Made by a program: the position numbers and the translations under genes
Assembly (NCBI GenBank): GCA_003218975.1
Contig: QHPD01000098.1
Location: forward strand, 11,880-75,879
From: Verrucomicrobiota bacterium
Lineage (GTDB): Bacteria; Verrucomicrobiota; Verrucomicrobiia; Chthoniobacterales; UBA10450
Direction: 5' to 3'
DNA: 64,000 nt
Part shown: positions 1 through 64,000 of the stretch, piece after piece
How the letters are laid out: each line of letters opens with the position of its first letter
Numbering within the stretch: position 1 is the stretch's first letter
The notes under the pieces: model-generated
Told to the model about the DNA's origin: nothing
Database searches by the model: none
The model's input: the letters and a program-made list of their open reading frames with translations, nothing else

Positions 1-240
1 TACGACCGCGCGTTGCTCGAGTTTCTGAGCCTTTATGCAAATCGCCTGCGCCGGTGGATGGAGCAGAGCATCAACGGGCTGCGCAACGCGTTTAATGCGT
101 TCGCTGATCTGCACCGCGCGCACTTTGAAGCTGCGCCCTTCGCAGGGGGCTTCGCGGAGTCATCGACCATCCAAAACGACCTTCGGATTTTGCGCGACTG
201 GGACACTGCTGAGGCGGAGTCTCCGATTCGCAGCATCTGA
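1..240 (+). CDS. hypothetical protein, 3' end of a gene that begins left of the window
   Basis: Frame 1 is open from base 1 to the stop at 238-240. No recognisable motif. Confidence 0.3.
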   Translation, partial: YDRALLEFLSLYANRLRRWMEQSINGLRNAFNAFADLHRAHFEAAPFAGGFAESSTIQNDLRILRDWDTAEAESPIRSI

Positions 241-381
241 GCAGATTCAGCCTGCAATACTTGGACTGCGTTGATTGCCGTCTCACCAAGGATGGTAATC
301 CGGTCAATTGCCAATCGTGATCTCAATGCCATGCCTATTAGGCTTTAGCCCGGCGTTCGTTTGTGGTAGGTTTAAAATTCA

Positions 382-1416
382 ATGCACGGCGCGTTTTATC
401 AATCGGAAGCTGATCAGCCGCACCCAAGCCGGGCGCGGGCAATCATCAAAGCGCATCCGGAGGTTCGCCGGTTAATGACGCGCAATCCGTGGACTGCTCA
501 CATTGCCGTCTCAATCGTCATCCTGCAAACAGCGATCGCGTACGGAATGGGCACGCTTGGATTTGGTTACTGGTGGCTCAGTGTGCTCATCGCTTTTTGC
601 ATCGGCGCGTTCGCCAATCACGCCAACTACGTCATCATTCATGACGCGACACATAACCTGATTTTTCGGAACGCAAGCTGGAACAAAATGGTGGCCATCA
701 TAGCCGACCTTCCAAACCTCACTCCCGGCGCAATGGGATTTCGGGTTTATCACTTAAAACATCACTCGCACCAGGGCGACTATCAATATGATGCTGATCT
801 GGCGAATCATTGGGAGGCGCGACTGGTAGGCAATAAATGGTATCGGAAGGCGATTTGGCTCATGCTGTTTCCATTTTTTCAAGTGACCCGTCCGCCTCGG
901 CTGAAAGCGGTCAAGATGTGGGATCGGTGGTTCTTCATCAATTTCGCATGCGCAGCGGCTTATGATGCAGCGGTTGTTTATTTTTGCGGCTTGCCCGGGT
1001 TTCTTTATCTCGTATTCGCGTTTTTCTTTTCGATCGGCTTGCATCCGGTAGGTGCTCGCTGGATTCAGGAGCATTACACCTACGATTTCGACCAGGAGAC
1101 GTTCAGTTATTACGGACCAATCAATCGAGTGGCCCTAAACATGGGCTATCACAACGAGCACCATGATTTGCCGTCGATCCCATGGAACAAACTTCCGAAA
1201 TTGCGCGCCATGGCGCCGGAATTCTACGATAATCTGAAGTATCACACCTCATGGAGCCGATTGCTGTTGCAGTTTATTTTTGACAAGCGATACAGCCTCT
1301 ATTCGCGCGTTGAACGAATGAGAGAATCCAGCGACTGCGCGACTCAACCGGCTCCAGACACGACAACCAGTCAGAATGGCAGTCTTGATCTCAGTGCGAG
1401 GCCAATTAAGTTCTAA
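382..1416 (+). CDS. membrane fatty-acid desaturase family, sphingolipid (dihydroceramide) Delta4-desaturase-like
   Basis: Three His boxes (HDATHN, HLKHHSH, HNEHHDLPSIPW). The N-terminal segment (QPHPSRARAIIKAHPEVRRL) resembles the Lipid_DES domain of DEGS enzymes. Multiple TM segments. Confidence 0.8.
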   Translation: MHGAFYQSEADQPHPSRARAIIKAHPEVRRLMTRNPWTAHIAVSIVILQTAIAYGMGTLGFGYWWLSVLIAFCIGAFANHANYVIIHDATHNLIFRNASWNKMVAIIADLPNLTPGAMGFRVYHLKHHSHQGDYQYDADLANHWEARLVGNKWYRKAIWLMLFPFFQVTRPPRLKAVKMWDRWFFINFACAAAYDAAVVYFCGLPGFLYLVFAFFFSIGLHPVGARWIQEHYTYDFDQETFSYYGPINRVALNMGYHNEHHDLPSIPWNKLPKLRAMAPEFYDNLKYHTSWSRLLLQFIFDKRYSLYSRVERMRESSDCATQPAPDTTTSQNGSLDLSARPIKF

Positions 1417-1418
1417 TT

Positions 1419-2033
1419 ATGGCGGAGCGGCATTACATTTCGACGAAGAACGAAACCGTTCGAATGTTCAAAAGCGATTTCATGGAGTTTTTCTCACATG
1501 TGCATCCCGCTACGCCTTTGGTCCTCTACTTTCCGGTCGTCGGTTACATGCTTTACCTAGCGTTTTGGCAAAGCCGATTGTCGATTCTGGCCGTGGCCGG
1601 TTTGTTCCTGCTCGGTGTGCTGATCTGGACTCTGCTTGAATACATTATCCACCGGTACGTTTTTCATTATGAACCAAAGACCGCTCTGGGGAAACGATTG
1701 CACTACATTATTCACGGCGTTCATCACGATTATCCCAACGATGCCCGGCGTTTGGTCATGCCGCCGAGCATCAGCATTCCGGTTGCGATCTTATTTTGGG
1801 CGCTCTTTGCCATTAGCCTTGGCCGGTTCGCGCCGGCCCTCTCCGCTGGATTTGGATTTGGCTACGTTTGCTACGACTCGATCCATTACGCGATCCATCA
1901 CTTCGAGATGAAACGGGGGGTGTGGCTTTGGCTGAAACAGTATCATCTCCGCCATCATTACAAAGATGATCACGTTGGATATGGCATCAGCTCCCCGCTT
2001 TGGGATTACGTTTTTGGGACAACGCGGAAATAG
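1419..2033 (+). CDS. fatty acid hydroxylase superfamily, FA2H/Scs7-like sphingolipid alpha-hydroxylase
   Basis: His boxes HRYVFH, HGVHHDYPND..RLVMPP, YDSIHYAIHH, YHLRHHYKD..GYGISSPLWDYVFGT match the FA2H/Scs7 pattern. Starts 3 nt after the desaturase stop. Confidence 0.8.
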   Translation: MAERHYISTKNETVRMFKSDFMEFFSHVHPATPLVLYFPVVGYMLYLAFWQSRLSILAVAGLFLLGVLIWTLLEYIIHRYVFHYEPKTALGKRLHYIIHGVHHDYPNDARRLVMPPSISIPVAILFWALFAISLGRFAPALSAGFGFGYVCYDSIHYAIHHFEMKRGVWLWLKQYHLRHHYKDDHVGYGISSPLWDYVFGTTRK

Positions 2034-2091
2034 CGTTGGGCTCTCGAAATTGGGGTGCTCGGGGATGAGGCGAGCCAAGTGCACTAAACTC

Positions 2092-2119
2092 TTGTCCCAA
2101 ATCCGAAAATTAGTAGAAT
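2092..2119 (+). promoter_or_regulatory. candidate sigma70-like promoter upstream of the SPT-like gene
   Basis: TTGTCC (2092-2097), 16-nt spacer, TAGAAT (2114-2119), about 100 nt upstream of the 2216 start. Confidence 0.25.
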
Positions 2120-2215
2120 AGCTGCCCCGATACGGAACTTCCAGCATGCAAATTGGGCCGAGCCCTTTAGGGCGTGGCAAAATGCACCTGAAAGCGCCTT
2201 AAGGATTGATTTTCA

Positions 2216-3496
2216 ATGAGCGGCAATTTGAATCGGCAACTGTCGGCGCAGGAGTTCGACGCGAAACTAAGTCTGGCTGATTTCATAGTAGGCGACAGCG
2301 ATGATCCGCTGGTGCCGCCACTGGCATTTACACAATGGCGCCAAGCCGGTGCCTGGGAGGCCACGCTTTACGAACCGGAGTTGCTCGCCACGGCAGATGC
2401 TCGGACGACGATCAATTACGAAGGGAAACCGCGTTCGGTCATCAATCTTTGCTCATACAATTATCTTGGGCTTGCCAATCATCCTGAGGTGCTGGCTGCC
2501 GCGCACGAGGCGCTCAGGACCCACGGAATGGGGGCATGTGGTTCGCCGTTGCTCTCAGGAATGACCGATCTTCACAGGGAACTGGAACGTCGTGTGGCAA
2601 AATTTCTCGGCCGCGAGGATGCGATGTTGTTTAGCAGTGGCTTCGGTGGTGCGCTCGGAACTATCTCCGGTCTCTTACGCAAGACCGACGTTGCGATCCT
2701 GGATAACCGATCGCACTTGAGCCTGCGCGACGGCGCCGTGCTTTCGCGCTCGCGCGTCGATCGCTTCGAGCACAACGATCCGGCTTCGCTCGATGCAGCG
2801 CTCAGCCGGAGAAAAGGCAAACGGCAGCTTGTCATCGTTGAAGGCATTTATTCGATGGATGGAGATTTTGCCAGTCTGGACGGATTGCTCGACGCCGCCG
2901 AGTCACACCACGCGAGTGTCTTCATTGATGAAGCGCACTCGATGCTGGCCTGCGGGGCACATGGGAGGGGCGCGGCTGAACACTTCGGCGTTGAAGGACG
3001 GATTCCGCTCGTCTACGGCACTTTCTCAAAGGCGTTCGGCGCGCTCGGCGGTTTTGTCACCGGCCCGGTCCAGACATTGGATTACTTGAGATATTACGCG
3101 CATCCCTACGCGTACTCCTGCGCCTTGCCTCCCGCGATCGTCGCCGCGGTTTTGGAGGCGCTGGAAATCGCCGGGCGCGAACCGGGCCTGCGTGATCGGC
3201 TTTGGTCGAACGCGAACTATTTCCGGGAGCACTTGAACGCGATCGGGATCGACACCGGGGCGTCGAGCACTTACATCATGCCGCTCGTTGTCGGCGATCG
3301 GGCACGAATGTACCAATTGGGTCATGAATTGCGCCGCTGCGGCCTCTTCGTCGCGCCGGTTGATTTTCCCGCCGTGCCCGAAGACCGCATCTGTTTTCGC
3401 GCCTGTGTGACGGCCAACCATACACGCGAGGATCTGGACGAAGCGCTCAATATTCTCGAGGACACACTCGTTCCAACAACGCTACAGAACGCTTGA
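2216..3496 (+). CDS. spt: alpha-oxoamine synthase (PLP), serine palmitoyltransferase-like
   Basis: AOS-family pattern with NYLGL, SGFGG, DEAHS and the PLP-lysine context GTFSKAFGALGG. SPT assignment comes from the sphingolipid gene context. Confidence 0.8.
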   Translation: MSGNLNRQLSAQEFDAKLSLADFIVGDSDDPLVPPLAFTQWRQAGAWEATLYEPELLATADARTTINYEGKPRSVINLCSYNYLGLANHPEVLAAAHEALRTHGMGACGSPLLSGMTDLHRELERRVAKFLGREDAMLFSSGFGGALGTISGLLRKTDVAILDNRSHLSLRDGAVLSRSRVDRFEHNDPASLDAALSRRKGKRQLVIVEGIYSMDGDFASLDGLLDAAESHHASVFIDEAHSMLACGAHGRGAAEHFGVEGRIPLVYGTFSKAFGALGGFVTGPVQTLDYLRYYAHPYAYSCALPPAIVAAVLEALEIAGREPGLRDRLWSNANYFREHLNAIGIDTGASSTYIMPLVVGDRARMYQLGHELRRCGLFVAPVDFPAVPEDRICFRACVTANHTREDLDEALNILEDTLVPTTLQNA

Positions 3497-4449
3497 GTGG
3501 GCAGCGTCTGAGCCTAATGCCGGAACAAATCGAGTCAGCGCCCACTCTCGAGGCCACTTACAAGGCACCCGAGGTCGAGGGAGTGCTCGATCTCTATTTT
3601 TATCGGCCAATAGGATTCCGGCTGGCTCAGTTTTTCGAGAGGCTCAAAATGACACCGGCAGGCGTGACTTTGTTCGCCGGCCTCTTCGGAATCGTTGCGG
3701 GTCATCTCTATTTTTATCGGAATTTGCGCGTCAACATCGTGGGGATGGCACTCCACGTTTGCGCTAATGCGCTCGACAACGCCGACGGTCAGCTCGCCCG
3801 CCTGACTCATCGCGAGACCCGCGAAGGCCGCATTATTGACAGCCTTGCCGATCACATTGGCTTCCTGAGTATTTACGTCCATTTGACTCTCCGTTACCTC
3901 GCCGAGGGTTCATCGCCTGCAATCTGTCTTGTTGCTATGGCGGCCGGGATCAGTCACGCATTGCAAGGCGCCGCGGCTGATTATTACCGCAGCACGTATC
4001 TTTATTTTGTCACGAACCGAGCGCGCATGGGATTGGATTCCGCCGCTGTTCTGCGATCCGATTACCAGGAGCTAAGTTGGCGTTCCAAGCCCTGGAACAA
4101 GTTCCTGCTCGCATTGTATTTGAACTTTACTCGCCAACAGGAAATGCTTGCGCCGCAGCTGAAAAAGTTGCGCGATGCAACCAGCCAACTGTTCCACGGT
4201 GAAATCCCAGACTGGTTAAGGACGCGTTATCGAAACCTAGCGAGCCCGACGTTGAAATGGTGGGGTCTCTTGATGACGAACTCACGGATGTTGGTTTTGT
4301 TTGCTTTGCTGTTCATCGGCCAGCCGATTTACTATTTCTGGTTCGAACTCATCCCGCTTAATCTTCTGCTCGTCTATCTGATTACTCGCCAGGAACACAT
4401 GGCTGAATCGCTGTTGGAAGTTACCGAGCAATGGGGAAATTCCGCGTAA
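3493..4449 (+). CDS. CDP-alcohol phosphotransferase family membrane protein
   Basis: Perfect D-x2-DG-x2-AR-x8-G-x3-D-x3-D motif (DNADGQLARLTHRETREGRIIDSLAD). Polytopic. Start overlaps the spt stop (TTGA); an ATG at 3517 is the alternative start. Confidence 0.85.
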   Translation: MSGQRLSLMPEQIESAPTLEATYKAPEVEGVLDLYFYRPIGFRLAQFFERLKMTPAGVTLFAGLFGIVAGHLYFYRNLRVNIVGMALHVCANALDNADGQLARLTHRETREGRIIDSLADHIGFLSIYVHLTLRYLAEGSSPAICLVAMAAGISHALQGAAADYYRSTYLYFVTNRARMGLDSAAVLRSDYQELSWRSKPWNKFLLALYLNFTRQQEMLAPQLKKLRDATSQLFHGEIPDWLRTRYRNLASPTLKWWGLLMTNSRMLVLFALLFIGQPIYYFWFELIPLNLLLVYLITRQEHMAESLLEVTEQWGNSA

Positions 4450-4464
4450 GTCGATTTTCTATTC

Positions 4465-5595
4465 GTGTCGAATATTGAAGTTTCAGAAGTCGGCTCGCGC
4501 CGGGATCGCGATGCGTTCATCAAATTTCAATGGCAAATTTACGCCAATGATCCGGCGTGGGTTCCGCCGTTAATCATCGAGCGAAAGGCCTTCCTCGACC
4601 GCAAGCGGCATCCGTTTTACCAGCACGGTGACGCCGCATTGTTTCTCGCGCGGCAAAACGGTGAAATCGTTGGCCGGATCATGGCGAGCGATGATCCGAA
4701 TTACAATTCGCTGCACGAGACGAATGTCGGTTGTTTTGGACTCTTCGAATGCGTGAATGACCGTGACATAGCTGCTGCGCTCTTTGATGCGGCGACCGCT
4801 TGGCTGCGAAAAAAAGGCCGAAGCGAGATCATGGGCCCGATCGATTATTCAACCAATTATGTCTGCGGCCTGTTGATCGACGGATTCCAGTTTCCCCCCA
4901 CGATCTTGACCGCGCATAATCCGCCGTACTACAGAGAGCTGATCGAGAGCTGCGGCTTCACAAAAGTCAAAGATTGGTACGCGTGGTGGTTCGCTGATCC
5001 GTCAAGAGCCGTGGTGCATTTGCGGCAACTCGCCGCGCGGTTTCGCAGGCGCTGGCCTGTCACGATTCGCCCGGCTAATCTCAAAAATCTCCGCGACGAA
5101 AGCAGACGGCTTCGCGAAATCTACAATCAAGCGTGGGAAAAAAACTGGGGCTTTGTTCCCTTTACCGAGGCTGAGTTCGATCACCTCGCGCACGAGATGA
5201 AGCCGCTCATCGTGCCGCAGGCAACGTTGCTCGCGGAAATTGGCGACAAGCCGGTCGGCTTCGTCATCGGCGTGCCCGACATCAACGTCGCCCTCCGGCG
5301 GATCAACGGACGATTGACCCGTTTTGGTTTTCCCATCGGCTTGATCAAATTGCTGTTCTACAAGCGACGCATCCGAAAAGGCCGCCTGATTGCTCTAGGT
5401 GTAGTCGAGAAATATCGTCGTGCCGGAATCGCCGAGATGCTGGTGTTACGCGTAATGGAAGAAACAATGGTCAAACGGGGGTTCACCGGCGAACTAAGCA
5501 TGACGCTCGAGGACAATTTTATGATCAACCGTTTCCTCGAAGCGATCGGCGCGCGGCGTTACAAAACGTATCGCACCTATGGCAAGAATCTGTAG
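4465..5595 (+). CDS. GNAT-fold N-acyltransferase, candidate bacterial ceramide synthase
   Basis: C-terminal GNAT motif A region (LIALGVVEKYRRAGIAEMLV) and a two-lobed, about 376 aa architecture. The ceramide-synthase role is inferred from context only. Confidence 0.5.
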   Translation: MSNIEVSEVGSRRDRDAFIKFQWQIYANDPAWVPPLIIERKAFLDRKRHPFYQHGDAALFLARQNGEIVGRIMASDDPNYNSLHETNVGCFGLFECVNDRDIAAALFDAATAWLRKKGRSEIMGPIDYSTNYVCGLLIDGFQFPPTILTAHNPPYYRELIESCGFTKVKDWYAWWFADPSRAVVHLRQLAARFRRRWPVTIRPANLKNLRDESRRLREIYNQAWEKNWGFVPFTEAEFDHLAHEMKPLIVPQATLLAEIGDKPVGFVIGVPDINVALRRINGRLTRFGFPIGLIKLLFYKRRIRKGRLIALGVVEKYRRAGIAEMLVLRVMEETMVKRGFTGELSMTLEDNFMINRFLEAIGARRYKTYRTYGKNL

Positions 5596-5626
5596 GGGAA
5601 CAGTCTGCTTCTCTCAGGGATGAAAC

Positions 5627-6730
5627 TCAGCGGTCGCGCTCGCCGCGGATGAATTGCTCAACGCAGCGATAGGCTTCGTCGTCGGTCATTTGCACGGGCG
5701 GATGCTTGGAGAAGTATGCGGAAGCCGAATGCAACACGCCGCCGATGCCGCGATCGAGTGCGAGCTTGCAGCAGCGGACGGCGTCGATCGCTACGCCGGC
5801 CGAGTTTGGCGAATCTTCCACCGAAAGTTTCACGTCGATTTCCATTGGCACATCGCCAAAGAGTCGGCCTTCCACGCGGATGAAGGCAATTTTGTTGTCG
5901 AGCTGCCACGGTACGTAATCGCTCGGGCCAATGTGGATATTTTCATCCGCCAGACGCTCGCTCATCACAGATTGGACGGCTTCGGTCTTTGAAGTTTTCT
6001 TCGACGCTAGCCGGGTGCGATTGAGCATGTTCAGGAAATCGGTGTTGCCGCCAGTGTTCAACTGATAGGTACGCACCATTCTAACGCCGCGCTTGCGAAA
6101 AAGGTCCACCAGCGCCCGATGCAGGATGGTGGCGCCCATTTGCGCTTTGATGTCGTCTCCGATGACCGGCAAATTTCTGTCGGCAAAACGCTTTGCCCAT
6201 GTTGGATCGCTCGCGATGAAAACAGGGATGTTATTGACGAAACCAAGTCCGGCTTCCAACGCGCAGCTGGCGTAGAAGCGGGTCGCCTCCTCCGAGCCAA
6301 CCGGGAGATAATTGACCATCAGCTCTGCGGAGGAGTTCTTCAATTCGGCGATGATCTGTTCGCGAGTGGATTCTTTCTCCAGCGGCAGGAACGTGCGCAA
6401 CGGGTCCTGGTCGCGCATGTGAGGAGCGAATCCGTCCAAAACGCAGCCCATTTTCACGATGGCTCCTGTGAGTTTGACCTTGTCGCAGAAAACCTTTGTG
6501 CAATTGGGCGGCGAAAAAATCGCCTTACTCACGTCAAGACCGACTTTACGCCTGTCAATGTCAAAAGCAGACACGACTTCGATATCGCCCGGCCGGTACG
6601 AGGCGATCTGGCGATGCATCAACCCGATGCCAGTGTCGTTGGCTGAGGAGCCGTCATAAAAATTTATCCCCTGAACAAGAGAGTTGGCGCAGTTTCCAAC
6701 CCCAACGATGGCGATTCTTATTTTTCTCAT
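5627..6730 (-). CDS. ino1: myo-inositol-1-phosphate synthase (inositol-3-phosphate synthase)
   Basis: N-terminal Rossmann signature KIRIAIVGVGNCANSLVQGI. Length and overall pattern are typical of bacterial/archaeal MIPS. Confidence 0.85.
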   Translation of the reverse strand: MRKIRIAIVGVGNCANSLVQGINFYDGSSANDTGIGLMHRQIASYRPGDIEVVSAFDIDRRKVGLDVSKAIFSPPNCTKVFCDKVKLTGAIVKMGCVLDGFAPHMRDQDPLRTFLPLEKESTREQIIAELKNSSAELMVNYLPVGSEEATRFYASCALEAGLGFVNNIPVFIASDPTWAKRFADRNLPVIGDDIKAQMGATILHRALVDLFRKRGVRMVRTYQLNTGGNTDFLNMLNRTRLASKKTSKTEAVQSVMSERLADENIHIGPSDYVPWQLDNKIAFIRVEGRLFGDVPMEIDVKLSVEDSPNSAGVAIDAVRCCKLALDRGIGGVLHSASAYFSKHPPVQMTDDEAYRCVEQFIRGERDR

Positions 6731-6943
6731 TTCTAAATTGTTAAAGCTGAAAAGCTATCTGAATTAGATTATTCGTAGCAAGACACAAATCAGGCCGCTT
6801 CAACCACAATAGTTGTACCTGTCTGCAGCAGCTGCGAGTATTGCAAGCGCGGAATGTGTCCGAAGTCGCGCCGGGTTGCAAGAACTGATATAAGGGGAAA
6901 ATTCACGGGCATTCTTGGTTGCAAAGAAGGCCCTTGCAAAGAG

Positions 6944-8347
6944 ATGGACCAAATGCGCTTGAAGTTCGCGGCAATCGCCACGTTGATCGCTGCCGCTGCG
7001 CCCGCTTCTATCCAGGCAGCGATCCCCACCTACACCATTGAACAAGCCGTCGCAGTCGCCGAGGCGCACAATCCTGAAATCGCGATTGCGCGGAAAAAAG
7101 TGCAAGGAGCGCGCGGCGGCTTCGTTGAAGCGCGCTCAGGATTTCTACCTTCGTTAACCTCGAGCGGGCTGTACGATAAACGGCAGCAGCAGAGCGAAAC
7201 CCGGCTGCGGAGCGAAGATTACAATGCGACACTGCGACTCGAACAGAATCTTTACACTGGCGGAGCAGTAACCAGCCAGGTGGCAATCGCGCGTTTAAAT
7301 ATTGAGAAGCAGAACTATGAGTTGCAGGAGACTGCCGGTCGGGTGGCAATGGATGTGCGGATCGCGTTTAACGAACTTCTCCTGAATCGGGCGAAGGTGC
7401 GGGTGCGTGAAGATTCGGTCCGCGTTCTCGACGAGGAACTCAAGAGCCAGCAGCAAAGTTTTAGCGCCGGTATTGTTGGTAAATTAAACGTGCAACGCGC
7501 GGAAGTGGCGCTGGCCAACGAGCAGCCGGAACTTTTCAACGCCCAAACGCAATTGAAAAATTCCTACCTCCGGCTCGGCGACCTTTTTGGCGGAGACGCC
7601 CGTCCTGGAACTGAGGCGGCGCGCTTTGAGGTTTCGGGAGAATTGCAATATCAACCAAATCATCCCGATCTGAACGACTGCCTGGCCAGGGCCAATGCAA
7701 ATCGAGCGGTAATTAAATCCCGGCAGAAGGATATCGAGATCGAGGACCAGCAATATGTTCTGGACCGGAGCGAGCTGCGGCCGCATGTCCGAGCTTTTTC
7801 CGGGTACGAGGTTTACAGCGAGCGTGATCCGGAGGTCGGTCAAGAATTCAATTACGGGGGTGTGGTGGGGATAAACGCGACGTGGAACATATTTGATGGG
7901 TTTGCCGCCAAGGGGCGCATGCAAGCCACCCGCGCCCGGCGCGAAGCAGCCGTGCAGGCGTTGGCGGCTGCTCGGCGCGCCGTCGCCTCGGAAGTACGCA
8001 GTGCATTTTTTGATCTCCAACAGGCTGAACGGGTGCTCGAAACAGAGACAAGTAACGTTCAGGCCGCAGATGAAGCTCTCGAGATTGCCAAAAGCAATTT
8101 CGCCGCCGGATTGGGAACACAACTCGACATCCTGCAAGCAGCCTCTGATGTCACTCGGACGCGCACGACTCGACTAAGCGCAATTTACCTGCACAACGTG
8201 GCTCTTGCGCGTCTCGCCCACGCCTGCGCCAGCTCGGCGGAAGCACTCAATTTCGGATCAAAAATGAAAAACGCGAAGAACGACGCTCGTAATGCAGCAC
8301 AGGCTGCCGATCTGGCGCGTCCGCCCGCAAAATTAAGCCAGCGATGA
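6944..8347 (+). CDS. TolC-family outer membrane efflux protein
   Basis: Signal peptide (MDQMRLKFAAIATLIAAAAPASIQA) followed by the OEP repeat pattern (IEQAVAVAEAHNPEIAIARKKV...). The ORF extends upstream to 6854, but ATG 6944 precedes the signal peptide. Confidence 0.8.
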   Translation: MDQMRLKFAAIATLIAAAAPASIQAAIPTYTIEQAVAVAEAHNPEIAIARKKVQGARGGFVEARSGFLPSLTSSGLYDKRQQQSETRLRSEDYNATLRLEQNLYTGGAVTSQVAIARLNIEKQNYELQETAGRVAMDVRIAFNELLLNRAKVRVREDSVRVLDEELKSQQQSFSAGIVGKLNVQRAEVALANEQPELFNAQTQLKNSYLRLGDLFGGDARPGTEAARFEVSGELQYQPNHPDLNDCLARANANRAVIKSRQKDIEIEDQQYVLDRSELRPHVRAFSGYEVYSERDPEVGQEFNYGGVVGINATWNIFDGFAAKGRMQATRARREAAVQALAAARRAVASEVRSAFFDLQQAERVLETETSNVQAADEALEIAKSNFAAGLGTQLDILQAASDVTRTRTTRLSAIYLHNVALARLAHACASSAEALNFGSKMKNAKNDARNAAQAADLARPPAKLSQR

Positions 8348-9816
8348 AGCGACGTCTTTTATTTCCGCGGAGTATGTACGGTCAACCTGTAGCGGTCGCT
8401 GTGTGGGCGACGCGACGCGCGCGTGTTAAACGCATCAGCACCGCGCTTCCCACAGCGAAGCCGCTACAACAAACGCGAAGCGCCAATGTGAAAGACACGC
8501 ACGTACGTCTTGGCCTCGTCATCACGATTTTGATGGCCTGTTTTGCATGTCCAGCCGACGCCATCACCCTGGAGACCGTTCTGCAAACTACTCTGGAAAA
8601 AAATCCGGCCATTCAGGAAGCGAAATCAGGCCTGGAACAGGCGGCCGGACAGCGTCTCGTTTTTCGTTCCATTGTTTGGCCCCACGCCGAATTGGGCGTG
8701 CCGGCCGGTGTTCAGGTCGGCCACCGGGCTGGTGAGAGCGGAGTAAAAGGGTTCGGCCTGGGGCGCGGCGCCTTGACGCAGACTTTGTTCCACGTAGCTG
8801 TGCCGCCGTCGCTCCGACGTGGAGACGTCGAAATCTTGATTGCACAACAGCAACTGAATGTTGCAGTAGTGGAGCAGCTTCACGCTGCGCGCCTGGCGTT
8901 TTACGCGGCGCTCTATAATCGGTCGCTGGAGTCCATCCGGGGCGAACAACAGCGACGGCTGCAAGAGAATGTGGCTACGCAGAAAACTCGCTACGAAGCC
9001 GGACTCGCCGATCGGAGCGCGTTCACAAGCGCTACTGTCCAAGCCTCTGAGCTGGATCCAGAAATTGAAAGCGCGCATCGGGCGTATCTGGGCGCGCAAT
9101 TGAAATTGGCCGAGGCGATGGCGATCGATGCTGCGAAGAGATCGTTGCCAGAGCCCGACGGCGAGCTGCAGTTTGCCCCGATGCGCACGGATGTTGATTC
9201 CGAAACAGCGGCGGCTTTAGAGAGGAGAGCCGATCTTAAACTCGCGCGTTTGTTGGTGCGCTCCGCCAACGAAGATCAACGGATCATCGAAGCTGGCTAT
9301 TACCCTGCGGTGATCGGAAGCATTTCAGGCGAGTACGTCCCAGTCACAGGAATTCATCGCGAAGGCTCAACGAGCAGGAACCAGGATTTTATTGGGTCAG
9401 AAATTCGCGAGAAGGCCGCGTACACGTGGCGGGTCGTCGATAATGGCAAAGTGGGAGGCGCAGTTCTCAGGGCGCGCTCGGCGCGCGAGATAAACGAACT
9501 GACCTGCCGGAAGCTGGAGGCGAATGTCCCTCGCGAGCTCTCGCGTATCGCGAACGATCTTAAGACAACGGAGGTTCGCGAAAGATCGCTCGCCGCCGCC
9601 ACAGCCGCTGCGGAAGAGAGTGCACGTATCGTACAGCAAAATCTGACCAGCGGCTTGGCGTCCCCCCTCGAATACCGCATTACACAAAATGGCTTTTTGC
9701 AGACTAAAAGCGGATTGTTAGATGCGATCTATCAACACAATCTCGCCGTTGCCGAGTGGGACCGCGCCACGGGGCGTTATTTTCAATTTTCCGACGACAC
9801 CACAAGATCGCAGTAG
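8344..9816 (+). CDS. second TolC-like outer membrane efflux protein
   Basis: OEP-like N-terminus (ITLETVLQTTLEKNPAIQEAKSG) and coiled-coil-rich repeats. ATGA overlap with the upstream TolC gene. About 50 aa precede the signal-like segment, so the true start may be internal. Confidence 0.7.
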   Translation: MKRRLLFPRSMYGQPVAVAVWATRRARVKRISTALPTAKPLQQTRSANVKDTHVRLGLVITILMACFACPADAITLETVLQTTLEKNPAIQEAKSGLEQAAGQRLVFRSIVWPHAELGVPAGVQVGHRAGESGVKGFGLGRGALTQTLFHVAVPPSLRRGDVEILIAQQQLNVAVVEQLHAARLAFYAALYNRSLESIRGEQQRRLQENVATQKTRYEAGLADRSAFTSATVQASELDPEIESAHRAYLGAQLKLAEAMAIDAAKRSLPEPDGELQFAPMRTDVDSETAAALERRADLKLARLLVRSANEDQRIIEAGYYPAVIGSISGEYVPVTGIHREGSTSRNQDFIGSEIREKAAYTWRVVDNGKVGGAVLRARSAREINELTCRKLEANVPRELSRIANDLKTTEVRERSLAAATAAAEESARIVQQNLTSGLASPLEYRITQNGFLQTKSGLLDAIYQHNLAVAEWDRATGRYFQFSDDTTRSQ

Positions 9817-9840
9817 ATGCAGCAACCAGAACCGAAGGGC

Positions 9841-9864
9841 TGTAGCGGCAGCCGTGTCGGCTGC
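9841..9864. repeat. REP-like hairpin element TGTAGCGGCAGCCGTGTCGGCTGC
   Basis: Perfect 7-bp stem GCAGCCG/CGGCTGC with loop TGT. A second copy with one mismatch lies at 40581-40604. Confidence 0.7.
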
Positions 9865-10071
9865 GTTCCTACTCTGTGCGCTGCCGTTCGCTAGGCTCCA
9901 AGCATATGGCGTGGAGCGCGGCGGCCAGGGCGGTCGTGTCGCCCTACCATCTGGCGCCTAATTGTTCGTCCCTGATCGAACGAGAGTTTCTGCTGTGGTG
10001 TCTTGCAATGATGTTCGAGAACATCTGCTAAAAGGCGAAGATGCGAATAAAAACGCTCGGGCAGCGGTTTA

Positions 10072-11268
10072 TTGCAAAGAAGTGTTACGGACACCAGACT
10101 AGTTTTCGAATTGAAATTGCCGGAATCAAAAGGGGTTCTCTGGGGCGGCGTAGCAGCTCTCGTGCTGATTTTCGTAGTGGCGTCCTATTTCGTCATGCCA
10201 GTGGCGGAAGTTGCGGTGGTGCGTCGTGGAACCGCCATTTCTGCCGTTTACGGCACCGTGCGGATCGAACCGGCGTTCGTTGTGCGCATTCGAGCGCAAA
10301 ATGACGGCTTTATCCAACTGGCGGAATCTTTCTCCGCCGGTCGTGGGGCGATCGGCAAAAGCGTAGAAAAAGGTCAGTTGCTGGCGACGATCGCCGACGA
10401 GGAAACCGCCCGGGAATTAAAACAAGCGCGCGCCGATTTGCAGGCCGCCATCCAGCGCGCCGCGCTCCCGCTTCCCTCTTCCGAGTTGCTCAAGGCAGCT
10501 GAAGACAATCTTCAACGGCTCGAGAAGGTCGTCGGCTCTGGCAACGTGCCAGCAGTCGAATTCGAGAAGGCGAAGAGCGAAGCGAACCGCCTGCGTGGCG
10601 CTTTGGAGACAGAGCGAATTGAGCGGGACCGCAATCTCAACTCGCTCGAAGAAACGACGAAAAAACTGGAGGGGGAGATGAAGAACGCCGAAGTCCGGTC
10701 GCCGATCGATGGACTTCTCACCAATGTCCAGACGATCGATGGCGAACTCGTTTCGGACGGCAACGAGCTTTTCACAGTCTCTTCACGCAAGAATTATGTT
10801 CGCGGCGAAGTAAACGAGGAAGACGTGGGCGAAGTGAAACCCGGAATGAAAGCAAAACTCCAATTGTACGCCTATCGCACACGGTCTTTCACTGCACGCG
10901 TCACCTCGGTCCAGCCGGCAGCCGATCCAACCACGCAGCGATATACCGTGGTGCTCGAAATGCAAAATCCGCCGGACAATCTAATGACTGGAATGACCGG
11001 AGAGATGAACATCATCACCGGTGCCCATCAAAATGCTCTTCTCGTGCCAACGCGCGCGCTCCTTGTCGATCAAGCGCTCGTCGTGAAACAGGGAATTGTT
11101 AATCCGCGCACGGTGAACGTTGGATTTCGCACCCTCGATTTCACAGAGGCGCTGAGTGGCTTGGCCGAAGGCGACCGCGTAATCGTTTCCGCCCAGGACA
11201 AATTCCGTCCCGGCGAAGCAGTACGGCAGCGAATGGTCAGCTCACCCCTCATGCCAACGGAACCGTGA
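10072..11268 (+). CDS. HlyD/MacA/DevB-type periplasmic membrane-fusion protein
   Basis: N-terminal TM, long coiled-coil region (ELKQARADLQAAIQ...), C-terminal beta-barrel pattern of efflux adaptor subunits. Confidence 0.85.
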   Translation: MQRSVTDTRLVFELKLPESKGVLWGGVAALVLIFVVASYFVMPVAEVAVVRRGTAISAVYGTVRIEPAFVVRIRAQNDGFIQLAESFSAGRGAIGKSVEKGQLLATIADEETARELKQARADLQAAIQRAALPLPSSELLKAAEDNLQRLEKVVGSGNVPAVEFEKAKSEANRLRGALETERIERDRNLNSLEETTKKLEGEMKNAEVRSPIDGLLTNVQTIDGELVSDGNELFTVSSRKNYVRGEVNEEDVGEVKPGMKAKLQLYAYRTRSFTARVTSVQPAADPTTQRYTVVLEMQNPPDNLMTGMTGEMNIITGAHQNALLVPTRALLVDQALVVKQGIVNPRTVNVGFRTLDFTEALSGLAEGDRVIVSAQDKFRPGEAVRQRMVSSPLMPTEP

Positions 11269-12500
11269 CCCCACCGCTTTACATCGCTCTGCGTTTTTTG
11301 ACCCATCGCAAACGGGCCTTACTTCTGAGCCTCAGCGGCGTCGTTTTCGGTGTGGCGATTTTTATCTGCACGCAGGCGCAGACCCAGGGCTTCGCGCGCT
11401 ACTTCATTGATTCGACCATCGGCAGCAACGGCGCGCTGGTTATCAGATCGCGTTTCCGTCCGCGCTACGAGCCGCTGATGGTTTCGGCGAAACGTTCTAA
11501 CGGAACGGTGGGGCGCCGCCTGTATTTTGAAGGCATCACCAACGCGAACGAAATCATGCGGGTAAGCAGACAATTCTCCAATGTGGTTTCGTGTTCGCCG
11601 GTTCTGCGTGGAACAGTCAGCGCTCGCGCGGGATTTGAAAATGCGACTGTCGATCTTTACGGCATCGATCCGGCTCTGCATGCGCAAACGACGGATCTTC
11701 TCCACCAGTTGATTGACGGCAACTTCGACAACTTTCGAAACAATACGAGCTCGATCATTATCGGTTCGCGTCTGGCAGAAATGCTTCAGGCTGGCATCGG
11801 CGACACGGTGCAATTGCTCGCGCCAAATGGGGAGTACTGGCGTTTCACTGTTGCCGCAATTGCGCGCGCGGGGATCGGATCGATTGATTCCACCCGGGTT
11901 TATACACATGCCCGGATCGCGCAGGCCCTTCTGCAACAACCTTCCGGCGCGTCGATGATCATTTACAAACTGCGCAATCCGAATCGTGCGCCCGCTCTGG
12001 CCAAACGTTTCGAAGAACTCTTCCAGCATAGCGCAACAAGTTGGCAGGACCGCGAGGAAAGCACACTGCAGCTTTTCCTTACCCTGAGAATGTCCGTCGC
12101 GATCACCGTTTCTCTTATCATCCTGCTCGCCGGTTTCGGTATTTTCAATGTGCTGACGATGTCTGTGCTGGCGAAAGTAAAGGAGATCGCCATTTTGCGT
12201 TCGATGGGTTACCGCCGGATCGATATCAGCGCGATCTTTTTGTGGCAGGGCGCGCTGATCGCGGCGGCCGGATCGCTGCTCGGCTGCGCGCTTGGCGCGC
12301 TGATGACGTGGGGAGTGTCTCATATTCCCATCCGAATCCGCGGTTTGCTGTACACGAATTACTTTCTGGTGACATGGGATTGGCGGCACTATCTCTTTGC
12401 AACATTTTTGGCCATCCTGGCCGTCTTTATCGCGAGTTATGTTCCGGCGCGTCGTGCCGCTGAGTTGCCTCCGGTTGCCACGATTAGAGGTTCCAGATGA
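11265..12500 (+). CDS. ABC transporter permease, FtsX/LolC/DevC-type
   Basis: MacB/LolC-like topology: N-terminal TM (YIALRFLTHRKRALLLSLSGV), large periplasmic domain, C-terminal FtsX TM bundle. 4-nt overlaps with both neighbours. Confidence 0.85.
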   Translation: MTPPLYIALRFLTHRKRALLLSLSGVVFGVAIFICTQAQTQGFARYFIDSTIGSNGALVIRSRFRPRYEPLMVSAKRSNGTVGRRLYFEGITNANEIMRVSRQFSNVVSCSPVLRGTVSARAGFENATVDLYGIDPALHAQTTDLLHQLIDGNFDNFRNNTSSIIIGSRLAEMLQAGIGDTVQLLAPNGEYWRFTVAAIARAGIGSIDSTRVYTHARIAQALLQQPSGASMIIYKLRNPNRAPALAKRFEELFQHSATSWQDREESTLQLFLTLRMSVAITVSLIILLAGFGIFNVLTMSVLAKVKEIAILRSMGYRRIDISAIFLWQGALIAAAGSLLGCALGALMTWGVSHIPIRIRGLLYTNYFLVTWDWRHYLFATFLAILAVFIASYVPARRAAELPPVATIRGSR

Positions 12501-13213
12501 ACGCGGATACTTGCCTCAGCTGCGAAGCGATCGAACGCTATCTGGGCGAGGCGGAGGAGCGCGTTCACGCGCTGCGCGGTGTGTCGCTCGATGTCGATGC
12601 CGGAAGTATCCACGCCGTTGTCGGCCCGTCCGGCTGCGGGAAAAGCACGTTGCTCTATGTTCTCGGACTGCTCGATCTGCCCGATGCCGGCCGCGTTTCG
12701 ATCGAATCCGAGCCCGTGTCTCATTTGAGCGATGATGAACTGGCTTTTAAACGGAGCAAGTTCATCGGCTTCATTTTTCAGTTTCATTTTCTGATGGAAG
12801 ATTTTACTGCGCAGGAAAACGTGATGATTCCGATGCGCAAGCTCGGGCAACTTTCCGATAGCAAGATGCGCCAGCGCGCCGCGCGCCTGCTGGAAGCGGT
12901 TGGATTAGGTGACAAATTGCGGAGGCCCAGCCGACATCTTTCGGGAGGCGAACAACAGCGGGTAGCGATCGCGCGCGCGCTGGCCAACGATCCGCGCGTA
13001 ATCCTGGCGGACGAACCGACCGGCAATCTCGACACCGCCAATTCCGAGCGCGCGTTTGAACTACTGCAAAACATCGTGCAGGAGGGCGGGAAAGCCTTGC
13101 TTCTGGCGACCCATAATCCCGTCATCGCCGATGCTTGCGATTGGATTCACGAAATGAAAGATGGCTGCATTGTCGCCAGCCACCCGCGCGGCGCGCGACG
13201 TTCGATCTTTTAA
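12497..13213 (+). CDS. ABC transporter ATP-binding protein, LolD/DevA/MacB-type
   Basis: Walker A GPSGCGKST, signature LSGGEQQRVAIARAL, Walker B ILADEPTGNLD, and a LolD-like FIFQFHFL..ENV segment. Confidence 0.9.
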   Translation: MNADTCLSCEAIERYLGEAEERVHALRGVSLDVDAGSIHAVVGPSGCGKSTLLYVLGLLDLPDAGRVSIESEPVSHLSDDELAFKRSKFIGFIFQFHFLMEDFTAQENVMIPMRKLGQLSDSKMRQRAARLLEAVGLGDKLRRPSRHLSGGEQQRVAIARALANDPRVILADEPTGNLDTANSERAFELLQNIVQEGGKALLLATHNPVIADACDWIHEMKDGCIVASHPRGARRSIF

Positions 13214-13312
13214 GTCGCGTTCGAACCATTCGCAGGAGTCCGATTGCGAGGCATAAGGATACGCTGCAGACAGTTGGCAGTGCGCGGCATCCGCCGTTAG
13301 TCTCGCGGGGCG

Positions 13313-14584
13313 ATGGAGAACATCCTGCCAATCATAATCGCGGATGCACCCGAGGCGTTGATTGAATTGTGCGGCGTGAACTTACTCGAACGTCTGCTCC
13401 GCATTTTACAACGGCTCGGATTTCGCCACGCGGTTGTTTTTTCGACCACGCCGGAAATCGTCGGAGGTGAATTAGCGAAGCGCTCATGGCCGCGCGAACA
13501 AGTAATTGTCCATCTCGTCTCAGGCACAGTTGGATCCCTTACTGCCCAGCTGCTTTTAGAACAAAGACCGTCCGAGCGCTTCTTAATAGTACCAGCAAAC
13601 ATTTATTGTGACGCTCGTTTGCTTGCCGCCCTCTGCGCGAAAAATTCATCCGCCGCGCTTATCGATTCAAATCCACCGGAATTCGCGCGATCTTTAGTCC
13701 GAAATCCGTGTGGGCCGGTCTTGGTCACAAGGGATTTTCTCCTTGCATTTTCACCCGCCGCGCCGCTTTTTGAGGAACTCAAAAACAAGATCGACTACCG
13801 CAAGATCGATGTCGTCGACACAGCGGAGGAAGACGATTACATCGTCAGCATGCGTCGGCGCGTGCGGCCACTTTGTTTCCCGGTGTCGGCGGAGCAGGAC
13901 TGTCGCCTGGCTGAGCGTGTCATTCTTGATTCCGCCCAAAAGGGAACGCTCGACTTGCCGGCTTACATCCACGGACCGATCGAAACGCGAATCATCTCAC
14001 TTCTTTGCAAAACGCGAATCACGCCGAACCAAATTACGATTGCGGGTTTCATCATCGGAAGCAGCGCTACGGCGGCATTTGCGGTTGGCCGTATCGGACT
14101 CGGAATCCTCGCTGCTCTGACTTTTGGTATCGTCGATGGACTCGACGGGAAGCAGTCGCGCGTCAAAATTGAAACGACCGAGCGCGGCAAGTGGGAACAT
14201 CATCTCGATTATCTCATCGAGAATTCGTGGTGGGCGGCTATCGCCTTTTATTTGTGGCGAAGCGGCCAGTTTCCAAACGTGTTCTATTTTTTCGCTTTGC
14301 TCGTCGGATCGCACTTGTTAGATGAATTCGCGAAACGGCGGGCCAAGACCGTAAAAGGCCGCCTGCTCGATGACGTTACGCCATTCGACCGAGCTTTCCG
14401 GCTGATCGCGGCTCGGAGAAACGTTTACGTTTGGATGCTGGCGTGCGGTTTTTTGCTAGGCGCTTTTCCGCAGAGTTACGCGTTCATCTGTGGATGGGCT
14501 GCCTTCAGTGCTGCCATTCATCTCGTCCGTTCCCTCTGGATTTGTAACGCGCACGGACCGCACGTTATTGATTCGCGGACTTGA
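13313..14584 (+). CDS. fusion of a nucleotidyltransferase-like domain and a CDP-alcohol phosphotransferase-like membrane domain (IPCT/DIPPS-like architecture, divergent motifs)
   Basis: The N-terminal about 200 aa have a GT-A/NTP-transferase-like pattern but lack the G-x-G-x-R loop. The C-terminal polytopic domain has DGLDGKQSR-x8-G, but the distal Asp pair is displaced (GKWEHHLDYLIE). Confidence 0.6.
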   Translation: MENILPIIIADAPEALIELCGVNLLERLLRILQRLGFRHAVVFSTTPEIVGGELAKRSWPREQVIVHLVSGTVGSLTAQLLLEQRPSERFLIVPANIYCDARLLAALCAKNSSAALIDSNPPEFARSLVRNPCGPVLVTRDFLLAFSPAAPLFEELKNKIDYRKIDVVDTAEEDDYIVSMRRRVRPLCFPVSAEQDCRLAERVILDSAQKGTLDLPAYIHGPIETRIISLLCKTRITPNQITIAGFIIGSSATAAFAVGRIGLGILAALTFGIVDGLDGKQSRVKIETTERGKWEHHLDYLIENSWWAAIAFYLWRSGQFPNVFYFFALLVGSHLLDEFAKRRAKTVKGRLLDDVTPFDRAFRLIAARRNVYVWMLACGFLLGAFPQSYAFICGWAAFSAAIHLVRSLWICNAHGPHVIDSRT

Positions 14585-15670
14585 AGAAGGAGACAACATC
14601 GACGGTACGCGCCTGGCGCGCGCGATAATTTCCTTGCCGAGCACAGCGATCGGTTTTTCCACGAGAAGCGAAGCGCTCACTGCGCAATAAACGCCGCAAC
14701 CCTCCTGGCACGACTTCTTGCGATAGTTCGCGTAGAGGTCGTCCAACGTGACATCCATGATGTGCTTGTCCGTATGCACCATGCTGCAAATCCAGAATTT
14801 TCCCTGGGCGGAGACGAAGAATAATTTGTAGCCGGCCATACACGTCCACTCGACGTGCTCGCCACGGAGGAGACTACGTTGGTAATTAAGGATCGCCTCG
14901 CTGGTGTGAATCTTTTCTCCGCGGCGTTTTCGTTCGATCATCGAATCGATAAAGCGCTCGAGTTCTTCGCGCGGCCCGCGATCGACGCGAAACCGATTCA
15001 ATGGGTCTGCATGCACGAGACGGACTTCAGTCGGAATTCCCCGCGACAAACCGGTCTCAAGCACTGCTTGCGATTCGGGCAAAGTATCGGCACAAATCAC
15101 TCCTGTGATATGCAGACTGATTTTTGAATCACGAAAGTAATCGAGCTTGGGCAAAATCGTCTTGAAGGTTTTTCTTGTAATTGGGCTCGGTGTCATCCGG
15201 TCAACGCTGATCTGCATGACCTGCAAGCCGGCCTCTTCCAGTTCCGCGAGAAGCTTACGGGTCAGTAGAAAACCGTTAGTGGTCAGGCTGGTGGCAAAGC
15301 CCAGTTCGCGGCAGTAACGAACGAGTTCCACAATATTTGGATGCGTAAGCGGCTCGCCGCCGACGAGCGCAATGCGCATTGTGCCAAGCTCGCGAATTTT
15401 CCGCAGCCATTTTTTCAAATCGTCGAGGCTCGGATGCGGGCGGCTATTGTCATACTCGGTGCAATAGGCACAATCGAGATTGCAGCGGTCTGTGACATAA
15501 AGGCTGCATTGCAGCGGTTTGCGATCGAAAAGACGCTTACCCGACTCCAAAATGTTATAGCCGGAAAATTCGCGGCCGATTTTGTCGAGAAGTTTCACAC
15601 GATAATGAAAGAACATGCAGTCTACGACAACTTGCCCGCGAAGCAATCGCGCTGGGAGATATCCCTTCAT
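14456..15670 (-). CDS. radical SAM enzyme with a Cys-rich C-terminal (SPASM/twitch-like) region
   Basis: CNLDCAYC (Cx3Cx2C) cluster motif and a MoaA/PqqE-like core. C-terminal cysteines: CMAGY...C...CQEGCGVYC. The ORF is open to 15766; ATG 15670 is the chosen start and is uncertain. Confidence 0.8.
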   Translation of the reverse strand: MKGYLPARLLRGQVVVDCMFFHYRVKLLDKIGREFSGYNILESGKRLFDRKPLQCSLYVTDRCNLDCAYCTEYDNSRPHPSLDDLKKWLRKIRELGTMRIALVGGEPLTHPNIVELVRYCRELGFATSLTTNGFLLTRKLLAELEEAGLQVMQISVDRMTPSPITRKTFKTILPKLDYFRDSKISLHITGVICADTLPESQAVLETGLSRGIPTEVRLVHADPLNRFRVDRGPREELERFIDSMIERKRRGEKIHTSEAILNYQRSLLRGEHVEWTCMAGYKLFFVSAQGKFWICSMVHTDKHIMDVTLDDLYANYRKKSCQEGCGVYCAVSASLLVEKPIAVLGKEIIARARRVPSMLSPSSSPRINNVRSVRVTNPEGTDEMNGSTEGSPSTDERVTLRKSA

Positions 15671-16085
15671 AACGCCCGCGACCTTTCTTGGACCCGAGAA
15701 CCCGCCAGCCATAAGTCGAGCGTCGGCAAGCCTGGGCGTTACCGCCAAGATCCACAGCTGTTCCAAGTGAATGTAGTGTCGATAGAACGACCGACTTGAC
15801 TCCGTGCATCATCGCCGCCGTAACGGCTTTGGTCGCGACTCGGGGATTTAGCGAACATGCCGATATTTTCCAAAAATGATCGCATTCCAACCAGCTGGCC
15901 GTGCGCTCGTAACGTCGATGTCTTGTTTCAATTTGCCGAGAACGACCGATATGTGAGCCGAGAACAGGCTTCTGCTTTTATAGACAGCGCGCCCGCAGAC
16001 AAAACTTCTGCAACGTCATGCCGCGCAAATTACGCCGCGCGAAGACGATTGTCGATCTTGCACTGGGCCTGGCGAGGTGAAACGC

Positions 16086-17249
16086 CTAACGAACCGCAAG
16101 CGAATGTGCCTCAGCGTAAATCACAGAAAGAGGGACCTTTGCCAGACTCGGCACACCCGGAATCTCGATCCAACCGGCCTCATCGAAGAACCACGAACGC
16201 CGATCGACTTTGATAAACAAGTCGTGGATCGGCGAAAACAGATGCAATGGAAGCGTGAACTCGCCGGCAAACGGATGGCCCCGGTAACGAGCGATGCCAA
16301 TGCTGTGATTCGTCGCGCAATCCAACATTTCAAGATCGGCCGAGCAGCCGGGAAGACGGATCTGGCACGCGCGTTTTCGCCCAAGGGAGTCGCGACCCAA
16401 AATGAAAAACTTGTTTCTTTGCATACGAAACGGATTAGCCGAAAAGCGAAGATCGACATCGAGGTTGTCGCGTGTTCGAGAAACGGAATGAACGGCGCCA
16501 TCGCACCAGACAGCGCTCTCGCGTTCGACACGAAGAAAACGTTCCGGGCGCGTGGCGTATCTAAGAAAACGTCGCCTCGACAGTTTGCTTTGCGTTTGAT
16601 GGCGGCGAATTGCGTCACGTTTTGTGGCGGTCTCCACTTCGGATGGCGATAATTCCGCGGCGCGGTCGAAAAACGCGGGGCTGCGGCCGTGCACCAAATA
16701 ATTCCACTGCGAAACTCCCGGTGCCAAAAAGTCGGCGAAGATGAGCCGCATCATCACGGCAACGGCGTTGTGGTCTGGGTGAATGTCGAAGAGTGAAGGC
16801 GCAAGGATGTCTGTGGGTGACCAATCGTCGATCACTTGAGTGAGTCGCGTGAGAGCGCTGTCGCAATCACGCAACAAAAGATCGGTCAAGCCCTGGTCTG
16901 GCAGGCCAAGGAACTGAACGTCCGCAGGGTGGATATCGAGGATGCGCAGTGCGGCCAGCGATTCGGTGCACCGCAATTCTCCCCAGCGTTTTCGATCCGA
17001 TGCGCTCAAGCGCCATCTTCTTTCGACTGCTCGCTGTGGCCAGGGATTGTCATCCCCATTTGTGACGTAGACAATGCGAATGGCCGCTCCAGCGCGAACC
17101 GCTTTCTGGAGAATGACGCTACAAGCCAACGCTTCATCGTCCGGGTGTGGCGCGATCAGCATTAACCTCGAGCGGATATCGAACGTCGGAGCAGTTAAAG
17201 TTAGAAATGACACCCTGGTTAACAGAAGAGAAAGCAAGAGAGCTGGCAA
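16086..17249 (-). CDS. PIG-L/LmbE-family de-N-acetylase with an uncharacterised C-terminal extension of about 170 aa
   Basis: IAPHPDDEALAC and HPDHNAV zinc-ligand motifs of the PIG-L family. The C-terminal half has no motif I recognise. Confidence 0.8.
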   Translation of the reverse strand: MPALLLSLLLTRVSFLTLTAPTFDIRSRLMLIAPHPDDEALACSVILQKAVRAGAAIRIVYVTNGDDNPWPQRAVERRWRLSASDRKRWGELRCTESLAALRILDIHPADVQFLGLPDQGLTDLLLRDCDSALTRLTQVIDDWSPTDILAPSLFDIHPDHNAVAVMMRLIFADFLAPGVSQWNYLVHGRSPAFFDRAAELSPSEVETATKRDAIRRHQTQSKLSRRRFLRYATRPERFLRVERESAVWCDGAVHSVSRTRDNLDVDLRFSANPFRMQRNKFFILGRDSLGRKRACQIRLPGCSADLEMLDCATNHSIGIARYRGHPFAGEFTLPLHLFSPIHDLFIKVDRRSWFFDEAGWIEIPGVPSLAKVPLSVIYAEAHSLAVR

Positions 17250-17274
17250 TTTAATTCAGCTGTCAGACGAGGTA

Positions 17275-19020
17275 CTACCACTCGATCGGTCTGAAATGGC
17301 GATCGACGGCCTGCGCCCAAAAGACCACGAGGTCGTGTCCGGTGGAAGTTTGCACAAAGGTGTGAGTGCCCGGTGAAAGAAAGCGCTCCTTTCCTTCGTA
17401 CCGCTCGCCGTCAAGCATACCCGTTACAGTGCCAACGCCGCGCGCGATGATTTTGTACGAAGCCGGAATGACAATTTGGAATTCAAAGTGCTTCCCGTCG
17501 GTGGATGATTGCAACAACACACCCGCCACCCGCAATCTGTTTCCAATCGGCAAATAATTCTGTTCGACGAATCGGAACGTGGCCGGCGGCATCTTGTCTG
17601 GCAAAATGGCGACACAGGTGCGTGTATCGATGCAACGCTGGATCGCATTGTCCGCCATCAATCCACGCCGGATGCGTTCTTCGGTAAACGTTTCTATAAC
17701 GGGATAAAAGCAACGCTGCCGGAAAACGGTTTCTCCTTTGCGATCAAAAACGAAGTCACCCGGCTCAGTAAGTTTGAGCGTGGCGCGCAAAAGATCACTC
17801 TCCGGTTTCGCCTTGTCTTCCCAGAAAGGATGAACCAACAAGGCCACCAACAATTCGCATACACCGACCAAGGCGGGCATGGGTACGACGCGCCAGATCT
17901 TCGCGATATTTCGATGCTGTGCCCAGCGGTCCGAAATCGTCAGAAATGCGCCCGTACAAATGACAAAGGCGAGCGGATAGAAAGGGAGGTAGTCCTGCCG
18001 CGACAGGAAAGGCCAAAAGGAAACGAGCGCGGTAATAAAGAAGCCGGCCGTGACAAAGACAAAACTCCGGCGCGCCGCCATCGCGGCCTCGGGCATCGCG
18101 GCAACAATCCGACGCGCCCCGAGATTGACGAATAGGAATGCGACAACAAAGATAACCACCCACCATGCGGGATGATTTCTCAAACCGGGCACGAAGTTGT
18201 GATCGAAAACCCAATAGCGGAACTGCGGCCAAATGCCGTTGAGCGCAAACGCGGCCATGATCGTAGCAGGAACAATCAACGCGCTGGCGAAGAACGCTGC
18301 CAACACGCCGAGAATCTGCCCCCAACCGATACCCAGTCGCTCGCGGCCAATGAAAATCAGAGTCGCCGAGCCCCCGACCAAGATCGACATGACGAGGAGC
18401 AATGTCTTCATGGATACGCCAAAGCAAAGACCCATGAGGAAACCCGCGATCAGCGCGCGCCGTGTTGTCAATGAGCCATTGAGCAACACCGACATGCACA
18501 ACAACCAAAGCGGAGCCCAAAGATTGTCCGTCCGGAATTCAACCGAACAAAAAATATAATCGGTGGAAAGTCCCACCAGAATGGCTGCCCAGACGCCGAC
18601 GCGCCGGGAAAAAAGCAGCGATCCGATCCGATAGGTGCACCAGAAGGCAACAATGTAGAGCGGTTGCAAGATGCTCCGCATCCAGTAGAGGATATTACCG
18701 CAATCGCCGATCAGCTTGTAAATCGGTGCGCATAGAATCTGAAACAACGGCATGTGGTTATCAGCCAGATCGCGATACTGAACAAAACCGCGAGCCCAGC
18801 CCCAAACGACGTGCAGATGTTGCGGCTCATCGCTGCCAAACCTGTAGTGCGCGATGGTAACGACCCTCAGAAGAATCAGCGCAATGAGGAGCAAGACCGC
18901 AGAAGTGAATTCGTGCGGGTAGGACAAACCGAAATAATCGGCCATGCGCCGCGTTAACGCTCGTGCTCGGTCGGGTGAAGGAAGCGACGTGGTGGTCGCC
19001 GCAGGTCGCCGGGACATCAT
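17275..19020 (-). CDS. GT-C fold membrane glycosyltransferase (ArnT/PMT, GT39/GT83-like)
   Basis: More than 10 predicted TM segments. First-loop acidic motif (GSDEPQHLH) typical of polyprenyl-phosphate-sugar-dependent GT-C enzymes. Soluble C-terminal domain. Confidence 0.7.
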   Translation of the reverse strand: MMSRRPAATTTSLPSPDRARALTRRMADYFGLSYPHEFTSAVLLLIALILLRVVTIAHYRFGSDEPQHLHVVWGWARGFVQYRDLADNHMPLFQILCAPIYKLIGDCGNILYWMRSILQPLYIVAFWCTYRIGSLLFSRRVGVWAAILVGLSTDYIFCSVEFRTDNLWAPLWLLCMSVLLNGSLTTRRALIAGFLMGLCFGVSMKTLLLVMSILVGGSATLIFIGRERLGIGWGQILGVLAAFFASALIVPATIMAAFALNGIWPQFRYWVFDHNFVPGLRNHPAWWVVIFVVAFLFVNLGARRIVAAMPEAAMAARRSFVFVTAGFFITALVSFWPFLSRQDYLPFYPLAFVICTGAFLTISDRWAQHRNIAKIWRVVPMPALVGVCELLVALLVHPFWEDKAKPESDLLRATLKLTEPGDFVFDRKGETVFRQRCFYPVIETFTEERIRRGLMADNAIQRCIDTRTCVAILPDKMPPATFRFVEQNYLPIGNRLRVAGVLLQSSTDGKHFEFQIVIPASYKIIARGVGTVTGMLDGERYEGKERFLSPGTHTFVQTSTGHDLVVFWAQAVDRHFRPIEW

Positions 19021-19122
19021 TCTCAGCGAGTGCTAGTCCCGGGCACGGATCTTCCGGGCGCTTCAAAGACTTTCCAGCCGTTACGGTGTGGTTTGATTTC
19101 GATAATTGTCAGACTTCCCTGC

Positions 19123-19505
19123 TCAAACATACCTTCGAACCTTGGAACGGTACTGGTGATAGGTCTCACCAAACTTCTGCTCGAGGTAGCTCTCCTCGGG
19201 CAGGACAACTCCGCCATGCATAGTGATTAGGAGCGGAACGAGCACGACAATGCCCTACCACGTATTGAACATCAAGACGAGCCTCGATATAGGAGCGTCA
19301 GCGCCACGTAAAGAGGACTTCGAGAGAACCGAAACGGGCCGGATGTGACAATGGACGTGGTTGGGCGAAAGGGACTGATGTTCGTGGATGAGGCCCGGAG
19401 CGATTTTCTTACCCATATAATGATCGCAATAGCAAGCACGACTAGCGCAAGGCCGGGCCAGAGAAAAATGGCCTGGCCAGGGATTGGTATTGGCGAACTG
19501 GCCAA
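19123..19505 (-). pseudogene. disrupted isoprenylcysteine carboxyl / phospholipid methyltransferase-family gene
   Basis: Family signature TSGPFRFSRSPLY in frame A ends at a TGA (19272-19274). The rest (LVLMFNTW*GIVVLVPLLITMHGGVVLPEESYLEQKFGETYHQYRSKVRRYV) lies in another frame with an in-frame TAG at 19255-19257. This implies a 1-nt deletion near 19282 plus a nonsense codon. Confidence 0.6.
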
Positions 19506-19507
19506 AC

Positions 19508-21022
19508 CTAGCGCATCCGATAAATCACACCTTCCGCGGTGTGCGCCACCGGCTGGTACCGTTCCGCCAAAAGTTTGGCCAGAATCGGAAAATTCTTCAC
19601 TGGATGCTGCGCGGTTTTCGGGTCGGCTTGAACATCGACAATGTAGATCGGCGAATGCCTGGCAAAATCTCGCTCGAGGGTGGTCCAGGCGCCGGGCAAG
19701 ATCCGGCTGCGAGTATCGAAACCCGGGATCGGTCCGCCGAAGATATAACCCGTGAGCGGAAACGTTGTGATGTAACGAGAGGCAGGACGTCTGTGAGCGT
19801 CTAGATAGATTTCCAAAGTCTGACCCCAGACGAAAATTCTATCGTCAGGGCTCGAATGCGTGGACAAATATCGTCCCGCCTCGGAGGGAACGCGTCGCGG
19901 AGCCAGCCCCGTCCAGTGTTTGATTGAGAAGGCAATAACCGTGAGAGCCAGCCACGCGTAGGTCACCCTGGGTCGCAGTATCCAGCACGGCGGCTGCATC
20001 GTCCGGGACCAAAGGCATGCGTAGTACGGTGCCGCGAGCAGTGCGAGCGGAGGGATCAATTGGACGTAGTAGTGAGGGTAAAAGCGAGCGCCCGCTGCAG
20101 CGCCAATCGCCGAGGCGGCAAGTAGCCCGAAAAGCGCTGTTCGTTCTGCCGTCCTTCCAGTCCAAATCTCACTCTTATCGCGGCACGCCATTATCGCCCC
20201 GATTACTAAAGGCAAACAGGCTCCAAGGAAGATCAGCGTATTCACGATTCCCTTCTGCCAAAAAACGTGCGGAACGTCATGATCGGCAATTGTCCAGTAG
20301 AACGCCTCATGGAGAATGCCTTGCTTCCAAAGTACAATCGTCACGAGACCGAGGGCTGCGAAAAATCCTGCCGTGAGCATAGTTGCCTCAATGATCGAAT
20401 TCGTTCGTGTCAAACTGCGGCTGGTTCGATAACTCGGGAGGAGTAGATAGATGCCAAGGGGAACCGCTGCTATGGCGGCGGGCTGTTTGAGCAGAAAGGC
20501 CGCGCCCAAGAGCGCACCTGCTAGAAAGAGTTCGGGTCGGACTCGCGATGAACTGCGGCCGAACGCGATTGCCCACGCCCAGATGATAGGGAGATTCATT
20601 AGCATTTCGGCATCGAATGTGAGGTTCTTCCACGCCCACCAGGGTTGGAAAACACTGTAGAAGAGCGCGGCAATCAAACCGGTATTGCGATCAAACAACT
20701 CGCGGCCGATTACATAGAGGCCGACCATTGCGCATAGCGTCCACATCAGTGCCACCATATGAAGCGCCTTCCAATTGAACTTCCCTGCTACTTTGAATAC
20801 TGCGGCGTACGTCCAGAAAAGAAGTGGCGGCTTACGCTCTACCGCGTCAATGTAAGGCTGCCCGCCGTCGACGATCTCGTTCGCCACCACCGAATACATT
20901 GCCTCGCTGTCAATTGGCTGAGGATGCAAAAGAGACGGAAGGCGAATTGCGACGGTGAGAAGGATAATCCCAAGCGCGGCGAGGCGAAATTGCCGCGACC
21001 TATGAGTTGGCACACCCATCAT
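19508..21022 (-). CDS. GT-C fold membrane glycosyltransferase (ArnT/PMT_2-like)
   Basis: Polytopic, with N-terminal loop motif (DSEAMYSVVANEIVDGGQPYIDAVERKPPLLFW) typical of the GT39/GT83-like family. Confidence 0.7.
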   Translation of the reverse strand: MMGVPTHRSRQFRLAALGIILLTVAIRLPSLLHPQPIDSEAMYSVVANEIVDGGQPYIDAVERKPPLLFWTYAAVFKVAGKFNWKALHMVALMWTLCAMVGLYVIGRELFDRNTGLIAALFYSVFQPWWAWKNLTFDAEMLMNLPIIWAWAIAFGRSSSRVRPELFLAGALLGAAFLLKQPAAIAAVPLGIYLLLPSYRTSRSLTRTNSIIEATMLTAGFFAALGLVTIVLWKQGILHEAFYWTIADHDVPHVFWQKGIVNTLIFLGACLPLVIGAIMACRDKSEIWTGRTAERTALFGLLAASAIGAAAGARFYPHYYVQLIPPLALLAAPYYACLWSRTMQPPCWILRPRVTYAWLALTVIAFSIKHWTGLAPRRVPSEAGRYLSTHSSPDDRIFVWGQTLEIYLDAHRRPASRYITTFPLTGYIFGGPIPGFDTRSRILPGAWTTLERDFARHSPIYIVDVQADPKTAQHPVKNFPILAKLLAERYQPVAHTAEGVIYRMR

Positions 21023-21030
21023 TCGGCAGA

Positions 21031-22278
21031 TTAATTTCCGGATGTGCTCCTCTTAAGAGAATCGTAAATGTGCGTAACTTTCTCAAAAACATCGTCCACT
21101 GTGATTGCTTGCATGCAAAGATTGTTGCGGCAGACCGATTGCCGGTTGTTGTAGGCGTTTACGCACGGACTGCACGCGATGCCGGCCCACAGCGCCGTCG
21201 CGTTTGGCGATCGCGCGGCAAATAGCGCCGGTGTCTCCGGCCCGAACAACGTGACGACGCGAATCGGCGTCATCGAGGCAAAATGAGCCGGGCCACTGTC
21301 ATTCGTCACCAAAATCTCACTGCGGGTGTAAAGCACGAGCACCTGCCGCAGAGTCGTTTTTCCGGCAAGCCGGATGACGCGATCCGAACCGACCTCGTCC
21401 GCAAGCCGGTTGTTAGGAGCGGCTTCGGCCGGGGCACCTGTAAATCCGATAAATAAATCCGAATAACGTTCGAGCAACCGCCGCGCAAGCTGGACATAAC
21501 GCAGAGGCGGCCACCGCCTAAGCGGCAGCAAGTCGCTCGCGTTCGGGTTGAGCAGAATGAGCGGCGCAGAACCGATGCGAGGATTTTCGCGTTGTAGCAG
21601 GGCATTGATTTCAGCAACTTCGGACAGGGAGGGCCGAAATCCTGCAAGTGGCTGGTTTGCAGCAGGCGTAAAGTCGAACGTCGGGAGCACCGACGGATCG
21701 CGGGTCAGTGATTCAACCATGGCTTCGAACATCTGACTCGTATGGAGATGAGGATTGTACAAAAGCCGGTGCGTCATTAAGTCGCCGCGGTACGGTCCGT
21801 CGCCAAAAAAAGTATGAAAGCCAACACGCGATTTGGCACCGGTCGTAAACGTCAGTATCGCGGAGAAACGTGTCAGAAATTCCATATCAACGACCGCGTC
21901 GATGCCGATTTTTCGGACCCGGAGCACCGCTCGCAGCGCACCAGCCGCGAGTCCGAAGAGACTCTTCGTCGCGATCGTTATCACATTTCCATTGGGAATA
22001 ATTTCCATCGTGTCGAGAATGAAGCGATTGTCTTCGAATACGACGAAGTAAACGTTTTCACGTCCAACCATTTTGATTGCACGACGAATTGCGGGATAGG
22101 CGAGAACGGTTGAGCCCTGCTCCGCGAACTTGACGAAGAGAATGCGCTGAACTTGGCGCGGTCCTGGCCGCCCCGCGGATTCAAAGATTCTTCTGAGAAG
22201 GGTTAAAATGGCGCAAAGCGGCGCACCAACCCAGCGATCGGTGCGTTGCAAAGTTAGAATGCTTGCCGGGAGATCCAT
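21031..22278 (-). CDS. glycosyltransferase family 9 (heptosyltransferase-like)
   Basis: GT9 pattern: RRWPPLRYVQLARRL, GAPAEA, LAGKTTLRQVLVLYTRSEILVTNDSGPAHFAS. Confidence 0.8.
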   Translation of the reverse strand: MDLPASILTLQRTDRWVGAPLCAILTLLRRIFESAGRPGPRQVQRILFVKFAEQGSTVLAYPAIRRAIKMVGRENVYFVVFEDNRFILDTMEIIPNGNVITIATKSLFGLAAGALRAVLRVRKIGIDAVVDMEFLTRFSAILTFTTGAKSRVGFHTFFGDGPYRGDLMTHRLLYNPHLHTSQMFEAMVESLTRDPSVLPTFDFTPAANQPLAGFRPSLSEVAEINALLQRENPRIGSAPLILLNPNASDLLPLRRWPPLRYVQLARRLLERYSDLFIGFTGAPAEAAPNNRLADEVGSDRVIRLAGKTTLRQVLVLYTRSEILVTNDSGPAHFASMTPIRVVTLFGPETPALFAARSPNATALWAGIACSPCVNAYNNRQSVCRNNLCMQAITVDDVFEKVTHIYDSLKRSTSGN

Positions 22279-22435
22279 TTTCTGGCCCTCCTAAGATGGT
22301 CAATCTTTACGAAAAAATTTTGGCGGTCCGAGCAGTCGATTGTAGCGTCGAGGCGATATGAGCGCGAACGTTAGTTTAGGCTCCGGCTGCATCGAGCATA
22401 TTTCTGGCGAAAAATGAATCAACGCGCTCTTTTTC

Positions 22436-24022
22436 ATGGTGTATAACTTCGAAATCGCCCAAGCCCCTGACCGGCTTCGGGCGGAGTCAGCGAGCACAAC
22501 GCAAATTGCGCTCGAGGTTGCGCCGCCGGCAGCGGATGCACCAGCGCGTGTAGACGAAACCGGAGTGGAGCTAAAACGCGGCGCGTTCTTGAACACGATC
22601 GCGATGTTGGCTTCGAATTTCCGCGGGATATTCACGTTTCTCGTTGCGCGACTGCTCGGACCGGCGGCACTCGGCATATTCTCCGTTGCCTGGTCGACGA
22701 CTGACATCATCAGCAAGATCGGTGTTCTTGGCCTCGACAATGCGATCACCACGTTCATCGCGCGCTCGGAGGCCGTGGGCGACCGCGCGAGAAGCAGGGC
22801 GCTTTTTCGAATCGCTGTAGTGCTCGGGGTTGCGCAGTCCATTATCACTGCCGTCGTTGTGATACTGGGCCTCCGGTTTTTTAACAACCGTCTTCATATA
22901 CAGCCGCAGATGGTTTCGGCGCTTGCGCTCGTTCTTTGCGCGATGCCAGGTCTGGCTCTGTATCGCATCAGTACCGCTATCTCGCGGGGGATGAAAGTGA
23001 TGCAACACGACATCTACTCACGCGGGATGATGGAACCAATTGCAACGACACTCGCCTTCCTCTTTGCAGTTGCCGTCGGCTTTAAGCAGTCCTCACCGGA
23101 AGTGGCTGCAATTGTTGGGACAGCAGCGTCAGGACTTATTGCACTCGCGCTCGCTTCAACGTTGTTTCGACATGTTCCCCCGCAAAGGGAAGTTGTTTCC
23201 CCTTTCGGCGAAGCACGGTCGCTACTCGCGTATTCGGCTCCCATCAGCATTTATCAACTGATTAACGCGTTCATCGCCCGGTTGGACCTTCTCATGCTCG
23301 GTTACTTCGTTGGACGCGCACCCGGTGTGACGCTTGCAACCGTCGGTGTTTACAGTGCAGTGATCGGCACAGCGAACGGGCTGCGAAAAGTGAACCAGGC
23401 TTTCAACCCCATTTTCGCACCGGTAGTAGCCGGTATGACCGCGACAGGCGATCACGAAATCGCTGCGGCCACATATGCTCGGCTTGCCCAGTGGATGCTC
23501 TGGATATTGTTGCCGCTGGTGGCAGTGATGTCCCTCGCGGGCAGCACGATTTTGCTCATCTACGGTCCAGCATTTTGGCAGGGCGGAGTTTGGCTCGGCA
23601 TCGTCGCTCTTGCCAGTGCTATCAATGCATTTGTGGCATTAGGCGAAACGGTAATCATGGTGCAACGGCCACATTTAAATCTTCTGCATTCTTCGATTAC
23701 ATGCACGGTCGCGGCTGCGGGGCTTCTCTGGTTAATTCCGCGCTTCGGCGTGATGGGTGCGGCTTTTGGTATCCTTTTGCCCTATGTCGTTCAAGGCATT
23801 CTACGCTATGCGACGCTGCGATGGGTCTTTCACTGGAAAGATTCATGGAGTGACATTCGGCCGCCGCTGATCGCTGCGGGAATTGCGCTCGTTCCCACGC
23901 TCGTCTGCAGATTGTTCCTGGGTGGAATTGCCGGGCAAGTCATCAGCGCTGCGGCTTTTCTGGCAGTATTTGGTGTTCAGTGGTTGCAGCACCATATCCA
24001 TCGCAAGGACGAACGTCCTTAA
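22436..24022 (+). CDS. MOP-superfamily oligosaccharide/lipid-linked glycan flippase (Wzx/polysaccharide biosynthesis protein-like)
   Basis: About 14 TM segments and the Polysacc_synt-like N-terminal pattern (GAFLNTIAMLASNFRGIFTFLVARLLGPAALGIFSVA). Confidence 0.75.
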   Translation: MVYNFEIAQAPDRLRAESASTTQIALEVAPPAADAPARVDETGVELKRGAFLNTIAMLASNFRGIFTFLVARLLGPAALGIFSVAWSTTDIISKIGVLGLDNAITTFIARSEAVGDRARSRALFRIAVVLGVAQSIITAVVVILGLRFFNNRLHIQPQMVSALALVLCAMPGLALYRISTAISRGMKVMQHDIYSRGMMEPIATTLAFLFAVAVGFKQSSPEVAAIVGTAASGLIALALASTLFRHVPPQREVVSPFGEARSLLAYSAPISIYQLINAFIARLDLLMLGYFVGRAPGVTLATVGVYSAVIGTANGLRKVNQAFNPIFAPVVAGMTATGDHEIAAATYARLAQWMLWILLPLVAVMSLAGSTILLIYGPAFWQGGVWLGIVALASAINAFVALGETVIMVQRPHLNLLHSSITCTVAAAGLLWLIPRFGVMGAAFGILLPYVVQGILRYATLRWVFHWKDSWSDIRPPLIAAGIALVPTLVCRLFLGGIAGQVISAAAFLAVFGVQWLQHHIHRKDERP

Positions 24023-24909
24023 TCCGAAGCGAAGACATCCCAGGCGTCCCCGAAGAATGCGATCGTTTCGTTGTTGTGGTACTGACGTCCGTCAGGAACA
24101 TCGTGCAGCGATAAGGTCCGGCGTTGCCGAAACACACTCCGCATCATGGCCGATGCGGGCACAACATATCTCTTCACGTTACGCCTAGCGAGGCATCCAC
24201 TGATCCAAATATCGTCCATGTAAAATGCTCCCTGCGGCGCTTGAGAATAATCCCAGAGCGATTCGTCGAAAAATCTCGGTTGAATTAAGTAACTTCCGCA
24301 CCCTGTGATCACCGCCACGGGTTGCGGCTGGCGAAGCTCTCGCGCGCGAATCATCCTGGCGTGCCGCCAATCCAGACCTTGCGGGATCGCTGCACCGCGA
24401 AAGCATAAGGCCGCTGCAGGTAGTTGCTCGTTGTAATAGAGATATGTTTCAAGCGCATCTCGCGGATAAACGCGATCATCGTCCACAACCATTATCAATG
24501 TATTGCCCCGGCCCGCCGCCAGTTCTTCTCGAACGACGGGGATAAACTTCGTGGCCGGTCCCCAATCCCTGCGACATTCCAGGACACGCATTCGCGGCCA
24601 ACGCGAAACATCTTTCGGCACTGCATAAGGCCGTTGCTCCCGAGTCGAAAATTCCGGTATGGCCAGGACGATCTCATCCGGCGGCGACGTCTGTCTCAGC
24701 AGAGAGCGAACCGTCGGCCCCAGGTTGCCGATCCGCTCTGGTACCGTCGAAAGCGAAACAATCACACGGCGATCGCCGGATTTCTTGCTGCTTGCCAAGG
24801 TTTCACGGATGAAACGGACTTGTCGCCGATGCTTTCTACTACCAGGAAGCAGACGCTTGAGACCGAGCACACCCAAAATGACAAGGGCCGCGCAAATCAG
24901 CGGAAACAT
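24019..24909 (-). CDS. membrane-anchored GT-A fold glycosyltransferase
   Basis: N-terminal TM anchor, SLSTVPERI...SLLRQTSPPDEIVLAIP, DWGPATKF, and DxD-type motif VVDDDRVYP. Family not assignable by eye. Confidence 0.55.
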   Translation of the reverse strand: MFPLICAALVILGVLGLKRLLPGSRKHRRQVRFIRETLASSKKSGDRRVIVSLSTVPERIGNLGPTVRSLLRQTSPPDEIVLAIPEFSTREQRPYAVPKDVSRWPRMRVLECRRDWGPATKFIPVVREELAAGRGNTLIMVVDDDRVYPRDALETYLYYNEQLPAAALCFRGAAIPQGLDWRHARMIRARELRQPQPVAVITGCGSYLIQPRFFDESLWDYSQAPQGAFYMDDIWISGCLARRNVKRYVVPASAMMRSVFRQRRTLSLHDVPDGRQYHNNETIAFFGDAWDVFASD

Positions 24910-25021
24910 GGGGACAAGATCGACATCGTATGATCAGAGAATTTTTCGAGATGACACGGATAACAATTACACTCACTCACGAGACTGTCTTGCAGCAGCC
25001 TGACAGTTAAAATACGAATCA

Positions 25022-26545
25022 ATGGCCGAACAGCAACGAATGCGCTGGTCTATGGCCTCAACCGAGATGGAACAGAGCGATTCCGGCCAACAATCCGTGA
25101 TTAAAGCCGTGCTGCTTTTTTTCGCCGCTTTCGCGCTTTACTTTTTCACGCATTCGCCGGCGCTCGATGAAATCGATGCTGTGCAATTTGCGATGGGCGT
25201 GCGCTCGTTCGACCTCTGGCATCACCAGCCGCACCCACCTGGTTATCCGCTTTTTATTTTCTTTGGCTGGCTGGGCACGAGATTTTTCCACATCGGAACC
25301 GAATCATCGCTTTACTGCGCTTCGGCGTTTGGCGGTGCACTTTTCATCGCGGCTTGGTTCTCGATTATTCGCGTCCAGTTTTCCGAAAGGCTCGCATGGT
25401 GGGTCGCAAGTTGTTTGCTGATCACGCCAGTTGTTTGGATGACGGCTACGAAGGCGGTGACGGACATGCTGGCAGCTGGTCTCGTGGGCGCGGAGTTACT
25501 TGCCGCGATCTGCTTTTTGAAACAGGGGAAGCGCGGCCTGATTGTTTGGGCTGCTCTCCTTGGGGCCGCCGCAGCTGGGACACGGCCGCAATTGTTTCCT
25601 GTCGTTGCAGTGGTTCTTGGCATTCAGCTCAAGAAAGGCTGTGTAAATGCTAAAACATGGTGGTTTGCGTACGCGGTGCTGGTCGCGGGTTGTCTAACCT
25701 GGCTTCTGCCTATGTGGTACATGCAGTCTCAATTGCGTCCAAATGAGCCGTTCTGGCGTGTGTATCCCGAGCTCGCGTACGGCCAATGGCGCTGGCGCTT
25801 AAACCTGCCGTCCGTTTACATCGGGGCGGGCGATTGGAGTCCTCACTACCTCGGAATGCGGTTCGTCAGGCACATTCTCGGGTGGTTTTGGAAAGGGTTC
25901 GGCTTCATTCAATCGCCTCGGGTGCTTGCAGCCGGTATCGTTCTTACAACGTGTGCGATCATCGCTTATTTTCGGTTCGGACGCGAAGCGATCGATCAGC
26001 GATTTTGGAGATTTCACGGTCCCTGGCTCTTAGTTGACATTGCGATTGTCTTTATCGCGCTTCCCGGCGATCAAAGATACTATCTCATGGTCTTTCCGCC
26101 GCTCTTTGTCATAATGCTCCGCGGTTTTTTACGATTACCAAAACCGTGGAACTTGTCGGCAATCTGCGTTCCGGCATTGCTCCTGTATATCCTCGTTCCA
26201 TTGGCCATAGAGAATCACCGTGATGAAGCGCCAGCAGTCCGGTTCGTACGCTATTTGGAAAAACTTTATCCGCCCTCGAAGCGCGGCAACGTGCTCTTGA
26301 TTCTACCTGTTGTGTACCGTTCCGCCCAGTGGTACGCGCCGCAATTCAAAATATTGGACCATGTCCCCATCGCGGAGGACGAAGAAGTGCTACGGAATGC
26401 GGCAGCGGTTTATACCGACGATCTATCCCTCAAGCGGAAAGATTTTTACTTGATAAAGCTCGCCGAGTTCAGACGCTCAATGTTGATTTACCCTCAGAAT
26501 CGCCGTGTCCGACTTTATCTTGTCGAACGGCGCCGCTCCTCATGA
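25022..26545 (+). CDS. GT-C-like membrane protein of the DUF2723/TMEM260 type
   Basis: Polytopic. N-terminal loop ALDEIDAVQFAMGV...HPPGYPLFIFFGW resembles the DUF2723 signature. Confidence 0.6.
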   Translation: MAEQQRMRWSMASTEMEQSDSGQQSVIKAVLLFFAAFALYFFTHSPALDEIDAVQFAMGVRSFDLWHHQPHPPGYPLFIFFGWLGTRFFHIGTESSLYCASAFGGALFIAAWFSIIRVQFSERLAWWVASCLLITPVVWMTATKAVTDMLAAGLVGAELLAAICFLKQGKRGLIVWAALLGAAAAGTRPQLFPVVAVVLGIQLKKGCVNAKTWWFAYAVLVAGCLTWLLPMWYMQSQLRPNEPFWRVYPELAYGQWRWRLNLPSVYIGAGDWSPHYLGMRFVRHILGWFWKGFGFIQSPRVLAAGIVLTTCAIIAYFRFGREAIDQRFWRFHGPWLLVDIAIVFIALPGDQRYYLMVFPPLFVIMLRGFLRLPKPWNLSAICVPALLLYILVPLAIENHRDEAPAVRFVRYLEKLYPPSKRGNVLLILPVVYRSAQWYAPQFKILDHVPIAEDEEVLRNAAAVYTDDLSLKRKDFYLIKLAEFRRSMLIYPQNRRVRLYLVERRRSS

Positions 26546-27342
26546 AACGCATTTTCATCACCGGAGCGAGCTCGGGCATTGGCCTGGCCATTGCTAAACT
26601 ACTGGTGGCAGAGGGTCACGAAGTTTGGGGCACATCGCGCAATTTGGAACGCGTCCCCAAAATGCCGCGATGTCATCCAATGCGTCTCGATCTGACCGAT
26701 CCGCTTTCCATCGAGCAGGCATTCAATGCCGCGCTTGCGGAAGCTCGCTATTTCGACGTCTTGATCAACAACGCCGGGGCCGGACACTTTGGGGCCGCCG
26801 AGTTCCTTCCCGTGAAAACGATCGCAAGCCAGTTTCAAATTCTCGTTTTCGGCCAAATCCAATTGATGCAACTCGCGCTTCGCCACATGCAAGCGCGTGG
26901 AGACGGTTTGATCATCAACGTCAGTTCGTTAGCTTCTCGCCTTCCAGTGCCTTTCATGGCGGCTTACAACTCCGCGAAAGCAGCGCTGGCAGCCTTTACC
27001 ATGTCGATCCAGCTCGAGTTGGCTCATTCCCCGCTCCACATCGTTGATCTTCAACCGGCAGACATTTCCACGGAATTTAACGAGAGGGTGCGCAAGACCA
27101 ATAAAACGGATCGCTACGAGGCAAGGATCACCAAGACCTGGGAAATCGTCGAACGCAACATGAAAAAGGCGCCAAGCCCGGATCTCGTCGCGCGACATGT
27201 TCTCAAATTGATCGACGCTGTGCACCCGCCGCCCCAGATAACGGTGGGCAACGTATTTGAATCAAAAATTGCACCGCTGATTTTTAGATTTCTTCCCCAG
27301 CGCGTCCGCCTTTGGGGCCTACGGAGATATTACGAAATATGA
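26542..27342 (+). CDS. classical short-chain dehydrogenase/reductase, candidate 3-ketosphinganine reductase
   Basis: TGASSGIGLA, NNAG and the YNSAKAA catalytic triad region. ATGA overlap with the upstream gene (26542-26545). The reductase role is inferred from context only. Confidence 0.85.
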   Translation: MKRIFITGASSGIGLAIAKLLVAEGHEVWGTSRNLERVPKMPRCHPMRLDLTDPLSIEQAFNAALAEARYFDVLINNAGAGHFGAAEFLPVKTIASQFQILVFGQIQLMQLALRHMQARGDGLIINVSSLASRLPVPFMAAYNSAKAALAAFTMSIQLELAHSPLHIVDLQPADISTEFNERVRKTNKTDRYEARITKTWEIVERNMKKAPSPDLVARHVLKLIDAVHPPPQITVGNVFESKIAPLIFRFLPQRVRLWGLRRYYEI

Positions 27343-28178
27343 CGGCGATCTTTGAAGCTGTGATTTTGATGGCCGGACAGGGCTCGCGCCTGCGTGAGTC
27401 GGATAAAACTTTCTTGAAGCCGTTCGTGCCGGTCCTTGGCCGTCCGTTGATTTCGTACACGCTAGATGCCCTGATGCGCGCAGGGATCAAAACCGTCAAC
27501 TTCGTGGTCGGCTACGAAAGCGGGCGCATGATCGCGCAAGCCAACCGGCTGATTCCTTCCGGCCTCAGCGTGTCCTTCATCGAAAACCGCGACTGGCAAA
27601 AACAGAATGGCATCTCGCTTCTTGCCGCCGCTGGGCACGTCGGCAAGTCCTTTCTTCTGACGATGAGCGACCATTTGTTTGATCAATCAATTGTCGACCT
27701 TCTGCTCCATAATGCGGTACCCAACCAACTCAATCTCGCGCTCGACCGAAAGCTGGATTCAATTTTTGATGTCGATGACGCGATGAAAGTTCAGACTCAG
27801 GCGGACCGAATCCTCAAGATTGGAAAAGACTTAACGGTTTACGATGGAATCGATACCGGTCTTTTTGTATGCTCACTAGACATTTTCGATTACCTCGAGC
27901 GAGTAAAACGTGACGGAGATTGCAGTCTTGCTGACGGAGTTCGATTGATGGCGTCGGAGGACAAAGCCCGCGCCGTCGATATTGGAGATGCCTGGTGGCA
28001 GGACATCGACACCATCGCAATGCTGCAATGCGCTGAGACGCAATTACGATCGCGGCTCGCGCGTCACGACATCGCCAGCGCCAATGCTGGATCTGGTCGC
28101 GGCAATCGCGCTGGGAACCAGGCTCGCGCCCGCGACAATCGTCCACAGGTGCAGGATCCAGTCAGCCAGGCCGAGTAA
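27339..28178 (+). CDS. sugar/alcohol-phosphate nucleotidyl(cytidylyl)transferase
   Basis: Canonical loop ILMAGQGSRL..K.F. ATGA overlap with the SDR stop (27339-27342). The last about 45 codons are low-complexity and overlap the convergent gene. Confidence 0.8.
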   Translation: MTAIFEAVILMAGQGSRLRESDKTFLKPFVPVLGRPLISYTLDALMRAGIKTVNFVVGYESGRMIAQANRLIPSGLSVSFIENRDWQKQNGISLLAAAGHVGKSFLLTMSDHLFDQSIVDLLLHNAVPNQLNLALDRKLDSIFDVDDAMKVQTQADRILKIGKDLTVYDGIDTGLFVCSLDIFDYLERVKRDGDCSLADGVRLMASEDKARAVDIGDAWWQDIDTIAMLQCAETQLRSRLARHDIASANAGSGRGNRAGNQARARDNRPQVQDPVSQAE

Positions 28179-28751
28179 TGCGAGTATAAGAAAAACGGCG
28201 AGAGCCATGTCGCGTTTAGTCAGCTGAAAGAGCCACCACACAAATCGGTCGCCAAGATTGAGCAAACCGGAATGTGAGATCATTCCGCGATGTCTCGTAT
28301 AAAATGACTCGTGCAAAGTGGACAAAGCAACCGAACTTTTGCTCTTGCCCACTCGTAGGAGCAGCTCGTTGGCCGTAATCAGGACAGCGCACACAACTCC
28401 TTCACTCGAACGGCGAAGCCCCAACCCGAGCGCGAGAACATAGAGAAGGCTTGCTGCAAAATCGCAAAAGTAATCCAGTCGTTCCCCGAGTTTTGATTCC
28501 AACTTTTTGGCGCGCGCGATTTCGCCGTCGCAACCATCAAGAATACTGAACACTTGAAAAATGGCTGCGCCGATGACGACGCTGACGTAATCGCCGCGTA
28601 CCAAAAATACAGAGGCAATTAGCGGTAAAACAAAGATCGATATCGTCCACGCGTTAGGGTGAATCGGAAACTTGAGCAGAAAACGCGTTATCCGCCGCGA
28701 AATCGGCCGGTTCAAAAACCGCGAAACTAGACCGTCTTGAGGTTTGCTCAT
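28044..28751 (-). CDS. CDP-alcohol phosphotransferase family membrane protein
   Basis: Perfect motif DGCDGEIARAKKLESKLGERLDYFCD. About 6 TM segments. Confidence 0.85.
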   Translation of the reverse strand: MSKPQDGLVSRFLNRPISRRITRFLLKFPIHPNAWTISIFVLPLIASVFLVRGDYVSVVIGAAIFQVFSILDGCDGEIARAKKLESKLGERLDYFCDFAASLLYVLALGLGLRRSSEGVVCAVLITANELLLRVGKSKSSVALSTLHESFYTRHRGMISHSGLLNLGDRFVWWLFQLTKRDMALAVFLILALLGLADWILHLWTIVAGASLVPSAIAATRSSIGAGDVVTREPRS

Positions 28752-28853
28752 CAGGTCAATGTCCCTCTGAAAATTCGATACGTCTTGAAGCGTGTCGCCC
28801 CAACGCTTCGATGAATCGATTGACCAGGAAGTTACCGAAACGAAACGCTCGCG

Positions 28854-31800
28854 CTACCAAGACTCCTCAATTTCGCGAGCGAGATCTTTGGGGTGCAGAC
28901 GGCGAAGGCGCTCCCATTCCTCTGCGAGTTCATTTTCACTATAAGCAACAAGCTGGCCAGTCGTAGTCGAATAAATTCCCGCGCTAACTGGCTGGTTCGT
29001 TATTTCAGCGACGGCTTTCCAATAGGCTGCAATTTGCGGAAGATACTGCATGCGCAAGATGCCAATCTTACTCCGCGCGATCTGGTTGGTTTTCCAGTCG
29101 AGAATGAAAACCCCGTTCGCCTTCTGATTGAAAGACGCAAGATCGATAATGCCTTCCAAACACTGATTCTCGCCCATTCGCCAGAAGAACGGCATCTCCT
29201 GACGAACTAAATCGGCGTCGCGCAGAACGTGCACGAGTCCATCCACGGATTCGATATGCCTTTGCAACAGCTGCCACTCGCGCTTTGAGCGTGCGACATC
29301 CGGCGACGTACAAACCTTGCGCTCGAAAGTTTCGCTCCAGTTCTTCGGCTCAGGCCGCCAATCGATCTGTTCGGCGAAATCGTGCCACCAAATTCCATAA
29401 CGCTTCGCTGGATTATCGATTCGCGGCGGTCGCAATTCCGGTTCGATCTCGATCCATTTCTCCACGGTTGGACTTCCGCTGAGTTCTTCTTCCGGCGCGA
29501 ACTGACTCGGGGTGACTGTCTCAATAATAGAAGCCGCTCTCTGCCGTGCGATGTCGACCGACCCAGTCTCAAGTCGCAGCGCGCGTAAACTGTCAGCGAC
29601 CAATTCAGGTGCGCGTTCCTTGTGATGTGCAGCGGTTTCCTCGCAAGCTGTCGCTTCGTCGGGAAGGTTTAAGATGATTTCGGCGTTCTCCTCGTTCGCG
29701 TCGGCTTGCAGCCATTTCAGTTGCGTATCGCTATGGACGCCGCGCTTGCCTCGAAACAACTGAGGGTCCAGTGCGAACACGAGCGTGTGGCGCGCGCGTG
29801 TGAGCGCCACGTAAAGCAGCCGTTCCATTTCCTGGCGCTGGACCTTTTTCATCTCGTCTTCCAGATCCGCGCGATCGCTCCGATCAAACGCGATGAACGG
29901 TTGCTCGCCCGAAATAACAAGCGGATAACGAATGTTCCCGCCGAGCCGCGCCTCGCGCGCGAGGAACGGCACAATGACTGCGTCCCACTCCGATCCCTTC
30001 GCCTTATGCGCGGTCATTAGCTGGATCGCATCAGCTTGCGCCGGTTCAGTTTCGCGGATCTTATCGAAGTTGCGCCGAAGCGTCAGCGCAAAATCGCCCA
30101 ACGACTCCTGCCGCGCCTCCGCGTCTGCCACTGCGCTGAGTAGTTTGTCCAGCTCGTTCACCGAATCGCCGAATTCTTCGCGCGGCAAAGTGCGTAATCG
30201 CTCGCGCAGCTGCGTCATTCGCACGATCTCGCGCACTGCGCTGAAGAGCGGCTGGTGGGGCAAACCTTCGCGAACTCGCGTCAGCAGATTCAATCTGTCG
30301 GCAACAACTCCCCGTCCGGCGGTTTTCCGCTCGATTTGAAATTTGCGGGCGTCGCGTTGAGCAAATCGCGCCAGCTCGTCGTCCGAGATTCCGAACACTT
30401 CTCTCAGCACTCCCACGATTTCGTAGCTCGAATTTGGATCGGACATGGTCGCGAGCAACGCCGCGAGCCACGCGTACGCCGGATGTTCGGCCTGACGATC
30501 ACTTTCCGACTGGACCTCCACCGGAATTTGTTGTTCGGGCAGCGCATCGCGAATCGCGCGCAACCACGCTTTGCGTGGGCATAGAATCGCGACTTCGCGC
30601 CAACATCTCGCCCGCAGCTTTTCCAGCCCGGCGTCGCGCATCCATTTCGCCAAACGCTGAGCTTCGATCTGCGCGCGTTGCGTCTCGGTTAGCTCAAGAT
30701 CGACATCATCGCCGAGCTCGAACCGAATTACTTGTCCCGGCAAAATTTCCGGGCGCGGACTGAGCTCAACAAACTCAACCTGACCGTCAGTGTTGTTCAG
30801 AATCTTCGCGAATGTGTCGTTCACGAAATCGACCTGCGCCTGATCGAGTCGGAATGTCACCGAGAACGTCAGTTCTTCGGCCGCACCCGTTTCGATGAGC
30901 GCGCGATGAAGCTCGCGATAGTGATTCAGGTCGCTCGGATCGCGATAAATCGACTGCTGAAAATCACCGACCATGGAGAAATGACCGGCCCGAGGTCCTT
31001 GATGTCGATCTTGTCCGCCGCCGATCGGACTCGCTCCGGCGAGGAACCATTCGCCGCGCGCATCCACCGGCCGCGTCATTTCGAGCAAGACAAAAAACTG
31101 CTGCGGATCTGTATCCTGAGCTTCGTCGAGAAGGACCCGATAATGTTTGTTACGAATCTGCTTCGCCACCTCCGGCAGCCGCAACAGTTCGGCCGCGAGC
31201 GCGACCTGGTCCGGATAAGTAATCGCGCCACGACCTAAACGGAACTCGCGGTAATCGCTTTGCAATTCCGCCGCCACGCAAGCCGCGCACGCGCTTGCCC
31301 ATTCGCGCAGTGGTCGAAACGCTTCGCGCCAGAGCGCGGTGAAGTCTCTCGCTGCCGTGGCGCACGCTGGCCAGGGGGCGAAGTCGTCCGTGTCGCGCCA
31401 GCGCCGCAGCCATTCGCGCAGTTGCGCCTTCGCCTTCGGAATGTTTGTTGCCTGCGTGTTTTCAGCCGCGGCTTCGACTTTGCTGAAATCGCATTCGGGA
31501 CACCGTCCAAGCGATTGCGGCGGGATGAAGTGGTGGTCCTGCTTTCGCGCGAGCTCCATCAATTGTCGCGCCTGCATTAAGCGCAACAGCAGACGGCGAT
31601 TTTCTTCGCCTAATGAATGACCGATCTCCGTTTGTTGCTCGACGAACTCATTCCACAGGTCATCATCGTCCGTTATCGTTTCGAGTCTCGCCGGCAGACC
31701 GAGATGATGTCCATGCATCGCGAGCAGCTTCATGCAAAACGCATGGATGGTTCCGAAAAACGCGCGGCCAAACGCTTCCACGGTTTCCAGCGGCAAGCCG

Positions 31801-32039
31801 GCTTCGAGAATTCGCTGGCGCGTTCGCTGTTGCATTTCATCGGCAGCGCGATTCGTGTAAGTCACGACGACAAGTTGCGGCAGCCATTCAAGCGCGCGTT
31901 GCCAATCTTTCGCGATCTCAACGATCCGATCAGTGATCGCGCGCGTTTTTCCAGAGCCAGCGGAAGCGACGACGGAGAAGTTGCGATCCAATTCTTGAAC
32001 GAATCGCTGCCGCGCGGCATCGTCGGCAATCGTCGTCAC
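28854..32039 (-). CDS. addA: AddA/UvrD-type helicase-nuclease subunit A
   Basis: Walker A ASAGSGKT, UvrD/Rep helicase motifs, and a C-terminal PD-(D/E)xK-like nuclease region (IIDLASF...LDWKT). 4-nt overlap with the upstream addB-like gene. Confidence 0.8.
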   Translation of the reverse strand: MTTIADDAARQRFVQELDRNFSVVASAGSGKTRAITDRIVEIAKDWQRALEWLPQLVVVTYTNRAADEMQQRTRQRILEAGLPLETVEAFGRAFFGTIHAFCMKLLAMHGHHLGLPARLETITDDDDLWNEFVEQQTEIGHSLGEENRRLLLRLMQARQLMELARKQDHHFIPPQSLGRCPECDFSKVEAAAENTQATNIPKAKAQLREWLRRWRDTDDFAPWPACATAARDFTALWREAFRPLREWASACAACVAAELQSDYREFRLGRGAITYPDQVALAAELLRLPEVAKQIRNKHYRVLLDEAQDTDPQQFFVLLEMTRPVDARGEWFLAGASPIGGGQDRHQGPRAGHFSMVGDFQQSIYRDPSDLNHYRELHRALIETGAAEELTFSVTFRLDQAQVDFVNDTFAKILNNTDGQVEFVELSPRPEILPGQVIRFELGDDVDLELTETQRAQIEAQRLAKWMRDAGLEKLRARCWREVAILCPRKAWLRAIRDALPEQQIPVEVQSESDRQAEHPAYAWLAALLATMSDPNSSYEIVGVLREVFGISDDELARFAQRDARKFQIERKTAGRGVVADRLNLLTRVREGLPHQPLFSAVREIVRMTQLRERLRTLPREEFGDSVNELDKLLSAVADAEARQESLGDFALTLRRNFDKIRETEPAQADAIQLMTAHKAKGSEWDAVIVPFLAREARLGGNIRYPLVISGEQPFIAFDRSDRADLEDEMKKVQRQEMERLLYVALTRARHTLVFALDPQLFRGKRGVHSDTQLKWLQADANEENAEIILNLPDEATACEETAAHHKERAPELVADSLRALRLETGSVDIARQRAASIIETVTPSQFAPEEELSGSPTVEKWIEIEPELRPPRIDNPAKRYGIWWHDFAEQIDWRPEPKNWSETFERKVCTSPDVARSKREWQLLQRHIESVDGLVHVLRDADLVRQEMPFFWRMGENQCLEGIIDLASFNQKANGVFILDWKTNQIARSKIGILRMQYLPQIAAYWKAVAEITNQPVSAGIYSTTTGQLVAYSENELAEEWERLRRLHPKDLAREIEESW

Positions 32040-35000
32040 TTCGCTTGCTCCTCCTCTTCAAGCACGAACGCTGGATGGGTCAGCGTCCATTTCTCTGCAA
32101 GCAGATCCATATCGATCGGCAGCGTCGCGAGGGGATATCTTCTAACGAATCCGAAATCGGCATGAATCGGGCCGAGCATTCCGAAGACGCCCGTTTCCTG
32201 CATCCGGTGCAGCTCCTTCCAGAAATCTTTTTGTGCGAGCACATCGGCCAAATGAAACTGCGGTTCGAGCTGTTCCGCCGGAGAAAGCAGCGTCAGTTGA
32301 ACATCCTCAGCGCCGCGCGCGTGCACCGCGAGCGCGTAGAGCGCGAGCTGAACGCCGCGGCCCTCGATCAATTGCTTGTGAAATTTTCGCTTGGGCGTGT
32401 CGTTACGTCGCAGCTCTTTCAAATTAAAGCCCCGCTGCCGTCCTGTTTTGTAATCGACAACCCAGAAGTCTTCGTAGCCGATTTGCGATTGCTGAGATTT
32501 CCGACGCGCAAGAATGAGATCAATCCGGCCGCGAACTCGCAGCGTCTCGTTCACGCTCAATGGAATTAGAGTTGGCTCCCCAAGCGGCCATTCGACTGCC
32601 ATTTCCGACCAGTCGTGGAGATCAGAAACTTTTGCAGCGAGACAATCGGCGATGTAAAGCGCGTTGCTCCAGCCGGAGCGCCACCAATCTGGAAGAACTT
32701 TGCTACGCCTCGCGCAAAGCGCCGCGACGTGTTCGCGAAGCTCGCGGGCCTCCTGCGAAATGCGCTGACGGATTTCATCGGCGCGATTCACTTCGACAAA
32801 TTTTCGCACTCCGCCGTTTCGGACGCTGTCCGCGAGCCAGCGATGGACCCATTGTCCGGTCGCACCTGCCCAGGCATCGCCGTTGTAATCATCGGGCGCG
32901 ACGCCGAGAAAAATTTCCATCCAAACGATGGCCGGGCAGCGCAACGCTTGCTCCCACTGGGTGACACGCAGCGATTTTTGCTCATTGGCTGGACTCCGAA
33001 GTGCGAATTCGTATTCGCCCGCCGGCCGCAACCGCCGGCGTGCATCGAACGCGTATCGTGTCCGGCCAACGTTGATCGAGTCGACTTTTTGCGCATCCGC
33101 GGGAGACCAATCCTTCAACCAATCGCGGGTTCGCTCTTCCAGTGAGTGGAGTGTCTGCTGCGAAACTCCACGACTGTGTGCGTTGAAGTAAATCCAGGAA
33201 AAAAATTCGCTCGGGTTCGCGATTCGACTCGGCGTTGCTTCAGAATACAGGCTCGCGCTCGCGCCGATGGCTTCGCTTACAGATTCCACGAGGCTGAGAA
33301 GTTGCCTCCGGCGGATCTGTCGTTGCTCCTTGGGACCAAGGAGCAGGGTCTTCCTTTCACGCACGCTCCAATGACCTTCCCCTTGCCGGCCGCGTTTCGA
33401 CGCGCGCCGGTTCAGCGTCGTATTCTGTCGATTAAGATCCTCGATCTGCTCGTCCCGGACGAAGGCAAGCTCGCCGTCGAAACCCGGCCATGCTTCATCG
33501 TTTAGTCCGGCAAAAATCAGATGCGACCACGGCTGGCCCTCTGCGTCCGTGCTAGCGAGCAGGTGCACGCGCGCGTATGGATGTGCGCCCAGATCGTCGC
33601 GCTCGAGTGACGGCGCGCCAAGAAGTTCCCGCAGCCATCGCAAATAGGAATTCTTTGAAAATTTCGTCGATAGCCGATCTCTCCAACTGCGACTAAATCG
33701 CTCGACTTCGTTCCAACGTTCTTTCCAGCCGAGCTTAGAAAAGATTGCTCGCGTTTGTGATAGAAATTCGGCGAGTGACGCGCTCTCGGGGAGAAACCGG
33801 ATTTTCTGCAGCTCGCGCGCGACAGCGTTGCCGTGCCGCAACTCGGGGCTGCTCTCGCAGTAATCGCGCAGCAGCTCAATGTCGTCGATAAGCACATTCT
33901 TGTAACCGCGGCACAGGGTCTCTTGTATCTGCAAGACGGACAATTCGTCGAAGGTCTGCCCCTCAGTAGCACGAAGAAATCGAAACAGCGGTTTTAGCCG
34001 TGGCGTTTGTTGCAGCTCGAGCCATGCACGCCAGGCGTCATCGTCGAAGGCACTCGGCGCGAGATGCGCGATAGCGTCGTTGTGCACAATTCCGGCTGAT
34101 TGGAGAAAGGTCGCGACCAAACGCGCAAGCGCGCCCGGTCCTGAGAACAAAATGCCGAGCCGTTCGCAACGTGGATCGGCCAGGAATTTTGCGGCGAGAG
34201 CGACGATCGCGCGCGCTTGCTGCGTCGTATCACGACCAATAACAAAATGAACGTTCGAGGCCGGAACCGGTAAGGTTTCTGTTACTGAGGCTGTCGCTCT
34301 TCCATTGGTCAGCGGAATTACCTCTGCCGGCCCAAAAGTTTCCTCCCATGTTCCGATCCAGGTTTCGTCGAGATCACAGGCGGCATCGCGCGGATTGCTC
34401 AATACAACACTGGTCTCGCCCGCGGACAGTGTCGCAGCATGAAGTAACGGCCAGAGCGGCCAATGTGCTGCGTCGAATCCGAACACGAGTAAATTGCTAA
34501 ACAGCGGCTGAAACTTCCGGGCATCCGCGAGCACGACGCGATCCGCGTCGTAACCGAAAGTGAAGCCGCATTCGCGCACTTGTTCTTCGAATCGCGTGGC
34601 GATTTCGCGCAACGCGGGCGAGTCGATCTCATCAAAAGTCCAGCCGGCGGCGCGCAGTTGGTCAATCGCGTGGAGAAAACGATCAGGATCCCGAGCGATG
34701 GATTTTGCGACGGGCAGTGTTTCATCACCGCTGCTTTTGCTCGTGAATTGTTCGGCGGTGACGGCGAGAAGGAGACGAAGATGCTCGCGCAGCGGCACCT
34801 GCAGGTCACAGTGGCGACGCAATAGTTCCCGCAGCTGCGGTGGCGAGAGAAATTTCACCGCGACCAGGGATTTACCTTCGCGGAGCAGGCGACTCCGAAA
34901 AAAATACGCCTGGCTGCGAGACGCTGTGACGACAGCCGCGGGTTGCTGATCCTCCAAGGCCCGGGCAGCGATCTTTTCAAACCAATGCCTGACTACGTTC

Positions 35001-35083
35001 TCCCACGCCGCTTCCGGCGACGCTCCGATGTGCAGCGATACGCGCGGCGAATGTAGTTCAGGTTTGCTGCGCGCTCGGGGCAT
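32036..35083 (-). CDS. addB: AddB-like helicase-nuclease subunit B (PD-(D/E)xK)
   Basis: About 1000 aa partner ORF coupled to addA. C-terminal RIDLI...VVDYKTG nuclease motif. The ORF is open to 35128; ATG 35083 was chosen. Confidence 0.65.
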   Translation of the reverse strand: MPRARSKPELHSPRVSLHIGASPEAAWENVVRHWFEKIAARALEDQQPAAVVTASRSQAYFFRSRLLREGKSLVAVKFLSPPQLRELLRRHCDLQVPLREHLRLLLAVTAEQFTSKSSGDETLPVAKSIARDPDRFLHAIDQLRAAGWTFDEIDSPALREIATRFEEQVRECGFTFGYDADRVVLADARKFQPLFSNLLVFGFDAAHWPLWPLLHAATLSAGETSVVLSNPRDAACDLDETWIGTWEETFGPAEVIPLTNGRATASVTETLPVPASNVHFVIGRDTTQQARAIVALAAKFLADPRCERLGILFSGPGALARLVATFLQSAGIVHNDAIAHLAPSAFDDDAWRAWLELQQTPRLKPLFRFLRATEGQTFDELSVLQIQETLCRGYKNVLIDDIELLRDYCESSPELRHGNAVARELQKIRFLPESASLAEFLSQTRAIFSKLGWKERWNEVERFSRSWRDRLSTKFSKNSYLRWLRELLGAPSLERDDLGAHPYARVHLLASTDAEGQPWSHLIFAGLNDEAWPGFDGELAFVRDEQIEDLNRQNTTLNRRASKRGRQGEGHWSVRERKTLLLGPKEQRQIRRRQLLSLVESVSEAIGASASLYSEATPSRIANPSEFFSWIYFNAHSRGVSQQTLHSLEERTRDWLKDWSPADAQKVDSINVGRTRYAFDARRRLRPAGEYEFALRSPANEQKSLRVTQWEQALRCPAIVWMEIFLGVAPDDYNGDAWAGATGQWVHRWLADSVRNGGVRKFVEVNRADEIRQRISQEARELREHVAALCARRSKVLPDWWRSGWSNALYIADCLAAKVSDLHDWSEMAVEWPLGEPTLIPLSVNETLRVRGRIDLILARRKSQQSQIGYEDFWVVDYKTGRQRGFNLKELRRNDTPKRKFHKQLIEGRGVQLALYALAVHARGAEDVQLTLLSPAEQLEPQFHLADVLAQKDFWKELHRMQETGVFGMLGPIHADFGFVRRYPLATLPIDMDLLAEKWTLTHPAFVLEEEEQAK

Positions 35084-37016
35084 CGGCCAATTTAGCGCCT
35101 GCTGATTTCTTCGCGAGCACACGTTCATCTCCGATGCGCCGGGTCACACCCATGCGATCCAAGTATTCCAGAAACGGGATGATTACGCGGCGGGTGGTGC
35201 CAATTTTCTGTCGAATCTGACTGGCGGTGGCGGACCCCTTTTCGGATAGAAACTGGATGACTGCATCCTGCATCTGCTCGGCAGCGTCGCGAAGAACAAC
35301 GATCTCCCTGCTGATATCAACGATTTCACCTTGATCGATTAAAAAACGCAATGCCTGCTGAAGATTTCGATCTTCCGAAAACGCTGTGCGGTCGGGAGGA
35401 TCAAAACGTCTGGCCGAGAGCGTAGCGCGAATGTTTTCGGCGGCCGATACGAATTCCGGCGGCAGCAATGGACGGTGGCTGACGCGAGCAATTTGATTTT
35501 CGGAACGAACAAAACCGATTCGGGTTAGCTCTGAAATTACTGCGCTAAACAATTTCTCGGGCTGGATTTCTAACTCTGTCCGAAGCTCCGATACATCGAG
35601 TCCACGGCGCTCGGGATTTTTTTCATGGGCTCGGTCAATCAACCTGGCTGCTCTATCGATCACATCGTGCCAGTAAGATGCGTCGCCGGCGATATCGCCG
35701 GCCAGGACGATCTCGCCATGCTGTTTCAGCCGAGACAGTGCCTCACCGATTTCATCGGCGCCGAAGTTCGATTTCAACAGCAGCGTCTTGGATTCGGCGA
35801 ATCCATTACGTCTAAGCTGGGACCGCACGCAAACGTTGACGTCCTGCGGTGCGGTCGCGCGCTCTCTTAACAACTGAATGTGTGCGGCAGAGCGGAAATT
35901 GGCGCGATCGGCGTCGGGATCGAGCACGGTGCCGCCGGCAATGGTGTTTTGTTCGGAAGAATCGCGCAGGACAAACCGATCGCCAAGAAACGCAAGAATC
36001 GGTGAATCGAGTCGCAACTGAGCAATTGCGCTTTGGGCCGCTCCAAGCGCAGGTCCGTCGAATAATGTGATTTTCGCGGCCGTGCGACTGGTTCCAAAAT
36101 GAACTTGAACAGAACTGCCGTTCTTGATTGGACGCGCTGCAGGAGAGTTTCGCTTTAGTCGCGGCGATCTTTCTATAAGCACGTCAATTATTGCGTTCGG
36201 ATTACCGAGGCCCTGAACGGTAATGAGATCGCCGCGTTGCATTTCCTTCTCGCCAATTGAGACATCGGGCAGATTCATGGCCGTGCGCATTCCCGGCTGA
36301 GCCATTTCGATATCGCGGCCGTGGTTTTGAATGGAACGAACCCGAGCTGAAATATTTCGGGGCTGGACGACGACATCCTGGCCGCGCCGAATTGAACCGC
36401 CGCTCAGCGTGCCGGTGACGACTGTTCCGACGCCGCGAAGCACAAATGCGCGATCGACGAAAAGCCTCGGCTTTCCGATATCGCACGGTGGCCGCAACTG
36501 CGCCAACTCGGATGCGAGTGCGCTATTCAAATCTCTGATTCCTTCACCAGTGCGGACGGACGTCGGAACGATTTGGCAACTGGTGAATGGAGTTCGTTCC
36601 AACTCCTCACGGGTTTGAGTAGCGACGGTCTCGACGTTTCCCAAATCGCATTTGGTGAGCGCGACAGCGATGCGCTGAACGCCGAGATAACTTAGAATTT
36701 GCAAATGTTCTTCCGTTTGCGGCATCCAGCCGTCGTCTGCCGCGACGACCAGCAACGCGAGATCGACCGAGCCGACACCGGCGAGCATGTTGCGCACGAA
36801 ATCTTCGTGACCCGGAACATCGACAATTCCGACGTGGAATTTCTCGCCGTCAGGGCCGGTGAGATTCAGTTCGGCGAAACCCAGGTCGATAGTAATTCCG
36901 CGCGCTTTCTCTTCCGGTAAGCGGTCGGGATCGGTTCCGGTCAGCGCCTTAACCAGCGCGCTCTTGCCGTGATCGACGTGACCTGCGGTGGCGATGATGA
37001 AATGGCGAGTGGTCAC
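35058..37016 (-). CDS. selB: selenocysteine-specific translation elongation factor SelB
   Basis: G-domain [20 protein letters not shown] followed by winged-helix C-terminal domains. The ORF is open to 37052, but those first codons are encoded by a CTTCGTG repeat plus a T9/A9 run, so GTG 37016 is the likelier start. Confidence 0.9.
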
Positions 37017-37031
37017 GCCTTTTTTTTTAAC

Positions 37032-37058
37032 CACGAAGGACACGAAGCGCACGAAGGG
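37032..37058. repeat. three tandem 9-mers CACGAAGNN
   Basis: cacgaagga cacgaagcg cacgaaggg, read directly. Lies between the GxxExxY stop and selB, adjacent to a T9 homopolymer (37020-37028). Confidence 0.8.
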
Positions 37059-37430
37059 CTACAAGACGAAACGTTGGATTCCATTCTGCAACTTTGTGAC
37101 GTTAAAGTTGATCATCAAGCCGACCGGAATTTTCGACAGTCGCATGTACGTAAGAATTTGCGCCTGATGAATCGGGAGCAGAGTTTCAATGCACTTGATT
37201 TCCACAATCAGGTCGCCACTTACGAGCAGGTCGATTCGGTACCCGCAATCGAGCAGCATTCCTTTTGTAGCGAGCCGGCAATGGAAGCTCCATCTGGAAT
37301 GGAATCCCAGCATGTGAAGGTTCACACGCCAAGCATTGACGATATGTTGACTCCATAAACTCGGCCCGAGATTGCGATGCACTTCGAGGGCGCACCCGAT
37401 CACTTTGCGCGACAACTCATCAAACTCCAT
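37059..37430 (-). CDS. GxxExxY-family (PD-(D/E)xK-like) small protein, internally frame-scrambled
   Basis: N-terminus (ELSRKVIGCALEVHRNLGP) and C-terminus (GYRIDLLVSGDLIVEIKCIETLLPIHQAQILTYMRLSKIPVGLMINF) fit the family. The signature segment (EFMESTYRQCLACE...LPLPARYK) is encoded in another frame (37264-37362). Confidence 0.6.
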   Translation of the reverse strand: MEFDELSRKVIGCALEVHRNLGPSLWSQHIVNAWRVNLHMLGFHSRWSFHCRLATKGMLLDCGYRIDLLVSGDLIVEIKCIETLLPIHQAQILTYMRLSKIPVGLMINFNVTKLQNGIQRFVL

Positions 37431-37459
37431 GTCCGGGTCCTTCGTGATCTTCGTGATGA

Positions 37460-38866
37460 TTACTTGTCGCTGATGCATGCACCGCGAATCGCTTCGACTA
37501 CAAGATCGTCCTGTCGAGGAACAATGGTACGCAGATCGAGTTTGAATCGGTCGTCCGCAATGTAGCCGATAAGTGGCGGATTCGATGCGCGGAGACTCGC
37601 AGCGAAATCCGCCAGCGATGCGTTCTCGGGAACGATGTCCATTGTAACAGACGGCATGCTTAACTTCGGTAAGGTGCCGCCGCCGGCTTTGGCCTTGCCG
37701 CGGCCGATCGCAATTGTTAGTGGCAAGCCCTGCAATCGCGCACAAATCGCGGCACCGCGGACGCGCAATTCATCCTCCGAAATTCGCAGGAGCGCCAGGG
37801 CCGGGATTTTGGCGGTCGCTTTGCTGAGGTGAAGATCGACAGTCGATTGCAGAGCGGCGAGGCAGAGTTTATCGCAGCGCAGCGCGCGAAACAGCGGTTC
37901 GCGTCTCAATGCGGCGACGAACCGTTTCGTTCCAGCGAAAATTCCCGCTTGCGGGCCGCCAAATAATTTGTCGCCGCTGAAACAAACAAGATCGGCGCCG
38001 CTTTTCAACGCTTCAGCGGGAGTCGGCTCGTGGTCGGCAATTCCCAACTCTTCGGTTGCAACAACGACTCCGCTTCCCAGATCCTCGACAAACGGAACGC
38101 GCTTGTTTCGGGCCAGCGCGCTAATCTTCTCCGACGGTGGTGACTCGACAAAACCGCTCATGAAAAAATTACTACGATGAACTTTCAGGATCATTGCGGT
38201 CTTGGGACCGATGGCTCTCGCGTAATCGTTTACGGTGGTTTTGTTCGTAGCGCCGACCTCGCGTAACTCTGCTCCGGTCGCTTGAATGATTTCGCCAATC
38301 CGAAATCCACCGCCAATCTGGACCATTTCGCCGCGCGAGATGACTACCTCCGTTCGACGTTGAGCGTTCGATGTTGGGCGTTCGGTGTTTCCTTGGGCGA
38401 AATGCTGGACGATCAGCACCAACGCGGCCGCACAATTGTTGACGACTGCGGCCGCTTCCGCTTCGCAAATCCGCGCGAGCGCAGTCTCAATGTAAGTGCC
38501 GCGGTGACCACGCTCGCCTGCCACCAGATCGTATTCAAGATTCGAGTAACCTGATCCGATTTGCTTCAGTGCGCGGATTGCCTCGCTGGCAAGCGGCGCG
38601 CGGCCGAAATTCGTATGAATGACAATTCCGGTTCCATTGATGACCGGCTGAAGCCTGCTAGCGCAAAGTTCTTCAACCGAACGACGAACAAGCTCCACAA
38701 TCGGTTCGAATGCCGGGATTTTCTCGGCAGCGCGAACCTTGGAAAGTTCGCGCCGGATCAGGTCCACAATCACGGGACGCGGCAAATCGCAGCGCCCGAG
38801 GGCAACGAGAACTTTGTTTACCGAGGGAATTTCCCTTCGCGACAGGCGTTTTACTTGGTCGTGCAT
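37460..38866 (-). CDS. selA: L-seryl-tRNA(Sec) selenium transferase SelA
   Basis: PLP-lysine context FSGDKLFGGPQAGI and N-terminal IPSVNKVL. The ORF is open to 38926; ATG 38866 was chosen. Confidence 0.9.
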   Translation of the reverse strand: MHDQVKRLSRREIPSVNKVLVALGRCDLPRPVIVDLIRRELSKVRAAEKIPAFEPIVELVRRSVEELCASRLQPVINGTGIVIHTNFGRAPLASEAIRALKQIGSGYSNLEYDLVAGERGHRGTYIETALARICEAEAAAVVNNCAAALVLIVQHFAQGNTERPTSNAQRRTEVVISRGEMVQIGGGFRIGEIIQATGAELREVGATNKTTVNDYARAIGPKTAMILKVHRSNFFMSGFVESPPSEKISALARNKRVPFVEDLGSGVVVATEELGIADHEPTPAEALKSGADLVCFSGDKLFGGPQAGIFAGTKRFVAALRREPLFRALRCDKLCLAALQSTVDLHLSKATAKIPALALLRISEDELRVRGAAICARLQGLPLTIAIGRGKAKAGGGTLPKLSMPSVTMDIVPENASLADFAASLRASNPPLIGYIADDRFKLDLRTIVPRQDDLVVEAIRGACISDK

Positions 38867-39915
38867 ATTAATCCCGAACCCTTTCGGGAGCGGCGGGGAA
38901 CGATTTTGCCAATCACAGCGGCGCACAGTGTGCGCGCCTCGCGCAAAATCTTTAGCACTTTCTCCAGTTTGGCCTCAGCGACACAAAGCAGTAATCCGCC
39001 GCTGGTCTGCGCATCTGTCAGAAGAATTTTGCGCGCTCCATCTGTATCGCTCCAGTCAACAGCCACAGTTGTGGCATAAAGATTTTGGCGACTTCCTTTA
39101 GGGACGCAGCCCAGTTCGATAAGGGCGCCGATCTCCTTGCTGATCATTGGCACTGCGCTGGGGTCGACTTCGGCAGAAACTCGACTGGCGCGGCAGAGTG
39201 AAATCAAATGACCCATCAATCCGTAGCCGGTGATATCGGTGGCGGCGCGGACCAGGTGGCGTTCGGCAAGTTCGGCGCCAGCGGTGTTGATCTTCGACAT
39301 CAGGGCGACCACTTTTTGCTGGAGCAGGCGCGAAGCAATTCCGCGTTTGATCGCAGTAGTGGCGATGCCAGTGCCGAGCGGTTTCGTCAGAACCAACAGA
39401 TCGCCGGGACGCGCGTTCGCGTTTGTAGTAACGCGGTGAACATCCACAATTCCCGTGACGGCCAGACCATAAATGGGTTCGGCATTGCGAATGGAATGGC
39501 CACCGATGATAGCGCAACCGACCTCGGCTGCCTTGGCCATGCCGCCGCGCAAAATGGCCGAAACGACTTTGGGTCGAACCAGATCAGCAGGGAAACCAAC
39601 GATGTTGAGCGCGGTCAACGGGCGGCCGCCCATTGCAAAGATGTCGGAGAGCGAATTGGCCGCGGCGATTTGCCCGTAGGAAAATGGGTCGTCCACGATG
39701 GGTGTGAAAAAATCAACCGTCTGCACCAGGGCACGATGTCGATCCAGACGATAAACGCCGGCGTCGTCGAACGTGTTCGAGTTCACGATTACCTTTCCAT
39801 CGAGGGAAGTTGGAAGCTGCGGCAAAACTTGTCGCAGGGCCTGTTGGCTCAACTTCGACGCTCACCCGGCACACGATGAGAGCGAAGTCAGTTTGCGAAT
39901 TTGCTCACGCGACAT
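38851..39915 (-). CDS. selD: selenide, water dikinase SelD, a selenoprotein with in-frame UGA (Sec) at 39862-39864
   Basis: Extending the listed ORF 21 codons upstream through the TGA gives MSREQIRKLTSLSSCAGUASKL. This aligns with the SelD active-site loop (E. coli GAGCGCK), with Sec at the Cys17 position. An AAGGAAGGGGG Shine-Dalgarno-like sequence precedes ATG 39915. Confidence 0.9.
39806..39856 (-). promoter_or_regulatory. candidate SECIS stem-loop for the selD UGA
   Basis: On the mRNA, 5 nt after the UGA: GAAGUUG...CUGCG-(11 nt)-CGCAG...CAACUUC, two nested perfect stems found by eye. Confidence 0.4.
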
Positions 39916-39942
39916 CGAGGTCACCCCCTTCCTTAAATGGTT

Positions 39943-40008
39943 GATGTTTGAGGGTTGATGTTTGATGTGAAATCTTGGCTGCGAAGAACAAATCAAACCT
40001 CAAACATC
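39943..40008. repeat. 11-bp perfect inverted repeat GATGTTTGAGG / CCTCAAACATC between tRNA-Sec and selD
   Basis: Arms at 39943-39953 and 39998-40008. Built from TTGATGTTTGA-type short repeats. Confidence 0.7.
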
Positions 40009-40025
40009 GTCCATCAAACTTGAAA

Positions 40026-40119
40026 TGGCGGAGAGGATAGGAATCGAACCTACCTTGCCACTTGCGCGGCGACGACGGTTTTGAAGACCGCGAGGGCCAC
40101 CAGGCACCCTTCACTCTCC
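40026..40119 (-). tRNA. selC: tRNA-Sec (anticodon UCA)
   Basis: 94 nt. The anticodon arm GCGGU-CUUCAAA-ACCGU presents UCA. Long variable arm, T-loop GGTTCGATTCC, 3' GCCA, extended acceptor stem. Sits beside selD/selA/selB. Confidence 0.9.
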
Positions 40120-40286
40120 TAGAAAAAGAAAACGTCCAACGCCCAACGTCCAACATCCACCCTCGAACTTTTCGCGCGCGGAGCGCGCCTTGGAGTGCGG
40201 CGGCTTCACGCCGCTTTTGAACGTCAGACGCGCCGCGCCCAACTCCAATAAATCGTGAGGAGGCGTCCAACAACGAATGTCCTGGA

Positions 40287-40523
40287 CTATTTTGCTTTTT
40301 TGATCGCCTTAACGATATCGTCGAAGTCCGGCCAGTCCCCGGAATCGAGTTTGGAATGGAGCAGTTTGCCATTGGCGCGAACCTCGAAAGCGCCGCCGCT
40401 TGAGGGAATCAGCGTGAGCGACTTGATGCGCTCGCCGAGCTCAAGAATTTTGGTCGCCAAACTGACGGCCTTCGGCGTGTAGTTTCAAACGACGCAGTAT
40501 TCGATCGATACCTCGGTCTTCAC
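40287..40523 (-). CDS. SelW/Rdx-family selenoprotein (CxxU), UGA at 40485-40487
   Basis: Translation reading through the UGA: VKTEVSIEYCVVUNYTPKAVSLATKILELGERIKSLTLIPSSGGAFEVRANGKLLHSKLDSGDWPDFDDIVKAIKKAK. This matches the Rdx pattern (IEYCxxUxY ... GGxFEV..nG.l..SK). AAGGAG lies 7 nt upstream of GTG 40523. Not in the ORF track. Confidence 0.85.
40455..40477 (-). promoter_or_regulatory. candidate SECIS hairpin for the SelW-like UGA
   Basis: 7 nt after the UGA: CGCCGAA-GGCCGUCAG-UUUGGCG (7-bp stem including G-U pairs, 9-nt loop). Confidence 0.4.
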
Positions 40524-40580
40524 CAACGAGCTCCTTTCCGAAAACGAAACTATCGGTGCGACCGAACGCGGTCAAGAAAC

Positions 40581-40604
40581 TGTAGAGGCAGCCGTGTCGG
40601 CTGC
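40581..40604. repeat. second copy of the REP-like hairpin TGTAGAGGCAGCCGTGTCGGCTGC
   Basis: 23 of 24 identical to 9841-9864, with the same GCAGCCG-TGT-CGGCTGC hairpin. Confidence 0.7.
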
Positions 40605-40652
40605 AGCATTTTCCGGCGCTCACAGACGGCCGCTACAACAGTTAAGGAAACG

Positions 40653-41660
40653 TTAGCGATTACGCGTAGAAGCGGGCGCTTCGGCCTCGGTTTCCGGTCC
40701 GCCCGGTCCGAACAACATCGAGAAGATGGCGAAGACTTGCACTCCCGGCGAGTCCTCCGTGCACCCGAGAAGAGGCGATACGTCGAAGCGCATGTTGTGC
40801 GTTGGTTTCCATGCGATGGTCGGGCCGACGACGAAAGTATGAATCGGATCGCCACGAGTGTCCTTGTCTGTAAAATTACGATACTGCATTTCCACTCCAG
40901 CTTTGAGCCGTTCGTGCTCAAGCCAAAATGGGATCACCGCGCTCTGGGCGAACCCCCACTCGCGGCCGCGATCTAAACCGATTTCCTGTTCAAAAAACCA
41001 ATTCATTGCCCATTCGATTCGCTCAGAGAAATCTTCTGCCAGTAAAAGTCTGAACTCGTACGCATCAGGCATTTTGGGTTTTGCTTCCTCCGCCGTCGGA
41101 ACTTCTTCGCCGATTGATTCGAGGTTGAGATGTCGGAGCCGGGCCATTTCCTCGATCGCCATTTCCTCTTCCGGGGGACGCTCCTCATGCAAGATGCGAC
41201 CTGTGCCAAATTTGTATTCAGCAAACAGTGTCGGATTCAATGGAACCTTGTTCCAATCTGCGAGCGCGTAGCGTAGTTCGACACTGAAACTCTTGTTTTG
41301 AAAATCGCCATCGAAGCGCTCTTGAGACAACTCAAATGCCACGCCAAGCCGATGCGGCAGCCCGAGTTCGACTTCTTCGGTGAAGAGATGGTCGGGCGGC
41401 CCATGCCGGAAAACATCACCTTCGTAAGTTATCCCGCTGTAAATAGCGCCTGGGGGCAAAACATATGCGGTAACGAGTGGCGAAAAGCGTGTGCGCGAAA
41501 TTCCCGGCGGCGCGCCGTACGCGCTAGGTACTTCCTCGCCGGTGATGACGATCGGTTCCTCGTAAAGTGCCGACTGCGCCAGCGTCGAATGGTTAGCGGT
41601 AAAATAAACTAAACAAGCAGATGCGATCGATCCAACGAGTCGGCACGGGGTTTTACACAT
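40653..41660 (-). CDS. hypothetical secreted, possibly outer-membrane beta-barrel protein
   Basis: Signal-like N-terminus (MCKTPCRLVGSIASACLVYFTANHSTLAQS), alternating beta-strand-like segments, an acidic insert. No family recognised. Confidence 0.45.
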   Translation of the reverse strand: MCKTPCRLVGSIASACLVYFTANHSTLAQSALYEEPIVITGEEVPSAYGAPPGISRTRFSPLVTAYVLPPGAIYSGITYEGDVFRHGPPDHLFTEEVELGLPHRLGVAFELSQERFDGDFQNKSFSVELRYALADWNKVPLNPTLFAEYKFGTGRILHEERPPEEEMAIEEMARLRHLNLESIGEEVPTAEEAKPKMPDAYEFRLLLAEDFSERIEWAMNWFFEQEIGLDRGREWGFAQSAVIPFWLEHERLKAGVEMQYRNFTDKDTRGDPIHTFVVGPTIAWKPTHNMRFDVSPLLGCTEDSPGVQVFAIFSMLFGPGGPETEAEAPASTRNR

Positions 41661-42123
41661 TAGGTTTATATGTTCTATACGGGTTATGAGACGGAGAGGC
41701 CCGCGACGGTGGGATGGCAATCACTAAACCAGCGAGTAAAAACGTGGTTGCAGCAGAGAACAAGCAATAGCGACAGTAAGCGTGTAACACAAAGGCCTGC
41801 ACATACAGCAGCCAAAGAGTAACGAGAAACATCGCACAGACGAGCAGCGTAAGAAGCGCCCCCGCGCGCGTGTACCCGAAAGCCGCGAACGTGGCCAGGC
41901 TGAATACGCAGAAGTAACCGAGAGAGCCGAACGCCGCCACCGGCATTCCAGCGACCCTCGCATATGAACTGCCCAGCACACGGAAACAATCCGGAGATCC
42001 TCCGCAGACGAGCGTCTCTCCGGTCAGCGCTTGTACAGTGAGGTAGGTTGCGTCTGCCAGGCCGGCCAACGAAACGATCGCCGTGATCGTGTAGAGGATA
42101 ACTCGGAATCGCGAGGCGGTCAC
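41653..42123 (-). CDS. vitamin K epoxide reductase (VKOR) family protein
   Basis: Loop cysteines VCGGSPDC and the TM CxxC motif (YCRYC). 4-5 TM helices. Confidence 0.8.
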   Translation of the reverse strand: MTASRFRVILYTITAIVSLAGLADATYLTVQALTGETLVCGGSPDCFRVLGSSYARVAGMPVAAFGSLGYFCVFSLATFAAFGYTRAGALLTLLVCAMFLVTLWLLYVQAFVLHAYCRYCLFSAATTFLLAGLVIAIPPSRASPSHNPYRTYKPNV

Positions 42124-42791
42124 GCCTTTGATGGCTTTTGTTTCAAGGCGGCATTGATCGTTGCCCGCAGGCCATTAGGCGTTTTCTCGTTCGGTGCCAC
42201 CTCTTGATTATTGATAAAAACAGTCGGAGTGCTCTTCACTCCCAGCGAGTTGCCGCGCTCTTGATCGGAGTCAACGCGCTCCCTGACTTTTTCGCTTTGC
42301 ATGTCTTTTTTGAACTGATCTAGATTAAGTCCGAGCATTCCCGCATACGAATGGAAGAGCTCCTGCGCGTTGTCGGCTTTGCTCCAAACAGCCTGCTCCC
42401 GATATAACACCTCGTGCATTTCCCAGTAATGGCCTTGCAGACCGGCTGCTTCGGCAGCCAACGCAGCCTCGCGCGCAAACTTGTGCACTGGGAGCGGGAA
42501 ATTGCGAAAAATGACTTTTAAATTTGGATGATACTCCTTCAGGAGCCGGTCAATGAAACCCGCCATGCTGCCGCAGGGTGGACACTGGAAATCGCCAAAT
42601 TCTTCCAGCGTGACAGGAGCGTCCGGGTTACCGCGAACATGAACCGATTCGGCTGCGCCTTTGCCAGACACGTTTTTGTCTGTGGGAATCGTCAGAAGAT
42701 GCGGCCGTTTGGCCCGATACAGCATCGCTCCGCTCCCGAGTGTGGCCAATGCGACTGCACCTACAATGATAAAAGGCAGATAGCGTTTCAT
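42120..42791 (-). CDS. DsbA-family thiol:disulfide oxidoreductase
   Basis: Signal anchor plus a thioredoxin fold with FGDFQCPPCGS. 4-nt overlap with the VKOR gene. Confidence 0.85.
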   Translation of the reverse strand: MKRYLPFIIVGAVALATLGSGAMLYRAKRPHLLTIPTDKNVSGKGAAESVHVRGNPDAPVTLEEFGDFQCPPCGSMAGFIDRLLKEYHPNLKVIFRNFPLPVHKFAREAALAAEAAGLQGHYWEMHEVLYREQAVWSKADNAQELFHSYAGMLGLNLDQFKKDMQSEKVRERVDSDQERGNSLGVKSTPTVFINNQEVAPNEKTPNGLRATINAALKQKPSKA

Positions 42792-42890
42792 TAAAAACGA
42801 CGCGAGCGCGAAAAGCTTCAGTGCATGAGGAAATTCGTCAAATTTTGGTGACGCTTAAACGCTTTACGTTTACCTGGCCGACCTGACGAA

Positions 42891-43604
42891 TCACATCGCA
42901 GCGCCGCTCTCGCGTTTGCCGTCGTACCACATCTCCAGTTTCGCACGGGAGCGAATCACGCCCGGTCCGCGAACGATAACCGCAAACAGGTTGAGGAGAA
43001 TTTGTTTCGCTGGATACATCCGCAATTTGCGGCCTGATGTCAGGATGGGCTCCCGCAGCACCTTGAAGCGGCCAAGTTTCTTCAGCGCCAGGCTGAAATA
43101 AACTTCTTCACCGGCAAAATAGCGCTCATCGAACCCGCCAATTAAATCGAAATTGCGCCGGCTGGTGAAAAGAAATGCCCCCGCACCCAGATTGACCCCG
43201 AAATACAGTGTGCAAAACGCGCGCACAAAAACGCGGGCCCACAACGGAATCGCGCCATCGATCATCACACGCGCGCTGCCACCGGCGTAACCGGCTTCCA
43301 GTGCAGCAATCGCTTCGGTAATGTGTACCGGATTGATTCGCGTATCCGCATCCACAAAGAACAGATACTCGCCCCGCGCAGTGCCCGCGCCGGCGTTGCG
43401 CGCCGCCGCGATCTGACGCCGGTTGATCGATATTACTTTCGCGCCTGCCTGCACCGCGATTACCGCCGTCGCATCAGTCGAAGCGTCATCAGCCACGATG
43501 ATTTCGTACCGCTGATTCGCACTCTCCGCTGAAGCGCCAAGCGCCTTGAGCGTCGAGGAAAGCTCTGATTCTTCGTTATAAGCAGGAACGATAAACGAAA
43601 TCAC
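42891..43604 (-). CDS. glycosyltransferase family 2
   Basis: ISFIVPAYNEE, ADDASTD, FVDADT motifs. Confidence 0.85.
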   Translation of the reverse strand: MISFIVPAYNEESELSSTLKALGASAESANQRYEIIVADDASTDATAVIAVQAGAKVISINRRQIAAARNAGAGTARGEYLFFVDADTRINPVHITEAIAALEAGYAGGSARVMIDGAIPLWARVFVRAFCTLYFGVNLGAGAFLFTSRRNFDLIGGFDERYFAGEEVYFSLALKKLGRFKVLREPILTSGRKLRMYPAKQILLNLFAVIVRGPGVIRSRAKLEMWYDGKRESGAAM

Positions 43605-43704
43605 GCTATAGCTGTAGAGGCGCGTGTTCTCACGCGCAACTCATGACCTCTTCAGCTTACTCGCCGCGGTGAGCGTCTCTACGTCAAAACGCGATTCGAA
43701 ATTT

Positions 43705-44223
43705 CTACTTCGTCTTGGCGTAAAGAAGGGAATCGAGCACTTGTCCGTCTTTGACCACGTTTTTCCGCAAACGCCCTTCCAAAACAAAACCGCTCTTTTC
43801 CAGAACTCGAGCAGAGGCGGGATTATTAGCGTACGGCTCGGCGTAAATGCGGTGCAGATCGAAGTTCGCGAAACAATAATCGGTAAACGCCGGCACGGCT
43901 TCACTAGTGATGCCGTGTCCCCAGAAATCTTCGCTCAGCCAGTAACCAAGCTCGGCGCGATGGCAATGAACATCTTCGCCGATGCGAATGCCGATCCCGC
44001 CGACGGCTGCTCCGCCGATATCGATGCAAAAACTGGTGGCAGGCTGCGCGCTCATGGCGCGCTGCAGGAATTCATTCGCGTCGTTGATTGTGTAAGGATG
44101 CGGAAACAGATCGCGCAGCCCCAGCCAGATCTTGCGATTGTTCGCATTCTTCGCCAGTGACGCCGCATCGTCAGCACGCCAATCACGAATCGTGCAGCGT
44201 TCCAGTTTGAGAGGCATCTTCAC
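43705..44223 (-). CDS. GNAT N-acetyltransferase (RimJ/RimL-like)
   Basis: WGHGITSEAV...LHRIYAEPYANNPASARVLEKSGF pattern. Confidence 0.8.
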   Translation of the reverse strand: MKMPLKLERCTIRDWRADDAASLAKNANNRKIWLGLRDLFPHPYTINDANEFLQRAMSAQPATSFCIDIGGAAVGGIGIRIGEDVHCHRAELGYWLSEDFWGHGITSEAVPAFTDYCFANFDLHRIYAEPYANNPASARVLEKSGFVLEGRLRKNVVKDGQVLDSLLYAKTK

Positions 44224-44636
44224 GGCGTCGCTCCGAATTTCACTCCGGCCTTTTGCGCTTCGCGATAAGGCAAAAGCCAGATCAACGATTCATCGTGAAG
44301 ATCGACCACCTGAATCCGGTTGCCCCACGGATCGCGAAAATCGCACCGGAACGGCGGTTCGAGTTTTAATTTGTATTTGCCGGTGAGTTTCTTGCGCACC
44401 TCGGCCAGTTGGTGTTCATCGCGCACCATGATCCCGAAATGGCGCATATTGGAGGGTTGAACTTTTTCTACCTCGAAAATGGCGAGAAACTGGTGCTCGC
44501 CGAGTTTGAAAAAGGCGTCGCCCTCGCCGCCCCTCATTTGTTCGAGATTGAAAACATCTTTGTAAAACGCGACGGCCTTTTTGATGTCGTCCACTTCAAC
44601 GGCGACGTGATTGCATCCATAAACTTGCACGCTCAT
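44220..44636 (-). CDS. VOC/glyoxalase-family protein
   Basis: Paired beta-alpha-beta-beta-beta pattern (NHVAVEVDDIKKAVAFYKDVF ... HFGIMV). Confidence 0.7.
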   Translation of the reverse strand: MSVQVYGCNHVAVEVDDIKKAVAFYKDVFNLEQMRGGEGDAFFKLGEHQFLAIFEVEKVQPSNMRHFGIMVRDEHQLAEVRKKLTGKYKLKLEPPFRCDFRDPWGNRIQVVDLHDESLIWLLPYREAQKAGVKFGATP

Positions 44637-44745
44637 AAGGTAATTTAGCTTGCATCATGAGTTTTTGAAGCACTGGCGTGAAACGTCCTGAAACAAAATT
44701 TCGCCTCGGGTTTCGGTGGCGACTTATGTTGCTCGCGTGCCACTC

Positions 44746-44997
44746 TCAACCCGCGGGAATACAGGGCTGTGAACGAATCACCCTGACGGTTGACGCTGGA
44801 TTCTTCGCTAGCTGGGCCGCTGGCCTGATGGGCCTTCTCACCAGTTCTCCACCACAATTAGCACAAACGAAGCCGAGCTTTTTGGACGCGCAATCGAGAC
44901 AATACGTGCACTCGAATGTGCAGATGTAAGCTTCCTTCGAATCAGGAGGCAGGTCTCGATCGCAGCACTCGCAATTCGGCCTAAGTTCCAGGGGCAT
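44746..44997 (-). CDS. DUF1272-type zinc-ribbon protein
   Basis: LELRPNCECCDRDLPPDSKEAYICTFECTYCLDC...CANCGGELVRRP. Confidence 0.7.
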   Translation of the reverse strand: MPLELRPNCECCDRDLPPDSKEAYICTFECTYCLDCASKKLGFVCANCGGELVRRPIRPAAQLAKNPASTVRVIRSQPCIPAG

Positions 44998-45015
44998 AGC
45001 GAGATTCTTTTTTCG

Positions 45016-45330
45016 CTAACGAGACACAAGCTCAGCTACCCAGCACCTTGAAGTCAAGAACGTGTTTCCGGTGGGACCTTCTTGATACACGATGGCATGT
45101 GCGAGTAGGCACTCGCACCCGTTTAAGGCTGCTAACTTTTGCTTGCCGTAGAATAGGTAATCGAAGTGACCAACGCTCTCGAAAACGTGCGTGTTCGGTG
45201 GCGCCGGCTCAGCAATGATGTCCCGGTGGAATCCGTAGCCAAGGTTTATGGAGCGCTCCACGCCAAGTGGAATGCGCTGCGCACCTGAAAGAGCCATTGT
45301 CCAGAGCAGAATGAGCGCGGCGCGATCCAT
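45016..45330 (-). CDS. hypothetical small secreted protein
   Basis: ATG 45330 gives signal-like MDRAALILLWTMALSGAQ. The longer listed ORF (to 45768) runs through repeat-derived sequence. Confidence 0.4.
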   Translation of the reverse strand: MDRAALILLWTMALSGAQRIPLGVERSINLGYGFHRDIIAEPAPPNTHVFESVGHFDYLFYGKQKLAALNGCECLLAHAIVYQEGPTGNTFLTSRCWVAELVSR

Positions 45331-45878
45331 AACATTTAGACGAAAGGTATTTCGCCTATTTCGGCTTTGCTCCGGGAGCAACGTAAACGTAACAGGAAAC
45401 CATACTTCTCTTTTAAGTACGCTTCGAACCACCACAAGCCCAATTGCAAACGAGATCTTCGGCGCGCGAATTTTGCGTGGAGTTCCGGCTAGCGCACGCG
45501 TCGGGCGTGCCGGTGAGCGCGTCCTCGCGATCACGAGCTTTTCTTTAAAGGCCGAACCTCCCCCCGGTTTCAACAACACCTTCCTCTCAGAGGGATCGAA
45601 CCTAGACAAAGACTGTTTCGGCGCGACGCCAAAACCAACACGCGAGACGCGTGCGCTACCCAATCCAAAGAATTTCGCAAGCGGCGAGGAATATTTTGTC
45701 TGTGGCCGACGATTTCGCCGCGGTGCGATGCACCGGCAAGCGGGCAAGAGCGGGAGTAAGGGTGGCAATGTTACAGCCGCGCAAGTTGTCAGCGACGTGG
45801 GGCTGGGATAATGTTGAGGCTTTGAACTGAGGAATCTCTGAGCCTGAATTCGTTTACCATTATTACCAGACCGCTCTC

Positions 45879-46850
45879 ATGACGACGGCCGATTTCATGT
45901 TCGCTCGGTCAGGCAGCCGAACGCTCGATCACGACTATGACGCGCGAACGGTTTTGCTGGCACTGCTGGCAGCCATCTTCCTTCATTTGGCAGTCGCATG
46001 CCTGCTTGCTGCGTTAAGCGGAGTTTTCTCGCCGGCGACTCCGTTCGACGAAAAGCCGGTTGAACTCACGTTTGTCGATCTTTCGCCAGCGCAGCTAGTC
46101 TCGAAGAATCCTGCGTTTATCGAGACCGACGAGTCAAAAAAATCGGCCGAGGCGCCGAGGGAAAAGACATTTGAATCGAATGCCAACTCCATTGCGGCGA
46201 GCGAACTTCCCGCGAGCGGCGAAGCGCCACTGCCGTCGCAAATGGGAAAAGATCGGCCGTTTGTCGATTTGGAAACACATCCGTACTCGCTCCAGATGAA
46301 TGGGGCACAACCGCAACCGAGCGCAGTACCGCAAGAAAATCCAAGTCCCTCGGCGGCGCCGCAGACGAGACCTGGTCCGGTGACCGCAGCGGAGCAATTT
46401 GCGATGTTAACCGCGAGATCTACTCCGGCAGCCGCGTCCGCGGTTGCGGCGCAACCGCGCTCCGCATATCAGCCCTTAAAAGAGCGAACCCACATCTCAG
46501 GAAACATCACCAATCGCGGAATTTCCTCGGTTAACGCGCTGGGCACGCCGCTTGGCCGCTACGAAAAAATTTTGAAAGATGCAGTTGGATCGCGTTGGTA
46601 CGCGTATGTGGATCACAAGCGTGATTTAATTAATATCGGCACACTGCGGCTTCGATTTTACATCGATCGAAGCGGACAAGTGAAGGCTCTGAAAATTATT
46701 GAGAACAGTTCGAACGAGGCATTCGCCAATGTCTGCTTGCAATCGGTGCTCGAGGCACAACTTCCGCCGATTCCCGAGGATGTGGCGAACACGTTGCCAT
46801 CCGAGGGCCTAGAAGTGGACGGATTCACTTTCACCATTTATCCAAATTGA
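45879..46850 (+). CDS. tonB: TonB-family energy transducer
   Basis: N-terminal TM, Pro/Ala/Ser-rich linker, and C-terminal TonB_C-like domain (GQVKALKIIENSSNEAFANVCLQSV). Followed by exbB and exbD. Confidence 0.7.
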   Translation: MTTADFMFARSGSRTLDHDYDARTVLLALLAAIFLHLAVACLLAALSGVFSPATPFDEKPVELTFVDLSPAQLVSKNPAFIETDESKKSAEAPREKTFESNANSIAASELPASGEAPLPSQMGKDRPFVDLETHPYSLQMNGAQPQPSAVPQENPSPSAAPQTRPGPVTAAEQFAMLTARSTPAAASAVAAQPRSAYQPLKERTHISGNITNRGISSVNALGTPLGRYEKILKDAVGSRWYAYVDHKRDLINIGTLRLRFYIDRSGQVKALKIIENSSNEAFANVCLQSVLEAQLPPIPEDVANTLPSEGLEVDGFTFTIYPN

Positions 46851-47569
46851 TGATTGCCGCCTGGATCATTGCCGAAACGACGGGAATCGTGAAGATCGTG
46901 CTCGGATTCCTCGCGCGGGGCGGTCTTTTTATGTGGCCGCTACTGGCCTGCTCGATTGTCTCGGTGACCACAATGATTTTACGCGGCCTCGCCTTGAGAG
47001 AGAAAAAGGTCATGCCGCCGGCAATTGAGGACGAAATAGAACGTTTGGTACCAGGCGGAAGCCCCGAGCGGCTCTCACGCCTTGTGCATCATGATCGCTC
47101 CTCACTCGCGCAGATCACGCGTGTCGCGTTGCAACATTTGCGCGGGCCGCGCTCGGAAAACGTGGAAGTGGTTCAAACCCGTGCGCGTCACGAGATGGTG
47201 CGCCTGGAAAGAGGTCTCATCGTTCTGGAAGTCATTGTAGGGATCGCGCCTCTCCTCGGTTTGATCGGCGCGGTTTCGGGACTGGTGCATGTTTTTTCCC
47301 ATCTCGGATTGAGCTCGGGCGCATCGGACACGCGCCAGATTGCGCTCGGCATCGCTGAGGCATTGAATGCAACCGTTTTCGGGCTTTCGATCGCGGTGCC
47401 GACCCTGATCGGGTTCACCTATTTCTCGAGAAAAGTAGAAGTGATGTCGGTGGAGATGGAAACGCTGGTCGTCGAGTTAATTAACAAATGCTATTACGGC
47501 CGCTCCCCGCGCGAATTCGAGAGAGCACAACCGTCCCCCGCCTCACAGGTACCGACGCCGGTAGCGTGA
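46847..47569 (+). CDS. exbB: MotA/TolQ/ExbB proton channel
   Basis: Conserved C-terminal TM pair (IAPLLGLIGAVSGL ... IAEALNATVFGLSIAVP). Confidence 0.85.
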   Translation: MMIAAWIIAETTGIVKIVLGFLARGGLFMWPLLACSIVSVTTMILRGLALREKKVMPPAIEDEIERLVPGGSPERLSRLVHHDRSSLAQITRVALQHLRGPRSENVEVVQTRARHEMVRLERGLIVLEVIVGIAPLLGLIGAVSGLVHVFSHLGLSSGASDTRQIALGIAEALNATVFGLSIAVPTLIGFTYFSRKVEVMSVEMETLVVELINKCYYGRSPREFERAQPSPASQVPTPVA

Positions 47570-47591
47570 AACGAGCGGCGAATTTCATTCC

Positions 47592-47999
47592 ATGAACTTT
47601 GCAGTGCGAAAACGGCGGGCGCCCCTCATTATCATTGTTTCACTCGTCGATATTCTCATCATACTGCTGATCTTCTTTGTCGTCTCGACGACATTTAAGA
47701 AAGACCAGCCGGAGGTTCAGATTAATCTGCCGGAGTCCAAAACAGCGAAGAAGCTGCCGGCTGAACTCGAACACGCGATTGTCAGTGTCGATGAAAATGA
47801 CGACATCAAACTGGACGGACGAGCCATAAGCGTGGACACGCTGGAGGGCGCAGTGCGCGATTTGCCCGAGGGGCGGAAATCAACGCTCGCGCTGCAGGCA
47901 GACAGAAAAGCCTCGTTCGGGGCGATCATCAAAGTGATGGACGCGCTGAAGCTGGCGGGGGTGAGAAACTTGCCGGCCTTTACTCGAGAAGAGAAATGA
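47592..47999 (+). CDS. exbD: ExbD/TolR biopolymer transport protein
   Basis: Single TM (LVDILIILLIFF) plus the periplasmic domain pattern. Confidence 0.85.
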   Translation: MNFAVRKRRAPLIIIVSLVDILIILLIFFVVSTTFKKDQPEVQINLPESKTAKKLPAELEHAIVSVDENDDIKLDGRAISVDTLEGAVRDLPEGRKSTLALQADRKASFGAIIKVMDALKLAGVRNLPAFTREEK

Positions 48000-48604
48000 T
48001 CTTGTCGATCTTGCAGTATGGCGACCCGATCCTACGGGCGAAGGGCAAACGGATCGAGAAGATCGACGATCGGATTCGCGAACTTGCTGTGAACATGATC
48101 GAGACAATGCACGCTGTCCACGGTGTGGGCCTGGCGGCCCAGCAAATCGGTGAAGCTTTACAACTCACGGTGCTCGACGTTTCGCAGGTCGAAGATCGGC
48201 CAAGCACCATGAAATTGAATGGCCAGAATGTCGATCCAGTAGCTGAGATGCCACTGGTGTTGATCAATCCTGAGATCGAGTTGCGCGGCGAAACAGAGGT
48301 GGGAGTGGAAGGCTGCTTAAGTTTTCCCGAGATCTCTGGCGACATCGAACGGCCGAAGTCGGTGGTTGCGCGCGCGCAAACTTTGGAAGGCGACAATGTC
48401 GAGATCGAAGCGAGTGGCTTGTTGTCGCGCGTGATCCAACATGAATTCGATCATCTTTATGGGATCCTCTTTATTGATCGAATGAATTCAGCGGCAAAAG
48501 CCGCCTTGTCGAGTCGGCTGAGGCGGATGCAAGAGGAAACCAGGCGCGGCAAACGGATTCGTCCGCAGGAACAACAATCGCTGGTGACCGAGACGACGTT
48601 GTAG
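47996..48604 (+). CDS. def: peptide deformylase
   Basis: GVGLAAQQIG, EGCLSFP, QHEFDHL motifs. Confidence 0.95.
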   Translation: MILSILQYGDPILRAKGKRIEKIDDRIRELAVNMIETMHAVHGVGLAAQQIGEALQLTVLDVSQVEDRPSTMKLNGQNVDPVAEMPLVLINPEIELRGETEVGVEGCLSFPEISGDIERPKSVVARAQTLEGDNVEIEASGLLSRVIQHEFDHLYGILFIDRMNSAAKAALSSRLRRMQEETRRGKRIRPQEQQSLVTETTL

Positions 48605-48622
48605 CCTTAATCTTAATTCTCA

Positions 48623-48664
48623 TCGTATTCCTATTTGTATTCGCAATTAGGAATAAGAATACGA
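48623..48664. terminator. weak AT-rich hairpin between convergent def and the 48683 gene
   Basis: TCGTATTC ... GAATACGA 8-bp arms, with an alternative ATTCCT/AGGAAT pairing. Confidence 0.25.
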
Positions 48665-48682
48665 GTAGAGTACGAGGGAAAA

Positions 48683-49255
48683 CTACAGCGCTTTGTAATC
48701 CACACTGATGGTCCGGTAAACGAGCGCGTCGTGTTGCGCTGAGAAATAGAACAATTCGAGCATGGTTGCGCCGACCATCCATTGATAGCCAACCAGCGTC
48801 TGGATCACGTCGGTGTCGGTATCGCGAGAACGGGAGACCAATTTTCCCGTTCCGTACTTCTCATCGAAGTATCTGCGAATTTCTCCCATCCGCTGGTTGT
48901 AGCGCTCGATGGTCCAGTCCGGATATTCATATTGCAACTCCACTTCAAGCAGTCCCCGTTGTTTGAAGGTAAAAAGGGTGCGCTTTAAACCCGGATGCAC
49001 CAGGCCTTCCACCGTCCAGACCTCTCGGTTTTCTTTTTTCTCGCGCGATACAATTTTGGCCTTCGCGCCATGCAACACCGCTTCCACGCGCGCCATGGAG
49101 TCGTTCCAACGAAAACCGAACGGCGGCAACAGCTCTTCGAGAGCCTGTGCGGATGATCCCAAAAAACAGAAAGCAATCAAAGCAGTGGGAAGAATGCGCC
49201 GGACTGCGCGGCTCCGGATGGAAAAGATGACGCTGTCCGTTTTCCGATTCGTCAT
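48683..49255 (-). CDS. hypothetical secreted protein
   Basis: Signal peptide (LPTALIAFCFLGSSAQA). No recognised domain. Confidence 0.5.
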   Translation of the reverse strand: MTNRKTDSVIFSIRSRAVRRILPTALIAFCFLGSSAQALEELLPPFGFRWNDSMARVEAVLHGAKAKIVSREKKENREVWTVEGLVHPGLKRTLFTFKQRGLLEVELQYEYPDWTIERYNQRMGEIRRYFDEKYGTGKLVSRSRDTDTDVIQTLVGYQWMVGATMLELFYFSAQHDALVYRTISVDYKAL

Positions 49256-49439
49256 TTGCGTTCGCGTTTCTGCATTTTCGATTCGCCGAACATTCCCTCA
49301 ACCACGCTGGAGTCGCAAAAATGCGCGCGCGCGCCAATTCGGTCAACTCGCGAAAACTCGCCACAGGACGAGTCCGTCCGACCGGCGGACTTTCGGAGTC
49401 AACTGGCAGCGCGGCCTCAAATTATCGTCGCTCCGCGGA

Positions 49440-49868
49440 GAGGCTCACTTTGGTTTTTCAGTCAAGAAATTTTTTTTGGTCCGATAAAAATAAAATTCAT
49501 TTTTTTCTTGTCGATTTTAGCGGCGATTTCTAGTCTCAAGCCCGCTGGCGGGGCAGAGAAGGATTGAATGTGAATAAGTTGTGAACATTTCCGAGAAACT
49601 TTTAGCTGCGCGAATGAAACGCCCCCAAACCTCTCCAAACAAAATCGCTCCTGCGAATCGCAATCTCTCCACGGCCGGTCCACTACTGGACAGCACCGAA
49701 TTCAATTTCCCCTCGCATTTACGTGTTTCTGGCATTTTTTTCCAGCATTTCATTGGGAAATTGCACCGGGGACGACGCCGGAATGACTCTGGTGTCGCGG
49801 GACGATTTTCCCCGGCACAGGCCTCTGTGGCAATTGTGTAACGCTGTTAACAACTTGCTATGGATAAG
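49440..49868. other. candidate oriC region upstream of dnaA
   Basis: AT-rich tract at 49465-49520 and degenerate DnaA boxes: TGTGAATAA (49569-49577), TGTGAACAT (49580-49588), TGTGGCAAT (49825-49833), TATGGATAA (49859-49867). Classic position 5' of dnaA-dnaN. Confidence 0.45.
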
Positions 49869-51221
49869 AAATACGCCCAGCTCTGGCAGCGATTGGCGGC
49901 CGCACTGAAACCGCAAATCAGTACCGACAGCTTCAACCGTTGGTTTTCTGCCGTTGAACTGGTCGAAGCCACGGATAAATCGCTCACGCTCCGCGTTCCA
50001 AATAACATCTATCAATTTTGGATCGAGAGTAACTATATGACCGCATTGCAGAACGCCATTGTTACTGCACTTGGAAGCCCGCGCGCCGTGAAGTTTGCCT
50101 CGCCCTCGGGAACTGCCGGGCAAACACCTCTGGAGGATTTAAGTGCGCTAAAAGGGATTTCACCTGAGCCGTCGTCTGGCGCAAAAGCGAGTGCAAGCGT
50201 CCTCGGTCTCAATCCACGAAACACGTTCGAATCTTTTGTGGTCGGCCCGAACAATGAAATTGCGCACGCCGCGGCCCTTGCCGTAGCTCAAGCGCCGGCG
50301 CGGACTTACAATCCGCTGTTCATTTATGGCGGCGTTGGTCTCGGCAAGACGCATCTGATGCAGGCGATCGGTCAGTATGTCTGGGCTAAGAACAAAAACG
50401 TGAAGGTGATGTACCTCTCCAGCGAGCTCTTCATCAACGAATTCATCGATGCCATCCAGCACAGCAATTTGGTGAAATTCCGGAAGCGCTATCGCCAGGC
50501 AGATCTCCTTTTGATCGACGACATTCAGTTTCTCGGAGGCAAGGAGCGCTCGCAGGAAGAATTTTTCCACACGTTCAATACACTCTTCGACGGACATAAA
50601 CAAATTGTGCTCTCATGCGACCGTCCCGCGTCGGAGATCGCAAACCTTGAGCACCGCCTTGTTTCCCGCTTCGAGTGGGGGTTGACGGCAGAGCTTCAAC
50701 CGCCGGACATCGAGACGCGTCTGGCGATCTTGCGAAAAAAAGCGCGCACCATGCAGATCAAACTGCGCGACGAGGTTTTGCAGTTTTTGGCGAGTCGCAT
50801 TCGCACCAACATTCGTCGCTTGGAGGGTGCGCTGATGCGTGTGGCCTCGTTTGCATCACTCAGTGGAAAAGAGCTCACGCAGGAAGTGATTGAGCATTTG
50901 CTGAAAGATATCTTGCAGGAAGAAGGACGGCACTCTATCACGATCGAACAAATTCAGCGGCGTGTGGCCGAACACTTCGACGTACGGCTGGCCGATATGA
51001 CAAGCAAACGGCGCCCGGCCAGTATCGCTTTTCCGCGACAGGTAGCGATGTATCTGGCGCGCGAGCTCACCAAAGCCTCGCTGAATGAAATCGGAGATGC
51101 ATTCGGCGGACGCGATCACGGCACGGTCCTGCACGCTTGTAAATTGGTAAAGAGACGCATGACCGAGCAGGACAATATTCGCCAGACGATCTCGTTTATC
51201 GACAGCTCGCTGCAGAGGTAG
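49860..51221 (+). CDS. dnaA: chromosomal replication initiator DnaA
   Basis: AAA+ Walker A GGVGLGKTHL, box VII, and a C-terminal DNA-binding helix-turn-helix (GGRDHGTVLHA). Confidence 0.97.
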   Translation: MDKKYAQLWQRLAAALKPQISTDSFNRWFSAVELVEATDKSLTLRVPNNIYQFWIESNYMTALQNAIVTALGSPRAVKFASPSGTAGQTPLEDLSALKGISPEPSSGAKASASVLGLNPRNTFESFVVGPNNEIAHAAALAVAQAPARTYNPLFIYGGVGLGKTHLMQAIGQYVWAKNKNVKVMYLSSELFINEFIDAIQHSNLVKFRKRYRQADLLLIDDIQFLGGKERSQEEFFHTFNTLFDGHKQIVLSCDRPASEIANLEHRLVSRFEWGLTAELQPPDIETRLAILRKKARTMQIKLRDEVLQFLASRIRTNIRRLEGALMRVASFASLSGKELTQEVIEHLLKDILQEEGRHSITIEQIQRRVAEHFDVRLADMTSKRRPASIAFPRQVAMYLARELTKASLNEIGDAFGGRDHGTVLHACKLVKRRMTEQDNIRQTISFIDSSLQR

Positions 51222-51313
51222 CGTGACGATCTCAACTCGCGAAAGCTCTTGCGCTGACTTTGCGGTTGCCGAATAAAATCCAAAGCCTTACATCTTAGGT
51301 GCTCTTTTCCATC

Positions 51314-52411
51314 ATGAAATTCAGTGTTACAAAAGAAAAACTGCTCGAAGGCCTGCAACAGGTGCAAAACGTAGTCAGCACCCGCACCACCCTCCCCATT
51401 CTCTCCAACGTTCTGTTGCAAGCGAACGGCAACGAAATTCATCTCACCACTACCGATCTTGACGTGGGCGTGCGCGGTAGTTGCGAAGCGGATGTTGAAA
51501 AGGAGGGTGCGACTACTCTACCCGCGCGCCGGCTTTTCAACATCGTTCGCGAACTGCCATCCAGCGAAATTCAGATCGATGTCGACGGAAAGAACGCGGC
51601 TTCAATCCGCAGCGGCCAGAGCTTCTTTAAAATTCTCGGACTGCCGGAGGAAGAATTTCCGCCACTGCCGAAATTTGAGGATGCGAAAGTGGTCACGATT
51701 CGCCAAAAAGATTTGCGTCATGGTCTGCGCAAAACTTCTTACGCCATTTCCACCGATGAGACCCGCTACGTGCTCAACGGCGTTCTTTTCAGTTTCAAGG
51801 ATAACAAGCTCACGCTGGTGGCAACGGACGGGCGGCGACTGGCGATGGTAGAAATCGAACTGGAGTTCCCGCGCAGCCACGAAGCCGATATCATTGTGCC
51901 CACAAAAGCGATCACCGAATTGCAGCGGCTGCTCACCGATGACGGCGAAGTGAAAGTGAGCATGGGCAGCGGGCAGATCGCGTTCGATCTGAACAAAACG
52001 TTGTTGGTCTCGAAATTGATCGAAGGCAATTACCCGAATTATCGCCAGGTCATTCCCACAGAATCGAAAGAGCGGGTAAAACTCGAGCGCGAGACGTTCT
52101 TAAACGCGTTGCGGCGCGTTTCGCTGCTGGCGAGCGACAAATCAAATTCCATCAAGCTGAATTTCAGCAAGAACAATATCGACATCACTGCGAATACGCC
52201 CGAAGTCGGCGAAGCGAAAGAATCGTTGCCGGTCCAGTACAAAGGTCGCGATTTTTCCATTGCTTTTAATCCGGAATTTCTTATGGCGCCGCTGCGCGCC
52301 TTGGCCGAAGACGAAGTCTTCCTCGATCTCATCGACGAGATGAGCCCGGGCGTTCTGAAAATTCAGACGCCGTTTCTCTACGTCCTGATGCCTATGCGCA
52401 TCAGTTCTTGA
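51314..52411 (+). CDS. dnaN: DNA polymerase III beta sliding clamp
   Basis: MKFSVTKEKLLEGLQQVQNVV..RTTLPILSNVLL and the three-domain clamp pattern. Follows dnaA. Confidence 0.95.
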   Translation: MKFSVTKEKLLEGLQQVQNVVSTRTTLPILSNVLLQANGNEIHLTTTDLDVGVRGSCEADVEKEGATTLPARRLFNIVRELPSSEIQIDVDGKNAASIRSGQSFFKILGLPEEEFPPLPKFEDAKVVTIRQKDLRHGLRKTSYAISTDETRYVLNGVLFSFKDNKLTLVATDGRRLAMVEIELEFPRSHEADIIVPTKAITELQRLLTDDGEVKVSMGSGQIAFDLNKTLLVSKLIEGNYPNYRQVIPTESKERVKLERETFLNALRRVSLLASDKSNSIKLNFSKNNIDITANTPEVGEAKESLPVQYKGRDFSIAFNPEFLMAPLRALAEDEVFLDLIDEMSPGVLKIQTPFLYVLMPMRISS

Positions 52412-53358
52412 CGTAGCACAGGTATCCTGTCCTGTGGGTCAAGGAGCGCATCGCGCACAAGATCGACATCGAGCTTTCGCAAATCGCCATTCGGCGCGCG
52501 TATCACGCGCACGTTTTTATTTCTCGGCGCCCAGACATCGGGATCGGTTGGACCAAAGAGCAAAACGCATTTCGCGCCTGCCGCCGCGGCAAGGTGCGAA
52601 ATGCCGCTGTCGTGTCCGATGAAAATCGAATTTTCAAGTAGCGCTGCCAGATGCGCCAGCAGCTGATTTTTCGAGAAAGCAATACGCTCATCTTTCCAGA
52701 GTTCCTCCAAGCGGGCAACTTGAGCGTGATCGGCTTCGCCCGAAATGACCACGATTGATCCACGAAAACTTTCCCGCGCGAGCAACTCGTTTCCAAGGTT
52801 GATCCAGTTTCCCAAAGGCCAATTTTTCTTTTCGCTGCCGCTTCCTGGATGAATCGCAAGAATTGGCCGCGGCAAATTGCGAAGAAACTCGCGTGCGAAT
52901 TTCCGATCTTCCGGAGACGCAAAAATCCTCGCAGCAAGATCGACAACTTTTATGCCCAACTCTTCGACCGGTTTGGCGAGCTGCCGCGCCGCGTGCGCGG
53001 AATTATCAATCTTCGCCGGGCCGCGAATTAGATATTGAACACCGCACGCCAGCAAATTCTGCGCAAAGATTTCATCTGGATCGTAGAGATAGCTGACGAT
53101 CAAATCGAAACTCGCGAAATAATTCGCAAGTTCCGCTGGCTGTTTCGAATTTTTCGCGAAAAAGCTGGAGAGCGGCCCGTATTCGATCGAGCGAACGGCT
53201 TGGGCATAAAACCGATTCTCGGCAAGCACAGCGATGTGTTTGTAGCCGAGGATCTCAATGTGCGCCTGAGGATAGGCGTCGCGCAGCGCCTTGAGCGCCG
53301 GCAGGGTAAGAATGAAATCCCCGATCGCGCCGCCGCGAATCACCAGAATCCTGTTCAT
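52378..53358 (-). CDS. glycosyltransferase family 9 (heptosyltransferase-like)
   Basis: MNRILVIRGGAIGDFILTLPALKAL ... FIGHDSGISHLAAA. ATGA overlap with the pepF stop. The 3' end overlaps the dnaN 3' end by 34 nt. Confidence 0.8.
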   Translation of the reverse strand: MNRILVIRGGAIGDFILTLPALKALRDAYPQAHIEILGYKHIAVLAENRFYAQAVRSIEYGPLSSFFAKNSKQPAELANYFASFDLIVSYLYDPDEIFAQNLLACGVQYLIRGPAKIDNSAHAARQLAKPVEELGIKVVDLAARIFASPEDRKFAREFLRNLPRPILAIHPGSGSEKKNWPLGNWINLGNELLARESFRGSIVVISGEADHAQVARLEELWKDERIAFSKNQLLAHLAALLENSIFIGHDSGISHLAAAAGAKCVLLFGPTDPDVWAPRNKNVRVIRAPNGDLRKLDVDLVRDALLDPQDRIPVLRQELMRIGIRT

Positions 53359-55181
53359 ACCAACAACTCTTCCAATTCCGTGAGCCGCTGTTCGAATAAG
53401 CGCAAGGCACTCTCGATAGGCGCGGATGTAGTCATGTCCACCCCAGCTTCTTTCAATGTCTCCAGCGGAAACTTCGAGCCGCCGGAGCACAGAAAATTAA
53501 GATACACCTCCACGCTTCCCGTTGCGCCGGACAGGACGCGCTGCGAAAGCGCGACCGCAGCCGAAATTCCGGTCGCATATTTATAGACGTAGAACGTATG
53601 GTAGAAATGCGGAATACGCAGGCATTCGAGATCGAGCTCGGGATCTAGCGTGAAGTTCTCAGCAAAATAGGTCTCGAGGAGCCTGTGATATTCCGATTTG
53701 AAAACATCGAGGGTCAGCGCGTCGCCACTTTCCTCGATGGCATGAATAATTTTCTCGAATTCAGCAAACATCGTCTGGCGGAATAGCGTGCCGCGCAGGT
53801 CATCGATTTGCCGGTTGATAATGTAAGCCCGCATCTTCGGATCGGTCGTCGTCTCGAGCAGATGATGCGTTAGCAGTTCTTCGTTGAATGTCGATGCGAC
53901 TTCCGCCAGAAAAATCGGATACTCGTAGTCCTGAAACAGCTGCGAATTTTGCGAGAACCAACTGTGCATGGAGTGACCGGCTTCGTGCGCGAGCGTGTAA
54001 ACATCAGCGAAAACGTCCTTCTTGTAATTCATCAGGATGTAGGGCGGCGCGTCGTAGCTGCCGGATGAAAACGCGCCGCTGCGTTTGCCTTTGGTCTCGT
54101 AGCGATCGCACCAGCGACCGGTGCGCAAGCCTTCCGCCAGCACATCCACATACCTCTTCCCCAGCGGGTCGAGCGCGCCTAAGACCATCTCCGCAGCCTC
54201 ATCAAAGGTGAAGCTGGTCTCGATTTCCGGAACGAGCGGAACGTAAGTGTCGTAATGATGCAGCTCACGCAACTCCAGTGCGCGCCGGCGCAAATCGAAA
54301 TAGCGAAAAAGCGGTTTCAAATTCGCGCGGACCGATTGGATTAGTCCGTCATAAACCACGACCGGCACATCGTCCGGAAACAGCGCCGCCTCGAGCGCCG
54401 ATGGATAATGTCTTGCTCGCGCGCGAAAGACATCTGCCTTGACCGAGTAGGCAAGGGCCGCGGCCAGCGTGTACTGATGATCTTGAAATTCGGCGTAGAA
54501 CTGGTGGAAGGCGCGTTTGCGCAGCTCGTGATTCCGTTTCACCAAAAATGAGCTGAACGAACTTTGTGTAAGCGGTCTCTCACGTCCGGCTGCATCCGTT
54601 AAGACACCGAATTTCATGTCCACATCGGTCAGCTGCGAAAAGGTGTCGTCGTAACCACTGAGCGCGACGCTGCCCAGCGCGAGAATGCGCTCCTCGGGCG
54701 CGGAAAGCACATGCGGTTTCATCCGCCGAATTTTTTGCAACTTGATTCGCCAATCCTTCAACGCTGGATCGGCAATGAATCGCGCGAACTGCTCATCGTC
54801 GATCGCCTGAATTTCGGGGACAACGAACGCGGCCGCTTCACCGATTTTAGTAAGCAGATTCTGAACCTGACCAACTCGCGCCAGGTATTCGTTGTTCGCG
54901 CTGTCCTCCGCCAACTGCAGTGACGCATAGTGATAAACACGCTCCATCCTCAAATCGAGCGACTTCTCGAACTCAAGAACCTCCGCCAATGTTTGCGCTG
55001 ATTCCCCTACTCGGCCCTTCCACTGCGCAATGTTCGGATACATTCGCTGAACCCGGGCAAAATCTTCCTGCCACTTGCTAACATCGGCAAAGAGCTGCGT
55101 CAGGTCCCACTTGTCGGACTCGGGTATGTCAGTGCGAGTTGGAACGTCACCGGGAGACATTGGAAAACTTTCAGCTTTCAA
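53355..55181 (-). CDS. pepF: oligoendopeptidase F (M3B)
   Basis: HEAGHSMH zinc motif. Length and pattern are typical of PepF. Confidence 0.9.
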   Translation of the reverse strand: MKAESFPMSPGDVPTRTDIPESDKWDLTQLFADVSKWQEDFARVQRMYPNIAQWKGRVGESAQTLAEVLEFEKSLDLRMERVYHYASLQLAEDSANNEYLARVGQVQNLLTKIGEAAAFVVPEIQAIDDEQFARFIADPALKDWRIKLQKIRRMKPHVLSAPEERILALGSVALSGYDDTFSQLTDVDMKFGVLTDAAGRERPLTQSSFSSFLVKRNHELRKRAFHQFYAEFQDHQYTLAAALAYSVKADVFRARARHYPSALEAALFPDDVPVVVYDGLIQSVRANLKPLFRYFDLRRRALELRELHHYDTYVPLVPEIETSFTFDEAAEMVLGALDPLGKRYVDVLAEGLRTGRWCDRYETKGKRSGAFSSGSYDAPPYILMNYKKDVFADVYTLAHEAGHSMHSWFSQNSQLFQDYEYPIFLAEVASTFNEELLTHHLLETTTDPKMRAYIINRQIDDLRGTLFRQTMFAEFEKIIHAIEESGDALTLDVFKSEYHRLLETYFAENFTLDPELDLECLRIPHFYHTFYVYKYATGISAAVALSQRVLSGATGSVEVYLNFLCSGGSKFPLETLKEAGVDMTTSAPIESALRLFEQRLTELEELLV

Positions 55182-55226
55182 CGCTCAACTTTCAACGCAC
55201 CAATAGGTGCCACTGCAATGGGCGTT

Positions 55227-55850
55227 TCAGTTTGTTCGCAGTTCACGTATCGCTGGATGCCGCGCGATAAGCGTGAGCGCTCGCTTAAGCAGTTCCTTGC
55301 CGGGCGAGATTTTGTGCCAGGGCGATACACCGGATGGATGTGGGAGCGGAATGAGATCGAAAACATGGCCGGCTCGGTGGACGCGAAATTTGCAGCCGAT
55401 CACCTTTTCTAAGTTCGCGCATTCTACAAACTGTGTGATCGCCAGCCGCCCGACCGGAATCACGAGGCGCGGTTTTAGAATCCTGATTTCCTCATCCATC
55501 CAGGAAGAGCAGTTGCGAATCTCGTCCGGGGATGGAACGCGGTCGCTGCCGCTCGAATTTTTTCCGGGAAAACATCGGCACACCGCTGCGAAATAAATCG
55601 TCGATCGAACGGTTGCTTCGTTCATCCCGCAAAATTCTTCCAACCAGCAAAAAAGTGTTTTGCCAGCAGTATGCGCAAAGGGCCGCTGCAATACTGGTTC
55701 TCTTGGGCCGGGCGCCTGTCCAACGACCATTACGTCGCTCACGATTGTGCCGCCTGAGACGGGCGTCGATTGCATGCGCGGGCAACGACGGCATTGCAGC
55801 AACTCAGCAATATGGCGTTCGAGTTGGACCTGTTTATGAGGCACTATCAT
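55227..55850 (-). CDS. uracil-DNA glycosylase superfamily protein
   Basis: CRRCPR, VMVVGQAPG, and IPLPHPSG motifs. ATG 55850 was chosen within a longer ORF. Confidence 0.7.
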   Translation of the reverse strand: MIVPHKQVQLERHIAELLQCRRCPRMQSTPVSGGTIVSDVMVVGQAPGPREPVLQRPFAHTAGKTLFCWLEEFCGMNEATVRSTIYFAAVCRCFPGKNSSGSDRVPSPDEIRNCSSWMDEEIRILKPRLVIPVGRLAITQFVECANLEKVIGCKFRVHRAGHVFDLIPLPHPSGVSPWHKISPGKELLKRALTLIARHPAIRELRTN

Positions 55851-56071
55851 CAGCGCCGAAAGATTGAGAAGATCGACAAGAGCAAACTGAGCAAAATGCT
55901 GAGGACGATGCAGGTGACGATTGGAAAATAGAATGCGGAGTGCTCGCGCTCGATCCGAATATCCCCGGGCAATCGTCCCAGCCATTTCGGAGCGAAGCCG
56001 CTCCACATGACCAGCCCGATCAATGTCATGATGACGCCGATGATGACCACAAATTTTCCTAGCTCGCGCAT
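55850..56071 (-). CDS. DUF2905 small membrane protein
   Basis: LPGDIRIEREHSAFYFPIVTCIVLSILLS pattern. Its stop shares one base with the next start (TGATG). Confidence 0.65.
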   Translation of the reverse strand: MRELGKFVVIIGVIMTLIGLVMWSGFAPKWLGRLPGDIRIEREHSAFYFPIVTCIVLSILLSLLLSIFSIFRR

Positions 56072-56119
56072 CGTCCAAAAGTTGCGTGAATTGCGCGGAG
56101 GCACAAGGTTGGGGAGCCG

Positions 56120-57079
56120 ATGCCAGTGCAGTTTAGAGATTATTACGAGACACTCGGTGTGCCGAAAACGGCCAGCGACGAGGAGATCCGCAGCGCCTTT
56201 CGCAAGCTGGCGCGCAAACATCATCCGGATGTGGCCAAAGACAAAAAGGCCGCAGAAGAGAAATTCAAGGAGATCAACGAAGCGTACGAGGTATTAGGCG
56301 ATCCGGAGAAACGAAAAAAATACGATCAGCTCGGCGCAGATTGGAATAGGCCGGGTGGATTCCAGCCGCCGCCTGGCTGGCAGTGGGAAGCGCAACAACC
56401 GGGCGGCGGATTTTATCAATGGGGCGGCGACGGCGGCGGAGTTCAATTTGAATTCGGCGGAACGGGATTCAGCGATTTCTTCGAAGCGTTTTTCGGCGGC
56501 GGCCGCGGCCGCTCGGCTTTTGGCGGATTCGGTGGGCGTCAGGCAACGGCGGAACGTGGCGCCGATGTCGAAGCGGACATTATGGTCACGCTGGAAGAAG
56601 CCCTCCGTGGATCGACCCGAACGGTCTCGCTGCGCCGGGCCGGCTCAAACAAAGTGGAAAATTATCAGGTCAAAATCCCGCGCGGCGTTCACGAGGGGCA
56701 GCGCATTCGTCTGGCCGGCCAAGGTGAAGCCGGTATTCGCGGCGGAAAAAGTGGCGATCTGTTTTTGCGCGTGCGCCTGGCGCGCCACCCGGATTTTTCC
56801 GTCGAAGGCAGCGATTTGATTCATGACGTGAAAATCGAGCCGTGGCGCGCGGTGCTGGGCAGCGAATTAGTCGTGCCAACGCTCGAAGGGAACGTGCGCT
56901 TGAAAATTCCGCCAGGCACACAGGGCGGCCAGCGATTTCGCCTGCGAGAACGTGGTCTGCCGGGAGTCTCGGGAAAACGCGGCGATCTCTACGTCGATGT
57001 TCAAATTAATGTCCCGAAAAAATTAACCGAACGCGAGAAGGAGATCTGGCGCGAGCTGGCCAAATTGCAAGGCGGATAA
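56120..57079 (+). CDS. cbpA: J-domain co-chaperone, CbpA-like (no zinc finger)
   Basis: DYYETLGV..HHPD J-domain, a Gly/Phe-rich linker, and DnaJ C-terminal domains without the CxxCxGxG repeats. Confidence 0.85.
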   Translation: MPVQFRDYYETLGVPKTASDEEIRSAFRKLARKHHPDVAKDKKAAEEKFKEINEAYEVLGDPEKRKKYDQLGADWNRPGGFQPPPGWQWEAQQPGGGFYQWGGDGGGVQFEFGGTGFSDFFEAFFGGGRGRSAFGGFGGRQATAERGADVEADIMVTLEEALRGSTRTVSLRRAGSNKVENYQVKIPRGVHEGQRIRLAGQGEAGIRGGKSGDLFLRVRLARHPDFSVEGSDLIHDVKIEPWRAVLGSELVVPTLEGNVRLKIPPGTQGGQRFRLRERGLPGVSGKRGDLYVDVQINVPKKLTEREKEIWRELAKLQGG

Positions 57080-57104
57080 TAGCGGGAGCGGCGTTTTCCT
57101 TATT

Positions 57105-57196
57105 GAGACACGAATTTCACGAATCCACACGGATTAACTAAAACGGATTGACTCAAGGGTTATGAAATTCGTGGCAATTAGTGTAATTCGTGTCTC
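57105..57196. repeat. 12-bp perfect inverted repeat GAGACACGAATT / AATTCGTGTCTC spanning the cbpA-rpiB spacer
   Basis: Arms at 57105-57116 and 57185-57196. The interior is built of CACGAAT/ACGGATT short repeats. The right arm abuts the rpiB ATG (57197). Confidence 0.8.
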
Positions 57197-57628
57197 ATGA
57201 AAATTTCGCTTGGCACAGATCACGCCGGTTTTCGTTACAAGGAAAAGGCGAAAGAATTGCTCCGCTCGCTGGGGCACGAAGTGAAAGATTTTGGCACATT
57301 CAGCGAGGAACCGGTGGATTATCCGCTTTTCATTCGACCTGCGGCGGAAGCGGTAGCACGGGGCGAATGCGAGCGAGGCATCGTGTTCGGTGGCTCGGGG
57401 AATGGCGAAGCAATGGTAGCAAACAAGGTGCACGGCGTGCGCTGTGCTCTTTGCTGGAACGAGGAGTCCGCTCAGCTTTCTCGACAACACAACGACGCCA
57501 ATGTTCTTTCCATTGGCGAACGCCTGATCCCCGAGGATCTGGCGCTAAACATCGTGCGCATCTGGCTGGAAACCGGTTTCGATGGCGGGCGGCACGAGAG
57601 ACGCGTCGCGATGCTGAACGGGATGTGA
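57197..57628 (+). CDS. rpiB: ribose-5-phosphate isomerase B
   Basis: MKISLGTDHAGF..., GIVFGGSGNGEAMVANK, and the RpiB/LacAB pattern. Confidence 0.9.
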   Translation: MKISLGTDHAGFRYKEKAKELLRSLGHEVKDFGTFSEEPVDYPLFIRPAAEAVARGECERGIVFGGSGNGEAMVANKVHGVRCALCWNEESAQLSRQHNDANVLSIGERLIPEDLALNIVRIWLETGFDGGRHERRVAMLNGM

Positions 57629-57746
57629 TCTCGTTTAACCGCTCTGGAAGACTTAACAGGAGGCAGCCAAGAAAACGAAGATGGTGATTTGGATTGGATA
57701 TAGATACTCTTCGTTGGCTTCGTTTACTTCTGTTAGTTTTCTTCTA

Positions 57747-58601
57747 CTAACTTAACCGATCGACGCAAACTGCGAGGAGAAACACGGCGCTCACAAATGC
57801 GTTGCTCTGAAAAAACGCGCGATTGATTCCGATTAAATCCAGCTTCGTTGCAGTCTTGTGTTCGTAGAAGAGCGCCGCTGCCACGATCAACATTGCGTAG
57901 TAATAAACCGCGCCAAGTTTCGCTGCGAAGCCAAAACCGATGAGCGCAGCAAATGTCAGGAGATGGAGCACCTGCGCCAGCCGCAGGCTGCGCGGGATCC
58001 CGAGTTTTACCACCAGCGAACGAATACCTTCCCGCCGATCGAAATCGTAATCCTGCGTGGCATAAATCAGATCGAATCCAGCGACCCAGCAAATTACACC
58101 GGCCGCAAGCACAATCGGCGCAAGATCGACACGTCCAGTCTGCGCGATCCAAGCGCCGACCGGAGCGATCGCGAGCGCCAGTCCCAGAAAGAAGTGCGTC
58201 GCGCTGGTGAATCGTTTCGTGAGTGAGTAGAAAAAAATCATCGCTAGAGCTACGGGCGCGAGGAGAAAGGTCAGTTGATTAATTGCCGCGGCAGAACCAA
58301 CAAATCCAGCAGAGCTCAGAACCAGCAAAACCTGGGCCGCCGATTTTGAAATCAACAAGTGGCGAGAAGCAGTACGCGGGTTTCGCTGATCGAGCGACCA
58401 ATCAACCAACCGATTGAAAAGCATCGCTGCGGTGCGCGCAAATACCATGCAAAAAACAATCAGCAAAAACGTGCGCAATGACGGAAGGCCGTTCGCAGCT
58501 ACGACGAGCGCGCCCAGCGCAAATGGCAGGGCAAAAATTGTGTGCGAAAACCGAATTAGCCGGAAAAAACGACTAACTGGTCCCTCTCCAACCAGGCTCA
58601 T
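57747..58601 (-). CDS. UbiA-family aromatic prenyltransferase (4-hydroxybenzoate polyprenyltransferase-like)
   Basis: NRLVDWSLDQRN (NxxxDxxxD) and a second Asp-rich motif (YATQDYDFD). Polytopic. The ORF is open to TTG 58637, but those codons lie in a repeat element. Confidence 0.8.
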   Translation of the reverse strand: MSLVGEGPVSRFFRLIRFSHTIFALPFALGALVVAANGLPSLRTFLLIVFCMVFARTAAMLFNRLVDWSLDQRNPRTASRHLLISKSAAQVLLVLSSAGFVGSAAAINQLTFLLAPVALAMIFFYSLTKRFTSATHFFLGLALAIAPVGAWIAQTGRVDLAPIVLAAGVICWVAGFDLIYATQDYDFDRREGIRSLVVKLGIPRSLRLAQVLHLLTFAALIGFGFAAKLGAVYYYAMLIVAAALFYEHKTATKLDLIGINRAFFQSNAFVSAVFLLAVCVDRLS

Positions 58602-58620
58602 AAATATCACAGAAAGATTT

Positions 58621-58692
58621 TTTACAGAAGGAAACAAAGGTTCTAAGTGAATTCAAAAAGCCCTCTTCGTTACCTTCGTTTCCTTCTGTTAG
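58621..58692. repeat. CTTCGT/CTTCTGTTAG short-repeat element, copy a
   Basis: aaggaaacaaaggttct ... ctcttcgttaccttcgtttccttctgttag. Contains a 12-bp perfect inverted repeat (58624-58635 / 58678-58689). Related copies at 60611-60681, 57711-57745 and, inverted, 63050-63085. Confidence 0.75.
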
Positions 58693-59348
58693 AGATCGCT
58701 ATCGAGCAAAGCCCGCAACCGTTCACTTGCGCCGGATAAAATCGGTGTGCCGTGCGCGAAGAGAATCCGCTTCGCCTTGTGATCCAACAGTTTCCGCAAT
58801 GACCGCCGCATTTCTTTTTGATTCGAGCAATATTTTCCGGGCAGCAACGTGAAGCCGTAAGGTTCAAAATTGACCAGCGCGTCGCCGATGACGAATGTCC
58901 CGCCGTCAGGCGCGTAGTGCAGAGCAATTTCATCTTCCGCCGCGCCTTCGATGCCAATTACAGTCAGTCCCTCACAAATCTTGTCAGCGTCGGCAACTTT
59001 TCTGAATTCACGCGACGAGTTATGGGGAAATGTCTCGCCATGTCCGAATATTGAAGCTGAGAACTGCTCGGCAAATCTGGCGGAAGCACGGTGATGATTT
59101 GAATTCGTCACAATGACTCCTGCAACGCAGGAAGAATCTGCAAGTTCATCGAGCGCTTCGCTTCGTAAAGGAATTGGATCGATAAAGTAGCTGCCATCGG
59201 ACGTGATGAGACAGGTGGAATAGAGTTCCGTTTTCACAGCGGAATTATAGCCGTGCCAGATCGCGATATTCGAAGCGATACGATCGAAATCGAGCGCGCG
59301 GCTCACGGGCGAAACCATCGGCGTTCGGCACGGACCGTTCAAGTGCAC
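58689..59348 (-). CDS. MBL-fold metallo-hydrolase-like protein
   Basis: Beta-lactamase-fold-like pattern (YFIDPIPL ... VIVTNSNHHRAS ... LFAHGTPI). The motif is degenerate, so the call is tentative. Confidence 0.5.
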   Translation of the reverse strand: MHLNGPCRTPMVSPVSRALDFDRIASNIAIWHGYNSAVKTELYSTCLITSDGSYFIDPIPLRSEALDELADSSCVAGVIVTNSNHHRASARFAEQFSASIFGHGETFPHNSSREFRKVADADKICEGLTVIGIEGAAEDEIALHYAPDGGTFVIGDALVNFEPYGFTLLPGKYCSNQKEMRRSLRKLLDHKAKRILFAHGTPILSGASERLRALLDSDL

Positions 59349-59468
59349 GCGGCAGTCACGATCGCGGCTTCAAACCCTCGCCTTCACTTCGACCTTCGGT
59401 AACTCTCAAGATCTCGCTGGCTTGCCCTGCGGCGCAAAGCTGGTTCGCACGATTTTCCGCGCAGAGCT

Positions 59469-60374
59469 TCAATAATCCCAGCATCCCCCGCAGACCTCGG
59501 CCAAGCTCCAGCCCCCGGCCGGGACAGTTGGGCCGGCTGCGGAAGCGATGTGAACGTTATTACTCAGATACCATATCGCTGTTTGACCCGTGGTGCCTTT
59601 GTAAAGTACATAGTCCGGCTTGCCGTCGCCGTTAAAGTCGGCTGTAGCCACCAACTCCCACACCCAGACACCCGGAATGGTTGGACCATAAGCGGCTGCG
59701 ATGCGCGTTACTCCTGCTAAATACCAGATCGCCGTTCGGCCCGTACTGGCATTGAACAACGCATAATCTGGATGGCCGTCGCGGTTAAAATCCGCCACGC
59801 CCTTTATGCTATAGCCGGTAGGAAGAATTGGCCCTAACGTGGCGCCGATGCGAACGTTGTTGCTCATATACCACAGAGCCGTCTGCTGGGTGCTCGCGTT
59901 GTAAAGGACCCAATCAGGCCTGCCGTCTTTGTTAAAGTCGCCTGTCGCCACGGGTTCCCATCCACTGGGAAGAGTCGGCCCGGACGCGAAAGCGATGCGA
60001 ACGTTCTTGTTCAGATACCACAGAGCCGTCTGGCGCGTAGCGGTATTGAACAACAGATAATCTGGATGGCCGTCGCGATTAAAATCCGCCACGCCTGCCA
60101 ACTCCCAGCCCACTGGAAGAGTTGGGCCTAACGCGCCGCCGATGTGAACGTTGTTGTTGAGATACCATATCGCCGTCTGCCTCGTGCTCACATTGTAAAG
60201 CAGGTAGTCTGGTTTTCCGTCGCCGTTAAAGTCGGTTACTATAGCTCTTGGCAGCTGCGCCGACGCGCTAGAGCAGATTAGACTGATTACTGCCAAACAC
60301 AGTACCCCGCTTATTAAATGACGTGCGAGACCAATGTCAGATCTCAATTTCGTTTCCGCTTGTTTGTTCTTCAT
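59469..60374 (-). CDS. secreted FG-GAP/VCBS-repeat protein (five tandem ~47-aa repeats)
   Basis: Signal peptide, then 5 copies of DFN(G/R/K)DG(K/H/R)PDY.L(Y/F)N..T.QTA(I/L)WY(L/M)..N. Confidence 0.8.
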   Translation of the reverse strand: MKNKQAETKLRSDIGLARHLISGVLCLAVISLICSSASAQLPRAIVTDFNGDGKPDYLLYNVSTRQTAIWYLNNNVHIGGALGPTLPVGWELAGVADFNRDGHPDYLLFNTATRQTALWYLNKNVRIAFASGPTLPSGWEPVATGDFNKDGRPDWVLYNASTQQTALWYMSNNVRIGATLGPILPTGYSIKGVADFNRDGHPDYALFNASTGRTAIWYLAGVTRIAAAYGPTIPGVWVWELVATADFNGDGKPDYVLYKGTTGQTAIWYLSNNVHIASAAGPTVPAGGWSLAEVCGGCWDY

Positions 60375-60412
60375 GGTTTAACCTTCAACCTTTCTGCTTA
60401 AGGAATATTTCG

Positions 60413-60530
60413 TTTCACTGGTCTATACAGGAAACGAGAGGCGAAGTTCCCAAATAATTTGTTTTGGCAAACCAAAGGCATAGTCAACCTGCCTGAAGTT
60501 TTAACCACGAATTACGCGGATAACGCGGAT
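60413..60530. repeat. shared upstream module, copy 1 (5' of the FG-GAP gene)
   Basis: Contains ACAGGAAACGAGAGGCGAAGTTCCCAAA (28 nt identical to the 62931-62958 region) and GAAGTTTTAACC(A/G)CGAATTACGCGGATAACGCGGAT (37 nt, one mismatch). Confidence 0.8.
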
Positions 60531-60610
60531 AATTTGAAGCCCGACTTACTGCTCGAAAACAAACGCGAGGATTGTAAACAGAAGATAACTCCAAAGGCTT
60601 TTCGCGAGCG

Positions 60611-60681
60611 GGCAAAGGAAACAAAGATTCTGTTGTCCCTAAACCAGAAAAACCTTCGTCACCTTCGTTGCCTTCTGTTAG
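60611..60681. repeat. CTTCGT/CTTCTGTTAG short-repeat element, copy b
   Basis: aaggaaacaaagattct ... ccttcgtcaccttcgttgccttctgttag, collinear with 58621-58692. Confidence 0.75.
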
Positions 60682-60870
60682 AAAAGAAATGCGAAGCAGT
60701 TTATGTCGTCTCCGCCAGGTTATCGAACTCGAATACCGGTGATCGAAAGTTAGGTCGTCTCACCGTCTGCTCATCTAGGCCAGCATGGCACGCAGCGTGC
60801 GCAGTCGGCCTGTCGGGCTGGTTACCCAGTGCCCCGGCGGCACACTCTTTCTGCTTCTCAGTATGGGCAA

Positions 60871-61401
60871 TTACGGGCAAGTAATGAGTGGGCAATTACC
60901 TGGGGCCGGCATATCGATCCGTCTCGGTGCGCCCTTCGGAATAATCTGGACCACGATATTTACCGCCGTCTCGCTACCCTCGTTACGCACCAGGTGTACG
61001 TCCCCGCAGCCTATGTCGGTGAAGCTGTCGCCTGCTCTGTAGATCTTGGGCGTGCAGGTGGGGTCGGCGGCGTCGTAAACCGTGAGCGTTCCAGATGTAA
61101 CCGTGATCAGGCTGGGACCCGGATGCGTGTGCCACCCACTGTGAGCCCCGGCTGGGAACGTGTTTTGGATTACATAGACGTCCGAATCTCCCTTCACCAT
61201 CATCTTGAGGTTCCACCCGTACGAGTCGAACTCATTGCACATCAAGTTGAGCAAGCCAGACGGGTAGTGGCCCAGCGCCAGCGTTACGGGCGGCAACATC
61301 CCACATGAAGGCGTTGCGCGGGCCGGCGCGACGACGATGAGCGACAGTGCGATGAGAAGTGGCAGAATTAGTATTTTGTTGAACTGAGTTAGCGGATTCA
61401 T
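60871..61401 (-). CDS. secreted cupin-domain protein
   Basis: Signal peptide MNPLTQFNKILILPLLIALSLIVVAPARA. Cupin motifs GAHSGWHTHPGP ... GDVHLVRNEG. Confidence 0.7.
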   Translation of the reverse strand: MNPLTQFNKILILPLLIALSLIVVAPARATPSCGMLPPVTLALGHYPSGLLNLMCNEFDSYGWNLKMMVKGDSDVYVIQNTFPAGAHSGWHTHPGPSLITVTSGTLTVYDAADPTCTPKIYRAGDSFTDIGCGDVHLVRNEGSETAVNIVVQIIPKGAPRRIDMPAPGNCPLITCP

Positions 61402-61537
61402 GGTTGTTCCTTTGTTCTTTCCCCGGTGATTAGCCGGATTTGTTAACTGTGAAGTGTGATTTTTCTGTTGAGACTGGATTGTTGTTGGCAGGCTTGGATT
61501 TCCGTATTCGTTTTGAAAATGATGTCCGTCCTCGGTG

Positions 61538-62861
61538 TCATGGGACCGGCTGGAAGTAGTGCTCGTCCACGTACCGTCCAACGTCCCGCCCGAGGTGCGA
61601 GCCTTCCTCGCAGGAGTTGCGAAAGTGGAAACCGGCCAGGGTCCGCGCCAGATTTACGTCCTTGACCGCGTCGTGGAAGCTATCGTACTCGCGGGTCGTG
61701 CCGGTAACTCGGCTATCAAGGGTGAAGGTGACCTTATCGGTGCCGAAGAATGCCCGAAGCGCCTCCGCTAGCGCAGAGCTGTGGAAGGCATGCGCCGCCG
61801 GATACTCGGGGTGGTTAGGCGTCGTGCGCAGCGGCACCCAGGTCGGGTCAGCGAGAGTCGCGGGGTTCCCATCGGTATCCGCCAACGGGATCGCCCGGCG
61901 CGGACGCCAGAACCAGTAGTGGTACTTTGCCTCGAAGCCGGCGATCATCGCGTCTCCCCCAGAAACGTGCGCCATCGCCAGCATCCGTGCCGTCCGCACG
62001 AGGTCGAGCCCGCGGCCGACGGCAAGGTTGAGCATGCCGTCGTTCCACTGTCTAAGATCGTGGTCCGTCCAGAAGAGCGCCTGGGCGGTCTGTGCGGGGG
62101 TGCGAGTCGCGCTGTCAAGTCGGCCTAGGTCCTTGACTTGGTTGAAGTCTTCGGCGTACTCCTCGCTGGTCAGCGGATTGGGGCCGTCGGGACGGAACTG
62201 CGAGGCGCTCTCAAGCGCGAGCGGGCGAATGCCCGGCAGGCGAAGCCCCAGGACCGGCGGCAGGGGGTTGCCGGGATTTCGCTCCCAGATGCCGGGGCCG
62301 GGCGGCGGCGGGTTGAGGTCGGCGAGCGTGGGGTTCAGCTCCCGGCCGTCGTTCATGCGCAGCGCGACCACGGCTGCGGCCACCTGCTCGCCGACTGCGA
62401 TGCCGTTCGTCTTCGCTGCCCCGTCTTGGGATGGCGGCGAGGTAGGCGGCGTAGTCGCCGTCGAGAATCACCTGCTGGGCGGGTGTCAGGCCGAGCGCCG
62501 GGTGCAGGCCAACGAGCGTGTTGTGTGCCGCGGTTGCGATGGCGGCTGCGGATGACGTGTCGAGCGGCGCGATGAGCGCGATCGCGTACGGCTCATAGCC
62601 ACCCTCGATCGCGACTGCCGCGTCGTAGATCGCGGCGTGGACGATTCCCATGTATACGCCCGCCTCGCCAGGAAATTTGTTGCCCTAGTTTTCGGGGCCC
62701 GCGCTCGGCGGGACGATCGCACGCCGCGCCTCGTTACTCCAGTCGATCACTGGTGTCGCCGCCAAGTCGGCAGCATGCGCCGCCGGCGCACGCCCGACGA
62801 CGATGAGCGACAGTGCGATGAGAAGCAGCAGATTTTTTTTGAACTGAGTCAGCGGATTCAT
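61538..62861 (-). pseudogene. disrupted PAP2-superfamily vanadium-haloperoxidase/acid-phosphatase-like gene
   Basis: ATG 62861 gives a signal peptide plus 58 codons, then an in-frame TAG (62685-62687). The same frame continues (GIVHAAIYDAAVAIEG...) to about 62426, where a 1-nt frame change is needed to join the 61538-62383 ORF carrying HPEYPAAHA and GFHFRNS motifs. Confidence 0.7.
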
Positions 62862-62916
62862 TGTTATTATTGGGTCTTCTTTCTTGTTGAGGTTTGGATT
62901 GTGTATGTGTTCTGAC

Positions 62917-63033
62917 TTTCACTAAGCACTACAGGAAACGAGAGGCGAAGTTCCCAAACAATTTGCGTCGGAAAACCGACGGTATAGGCAAGCTCCCGAA
63001 GTTTTAACCGCGAATTACGCGGATAACGCGGAT
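62917..63033. repeat. shared upstream module, copy 2 (5' of the haloperoxidase-like pseudogene)
   Basis: Collinear with 60413-60530. See copy 1. Confidence 0.8.
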
Positions 63034-63200
63034 GTAACGGACAGGGGAAACCAGAAAAACAGAAGCAAACGAAGGGAACGAAGGATCGACGGGCTTCCTT
63101 AGCTGTTTTCATTTCCAGATAAGGTCTGCCTTCAAAACAACTTCATTCCTTGCCATGTTCGGATAACCGGGCTTCTGTCGCTTCCCGGCCGCCAGTCGTC

Positions 63201-63230
63201 TTGACGGAGCCCATAAATATGGGCGATAAT
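63201..63230 (+). promoter_or_regulatory. candidate vapBC promoter with an embedded palindromic operator
   Basis: TTGACG (63201-63206), 18-nt spacer, GATAAT (63225-63230). The spacer contains the perfect palindrome GCCCATA-AA-TATGGGC (63209-63224). Confidence 0.45.
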
Positions 63231-63493
63231 TGTCTGTGAAAACCACGCTCGAAATTCCGGAGCCGCTGTTCCGCAAAGTAAAAGCCAGTGCCGCGCGGCA
63301 GGGGCGCACACTCAAGCATCTCGTCCAGGAGGCACTCTCGGAGAAGATCGCACGCATAGATGGCGTCAACAGGAAGCAGAAGCCGTGGATGGTCCTGGCC
63401 GGCCGCTTGAAGCATCTCCACAGGGAAAACCGCCGAATCGAGCGTGTAATCGAGGCGGAGTTCGAAAACATCGAACCAGAAGACCGGCAATGA
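63230..63493 (+). CDS. vapB: type II antitoxin (VapB-like)
   Basis: Small ORF (about 87 aa) with ATGA overlap onto the PIN toxin. The N-terminus TLEIPEPLFRKVKASAARQGRTLKHLVQEAL looks like a DNA-binding antitoxin. The start may instead be GTG 63236. Confidence 0.6.
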   Translation: MSVKTTLEIPEPLFRKVKASAARQGRTLKHLVQEALSEKIARIDGVNRKQKPWMVLAGRLKHLHRENRRIERVIEAEFENIEPEDRQ

Positions 63494-63870
63494 TTCTCGA
63501 TACCAATGCGCTCTCCGCATTTGCGGATGGCGTGCCTCCCGTTGTGCAACAGATCGCCATTGCCGACGAGCTTCACGTTCCAGTCATCGTGCTGGGAGAA
63601 TACAGCTTCGGCATCGCGACCTCACGTCGCCGCCGTGAATATGAAGCATGGCTGGCGCGCGGCCGTGCGCTCTGGAACGTGCTTCCCCTGGTCGAGGAGA
63701 CTGCCACGCACTACGCCGAGATTCGGCAGCAACTGAAGAGAGCCGGCGCTCCCCTGCCTGCCAACGACGTTTGGATCGCCGCGCTGGCGCGACAGCACGA
63801 TCTGCCGGTTCTAAGCCGTGATGCTCACTTTGACACTGTGTCCGGTCTTACTCGACTCTCATGGCGCTAG
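63490..63870 (+). CDS. vapC: PIN-domain toxin VapC
   Basis: MILDTNAL (first acidic residue), a conserved Glu/Asp pattern, and C-terminal LLSRDAHFD. Confidence 0.85.
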   Translation: MILDTNALSAFADGVPPVVQQIAIADELHVPVIVLGEYSFGIATSRRRREYEAWLARGRALWNVLPLVEETATHYAEIRQQLKRAGAPLPANDVWIAALARQHDLPVLSRDAHFDTVSGLTRLSWR

Positions 63871-64000
63871 CCATGCAGCATATTTATCCAAACCGCGGAT
63901 TACGCGGATGTAACGAATGAGCCGAATTTTGTGGAAAAGATCGATTCGGCGAGCCGCCGAAACCAAGTCGCCGCAGCGACTGCTCCCCAGAGCTAGAAAC

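Follow-up and report, generated by a model that had tools for sequence, protein, structure and literature searches.

According to our analysis, positions 382 to 28751 of the window, by which we mean the whole 64,000-nucleotide stretch of DNA analyzed, constitute with a probability of about 60% a single though split biosynthetic supercluster that makes a complex sphingolipid, an inositol-phosphoceramide assembled through a putative CDP-inositol route. This conserved verrucomicrobial cluster is real and most likely builds a hydroxylated and unsaturated inositol-phosphate sphingolipid, the likeliest product being a CDP-inositol-derived inositol-phosphoceramide that is possibly further glycosylated. 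The source organism is a Udaeobacter-related verrucomicrobium of the Chthoniobacterales, and Udaeobacter is a very abundant soil bacterium; in the genome scan, the lineage was represented by MAGs only.

Organization of the gene cluster

The original prediction described a module of six adjacent genes, and an ORF check of the window recovered all of them at the coordinates given, encoding in order a desaturase, a hydroxylase, an alpha-oxoamine synthase (AOS), the CDP-alcohol phosphotransferase CPT1, a GNAT protein and, convergently, myo-inositol-1-phosphate synthase (MIPS). The family assignments stood as well: profile-HMM searches were evaluated by Pfam gathering cut-offs and also by NCBIfam equivalog cut-offs, and the Pfam matches of all six genes exceeded the former. 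Tight or overlapping junctions had been claimed, and they are found between the desaturase and hydroxylase genes (2 nt apart), between the AOS and CPT1 genes (overlapping by 4 nt if translation begins at TTG 3493, and 17 nt apart with the ATG at 3514 picked by gene callers) and between the CPT1 and GNAT genes (15 nt), but not between the end of the hydroxylase gene at 2033 and the start of the AOS gene at 2216, where the gap is 182 nt. The GNAT and MIPS genes are separated by 31 nt, and a scan for promoters and terminators gave no signal above chance. Since the identical six-gene order occurs in at least six independent assemblies, and the order AOS-CPT1-GNAT is kept in 10 to 11 of 11 related verrucomicrobial loci (AOS adjoins CPT1 in all 11), the arrangement is neither an assembly artefact nor due to chance.

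The six genes are nevertheless an incomplete module. Their proposed coupling of a sphingolipid cluster to inositol-phosphate head-group chemistry withstood all tests applied, but a CDP-alcohol transferase needs a cytidylyltransferase to join inositol-1-phosphate to ceramide, a 3-keto reductase is also required, and both are missing from the six. Candidates for the two lie 21 kb downstream (26542 to 28178) and adjoin the cluster in relatives, and the KdsR-like SDR, the IPCT and CPT3 encoded at 26.5 to 28.7 kb would belong to the module too. In related Verrucomicrobia, AOS-CPT1-GNAT runs straight into CPT3/CPT2-IPCT-SDR-GT2-flippase.

Proposed transfer of the head group

We propose that CPT1 (3514 to 4449, plus strand, alternative TTG start at 3493; Pfam CDP-OH_P_transf, 3.1e-11) is a CDP-inositol:ceramide inositolphosphotransferase. 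As predicted, its CDP-alcohol phosphotransferase motif, D88xxDGxxARx8Gx3Dx3D, is perfect. CPT1 belongs to a distinct family of proteins of about 300 aa, with members fused to NTP_transferase, HAD, LPG_synthase_TM or GFO/IDH/MocA (inositol-dehydrogenase-type) domains, and is 33 to 43% identical to transferases from NTP-CPT-HAD-MIPS clusters of Sphingobacterium, Bacteroides, Prevotellaceae and Tannerellaceae. This is the family found in Bacteroides vulgatus and Prevotella in an "alternative" inositol-lipid cluster, as yet unconfirmed, which comprises an NTP transferase, the transferase, a HAD protein and MIPS. Among 69 loci from Bacteroidota/Ignavibacteriota and other non-verrucomicrobial phyla, genes for HAD (59/69), NTP transferase (52/69) and MIPS (30/69) lie within 6 kb of the CPT1 homologues; in the Sphingobacterium cluster, MIPS and HAD were verified by Pfam.

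It is conceivable, though unlikely, that the inositol genes instead make glycerophospholipids, CPT1 and/or CPT3 forming PI from CDP-inositol and DAG or PIP from CDP-DAG and inositol-1-phosphate, while ceramide is left unmodified or acquires its inositol-phosphate from PI via another enzyme, according to Bacteroides/eukaryotic logic, and clustering reflects co-regulation of membrane-lipid genes. DAG, rather than ceramide, is the acceptor proposed by Heaver et al., with the HAD protein effecting the transfer to ceramide in a subsequent step, and on TLC, species without the BT-type cluster showed bands that would fit both PI-DAG and PI-DHC (PMC9246714). Furthermore, all three CDP-alcohol transferases of the window best match archaetidylinositol-phosphate (AIPS), PI-phosphate (PIPS) and DIPP (DIPPS) synthases, whose acceptor is inositol-1-phosphate and not a lipid alcohol, so that the donor of CPT1 could instead be a CDP-lipid. 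However, CPT1 gave no match to the BT_1523 PIPS model, and its gene lies between those for SPT and ceramide synthase in 10 to 11 of the 11 verrucomicrobial loci; two Bacteroidales MAGs, like Dyadobacter, link Spt and bCerS to a CPT1-type transferase. The HAD protein, near-universal beside CPT1 in other phyla, is absent beside the CPT1 of the window, which counts against our proposal; against the alternative, the scan of window ORFs of at least 180 aa revealed neither a HAD nor a clear PAP2/AUR1-like transferase, the only related signal being a sub-threshold VCPO_2nd match at 61538 to 62383.

Predicted inositol supply and activation

The convergent MIPS (5627 to 6730, minus strand) is of the short bacterial/archaeal type and matches Inos-1-P_synth (5.2e-36) and TIGR03450 (4.5e-130, 434 bits, under the equivalog cut-off of 638). 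Its gene adjoins the cluster in the window's own lineage (L001 to L006) and was not found within 10 kb of it in more distant verrucomicrobial relatives. The archaeal-type, IPCT-like NTP transferase (27312 to 28178, plus strand), contiguous with the cluster in seven relatives, is predicted to convert CTP and inositol-1-phosphate to CDP-inositol. Its best relatives are characterized inositol-1-phosphate cytidylyltransferases: in NCBIfam, the IPCT half of IPCT/DIPPS scores highest (1.6e-34; next family, 4e-21), and the best PDB matches are Archaeoglobus fulgidus IPCT (2xme, 4.6e-20) and IPCT/DIPPS (4mnd, 1.3e-19). CPT3 (28044 to 28751, minus strand) is a second, DIPPS-like CDP-alcohol phosphotransferase with a perfect motif, matching the DIPPS half of IPCT/DIPPS at 7e-21 and archaetidylinositol-P synthase at 9e-13, and its gene directly follows the GNAT gene in loci L013, L015, L020, L022 and L033.

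Were CPT1 to move ethanolamine, glycerol, glycerate or a similar phospho-alcohol from a CDP-alcohol to ceramide, the head group would not be inositol, and MIPS would adjoin the cluster by coincidence or for the sake of a soluble inositol product, for instance a di-inositol-phosphate-type solute formed by IPCT and CPT3. The distance of MIPS from the cluster in remoter relatives would fit this reading, which we consider quite improbable; the solute di-myo-inositol phosphate is classically made by an IPCT paired with a DIPPS-like enzyme, and CDP-glycerate-type activation is described for the Caulobacter sphingolipid head group (PMC12275187). On the other hand, the CPT1 family is found beside MIPS in those 30 loci of other phyla and fused to the inositol-dehydrogenase-type domain, and species with the alternative cluster alone make PI-dihydroceramide (PMC9246714). 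The verrucomicrobial clusters contain a single kind of cytidylyltransferase, the IPCT-like one, whose margin over sugar-1-phosphate families is 13 orders of magnitude. Moreover, blastp at 1e-3 did not connect the IPCT of the window with the NTP transferase from the Roseomonas sphingolipid locus, a protein that we take to be CpgD-like.

Predicted ceramide formation and modification

The GNAT protein (4465 to 5595, plus strand), for which the original prediction had recognized only the fold of the bacterial ceramide synthase, can be placed more precisely. Its Pfam match (Acetyltransf_1, 4.4e-11) is confined to the C-terminal half, and full-length blastp alignments were obtained with proteins of Streptomyces (42% identity, 3e-102), Escherichia coli (YghO, 37%, 7e-81), Roseomonas (37%, 6e-72) and Sphingomonas (32%, 2e-66). 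In Streptomyces, E. coli and Sphingomonas, the homologue is part of a cluster with AOS (Spt), ACP, NAD-reductase (CerR) and acyl-AMP-ligase genes, and in Roseomonas it is flanked by genes for a sterol-desaturase-family protein and an NTP transferase; these surroundings match the ceramide gene set of Caulobacter (PMC11324152, PMC11087976). Because it is a full-length homologue (32 to 42% identity) of YghO-type N-acyltransferases from Spt/ACP/CerR clusters, we assign it to the bacterial ceramide-synthase (bCerS/YghO) family.

The AOS (2216 to 3496, plus strand; Aminotran_1_2, 5.4e-56) is predicted to condense serine and an acyl thioester to 3-ketodihydrosphingosine. Its assignment as an SPT was upheld in part: the GTFSK motif (GTFSKA, versus GTFSKS in SPTs, GTLGKA in KBL and xTFGK in most BioF) and the gene context suggest it, and a neighbor-joining tree, in which grouping with BioF or KBL would have spoken against it, places the AOS outside KBL, BioF and HemA, but with the context-validated SPTs at a bootstrap of just 30%. 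Its best PDB match is Sphingobacterium SPT (6e-76), with E. coli KBL nearly level (2e-74), and it is roughly equidistant (31 to 37% identity) from SPT, KBL and BioF references. That the enzyme is not an SPT and yields another N-acylated amino-lipid, with a 1-deoxy/alanine- or glycine-derived base or as a cysteate-derived capnine-type sulfonolipid, would agree with this weak grouping, with about equal scores against the bioF, KBL and SPT models, all NCBIfam SPT equivalog cut-offs being missed, and with a strong match to a cysteate-C-fatty acyltransferase structure (8e-56), but is the least probable reading, given that the AOS shares GTFSK with all context-validated SPTs, adjoins the genes for the bCerS-family GNAT, DEGS-type desaturase and Scs7-type hydroxylase, and is accompanied by a phosphotransferase presumed to require a C1 hydroxyl, which only a serine-derived base would give.

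A candidate 3-ketodihydrosphingosine (or 3-keto-ceramide) reductase is the SDR at 26542 to 27342 (plus strand; adh_short, 2.1e-40), which matches the KdsR model NF049977 at 1.7e-47 (162 bits, under the cut-off of 400). Its gene adjoins that of IPCT and forms one block with the ceramide genes in L013, L015, L018, L019, L022 and L033; a CerR-type epimerase was not found within the window.

For both putative ceramide-modifying enzymes, the predicted family was confirmed. The desaturase (382 to 1416, plus strand) has the architecture of DEGS-type sphingolipid desaturases, an N-terminal Lipid_DES domain (PF08557, 5.4e-10, 39 bits versus a cut-off of 23) followed by a membrane desaturase domain (FA_desaturase, PF00487, 2.8e-25) with the three His boxes HDATH(87), HLKHH(124) and HNEHH(257). 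It occurs in 4 of the 11 related loci; the PDB search gave no relative, and tblastn gave no match among 72,556 plasmid records. The hydroxylase (1419 to 2033, plus strand; FA_hydroxylase, 1.8e-19) is a close homologue of the Scs7/FA2H fatty-acyl 2-hydroxylase catalytic domain, without a cytochrome b5 domain, and aligns with yeast Scs7 (PDB 4zr1) over 168 residues (residues 34 to 201) at 1.7e-32. Homologues are present in Dyadobacter clusters (45 to 48% identity) and on plasmids of Novosphingobium and Acidisoma, the latter also bearing a GNAT homologue. Reports from myxobacteria describe FA2H homologues with a link to sphingolipids.

Additional genes in the window

CPT2 (13313 to 14584, plus strand, 423 aa) has a C-terminal DIPPS-like CDP-alcohol transferase domain (CDP-OH_P_transf, 9.1e-5; IPCT/DIPPS, 3.4e-13; PDB 4mnd, 9e-10 from residue 188 on) with the degenerate motif DGLDGKQSR..G-x6-D-x3-E; its N-terminal 187 aa showed no similarity to the window's IPCT. 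CPT2 is syntenic in L018, L019 and L022, where it is adjoined by a radical SAM protein, which in the window lies at 14456 to 15766 (minus strand; Radical_SAM, 5.8e-22) and has sub-threshold matches only (MoaA, PqqE, viperin-like) to further families.

A candidate set for head-group glycosylation is formed by a flippase (22436 to 24022, plus strand; Polysacc_synt, 8.1e-14), a GT2 (24019 to 24909, minus strand; Glycos_transf_2, 4.4e-5) and U507 (25022 to 26545, plus strand), a polytopic protein with at least eight TM segments and a GT-C-like loop, without a match in the family search, the stop of which overlaps the SDR start. GT2 and flippase adjoin the SDR in L013, L015, L018 and L022 (GT2 also in L033, flippase also in L019), and U507 is present in L018. 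Two PMT_2-type GT-C glycosyltransferases (17275 to 21022, minus strand; 2.3e-5 and 3.3e-15), with no relative in the PDB search, have homologues flanking the cluster in L013, L015, L018 and L019. Two OEP (TolC-like) proteins, a HlyD-type adaptor, a MacB-type permease and an ABC ATPase (6854 to 13213, plus strand; Pfam families precomputed on the source contigs) could possibly form a lipid exporter, the weakest link of the cluster; ABC and MacB homologues adjoin it in L018, L022 and L033.

Predicted pathway

The family-level gene identities, the homology of GNAT and CPT1 to proteins from clusters of validated context and the conserved synteny lead us to infer the following pathway. The SPT-like synthase would form 3-ketodihydrosphingosine, which would be N-acylated by the GNAT and reduced at the 3-keto group by the SDR, in either order. 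The N-acyl chain would be 2-hydroxylated by the Scs7-like enzyme, and a sphingoid double bond would be introduced by the DEGS-like desaturase. MIPS and IPCT would supply inositol-1-phosphate and CDP-inositol, respectively, from which CPT1 would transfer inositol-phosphate onto the ceramide C1 hydroxyl with release of CMP, yielding inositol-phosphoceramide. CPT3, CPT2, GT2, the flippase and the GT-C enzymes would probably elaborate the head group, and export of the lipid may fall to the MacB/OEP system.

Comparison with known systems

Bacterial inositol-phosphoceramide is already known from Bacteroides, Tannerella, Sphingobacterium and Myxococcus, and the CPT1-type transferase family has been proposed, but not confirmed, for the alternative inositol-lipid route (PMC9246714). 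The novelty first claimed for the gene combination was thus overstated, although our literature search found no report of inositol-phosphoceramide for Verrucomicrobia. Caulobacter offers a precedent in which a nucleotidyltransferase and a CDP-alcohol transferase together act on the head group of a sphingolipid (PMC12275187, PMC11324152). In place of the MacB-type set, ceramide clusters of Proteobacteria have LptF/G-type permeases, and the IPCT of the window belongs to a subfamily other than that of the NTP transferase in the Bacteroidota cluster. In Dyadobacter, Spt-bCerS-CerR are joined to the alternative inositol cluster of the CPT1 family, together with an FA2H homologue.

Core genes and their genomic setting

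All six open reading frames of the original prediction were confirmed, each with its stated Pfam domain above the gathering threshold: a desaturase (382 to 1416), a hydroxylase (1419 to 2033), an alpha-oxoamine synthase (AOS; 2216 to 3496), the CDP-alcohol phosphotransferase CPT1 (3514 to 4449), a GNAT protein (4465 to 5595), and, on the reverse strand, myo-inositol-1-phosphate synthase (MIPS; 5627 to 6730). The overlap proposed at 3493 to 3496 holds with a TTG start at 3493, which overlaps the AOS stop, but not with the ATG at 3514 picked by public gene callers. The six genes occur in identical order in at least six independent assemblies. Since the named relatives are Verrucomicrobia MAGs and Candidatus Udaeobacter, the latter at 71 to 77% identity, the source is deemed a Udaeobacter-related Chthoniobacterales bacterium. 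For CPT1 and the GNAT, whose homologue lists are filled by Udaeobacter-like sequences, the matches listed are all at least 77% identical. A promoter and terminator scan of positions 1 to 7000 gave no signal exceeding shuffled expectation, and the operon structure is therefore based on spacing and synteny.

On the source contigs, a dynamin-family GTPase of 686 aa is encoded directly upstream of the desaturase, before the window start (6001 to 8061 in L001 to L006, loci of the window's own lineage); locus L014 has a 746-aa ORF in this position, which is not so in the more distant locus L018. The genes dnaA and dnaN (49860 to 52411) place the window beside the chromosomal replication origin region, and selenocysteine machinery is represented by SelA (L-seryl-tRNA selenium transferase), which adjoins an AIRS-family SelD-like protein (37460 to 39852).

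Predicted enzymes of ceramide formation and modification

The AOS had been described as SPT class. Its fold (Aminotran_1_2, 5.4e-56; PLP-dependent class I/II aminotransferase) and lysine motif, GTFSKA, agree with this description, but the protein falls below all NCBIfam SPT equivalog cut-offs (320 versus 640 for CFB, 311.5 versus 500 for BetaP, and 242 versus 670 for AlphaP), as it does below those for bioF and KBL, and its scores against the PDB are nondiscriminating (259.5 bits for SPT, 254.4 bits for KBL). In a bootstrapped NJ tree of 22 sequences and 382 columns, the KBL, BioF, and HemA references were validated by neighboring tdh, bio, and heme/photosynthesis genes, respectively, and the SPTs by ceramide-cluster context. 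The Verrucomicrobial AOS clade (100% bootstrap) lies outside the KBL, BioF, and HemA clades and joins the context-validated SPTs at 30%. The GTFSK motif is common to the window AOS and all sequences of SPT context, whereas KBL carries GTLGK and most BioF proteins carry TFGK. Genomic colocalization with the bacterial ceramide synthase, bCerS, is the published criterion for "Spt-like" (PMC11334938), and a bCerS-family GNAT is encoded one gene from the AOS in the window as well as at 10 of the 11 related loci. Taken from tree, motif, and neighbors, SPT is the best reading of the AOS, though a tentative one. Among plasmid sequences, the best match to the window AOS (5e-79) is an SPT-like AOS with the motif GTFSKS on the Bacteroides uniformis conjugative plasmid pBuniCL03T12-1 (L093, 1461 to 7811), where a TetR regulator adjoins it and a MAC/perforin-domain protein is encoded two genes away.

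For the GNAT, the original prediction had pointed to a fold shared with bCerS. Beyond the fold, the protein is a full-length homologue of GNATs encoded in clusters with Spt, ACP, CerR, and acyl-ACP synthetase. Homologues were found by tblastn of annotated plasmid and chromid records, and blastp over about 376 aligned aa gave identities of 42% for Streptomyces, 37% for both E. coli YghO and Roseomonas, and 32% for Sphingomonas parapaucimobilis (E values of 2e-66 to 3e-102). The gene context consists of an NAD(P)H-binding protein, ACP, class I/II aminotransferase, LptFG, desaturase, and GNAT in Sphingomonas; of an aminotransferase, ACP, NAD-epimerase, fatty acyl-AMP ligase, and yghO in E. coli; and of an aminotransferase, GNAT, and NAD-epimerase in Streptomyces. 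Since these contexts correspond to the five-gene ceramide set of Caulobacter, i.e., Spt, AcpR, AasR, CerR, and the N-acyltransferase CerS (PMC11324152; PMC11087976), we infer that the GNAT belongs to the bCerS family, through orthologous-context proteins that stand in for Caulobacter CCNA_01212/CC_1154. In the E. coli PN43 record NZ_MG591698.1 (L008, 3525 to 9122), the yghO set, with LptFG nearby, is the same five-gene set as for Caulobacter ceramide. A mycothiol reading of MIPS, a PIG-L deacetylase, and a double GNAT as an MshB/MshD-like set was discarded, as the GNAT has no MshD match in the PDB and is a YghO/bCerS homologue, while PIG-L is nonsyntenic in relatives.

The desaturase has the predicted DEGS architecture, with Lipid_DES at residues 5 to 37 (PF08557, 39 bits versus a cut-off of 23) followed by FA_desaturase (PF00487, 90 bits) and the three His boxes HDATH, HLKHH, and HNEHH; tblastn returned no match to it among 72,556 plasmid records. 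The likeness of the hydroxylase to FA2H/Scs7 was likewise borne out by alignment to the catalytic domain of yeast Scs7 (4zr1) over 168 residues (34 to 201; 1.7e-32), in which the His motifs HRYVFH, HYIIH (running into HGVHH), HYAIHH, and HLRHH are aligned. The protein, of 204 aa, has no cytochrome b5 domain, the alignment beginning at residue 202 of full-length Scs7, and needs an external electron donor. Sequence search found no PDB relatives of the desaturase, nor of the GT2 and GT-C proteins encoded further downstream, and hence no structural inference is made for these.

Candidate head group genes and the extent of the module

MIPS was identified as predicted (PF01658, 123.5 bits versus 27; TIGR03450 aligned over 1 to 355 of 355, 4.5e-130), its 434 bits against TIGR03450 lying under the mycothiol-specific cut-off of 638. 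CPT1 carries the perfect CDP-alcohol phosphotransferase motif attributed to it, DxxDGxxAR...GxxxDxxxD, present as DNADGQLARLTHRETREGRIIDSLAD at residue 88. The six genes had been taken as the whole module, which cannot be maintained. CDP-alcohol transferases work only with a CDP-activated donor, and a 3-keto reductase is required for making sphingolipids. Neither a cytidylyltransferase nor such a reductase is among the six, so that the module is bigger, candidates for both being encoded elsewhere in the window.

The candidate cytidylyltransferase is an NTP transferase (27312 to 28178) resembling inositol-1-phosphate cytidylyltransferase (IPCT). It matches the IPCT half of NF041135 at 1.6e-34, versus 4e-21 for the next family, with a score under the cut-off of this bifunctional model, in line with its having a single domain. 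Against the PDB, A. fulgidus IPCT (2xme, 4.6e-20) and an IPCT/DIPPS (4mnd, 1.3e-19) precede sugar-1-phosphate enzymes (5e-13). Assignment as a CpgD-type cytidylyltransferase was rejected, since the protein has no similarity to the NTP transferase of the Roseomonas cluster and its best matches are IPCTs. The candidate reductase is an SDR (26542 to 27342, the start probably being 26542) that matches the KdsR model NF049977 (1.7e-47; 162 bits versus a cut-off of 400), generic SDR models slightly outscoring KdsR (BT_0972 type). Synteny makes it a candidate 3-ketodihydrosphingosine reductase; no homologue of the CerR-type epimerase of Dyadobacter was detected in the window, the syntenic reductase being this KdsR-like SDR.

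Two further CDP-alcohol transferases are DIPPS-like, namely, CPT3 (28044 to 28751) and the 423-aa CPT2 (13313 to 14584), in which the DIPPS-like region is the C-terminal half and the catalytic motif is degenerate. A degenerate IPCT domain in the CPT2 N terminus (187 aa) was considered, but similarity is undetectable and the N terminus matches nothing. In the related loci L018, L019, and L022, CPT2 is paired with a radical SAM protein (14456 to 15766 in the window, where the pair spans 13313 to 15766). The window also encodes, besides the radical SAM protein, two PMT_2 GT-C proteins, a GT9, a PIG-L, a flippase, a GT2, and the GT-C-like U507, a 507-aa polytopic protein (25022 to 26545) that has no Pfam or NCBIfam match. 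U507 has at least eight predicted TM segments and a GT-C-like N-terminal loop (DEIDAVQF...HPPGYPLF). The end of its gene runs into the start of the SDR gene, and L018 encodes a homologue.

Seven related Verrucomicrobial loci share the order (desaturase)-hydroxylase-AOS-CPT1-GNAT, directly followed by CPT3 or by CPT2 and the radical SAM gene; IPCT and SDR come next in most, GT2 and flippase in four to five of the seven, with GT-C and ABC/MacB genes frequently close by. MIPS and an OEP/HlyD/MacB exporter split the cluster into two halves in the lineage to which the window belongs. A PIG-L deacetylase (GlcNAc-PI de-N-acetylase fold, with weak BshB/MshB matches) and a GT9 heptosyltransferase (16086 to 17249 and 21031 to 22278) lie inside the lipid region here but are nonsyntenic with the cluster in related genomes.

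The CPT1 family in other phyla

CPT1 belongs to a distinct family of proteins of about 300 aa, for which an exhaustive search of representative proteins returned 125 clusters at ≤1e-30; the family includes fusions with NTP_transferase, HAD hydrolase, LPG_synthase_TM, or GFO/IDH/MocA (inositol-dehydrogenase-type) domains. Scanning species-representative genomes, we found 80 loci, 69 of them non-Verrucomicrobial and mostly from Bacteroidota and Ignavibacteriota, including Sphingobacterium, Olivibacter, Dyadobacter, Muribaculaceae, Prevotellaceae, Tannerellaceae, and Bacteroides. The transferases of these 69 loci are 33 to 43% identical to CPT1 over nearly the full length. Within 6 kb, they are accompanied by a HAD hydrolase (59/69), an NTP transferase (52/69), MIPS (30/69), and an LPG-synthase-like gene (27/69), and the neighbor assignments were Pfam verified in Sphingobacterium and Dyadobacter. 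This is the composition described for the alternative inositol-lipid cluster proposed in B. vulgatus and Prevotella, where BVU_RS13095 (NTP transferase), BVU_RS13105 (CDP-alcohol transferase), and BVU_RS13115 (HAD) lie beside MIPS (PMC9246714). Heaver et al. also describe a transferase-HAD fusion and report that species with only the alternative cluster produce PI-dihydroceramide, the gene functions being unconfirmed (PMC9246714); our literature search returned no later confirmation. In Dyadobacter, genes for Spt, bCerS, and a CerR-type epimerase, whose stops and starts overlap, are located directly upstream of the inositol cluster, and an FA2H homologue is present too, so that the link between ceramide genes and the CPT1 family recurs across phyla.

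No HAD gene was found in any of the 11 related Verrucomicrobial loci. The window NTP transferase scores 20 to 29 bits against those of the main Bacteroidota clusters and 39 to 48 bits against a second NTP transferase in two Bacteroidales MAGs. In the Bacteroidota alternative clusters (L041:9105-9974, L029:9073-9987), the gene for a soluble protein of about 290 to 304 aa separates those for the NTP transferase and the CDP-alcohol transferase; the protein has no Pfam match, is 56% identical between Dyadobacter and Sphingobacterium, and has no counterpart in the window. A 1.5-kb contig labeled as a Pseudomonadota MAG (L017) carries a 67 to 68% identical CPT1 and a partial AOS and is probably mis-binned Verrucomicrobial sequence.

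Proposed pathway and alternatives

In the pathway with the best support, SPT would form 3-ketodihydrosphingosine, which the SDR would reduce and the bCerS-type GNAT would acylate, in either order, whereas hydroxylation and desaturation would be carried out by the Scs7-like and DEGS-like enzymes. MIPS and IPCT would provide CDP-inositol, from which CPT1 would move inositol-phosphate onto ceramide. A cytidylyltransferase and CDP-alcohol-transferase pair acting on a sphingolipid head group has a precedent in Caulobacter (PMC12275187; PMC11324152). The acceptor of CPT1 is the weakest step of the model. For the GT2, flippase, and GT-C genes, Pfam assignments and synteny hint at glycosylation in the periplasm by way of a polyprenol-phosphate sugar, in analogy to mycobacterial PIM and ArnT-type systems.

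Extending this pathway, we estimate at roughly one in four the probability that Udaeobacter-type Verrucomicrobia make a plant/fungal-like glycosyl-inositol-phosphoceramide using CPT1, the DIPPS-like paralogues, GT2/flippase/GT-C, and a MacB/TolC-like machine. CPT1 would then act as a Kennedy-type CDP-inositol:ceramide inositolphosphotransferase, a third, nonhomologous way of making IPC alongside the eukaryotic AUR1 and Bacteroides BT_1522 types. The DIPPS-like CPT3 and CPT2 would add more inositol-phosphate, GT2, flippase, and GT-C would attach sugars to the head group in the periplasm, and the dedicated MacB/TolC-like machine would carry the lipid to the outer membrane.

The strongest rival is that the inositol genes serve PI/PIP synthesis. 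CPT1, CPT2, and CPT3 all resemble enzymes that take inositol-1-phosphate as the acceptor, the HAD hydrolase conserved in other phyla is missing here, and a DAG acceptor is favored by Heaver et al. (PMC9246714). Searched for the PIP synthase family itself (NF052561, PIPSynBT1523), CPT1 gave no match and CPT2 and CPT3 gave weak ones (6.4e-6 and 4.6e-4), and scans of the window detected no homologue of PIP phosphatase or PI-DHC synthase. A head group other than inositol, the second rival, has to be weighed against the IPCT-type matches of the NTP transferase. As for an AOS using a nonserine substrate, the missed SPT cut-offs and the 30% bootstrap of the SPT grouping leave room for it, and motif and neighbors point to SPT.

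Novelty and significance

The gene combination had been thought uncharacterized, which stands for the composition of the cluster, not found in the literature searched, but not for its elements, since inositol-phosphoceramide in bacteria and bacterial Spt and bCerS are known already. Spt-like genes have been reported in Verrucomicrobiota MAGs (PMC11334938). Our literature search returned no link of Udaeobacter or Chthoniobacterales to sphingolipids or inositol lipids and no cluster combining a DEGS-type desaturase, an archaeal-type IPCT, and three CDP-alcohol transferases without HAD.

Inositol sphingolipids are documented in few bacterial lineages, and the sole characterized route, that of Bacteroides thetaiotaomicron, proceeds via PIP and PI. 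A route through CDP-inositol is so far a proposal. With a candidate transferase between SPT and ceramide synthase and an archaeal-type IPCT supplied, the cluster is a compact test case, whose heterologous reconstitution could decide the mechanism of the alternative pathway, that of gut Bacteroides and Prevotella included. The DEGS-type desaturase is a candidate for taking a bacterium beyond dihydroceramide to true (Delta4-unsaturated) ceramide. Udaeobacter-type Verrucomicrobia are among the most abundant soil bacteria; if this lineage does make hydroxylated, unsaturated inositol-phosphoceramides, a lipid class that soil lipidomics usually takes as a sign of fungi or plants would have bacteria as a large source, with a bearing on outer-membrane construction in these uncultured bacteria.

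Comparison with known systems

The predicted lipid is similar to fungal and plant IPC. The window desaturase shares its domain architecture with the Delta4-desaturase DEGS1/Des1, and the hydroxylase matches the FA2H/Scs7 catalytic domain with all His motifs but not the cytochrome b5 domain. SPT and ceramide synthase, instead, are of soluble bacterial types, and while the AUR1-type IPC synthase is a PAP2-type PI:ceramide transferase, the corresponding step is predicted here to proceed via a CDP-alcohol transferase.

With the ceramide pathway of Caulobacter and Sphingomonas (Spt, AcpR, AasR, bCerS/CerS CC_1154, and CerR CC_1164), the window shares the Spt-like AOS and the YghO/bCerS-family GNAT; it lacks a dedicated ACP, an acyl-ACP synthetase, and an epimerase-type CerR, in place of which the candidate reductase is a Bacteroides-type SDR. 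Caulobacter CpgD and CC_1159 form a nucleotidyltransferase and CDP-alcohol-transferase-type pair for the head group, as is likewise found in the window (PMC11324152; PMC12275187), but the Caulobacter head group is phosphoglycerate whereas inositol-phosphate is predicted here, and the transporter is LptF/G-like in Caulobacter and Sphingomonas versus MacB/OEP type in the window.

The hyperthermophile IPCT/DIPPS systems (Archaeoglobus, Thermococcus, and Thermotoga) make CDP-inositol and di-myo-inositol-phosphate-phosphate. The window NTP transferase is closest to IPCTs, for CPT3 and CPT2 the best match is the DIPPS domain, and in size and transferase-domain position CPT2 corresponds to the fused protein. 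However, the window genes are separate and lie in the lipid cluster of a mesophilic soil bacterium, and CPT2 has no detectable IPCT similarity in its N-terminal half and a degenerate catalytic motif. A lipid product is likelier than a compatible solute.

In B. thetaiotaomicron (BT_1522/1523/1525/1526, i.e., PI-DHC synthase, PIP synthase, PIP phosphatase, and MIPS), the predicted end-product class, inositol-phosphoceramide, and the MIPS first step are shared, but the route from CDP-DAG and inositol-phosphate through PIP and PI to ceramide transfer differs in enzymes and logic. As for the B. vulgatus/Prevotella cluster, transferases from clusters built in this way are of the CPT1 family (33 to 43% identity between CPT1 and the Bacteroidota members), which also includes the transferase-HAD fusion described by Heaver et al. 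The shared logic is that MIPS, a cytidylyltransferase, and a CDP-alcohol transferase would yield an inositol-phospho-lipid in a sphingolipid producer, the Bacteroidota route being unconfirmed. Compared with clusters of this type, the Verrucomicrobial ones lack HAD, the LPG-synthase-like gene, and the conserved protein of about 290 to 304 aa, and their cytidylyltransferase belongs to a different subfamily, the archaeal/Thermotoga-type IPCT; the window CPT1, instead, sits between SPT and ceramide synthase and is joined by two further CDP-alcohol transferases.

Follow-up and report, generated by a model that had tools for sequence, protein, structure and literature searches.

A 28-kb gene island of Candidatus Udaeobacter that may build and export a glycosylated inositol-phosphosphingolipid

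The DNA analysed here (the window) is a stretch of 64,000 nucleotides assigned to Candidatus Udaeobacter (Verrucomicrobiota), a highly abundant, uncultured soil bacterium. Its positions 382 to 28751 had been read in a first-pass annotation as a GIPC/GPI/PIM-like envelope pathway. The gene list behind that reading was borne out with corrections by ORF calls, Pfam and NCBIfam, the genes lying at or near the positions first assigned to them. The region opens on the forward strand with a ceramide operon. A sphingolipid delta-4 desaturase-like gene (DES, 382–1416) combines FA_desaturase (PF00487, 90 bits) with the N-terminal Lipid_DES domain (PF08557, 39 bits, cut-off 23) and is followed by a fatty-acid/sphingoid hydroxylase (1419–2033; PF04116, 70.9 bits), which adjoins the next gene in four related loci as well. 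The latter encodes an alpha-oxoamine synthase (2216–3496; Aminotran_1_2, 191 bits) scoring 311–320 bits with the NCBIfam models of serine palmitoyltransferase (SPT) and 336 bits with BioF, all under cut-off; its gene context makes it a candidate SPT. The CDP-alcohol phosphotransferase that overlaps its end (CDP1, 3493–4449; PF01066) retains an intact motif (DNADGQLAR...G...D...D), has AIP synthase and DIPPS as its top NCBIfam matches, and is a candidate inositol-phosphoceramide synthase. Last comes a GNAT-family acyltransferase (4465–5595; Acetyltransf_1 at residues 215–357), a candidate bacterial ceramide synthase and putative equivalent of bCerS. The order SPT-CDP1-GNAT recurs in three related loci (L041, L003, and L113), and GNAT copies 69–80% identical adjoin SPT and CDP1 in L029, L041, and L113.

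Beyond this operon, myo-inositol-1-phosphate synthase (MIPS) is encoded on the reverse strand (5627–6730; PF01658, 123 bits), matching TIGR03450 along the full model with 434 bits, under the 638 cut-off. It precedes a forward-strand exporter composed of two TolC-like outer-membrane factors, OEP1 (6854–8347; Pfam OEP, 197 bits) and its paralogue OEP2 (8344–9816; 74.6 bits, 25% identical to OEP1), a periplasmic adaptor (MFP, 10072–11268; HlyD_D23 and HlyD_3; 143 bits with TIGR01730, over cut-off), a MacB/LolC/DevC-type permease (11265–12500; MacB_PCD and FtsX; 173 bits with TIGR02212 lolCE, under cut-off) and an ABC ATPase (12497–13213; ABC_tran, 116 bits). At the far end, again on the forward strand, lie a short-chain dehydrogenase (SDR, 26542–27342; 266 aa predicted; adh_short, 139 bits) and an IPCT-like nucleotidyltransferase (27339–28178). 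The SDR, listed before without a function, resembles KdsR below cut-off (NF049977, 162 bits against 400) and is a candidate 3-ketodihydrosphingosine reductase. The nucleotidyltransferase has an intact GQGSRL motif and is a candidate CTP:inositol-1-phosphate cytidylyltransferase. It overlaps a reverse-strand DIPPS-like CDP-alcohol phosphotransferase (CDP3, 28044–28751) with a complete motif (DGCDGEIAR...G...D...D). Both have NF041135 as best match, at positions 2–217 (120 bits) and 226–341 (74.7 bits), respectively; what had been called a canonical nucleotidyltransferase and a third CDP-alcohol phosphotransferase is thus present as a split IPCT/DIPPS-like pair.

Between the ABC ATPase and the SDR lies a glycan module, whose first gene (13313–14584, forward) is indeed a nucleotidyltransferase/CDP-alcohol-transferase fusion, as first described, with qualifications. 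Its N-terminal half is degenerate (ADAPEAL in place of the expected GxGxR; NTP_transf_3, E=0.0037), the match to PDB 4mnd is confined to residues 188–406 (E=9e-10), and the DIPPS-like CDP-alcohol phosphotransferase part has a variant motif. With it, the CDP-alcohol transferases number three, exceeding what the pathway proposed below requires, which counts against that pathway. The radical SAM gene, formerly placed within 16086–17249, is actually at 14456–15766 on the reverse strand (Radical_SAM, 79 bits). Its best PDB match, restricted to the core region, is the tetraether/macrocyclic archaeol synthase 7tol; in L163 the gene is called at 404 aa. This enzyme likewise has no step in the pathway and counts against it. 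The remaining genes include a PMT_2 glycosyltransferase of the GT-C type (GTC2, 19508–21022, reverse; 57 bits) and a GT9-family GT-B enzyme (21031–22278, reverse; PF01075, 76.7 bits) that falls under the cut-off of all heptosyltransferase equivalog models in NCBIfam and is a candidate cytoplasmic first glycosyltransferase. A Wzx-like flippase of the MOP superfamily (22436–24022, forward; Polysacc_synt, 52 bits) has at least 11 hydrophobic segments. The N-terminally anchored protein with a DDD motif at 24019–24909 (reverse), previously given as a GT-A, passes PF00535 marginally (23.9 bits, cut-off 23.3) and has no match in NCBIfam or PDB; with an AF2 pLDDT of 46.9, its membership of the GT-A family is uncertain. 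GTC3 (25022–26545, forward) is a probable GT-C enzyme: it reaches PMT_2 with E=0.003 (18 bits) and a TMEM260-like model with E=0.017, its first loop carries DExD...HPPGYPL, and its L113 homologue (46–47% identical) passes the PMT_2 cut-off at 29.4 bits.

Inserted in the module is a cassette of two reverse-strand genes (15767–19507). The PIG-L/LmbE-family metallo-deacetylase, alone at 16086–17249, probably starts at 17213 or 17162 rather than 17249. It scores 81.5 bits with Pfam PIG-L, its HPDDE and HPDH motifs are invariant, and its AF2 model has the LmbE fold by Foldseek, with a C-terminal beta-sandwich. No signal peptide was found in the 16086–17213 product, which is predicted to be cytoplasmic. 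Its partner GTC1 (17275–19020) remains just below the PMT_2 cut-off (25.1 against 26.1 bits), is homologous to the GTC2 family (hhalign 96%, E=2.5e-9) and has an invariant D64-E65 in the first loop; of the three GT-C enzymes originally claimed, only GTC2 therefore passes PMT_2 by itself. GTC1 adjoins PIG-L in more than 25 loci.

We compared this region with more than 160 related loci, among them 80 metagenome loci retrieved using the permease as query. The families were found co-located in Udaeobacter genomes, in the 80 metagenome contigs and in one distant Chthoniobacterales genome, and their clustering is far beyond chance. MFP, permease, and ATPase occur together in all 80 metagenome loci, with the permease 90–100% identical, and MIPS adjoins OEP1 in 31/31 loci reaching that far. 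The frame consists of the ceramide operon, the block from MIPS to the ABC ATPase, and the SDR-IPCT-CDP3 block; it is the same in five Udaeobacter genomes, and L113 carries on one locus the ATPase and, later, SDR-IPCT-CDP3-GNAT-CDP1-SPT. In L041, the distant Chthoniobacterales genome, the order is SPT-CDP1-GNAT-CDP3-IPCT-SDR-GT4-MOP-PIGL-GTC1-ABC-PERM-MFP-OEP2-OEP1-UvrD, colinear with the window after one large inversion, at protein identities of 73–76% for SPT, GNAT, and ABC and 42% for PIG-L. Since ceramide and inositol genes flank the glycan genes at both ends, MIPS-OEP1 adjacency is invariable and the arrangement recurs in L041, the region can be regarded as one unit.

The module varies in the manner of a surface-glycan locus. 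At least seven haplotypes of 3–13 kb were found, nearly always with the MOP flippase and the CDP-alcohol-transferase fusion, whose alleles (~80% and ~40% identical) track the haplotype. A GT-B enzyme is usually present too, as are between one and four GT-C enzymes of the PMT_2 type. The GT4 noted earlier as missing is absent from the window's own haplotype; in L041, L033, and L113 a GT4 takes the position of the GT9. L156, the minimal haplotype, holds the fusion and the flippase and no glycosyltransferase. The PIG-L/GTC1 cassette is an optional module and not the pathway core: it was found in 11 of 40 informative loci, and in the variants lacking it (29/40) the gap between the radical SAM gene and GTC2 is only 16–77 bp, which defines a clean 3.7-kb indel. 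In most Chthoniobacterales the pair resides instead near a WaaC-like GT9, between fabD and ispD; in the ~20 genomes concerned, no inositol genes were found within 10 kb of it. Thus, the single-unit part of the original GIPC/GPI/PIM-like reading holds, while PIG-L as its diagnostic core does not.

We consider it somewhat better than an even chance that the island as a whole builds an inositol-phospho-sphingolipid, adds a strain-variable short glycan to its head group and conveys the product to the outer membrane; the substrates and products named here are predictions from gene families and linkage. The SPT-like enzyme, the KdsR-like SDR and GNAT would yield dihydroceramide, to be modified by DES and the hydroxylase. 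MIPS would supply inositol phosphate and the IPCT-like enzyme CDP-inositol, a route put forward as a proposal for Bacteroidetes; inositol-phosphoceramide is a known bacterial lipid (PMC9246714). CDP1 or CDP3 would transfer inositol phosphate to ceramide in a Kennedy-type reaction, and the fusion probably attaches a further phospho-alcohol. A cytoplasmic GT-B enzyme (GT9 in the window, GT4 in other haplotypes) would add the first sugar, the MOP protein would flip the lipid across the inner membrane, and PMT_2-type GT-C enzymes would extend the glycan in the periplasm from polyprenyl-phosphate sugars. Finally, the MacB/LolC-like pump, with its adaptor and the two TolC-like proteins, would extract the lipid to the outer membrane. 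Glycolipid export by DevBCA-TolC has been described (PMC6161253), and no flippase or transporter is known to date for bacterial sphingolipids (PMC11087976). Several observations count against this pathway: the equivalog-level NCBIfam scores (SPT, KdsR, IPCT/DIPPS, heptosyltransferases) are all below their own cut-offs, no polyprenyl-phosphate sugar synthase is recognisable in the island although GT-C enzymes require one, MOP, GT9, and GT4 families are typical of LPS/polysaccharide loci, and we found no lipid chemistry for Udaeobacter in the literature.

The MOP, GT9, and GT4 families would suit a conventional locus for LPS core, O-antigen, exopolysaccharide or protein O-glycosylation, with the pump as a general efflux or peptide exporter and the adjacency due to an envelope-gene island. 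Wzx-like MOP, GT9, GT4, and PMT_2 proteins are standard components of such loci, gene content in O-antigen loci typically varies from strain to strain, the window has a second GT9 and additional envelope genes at other positions, and MacB-type pumps are reported to have numerous substrates (PMC5985334). We nevertheless consider this explanation unlikely. An Und-PP initiating transferase (WecA/WbaP-type), Wzy, Wzz, WaaL, and nucleotide-sugar genes are absent from every haplotype examined, and this lack of initiation, polymerase and ligase in the variable middle fits glycosylation of a locally made inositol lipid. Moreover, L156 keeps the flippase and CDP-alcohol transferase with no glycosyltransferase, and inositol/ceramide genes always enclose the glycan genes, despite the inversion and at 42–76% protein identity, with the constant MIPS-OEP1 pairing pointing the same way.

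The GPI/mycothiol logic makes PIG-L the defining step: a GT-B enzyme would put GlcNAc on lipid inositol, PIG-L would de-N-acetylate it in the cytoplasm, and flipping and GT-C mannosylation would follow. GPI core assembly is indeed mirrored by the presence of PIG-L together with multiple GT-C enzymes and a lipid based on inositol. The catalytic motifs of PIG-L are intact and the signal peptide is absent; a GT4 adjoins or lies near PIG-L in L041 and L033, with MshA in the top three NCBIfam matches of both, far under cut-off; and sphingolipid/inositol islands hold PIG-L from three well-supported separate clades, the island-linked sequences being monophyletic in 0/200 bootstraps. This logic is only partly upheld, and we regard it as improbable, in view of the 29 otherwise intact islands without PIG-L, of L113, a GT4 haplotype lacking it, of the housekeeping/LPS-core surroundings of the pair elsewhere, and of GT-C genes that match PMT_2 and no GPI or PIM mannosyltransferase family of Pfam. 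In distant relatives PIG-L is also fused to a PpgS/ArnC-like GT2 (a polyprenyl-phosphate sugar synthase) in L043 and to GTC1 in two further loci, which points to a polyprenyl-linked substrate. Because of the indel, the fabD/ispD location and these fusions, deacetylation of a polyprenyl-P-HexNAc donor is favoured over that of GlcNAc-inositol. The full version of this idea, in which a GT2 produces polyprenyl-P-HexNAc for deacetylation by PIG-L and the resulting HexN is attached to an outer-membrane lipid by GTC1 in the periplasm, seems to us a serious contender, a little short of even. For most Chthoniobacterales this acceptor would be LPS; for Udaeobacter strains with the cassette in the island it would be the inositol-phosphoceramide glycolipid or, again, LPS. 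The GT2 of the L043 fusion best matches PpgS (81 bits), ArnC, DPMS, and GtrB; an OmpR-type regulator and a HAMP histidine kinase adjoin the pair in four loci; the WaaC-like GT9 is two genes away at the housekeeping location; the cassette moves as a unit of two genes; and PIG-L-GTC1 adjacency spans Verrucomicrobiota, delta-proteobacterial, Thermoanaerobaculia, and Xanthomonadales MAGs. On the other hand, no ArnC/PpgS-like GT2 is recognisable within the window, the GT2 fusion occurs in one MAG only, and we found in the literature no PIG-L-family enzyme acting on a polyprenyl-P-sugar. The deacetylases known to act in pathways of this type are ArnD, from the CE4 family, and NaxD, from the YdjC family, rather than PIG-L enzymes. 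Aminosugar transfer of this kind covers the cassette alone and is compatible with the pathway proposed for the island.

Overall, the occurrence, locations and fusions of the cassette suggest that a deacetylated aminosugar is transferred in an Arn-like manner: PIG-L and GTC1 most likely deacetylate a HexNAc carrier and transfer the resulting aminosugar, and would therefore add a cationic sugar. Against the pathway as a whole, the pair is found away from the island in the majority of related genomes, so that at least some of the glycan genes may act on a different acceptor. As for the inositol-phospho-sphingolipid pathway, the ceramide, CDP-inositol, glycan and pump genes gathered in one 28-kb island suggest that Udaeobacter probably makes and exports a glycosyl-inositol-phosphoceramide, which would resemble the lipids of plants and fungi.

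Gene calling together with Pfam and NCBIfam searches places 23 genes in the island (positions 382-28751 of the window), after which a gene for a UvrD-like helicase comes next. The left end is occupied by a ceramide operon, headed at 382-2033 by a eukaryote-type sphingolipid delta-4 desaturase-like gene (DES), whose Lipid_DES domain scores above its cut-off, and by a fatty-acid hydroxylase gene; these are followed by genes for an SPT/BioF-type alpha-oxoamine synthase, a CDP-alcohol phosphotransferase (CDP1, 3493-4449, + strand) and a GNAT acyltransferase, a candidate ceramide synthase whose GNAT domain is recognised by Pfam. To the right lie the gene of myo-inositol-1-phosphate synthase (MIPS, - strand) and then those of an exporter, comprising two TolC-like paralogues (OEP1 and OEP2), a membrane fusion protein (MFP), a permease with MacB_PCD and FtsX domains and an ABC ATPase. 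Next come a fusion protein (13313-14584, + strand), whose N-terminal half is a degenerate nucleotidyltransferase and whose other half is a DIPPS-like CDP-alcohol transferase, and a (-)-strand run encoding a radical SAM protein, a PIG-L deacetylase (16086-17213), two PMT_2-type GT-C proteins (GTC1, 17275-19020; GTC2, 19508-21022) and a GT9. Further on are a (+)-strand MOP flippase gene, a (-)-strand gene for a weakly GT2-like protein and, again on the + strand, the gene of a third, probable GT-C (GTC3, 25022-26545); the region closes with an SDR similar to the 3-ketodihydrosphingosine reductase KdsR, an NTP-transferase and, convergent to the latter, a further CDP-alcohol phosphotransferase (CDP3, 28044-28751, - strand). 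Since inositol and sphingolipid genes stand at both ends, the glycan genes are enclosed by them. The gene inventory of the first-pass annotation is thus correct, its weaker points being the fusion, GTC1 and GTC3, and the GT2-like protein. The operon boundaries are not defined by predicted promoters and terminators, which were no more frequent than expected by chance.

The motifs of a CDP-inositol route are all present, namely MIPS, a cytidylyltransferase with GxGxR and a CDP-alcohol phosphotransferase with DxxDGxxAR...GxxxDxxxD. MIPS matches TIGR03450 over its full length with 434 bits (cut-off 638) and PF01658 with 123 bits. The IPCT-like protein carries GQGSRL, CDP1 and CDP3 have complete CDP-alcohol motifs, and the fusion has a variant one. 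The best NCBIfam and PDB match is the archaeal/Thermotoga IPCT-DIPPS of di-myo-inositol phosphate synthesis (NF041135; PDB 4mnd), whose IPCT half corresponds to 27339-28178 and whose DIPPS half corresponds both to 28044-28751 and to the C-terminal half of 13313-14584. The scores of 120, 75 and 49 bits stay far under the equivalog cut-off of 580, a shortfall partly expected because each protein spans only half of the bifunctional model. Unlike in IPCT-DIPPS, the two halves are separate convergent genes in the island, the cytidylyltransferase domain of an additional, fused copy is degenerate, and the setting is membrane lipid synthesis, not compatible solutes. The N-terminal domain of the fusion (13313-13900) is an NTP-transferase relic devoid of the GxGxR motif; it has probably lost its catalytic activity and may have taken on a role in regulation or in binding a substrate. 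The three CDP-alcohol transferases exceed what our model needs, and the third may add a second phospho-alcohol.

On the sphingolipid side, the alpha-oxoamine synthase scores 311-320 bits against SPT models (cut-offs 500-640) and 336 bits against BioF (cut-off 426); its neighbours, the genes for Lipid_DES, hydroxylase and GNAT, make it a candidate SPT. The SDR reaches 162 bits against KdsR (cut-off 400), and no CerR-type protein was found in the island. Bacterial synthesis is usually described as ending with dihydroceramide (PMC10191378); the products of the desaturase and hydroxylase would therefore be unusual, as the presence of both genes implies true ceramide or phytoceramide.

Among the glycan genes, the first-pass annotation had counted three GT-C glycosyltransferases. 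GTC2 holds, with 57 bits against the PMT_2 profile of Pfam, whereas GTC1 and GTC3 fall under the PMT_2 cut-off. GTC1 (25.1 bits) shows clear homology to GTC2 when their profiles are compared (hhalign 96%, E=2.5e-9), and its D64-E65 pair is invariant. GTC3 (18 bits; hhalign against GTC2 7.5%) is a probable PMT_2-type member, carrying a DExD...HPPGYPL motif and having a homologue, 46-47% identical, that clears the cut-off. The combination typical of GT-C enzymes, a polytopic membrane protein whose first external loop bears an acidic motif plus a PMT_2 profile match, is thus found here, and PDB sequence searches with GTC1, GTC2 and GTC3 returned no match. The GT2-like protein is of uncertain family: its AF2 model has a pLDDT of 46.9, and no similarity to ArnC, DPMS, GtrB or PpgS was found. 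The radical SAM gene (14456-15766) adjoins the fusion and is missing from some variants of the region (L081, L095 and L115, related loci compared with the window); the best PDB match of its product, in the core domain only, is the archaeal tetraether/macrocyclic archaeol synthase 7tol. The enzyme may act on lipid tails or on the cyclitol.

The exporter has every component of a MacB-type tripartite system according to Pfam (MacB_PCD+FtsX permease, ABC ATPase, membrane fusion protein and OEP), and TIGR01730 is above its cut-off. It resembles DevBCA-HgdD (TolC), MacAB-TolC and LolCDE in associating a MacB_PCD+FtsX permease with a separate ATPase, an MFP and a TolC-like duct beside lipid genes. 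It differs from them in having two tandem OEP paralogues and in its proposed substrate, a sphingolipid, and its equivalog scores are under the cut-offs (lolCE 173 bits against 362; DevB E=1.9e-7). The two TolC-like genes (6854-9816) are strongly diverged (25% identity) and kept in every island, a pattern which points to a hetero-oligomeric duct or else to a single pump that uses two ducts alternatively.

The conservation of this arrangement was analyzed by mapping the window proteins (tblastn, phmmer) onto 80 genome loci centred on PIG-L and 80 metagenome loci centred on the exporter permease. Among the reference-genome loci, the closest PIG-L homologues (85-88% identity) belong to Candidatus Udaeobacter and to soil MAGs labelled 'Verrucomicrobia bacterium', while six metagenome contigs (L083-L086, L163, L164) are ~100% identical to the window; its lineage falls in the Chthoniobacterales (Verrucomicrobiota). 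The MIPS-OEP1-OEP2-MFP-permease-ATPase block does not vary across the mapped loci, MIPS adjoining OEP1 in all 31 of the 31 loci that reach that far. The SDR-IPCT-CDP3 group stands beyond a variable stretch, with GNAT-CDP1-SPT directly after it in two loci (L113 and L002). To the left of MIPS, most populations (21 loci) have a UvrD/AddB-like gene pair, whereas the GNAT|MIPS junction of the window occurs in only 3 loci; therefore, compared with most Udaeobacter contigs, the window lineage carries an inversion of the whole MIPS-to-CDP3 stretch (5627-28751, with junctions near 5600 and 28800), through which the island came intact. The same frame is present in non-inverted orientation in L041, a far more distant Chthoniobacterales genome, in the order SPT-CDP1-GNAT-CDP3-IPCT-SDR-GT4-MOP-PIGL-GTC1-ABC-permease-MFP-OEP2-OEP1-UvrD; here the SPT, GNAT and ABC proteins are 73-76% identical to those of the window, and PIG-L 42%. 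The synteny on which the first-pass annotation had made its reading depend is therefore conserved across relatives, including this distant one.

Individual loci show local disruptions. In one (L003, 4960-7763) the GTC2 and GT9 homologues are broken into two or three ORFs, which are either pseudogenes or long-read errors, and in another (L029, 6982-7938) an IS1595 transposase lies between the ceramide genes and GTC1-PIGL. Elsewhere in the window, a selenocysteine machinery occupies 35058-39852, with selB (35058-37052), selA (37460-38926) and a selD-like gene of the AIR-synthase family (38851-39852). With dnaA and dnaN at 49860-52411, the probable replication origin lies some 20 kb away from the island; beyond these two genes are a second GT9 (52378-53490) and an M3 oligopeptidase.

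In contrast to the invariant block, the stretch between the ATPase and the SDR occurs in at least seven gene-content haplotypes among populations whose permeases are ≥90% identical. The window haplotype (13 kb) contains the fusion, radical SAM, PIG-L, GTC1, GTC2, GT9, MOP, GT2 and GTC3; a shorter one of 7-8 kb has the fusion, radical SAM, GTC2, GT9 and MOP, with or without GT2; L113 (4.2 kb) has a GT4, MOP and one PMT_2 GT-C; L081 has three tandem PMT_2 genes and no radical SAM; L119 and L151 show other combinations; and the minimal L156 (3.2 kb) retains only a divergent CDP-alcohol-transferase fusion and MOP. The plan that recurs is a GT-B (GT9 or GT4), a MOP flippase and GT-C enzymes, the GT-B being predicted to act in the cytoplasm and the GT-C in the periplasm. 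A variable glycan cassette set between constant genes of lipid synthesis and export is what would be expected for head-group diversification of a surface glycolipid.

PIG-L, which the first-pass annotation had stressed, belongs to an accessory cassette. PIG-L and GTC1 are present in 11 of the 40 informative islands, and in islands devoid of them radical SAM and GTC2 are only 16-77 bp apart; window positions 15767-19507 therefore represent a clean 3.7-kb insertion/deletion. Its flanks are unusually long non-coding stretches (15767-16085, 319 bp; 19021-19507, 487 bp), in which neither repeats, nor a target-site duplication, nor similarity to the radical SAM-GTC2 junction of cassette-free loci was found. 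In three relatives (L023, L033, L149) the flanks are 78-88% identical to the window, whereas the PIG-L alleles are only 46-62% and the GTC1 alleles only 38-51% identical. In a bootstrapped PIG-L tree the island-linked copies fall into three separate clades mixed with non-island copies (window clade, 200/200 bootstraps; L149+L023+L029, 180/200; L041+L030, 181/200), and their joint monophyly was recovered in 0/200. Furthermore, ~20 other Chthoniobacterales genomes keep the pair in a constant housekeeping setting (nuo genes, fabD, GTC1, PIG-L, yqeY, ispD, a WaaC-like GT9 scoring 123 bits against heptosyltransferase I with a cut-off of 185, and an ABC-2 transporter), where no inositol or ceramide genes were found within 10 kb. 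No genome occurs twice among the 80 PIG-L loci, so the pair looks single-copy with alternative locations. PIG-L thus does not behave as an obligatory, constant member of the inositol-lipid set.

The PIG-L assignment itself was borne out by Pfam (81.5 bits), by motif alignment and by Foldseek. Alignments of 10 and of 30 homologues show no variation in the zinc-binding HPDDE and HxDH motifs, the protein lacks a signal peptide, and its AF2 model (pLDDT 68.5) has the LmbE fold, matching LmbE-family deacetylases including MshB and BshB. A search with the C-terminal beta-sandwich of this model returned no informative structural match and thus gave no substrate clue. Two known contexts for such a deacetylase, that of hopanoid HpnI/HpnK/HpnJ and that of aminoglycoside BtrD/BtrN (deacetylase plus radical SAM), were set aside, as their partner genes were unmatched in the family scans of the island.

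The relatives provide a clue to the function of the cassette. PIG-L has GTC1 as its neighbour in >25 loci from different phyla, and in two loci it is fused to the C-terminus of a GT-C (L053, 8504-10717; L075). The PIG-L of L043 (4148-5674) is joined instead to a GT2 that best matches PpgS (polyprenyl-phospho-GalNAc synthase), ArnC, DPMS and GtrB. An OmpR-type regulator and a HAMP histidine kinase adjoin the pair in L035, L037, L039 and L043. These Rosetta-stone fusions favour the logic of ArnC-ArnD-ArnT, FlmF2-NaxD-FlmK and PpgS-(unknown deacetylase)-Rv3779, in which a GT2 would make a polyprenyl-P-HexNAc, PIG-L would strip the acetyl group and the GT-C would move the aminosugar outside the cytoplasm. 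The pairing or fusion of a deacetylase with a GT-C transferase is common to all; fusion to a PpgS/ArnC-like GT2 and an adjacent two-component system are likenesses seen in relatives only, and the window has no such GT2, a polyprenyl-phosphate sugar synthase being found only in L043, as a fusion, and none being recognisable in the island. The deacetylase is also of another family, PIG-L/LmbE, not CE4 or YdjC as in ArnD and NaxD. We know of no enzyme assigned to the deacetylase step of PpgS/Rv3779-type pathways, and found no literature on a PIG-L/LmbE enzyme in an ArnT-type pathway; the fusions in distant MAGs suggest PIG-L-family enzymes as candidates for the polyprenyl-P-HexNAc deacetylase. 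That inositol-ceramide islands have captured the PIG-L/GTC1 cassette repeatedly suggests that in those strains its acceptor is the lipid of the island.

Two other explanations have to be weighed. The first-pass annotation, in reading the island as a glycosylated inositol-phospholipid (GIPC/GPI/PIM-like) pathway, invoked the deacetylation of GlcNAc-inositol conjugates by PIG-L-family enzymes, as in GPI and mycothiol synthesis. The GT4 genes that stand beside PIG-L in L041 and L033 lend this some support; these and the GT4 of L113, a locus lacking PIG-L, match MshA with only 33-72 bits (cut-off 462), and Pfam confirms the earlier observation that 382-28751 contains no GT4, hence no partner GlcNAc transferase. 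As PIG-L is optional and mobile, and its fusions to GT2 and GT-C are unlike GPI or mycothiol chemistry, we regard a strictly GPI-like pathway as unlikely. A plain LPS, O-antigen or protein-glycosylation locus, which would also contain glycosyltransferases and a flippase, seems to us about equally improbable, because the initiating and ligating functions are missing and the glycan genes are constantly enclosed by lipid genes. In the window and in L081, L113, L151, L156 and L163 we found no WecA/WbaP-type initiating transferase, Wzy, WaaL or nucleotide-sugar genes, so that assembly of the glycan on undecaprenyl diphosphate is unlikely; the MOP flippase is the sole part of a Wzx/Wzy-dependent O-antigen or EPS locus found there, and an Und-PP O-antigen locus was rejected as the main reading for want of initiating transferase, polymerase and ligase. 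Moreover, retention of the MOP gene even in the haplotype without any glycosyltransferase links this flippase to the lipid that the neighbouring genes produce.

We regard an inositol-ceramide glycolipid as the most likely product. In the pathway we propose, the SPT-like enzyme, the SDR and the GNAT acyltransferase would yield dihydroceramide, which the desaturase and hydroxylase would convert to ceramide or phytoceramide-type species. MIPS and the IPCT-like enzyme would supply CDP-inositol, from which CDP1 or CDP3 would transfer inositol phosphate to ceramide, in the same CDP-alcohol-donor direction as proposed by others (PMC9246714). A first sugar would come from the GT9 or GT4, MOP would flip the lipid and the GT-C enzymes would extend the glycan. 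Finally, the MacB/LolC-like pump, its adaptor and the two TolC-like proteins may move the product outward, by analogy with heterocyst glycolipids, which are exported by DevBCA-TolC (PMC6161253).

Parts of this scheme have counterparts in known systems. The CDP-inositol (Kennedy-type) route has been proposed, by prediction only, for Bacteroides vulgatus and Prevotella (Heaver et al. 2022, PMC9246714), where MIPS likewise adjoins an NTP-transferase and a CDP-alcohol phosphotransferase and the predicted end product is likewise an inositol-phospho-dihydroceramide. However, that cluster has a HAD hydrolase and lacks glycosyltransferases, flippase and exporter, and its route is thought to go via PI-DAG, whereas the three CDP-alcohol transferases set among the SPT, GNAT and DES genes of the island suggest direct transfer to ceramide. 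The Caulobacter pathway to ceramide phosphoglycerate (Spt, bCerS, CerR; CpgD cytidylyltransferase, PMC12275187) also associates an SPT-type enzyme and a GNAT-type acyltransferase with a nucleotidyltransferase for an anionic sphingolipid head group bound for the outer membrane. The island, on the other hand, has a classical SDR instead of the NDUFA9-like CerR, a predicted inositol head group instead of phosphoglycerate, and desaturase, hydroxylase, glycan module and exporter all together. With eukaryotic GIPC (plants, fungi) and GPI it would share the product class, a glycan-inositol-phosphate-ceramide or lipid, the delta-4 desaturase and hydroxylase acting on ceramide, the proposed succession of cytoplasmic steps, flipping and GT-C enzymes using polyprenyl-phosphate sugars, and, in some strains only, a PIG-L-family deacetylase, optional here. 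Yet it contains no homologue of the AUR1-type IPC synthase, IPUT1, GMT1 or the GT32 MIPC synthase, nor of PIG-A, PIG-M, PIG-V or PIG-B, its GT-C enzymes being of PMT_2 type, and the inositol phosphate would derive from CDP-inositol, not PI.

Judged from genome evidence alone, we consider it possible, though short of probable, that the outer membrane of Udaeobacter is coated with a bacterial counterpart of GIPC bearing a strain-variable glycan and made by CDP-inositol/CDP-alcohol enzymes non-homologous to the eukaryotic ones, with MOP as the first flippase and the MacB-type two-TolC pump as the first exporter for a bacterial sphingolipid, and the PIG-L/GT-C cassette as a new, PIG-L-based Arn-type aminosugar decoration. 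Bacterial inositol-phosphoceramides (Bacteroidetes, Myxococcus), the idea of a CDP-inositol route, and eukaryotic GIPC and GPI are already known. On the other hand, the literature searched gave no description of a conserved bacterial island in which genes for ceramide and for CDP-inositol are combined with a GT-B/MOP/GT-C glycan module that varies among strains and with a dedicated tripartite exporter, nor of a PIG-L-based aminosugar cassette, nor any literature on sphingolipids of Udaeobacter or Verrucomicrobia.

Udaeobacter, among the most abundant soil bacteria, is not known in pure culture. A hypervariable glycan module in such a dominant soil lineage suggests diversifying selection at the cell surface, exerted by phage, predators or antibiotics. 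Bacterial sphingolipids so far lack an identified flippase or transporter (PMC11087976); MOP and the MacB-type pump, through their invariant link to MIPS and the ceramide genes, are therefore concrete, testable candidates for the crossing of the envelope. If true, a bacterial glycosyl-inositol-phosphoceramide would widen a lipid class thought typical of plants, fungi and protists, and would be a case of convergence in assembly, its CDP-inositol route being known until now from prediction only (PMC9246714).

Follow-up and report, generated by a model that had tools for sequence, protein, structure and literature searches.

Within a 64,000-nucleotide stretch of a Verrucomicrobiota genome (contig QHPD01000098.1, order Chthoniobacterales; hereafter the window), a gene for a soluble nucleotidyltransferase (NTPT) and a gene for a membrane CDP-alcohol phosphotransferase (CDPOH1) converge and overlap at their 3' ends (Table 1). 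The pair is real, as the original prediction from the sequence had it. Three metagenome contigs with independent gene calls hold the same two overlapping genes, NTPT opens with an ATG and carries LMAGQGSRL as residues 10-18, and the CDPOH1 motif DGCDGEIARAKKLESKLGERLDYFCD fits D-x2-D-G-x2-A-R...G-x3-D-x3-D exactly. A second canonical phosphotransferase (CDPOH2) was also verified in the sequence as having a perfect motif, and a third, degenerate copy had been overlooked at first reading. The stop codon of an SDR gene and the start codon of NTPT overlap as ATGA, which places these two genes in a shared operon. Elsewhere in the window lie genes expected for ceramide synthesis, among them a gene for a GNAT-domain protein that is a candidate bacterial ceramide synthase, and a gene for myo-inositol-phosphate synthase (MIPS). 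The 28-kb supercluster further comprises a PIG-L deacetylase, three GT-C glycosyltransferases, a GT9, a GT2 and a Wzx-type flippase. The window was searched for a ceramide kinase and a further cytidylyltransferase, and neither was found.

Table 1. Genes and features of the window discussed in the text.
Feature	Position	Strand	Description	Evidence
Delta-4-desaturase	382-1416	+	Sphingolipid delta-4-desaturase-like gene	Pfam Lipid_DES, FA_desaturase
Hydroxylase	1419-2033	+	Fatty-acid hydroxylase	Pfam FA_hydroxylase
Spt	2216-3496	+	Spt-like alpha-oxoamine synthase, serine palmitoyltransferase candidate	NF047600/NF047599 about 1e-95, below cut-offs
CDPOH2	3493-4449	+	Second CDP-alcohol phosphotransferase, 318 aa, between Spt and GNAT gene	Perfect motif
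GNAT	4465-5595	+	GNAT-domain protein; directly upstream of CDPOH1 in relatives	Pfam Acetyltransf_1
MIPS	5627-6730	-	myo-Inositol-phosphate synthase	TIGR03450 4.5e-130, Pfam Inos-1-P_synth
Third copy	13313-14584		Degenerate CDP-alcohol phosphotransferase	
SDR	26539-27342	+	Like 3-ketodihydrosphingosine/oxo-ceramide reductase	NF049977 8e-48, below cut-off
NTPT	27339-28178	+	Soluble IPCT-like cytidylyltransferase, 279 aa	Pfam, NCBIfam, PDB sequence, Foldseek
Overlap	28044-28178		Convergent 3' overlap of NTPT and CDPOH1, 135 nt	
CDPOH1	28044-28751	-	Six-helix CDP-alcohol phosphotransferase, AF2299/DIPPS lineage, 235 aa	Pfam, NCBIfam, AF2, Foldseek
Catalytic motif	28461-28538	-	CDP-alcohol phosphotransferase motif of CDPOH1	D72, D75, D93, D97

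The surroundings of the pair are conserved among relatives. About 30 Chthoniobacterales/Udaeobacter genomes have the order desaturase-hydroxylase-Spt-CDPOH2-GNAT-CDPOH1, convergent with NTPT-SDR, and this normally contiguous block has been split by a rearrangement in the window. NTPT is convergent in all 31 Verrucomicrobial orthologue rows that have it within 1.5 kb, and is missing beside CDPOH1 only in one contig-end fragment; in nearly all of these rows GNAT, CDPOH2 and Spt lie upstream of CDPOH1, and SDR lies beside NTPT. Thus, the predicted linkage of the pair to ceramide genes holds, with Spt, the GNAT gene and SDR conserved across these genomes. The related claim that MIPS and the ceramide genes share one cluster with the pair stood in part: both occur together within the window (382-6730), but NTPT and CDPOH1 lie 22 kb away here. 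Of about 30 Verrucomicrobial relatives, only one has MIPS less than 10 kb from the pair. MIPS adjoins NTPT orthologues in four Sphingomonadales genomes, and it also adjoins seven fused IPCT-DIPPS loci. The Sphingomonadales loci combine CDPOH2-like and CDPOH1-like genes with MIPS and NTPT, a module that is not next to spt; in Novosphingobium sp. B1, N. lubricantis and N. hassiacum, the CDPOH1-like gene and NTPT flank MIPS, and Altererythrobacter xixiisoli has the same four genes at one locus in another order.

In relatives, NTPT and CDPOH1 are separated by up to 46 nt or overlap by up to 72 nt, apart from a few gaps of more than 1 kb that contain an intervening gene. The 135-nt overlap is not conserved among these relatives and is thus incidental. 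A functional role for it was considered and rejected because the spacing varies, because 27 of 120 NTPT homologues end at 260 aa, 19 aa sooner than NTPT, and because disorder is predicted for the tail. NTPT has a nucleotidyltransferase fold with an N-terminal G-x-G-x-R-L loop, and its AF2 model shows a Rossmann-like core. The catalytic domain spans approximately residues 1-240, and the tail, approximately residues 245-279, has a pLDDT of about 30 and is probably non-functional read-through.

NTPT resembles characterised IPCTs more than it does other nucleotidyltransferases, in agreement with the IPCT-like assignment made at the outset. Beyond its Pfam matches to NTP_transf_3 (2.9e-12) and NTP_transferase (5.2e-10), the top NCBIfam match is the IPCT half of NF041135 (1.5e-34; runner-up family, 3.7e-21). 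The score of 119.8 bits falls below the NF041135 cut-off of 580, which was set for the whole bifunctional Thermococcales protein and is therefore inapplicable to a stand-alone domain. The best PDB sequence matches are Archaeoglobus fulgidus IPCT (2xme, 9e-20), 4mnd and Thermotoga maritima IPCT (4jd0); the same three solved IPCTs lead the Foldseek search, in which the fold-level gap between IPCT and sugar-1-phosphate transferases is small. At 46 of the 58 positions conserved across the IPCT domains of fused IPCT-DIPPS proteins, NTPT has the identical residue. Since it is below all curated NCBIfam cut-offs, we infer its substrate from rank and synteny only, and these suggest that the product is probably CDP-inositol.

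Another activated head group, such as phosphoglycerate, glycerol-phosphate, phosphocholine or a sugar phosphate, might instead be passed by CDPOH1 to a sphingolipid. CpgD of Caulobacter crescentus is a COG1213-type cytidylyltransferase whose gene shares a sphingolipid cluster with that of a CDP-alcohol-transferase-domain protein, and AF2299, the top structural match of CDPOH1, bound CDP-glycerol. Full-length homologues of the pair number in the hundreds, and JGI auto-annotation, which describes homologues as bifunctional IPCT/DIPPS, names many of them 'choline kinase'. Together with sub-cut-off scores throughout NCBIfam, these points keep other head groups in view. We nevertheless judge them quite unlikely, given that IPCT leads by far in searches by profile, PDB sequence and fold, that NTPT has so many of the IPCT-conserved positions, and that MIPS lies in the supercluster and, in Novosphingobium, between both genes.

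CDPOH1 belongs to the DIPPS/AF2299 lineage, as NCBIfam, family profile and fold ranking agree. It matches Pfam CDP-OH_P_transf at 1.1e-10 and the DIPPS half of NF041135 at 7e-21; its family profile scores 2e-46 against AF2299, 9e-35 against AfDIPPS and 1e-8 against PIPS, and Foldseek gives the same order (AF2299, AfIPCT-DIPPS, PIPS). AF2299 itself (4o6m) has no known physiological role. Most relatives of CDPOH1 in Verrucomicrobia, Sphingomonads and Gemmatimonadota have a similar N-terminal-domain architecture to AF2299, being 370-430 aa long, of which about 160-190 aa form an extramembrane domain at the N terminus. In contrast, CDPOH1 lacks the N-terminal cytidylyltransferase-like domain of AF2299, as well as its DRYxD, RDFR and TM6 RR; it begins at the juxtamembrane helix (MSKPQDG...), and the gap to the upstream helicase gene is only 102 nt.

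The AF2 model of CDPOH1 (pLDDT 92.6) has only six helices, an observation that speaks against a lipid acceptor. Six-helix enzymes characterised in the family mostly use soluble acceptors, and lipid-acceptor enzymes, CEPT1 for example, have extra helices (Clarke 2015).

Residue roles taken from the PIP-synthase literature (PMC6506517, PMC4634129) allow the two sides of the CDPOH1 active site to be considered separately. On the donor side, K3, D6, G7, S10, N14, R15, S18 and DGCDGE are identical between the Verrucomicrobial clade and fused IPCT-DIPPS proteins. The polar donor-side residues are common to AF2299 and AfDIPPS and absent from PIP synthases, and the polar pocket for the donor substituent is between the juxtamembrane helix and TM2 (Clarke 2015). 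On the acceptor side, MtPgsA1 binds inositol-phosphate through R94, S132/Y133, R152/R155 and R195 (PMC6506517, PMC4634129). The acceptor elements, namely an Arg after D4, S-Y on TM4, RDxR on TM5 and an Arg on TM6, are all present in fused DIPPS, AfDIPPS and PIPS, and AF2299 has A-Y on TM4 and retains DRYxD, RDFR and TM6 RR. All four are absent from CDPOH1 as mapped by sequence alignment rather than on model coordinates: F98, N128-E129 and R180-D-M-A183 occur in their place, and no TM6 Arg aligns. The same replacements are found in Verrucomicrobial, Novosphingobium and Gemmatimonadota relatives. CDPOH1 also differs from fused DIPPS by an insertion of roughly 30 residues between TM4 and TM5.

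With the donor residues kept and the four acceptor elements lost, CDPOH1 appears to be neither a PIP synthase nor a DIPP synthase, and its residue pattern fits a CDP-inositol donor and an acceptor other than inositol-phosphate. PIP synthases (MtPgsA1, 6h53; RsPIPS, 5d92; NF045883) have in common with CDPOH1 the superfamily, six helices and a place in inositol metabolism, but they hold a CDP-DAG donor in a hydrophobic groove and inositol-phosphate by R94, R155 and R195. This identity was rejected for CDPOH1, which scores 32.1 bits against the NF045883 cut-off of 170, has lost the equivalents of R94, R155 and R195, and has a polar donor-side helix. For CDPOH2, which the original prediction had suggested might be of PIP-synthase type, the signs are mixed; its family profile is nearer to PIP synthases than that of CDPOH1, and it may be such an enzyme, but it scores 32.2 bits against the same cut-off and has H in place of the Arg after D4.

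Synthesis of DIP as a solute was rejected on the lost acceptor-pocket residues and the position of the genes within a ceramide operon. The fused IPCT/DIPPS proteins of A. fulgidus and Thermococcales (EC 2.7.7.74 / 2.7.8.34; 2xme, 4mnd; NF041135) and the T. maritima enzyme 4jd0 have the same cytidylyltransferase fold and conserved positions as NTPT. CDPOH1 likewise has DGCDGE-AR, six helices and the polar juxtamembrane D-G...N-R..S, and both activities are genomically paired and MIPS-linked, as here. However, the present genes are separate and convergent rather than fused; CDPOH1 lacks the Arg after D4, the TM4 S-Y, the second Arg of RDxR and the TM6 Arg; and the setting is ceramide synthesis in a mesophile rather than solute synthesis. 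Consequently, although a bifunctional IPCT/DIPPS is the top curated family for both proteins and is the JGI label, and although T. maritima has a stand-alone IPCT, we think it very improbable that a split IPCT and DIPP synthase make di-myo-inositol phosphate as a compatible solute in hyperthermophile fashion. The loss of every inositol-phosphate acceptor element, the ceramide-operon setting in about 30 genomes and a mesophilic soil host all argue against it.

The reading we prefer, to which we give about an even chance, is that a conserved Verrucomicrobial operon makes CDP-inositol and moves inositol-phosphate to a non-phosphorylated membrane lipid, probably ceramide. MIPS would supply inositol-phosphate, the presumed substrate of NTPT, which would convert it with CTP to CDP-inositol. 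CDPOH1 would then hold CDP-inositol in its polar donor site and transfer inositol-phosphate to a non-phosphorylated hydroxyl of a membrane lipid, with release of CMP. The operon suggests ceramide as that acceptor, and the product would be inositol-phosphoceramide. The original prediction of a CDP-inositol route to ceramide or diacylglycerol is therefore supported in part: the IPCT-like NTPT, the DIPPS lineage and donor residues of CDPOH1, and synteny favour the route, and as acceptor, ceramide, diacylglycerol and an inositol lipid are indistinguishable.

Diacylglycerol as acceptor would give a Kennedy-type reaction, in which CDP-inositol yields PI and ceramide receives its head group later or never. 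Such a scheme has been published for an NTP-transferase and a CDP-alcohol phosphatidyltransferase encoded close to MIPS (Heaver et al. 2022, PMC9246714), the loss of phosphate-binding acceptor residues suits diacylglycerol equally with ceramide, and the Sphingomonadales module is not beside spt. Against this, neither a HAD hydrolase nor a PAP2/AUR1-type transferase occurs among the large window ORFs scanned or in the conserved Verrucomicrobial block, and the genes are set among ceramide-synthesis genes in about 30 genomes, so that we regard the scheme as unlikely.

The two phosphotransferases travel together, and CDPOH2 could thus be the ceramide user, with CDPOH1 acting elsewhere. In one such arrangement CDPOH2 is the CDP-inositol:ceramide transferase and CDPOH1 attaches a further phospho-head group, either to the inositol of the resulting lipid or to a glycan, in an inositol-P-inositol linkage like that of DIPP synthase; alternatively, the two form a heterodimer. 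Nearly all Verrucomicrobial loci, and the Sphingomonadales module as well, contain both paralogues; CDPOH2 is coupled to Spt, and the two proteins carry a TM4-TM5 insertion motif (YTRHR...WW..TKRD in CDPOH1, RTRYR...WW..TNSR in CDPOH2) that is not in fused DIPPS. DIPP synthase chemistry, moreover, already links inositol-phosphate to an inositol hydroxyl. On the other hand, the sequences do not distinguish a ceramide from an inositol-lipid acceptor, the cluster has only one cytidylyltransferase, and at one Sphingomonas locus the CDPOH1-like gene stands without a CDPOH2-like partner. We consider this division of labour improbable.

A more specific form of the preferred reading, in which CDPOH1 does transfer inositol-phosphate to ceramide, is that CDPOH1, alone or with CDPOH2, is a CDP-inositol:ceramide inositol-phosphotransferase, that the supercluster extends its product to a GPI-/GIPC-like glycosyl-inositol-phosphoceramide of the outer membrane, and that the same module explains a Novosphingobium lipid. 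We hold this fuller version to be doubtful. If true, it would describe a bacterial inositol-phosphoceramide synthase derived from DIPP synthase and unrelated to AUR1 or the Bacteroides BT_1522 route. AUR1, the PAP2-type eukaryotic IPC synthase, would have the same presumed product, inositol-phosphoceramide, but draws the head group from PI and has an unrelated fold. The use of a CDP-activated head group on ceramide has a parallel in the ceramide phosphoethanolamine synthase of Drosophila, a CDP-alcohol phosphotransferase with CDP-ethanolamine as donor and ceramide as acceptor.

Inositol sphingolipids have a central place in the lipids of fungi, plants and protozoa. To our knowledge, the only characterised bacterial route is that of Bacteroides thetaiotaomicron, via PI, and a route through CDP-inositol exists only as a proposal. 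The present idea has a forerunner of the same kind in the work of Heaver et al. (2022, PMC9246714), who put forward such a route, not yet confirmed, for the Bacteroidetes Bacteroides vulgatus and Prevotella. Their cluster (BVU_RS13095/13105), which belongs to a sphingolipid producer, resembles the present one by gene content, with an NTP-transferase, a CDP-alcohol transferase and MIPS in both, but there a HAD hydrolase is proposed to take the head group off PI and hand it to dihydroceramide; here there is none, and two transferases lie inside a ceramide operon in a different phylum. Similar logic applies to CpgD/CpgA of C. crescentus (PMC12275187, PMC11324152), where a soluble cytidylyltransferase activates the head group as its CDP derivative and a CDP-alcohol-transferase-domain protein is proposed to attach it to a sphingolipid. 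That system differs in having phosphoglycerate as head group and ceramide phosphoglycerate as acceptor, in its use of a ceramide kinase and in having no part for MIPS. Our literature search found nothing specific on Verrucomicrobial inositol sphingolipids.

The present locus offers clean candidates, being inside a ceramide operon, with no PI-dependent transferase near and a remodelled acceptor pocket, and two or three recombinant proteins would be enough to test the question directly. The module occurs in cultured Novosphingobium and Altererythrobacter, and tractable strains can therefore serve as a starting point. Novosphingobium acidiphilum has a PI-dihydroceramide-like lipid that was left unexplained (Heaver et al. 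2022, PMC9246714). The same module in Novosphingobium might account for this lipid, as a lead only; N. acidiphilum was not identifiable among the family matches, which include many named Novosphingobium and Sphingomonas species. If confirmed, the pathway would show an enzyme of hyperthermophile solute synthesis re-used for membrane-lipid head groups. The glycosyl-inositol-phosphoceramide reading, if true, would apply in Candidatus Udaeobacter, which is among the most abundant soil bacteria.

The genes for the IPCT-like cytidylyltransferase (NTPT; IPCT, inositol-1-phosphate cytidylyltransferase) and for the CDP-alcohol phosphotransferase CDPOH1 are convergent in the window, the G+C content of which is about 55%. 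Near-identical homologues bear names that assign the window to Verrucomicrobia, close to Candidatus Udaeobacter. As the original prediction had it, a nucleotidyltransferase with the LMAGQGSRL motif faces a CDP-alcohol phosphotransferase with a perfect motif; both open reading frames, their Pfam domains and the motif were verified. Their 3' ends do overlap, by 135 nt, and both genes, overlap included, are also called on three independent contigs from soil metagenomes. A signal within this overlap is ruled out by three observations: in other genomes the 3' ends lie up to 46 nt apart or overlap by up to 72 nt; 27 of 120 close NTPT homologues stop at 260 aa; and the last ~35 residues of NTPT, an antisense reading of the last helix of CDPOH1, are predicted to be disordered (pLDDT ~30).

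Features of the inositol and ceramide gene cluster in the window
Feature	Position	Strand	Remarks
Sphingolipid desaturase-like gene	382-1416
Fatty-acid hydroxylase	1419-2033
Spt-like synthase	2216-3496
CDPOH2	3493-4449		Second CDP-alcohol phosphotransferase
GNAT protein	4465-5595		Candidate ceramide synthase
Myo-inositol-phosphate synthase (MIPS)	5627-6730	-
Two TolC-like outer-membrane proteins, HlyD-type adaptor, MacB-type permease, ABC ATPase	6854-13213		Between MIPS and CDPOH3
CDPOH3	13313-14584	+	Third CDP-alcohol-transferase-like copy; 423 aa; degenerate motif DGLDGKQSR, D3/D4 region altered
Radical-SAM gene	14456-15766	-	Convergent with CDPOH3, 129-nt overlap
PIG-L-family de-N-acetylase	16086-17249
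Three PMT_2/GT-C-like membrane glycosyltransferases	17275-19020, 19508-21022, 25022-26545
SDR gene	26539-27342		Resembles 3-ketodihydrosphingosine reductase (NF049977, 8e-48, below cut-off)
NTPT	27339-28178	+	ATG start at 27339; 279 aa; LMAGQGSRL at residues 10-18; Pfam NTP_transf_3/NTP_transferase
CDPOH1	28044-28751	-	235 aa; motif DGCDGEIARAKKLESKLGERLDYFCD at 28461-28538; Pfam CDP-OH_P_transf

Inositol-phosphate is the best-supported substrate that we infer for NTPT, because profile, structure and gene linkage point the same way. Of the NCBIfam models, NTPT matches best to the bifunctional IPCT/DIPPS model, in its IPCT half (1.5e-34; next family 3.7e-21), and the best three PDB sequence matches are the Archaeoglobus fulgidus IPCT, the A. 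fulgidus IPCT-DIPPS fusion and 4jd0, the stand-alone IPCT of T. maritima. The same three IPCTs lead a fold search with the NTPT model, by a small margin over sugar-1-phosphate transferases and with a model of moderate confidence (pLDDT 71). Conservation across 18 fused IPCT-DIPPS proteins reaches at least 85% at 58 positions of their IPCT domains; NTPT has the identical residue at 46 of these and mostly conservative changes at the others. MIPS lies within the same supercluster of the window, adjoins the fused IPCT-DIPPS genes in seven loci, and stands between the CDPOH1-like gene and the NTPT orthologue in Novosphingobium sp. B1, N. lubricantis and N. hassiacum; Altererythrobacter xixiisoli carries the same four genes at one locus.

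The AlphaFold model of CDPOH1 (pLDDT 92.6) has a juxtamembrane helix and six transmembrane helices. Foldseek ranks AF2299 (a CDP-alcohol phosphotransferase, PDB 4o6m) first, followed by the A. fulgidus IPCT-DIPPS, PIP synthases, CPT1/CEPT1, PgsA and PS synthase, and the family profile of CDPOH1 gives the same order (AF2299, 2e-46; A. fulgidus DIPP synthase, 9e-35; PIP synthase, 1e-8). In a neighbour-joining tree CDPOH1 belongs to a Verrucomicrobial clade, which clusters with proteins of Sphingomonads and Gemmatimonadota beside the fused IPCT-DIPPS clade; CDPOH2 forms a separate clade. Most relatives of CDPOH1 are 370-430 aa long and have an N-terminal extramembrane domain, as does AF2299, whereas the Udaeobacter lineage has lost it. 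Immediately upstream of CDPOH3, Udaeobacter-like genomes also have a second CDPOH1 paralogue, a long one of ~415 aa (relatives' loci L013 18394-20704, L030, L031 9458-12242, L033 and L036 10844-12985); this long paralogue is absent from the window.

In enzymes of this family the substituent of the CDP donor sits in a pocket that TM2 and the juxtamembrane helix have between them (Clarke et al. 2015). AF2299 and DIPP synthase have a polar pocket, whereas that of PIP synthase is hydrophobic. The CDPOH1 clade retains K3, D6, G7, S10, N14, R15, S18 and DGCDGE, identical in alignment to the fused DIPP synthases, the A. fulgidus enzyme and AF2299, whereas PIP synthases differ at the donor-side positions. 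Retention of these polar residues argues for a soluble CDP-polyol, rather than CDP-DAG, as the donor.

The acceptor side is different. In MtPgsA1, inositol-phosphate is held by R94, right after the fourth motif Asp, by S132 and Y133, by R152/R155 of RxxR, and by R195 (PMC6506517, PMC4634129); R94 and the pocket description come from Grave et al. 2019, and the mutagenesis of R155, R195 and S132 from Clarke et al. 2015. Explicit alignments recover D-R, S/A-Y, R-D-x-R and a TM6 Arg as the matching elements in a MIPS-adjacent fused DIPP synthase, the A. fulgidus enzyme and AF2299, and the first three are present in PIP synthases. CDPOH1 and its whole clade instead have F98 (variable), N128-E129 and R180-D181-M-A183, and their TM6 lacks Arg at the aligned place. 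CDPOH1 is thus without the acceptor-side hallmark of DIPP synthase and of PIP synthase alike. The clade also has an extra insertion of ~30 residues between TM4 and TM5 (conserved Y151, R153, H154, S161, G162, G167, W173, Q176, T178 and K179) and a WILH motif on TM6. Since the inositol-phosphate acceptor elements are gone, CDPOH1 most likely acts on a hydroxyl that bears no phosphate. Ceramide is the acceptor that the operon suggests, with DAG or inositol on some other lipid as alternatives. Caution is due for any lipid acceptor, as the characterised six-helix members mostly take soluble acceptors (Clarke et al. 2015), and direct transfer to ceramide by CDPOH1 itself is a tentative reading that we hold somewhat doubtful.

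A synteny set of 80 loci from species-representative genomes was searched with the proteins of the window. About 30 Chthoniobacterales/Udaeobacter genomes share the gene order desaturase, hydroxylase, Spt, CDPOH2, GNAT, CDPOH1, convergent NTPT and SDR, GT2, Wzx, and a convergent NTPT lies within 1.5 kb of every Verrucomicrobial CDPOH1 orthologue, bar one fragment at a contig end. The CDPOH1/NTPT pair is therefore an integral member of the ceramide operon; the SDR stop and the NTPT start share ATGA. Relative to these genomes (e.g. loci L004-L013), the window is apparently inverted from ~5.6 to 28.75 kb, between the GNAT gene and the helicase gene, which places CDPOH1, NTPT and SDR 22 kb from Spt, CDPOH2 and GNAT and brings MIPS next to GNAT. 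Assembly error is excluded as the source, because three other metagenome contigs have the same arrangement. The rearranged region is near the replication origin, with dnaA and dnaN at 49860-52411. The pair is bordered by AddA/AddB-type helicase-nuclease genes, and just past these lies selenocysteine machinery (35058-39852): SelB (35058-37052), SelA (37460-38926) and a SelD-like AIR-synthase-family protein (38851-39852).

The catalytic motif of CDPOH2 is perfect, and its TM4-TM5 insertion is longer than that of CDPOH1 but shares a motif with it (R-T-R-Y-R ... W-W ... T-N-x-R, against Y-T-R-H-R ... W-W ... T-K-R-D in CDPOH1). By family profile (AF2299, 1.5e-14; RsPIPS, 6e-13; A. fulgidus DIPP synthase, 2e-6) it is relatively closer than CDPOH1 to PIP synthases, yet its D4 is followed by H or Y, and its score of 32 bits lies below the PIP synthase cut-off of 170. 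The two paralogues almost always occur together in Verrucomicrobia and Sphingomonadales, which suggests sequential steps or a heterodimer. At its N-terminus CDPOH3 carries a domain of ~200 aa with the look of a decayed nucleotidyltransferase; the pairing of CDPOH3 with the radical-SAM gene recurs in ~10 Verrucomicrobial loci and one Gemmatimonadota locus (e.g. L008, L014, L016, L020, L021, L024, L028, L032 and L079).

The concept of such a route already has published precedents. An unconfirmed proposal for PI-dihydroceramide in B. vulgatus and Prevotella proceeds via CDP-inositol and PI, with genes near MIPS that encode an NTP-transferase, a CDP-alcohol phosphatidyltransferase and a HAD hydrolase (Heaver et al. 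2022, PMC9246714). The ORFs scanned in the window include neither a HAD nor a PAP2 gene. Analogous logic, with a sphingolipid substrate, is seen in Caulobacter CpgD (CDP-glycerate) and CpgA (PMC12275187, PMC11324152). Novosphingobium acidiphilum has a PI-dihydroceramide-like lipid and neither known cluster (Heaver et al. 2022, PMC9246714). A compact Sphingomonadales module of CDPOH2-like, CDPOH1-like (N-terminal domain present), MIPS and 250-aa NTP-transferase genes is a candidate explanation for this lipid; N. acidiphilum was not identified among matches to the module's family. The module is carried by the four cultured strains in which MIPS linkage was seen (loci L060 6876-12753, L080, L085 5411-11206 and L087 3516-9041), often beside Wzx-type flippase or GT4 genes. 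Our literature search found no account of it in Verrucomicrobia or Sphingomonadales.

Between the inositol and ceramide genes lies a block (16086-26545), syntenic in relatives, in which the PIG-L-family de-N-acetylase and the three GT-C-like glycosyltransferases are joined by GT9 (heptosyltransferase-like), GT2 and Wzx-type flippase genes. By analogy with GPI, GIPC and PIM, it resembles a gene set for a GlcN-inositol-phospholipid glycan, and the genes between MIPS and CDPOH3 may encode an exporter for the cluster's product. The central idea of the original prediction, a CDP-inositol head-group route, draws support from several independent comparisons, with substrates that are hypothetical. We consider it reasonably probable that CDP-inositol is formed and supplies the head group of a lipid. 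The chances are about even for the full mechanism, in which NTPT would convert the product of MIPS to CDP-inositol and CDPOH1 would place inositol-phosphate on a lipid, probably ceramide.
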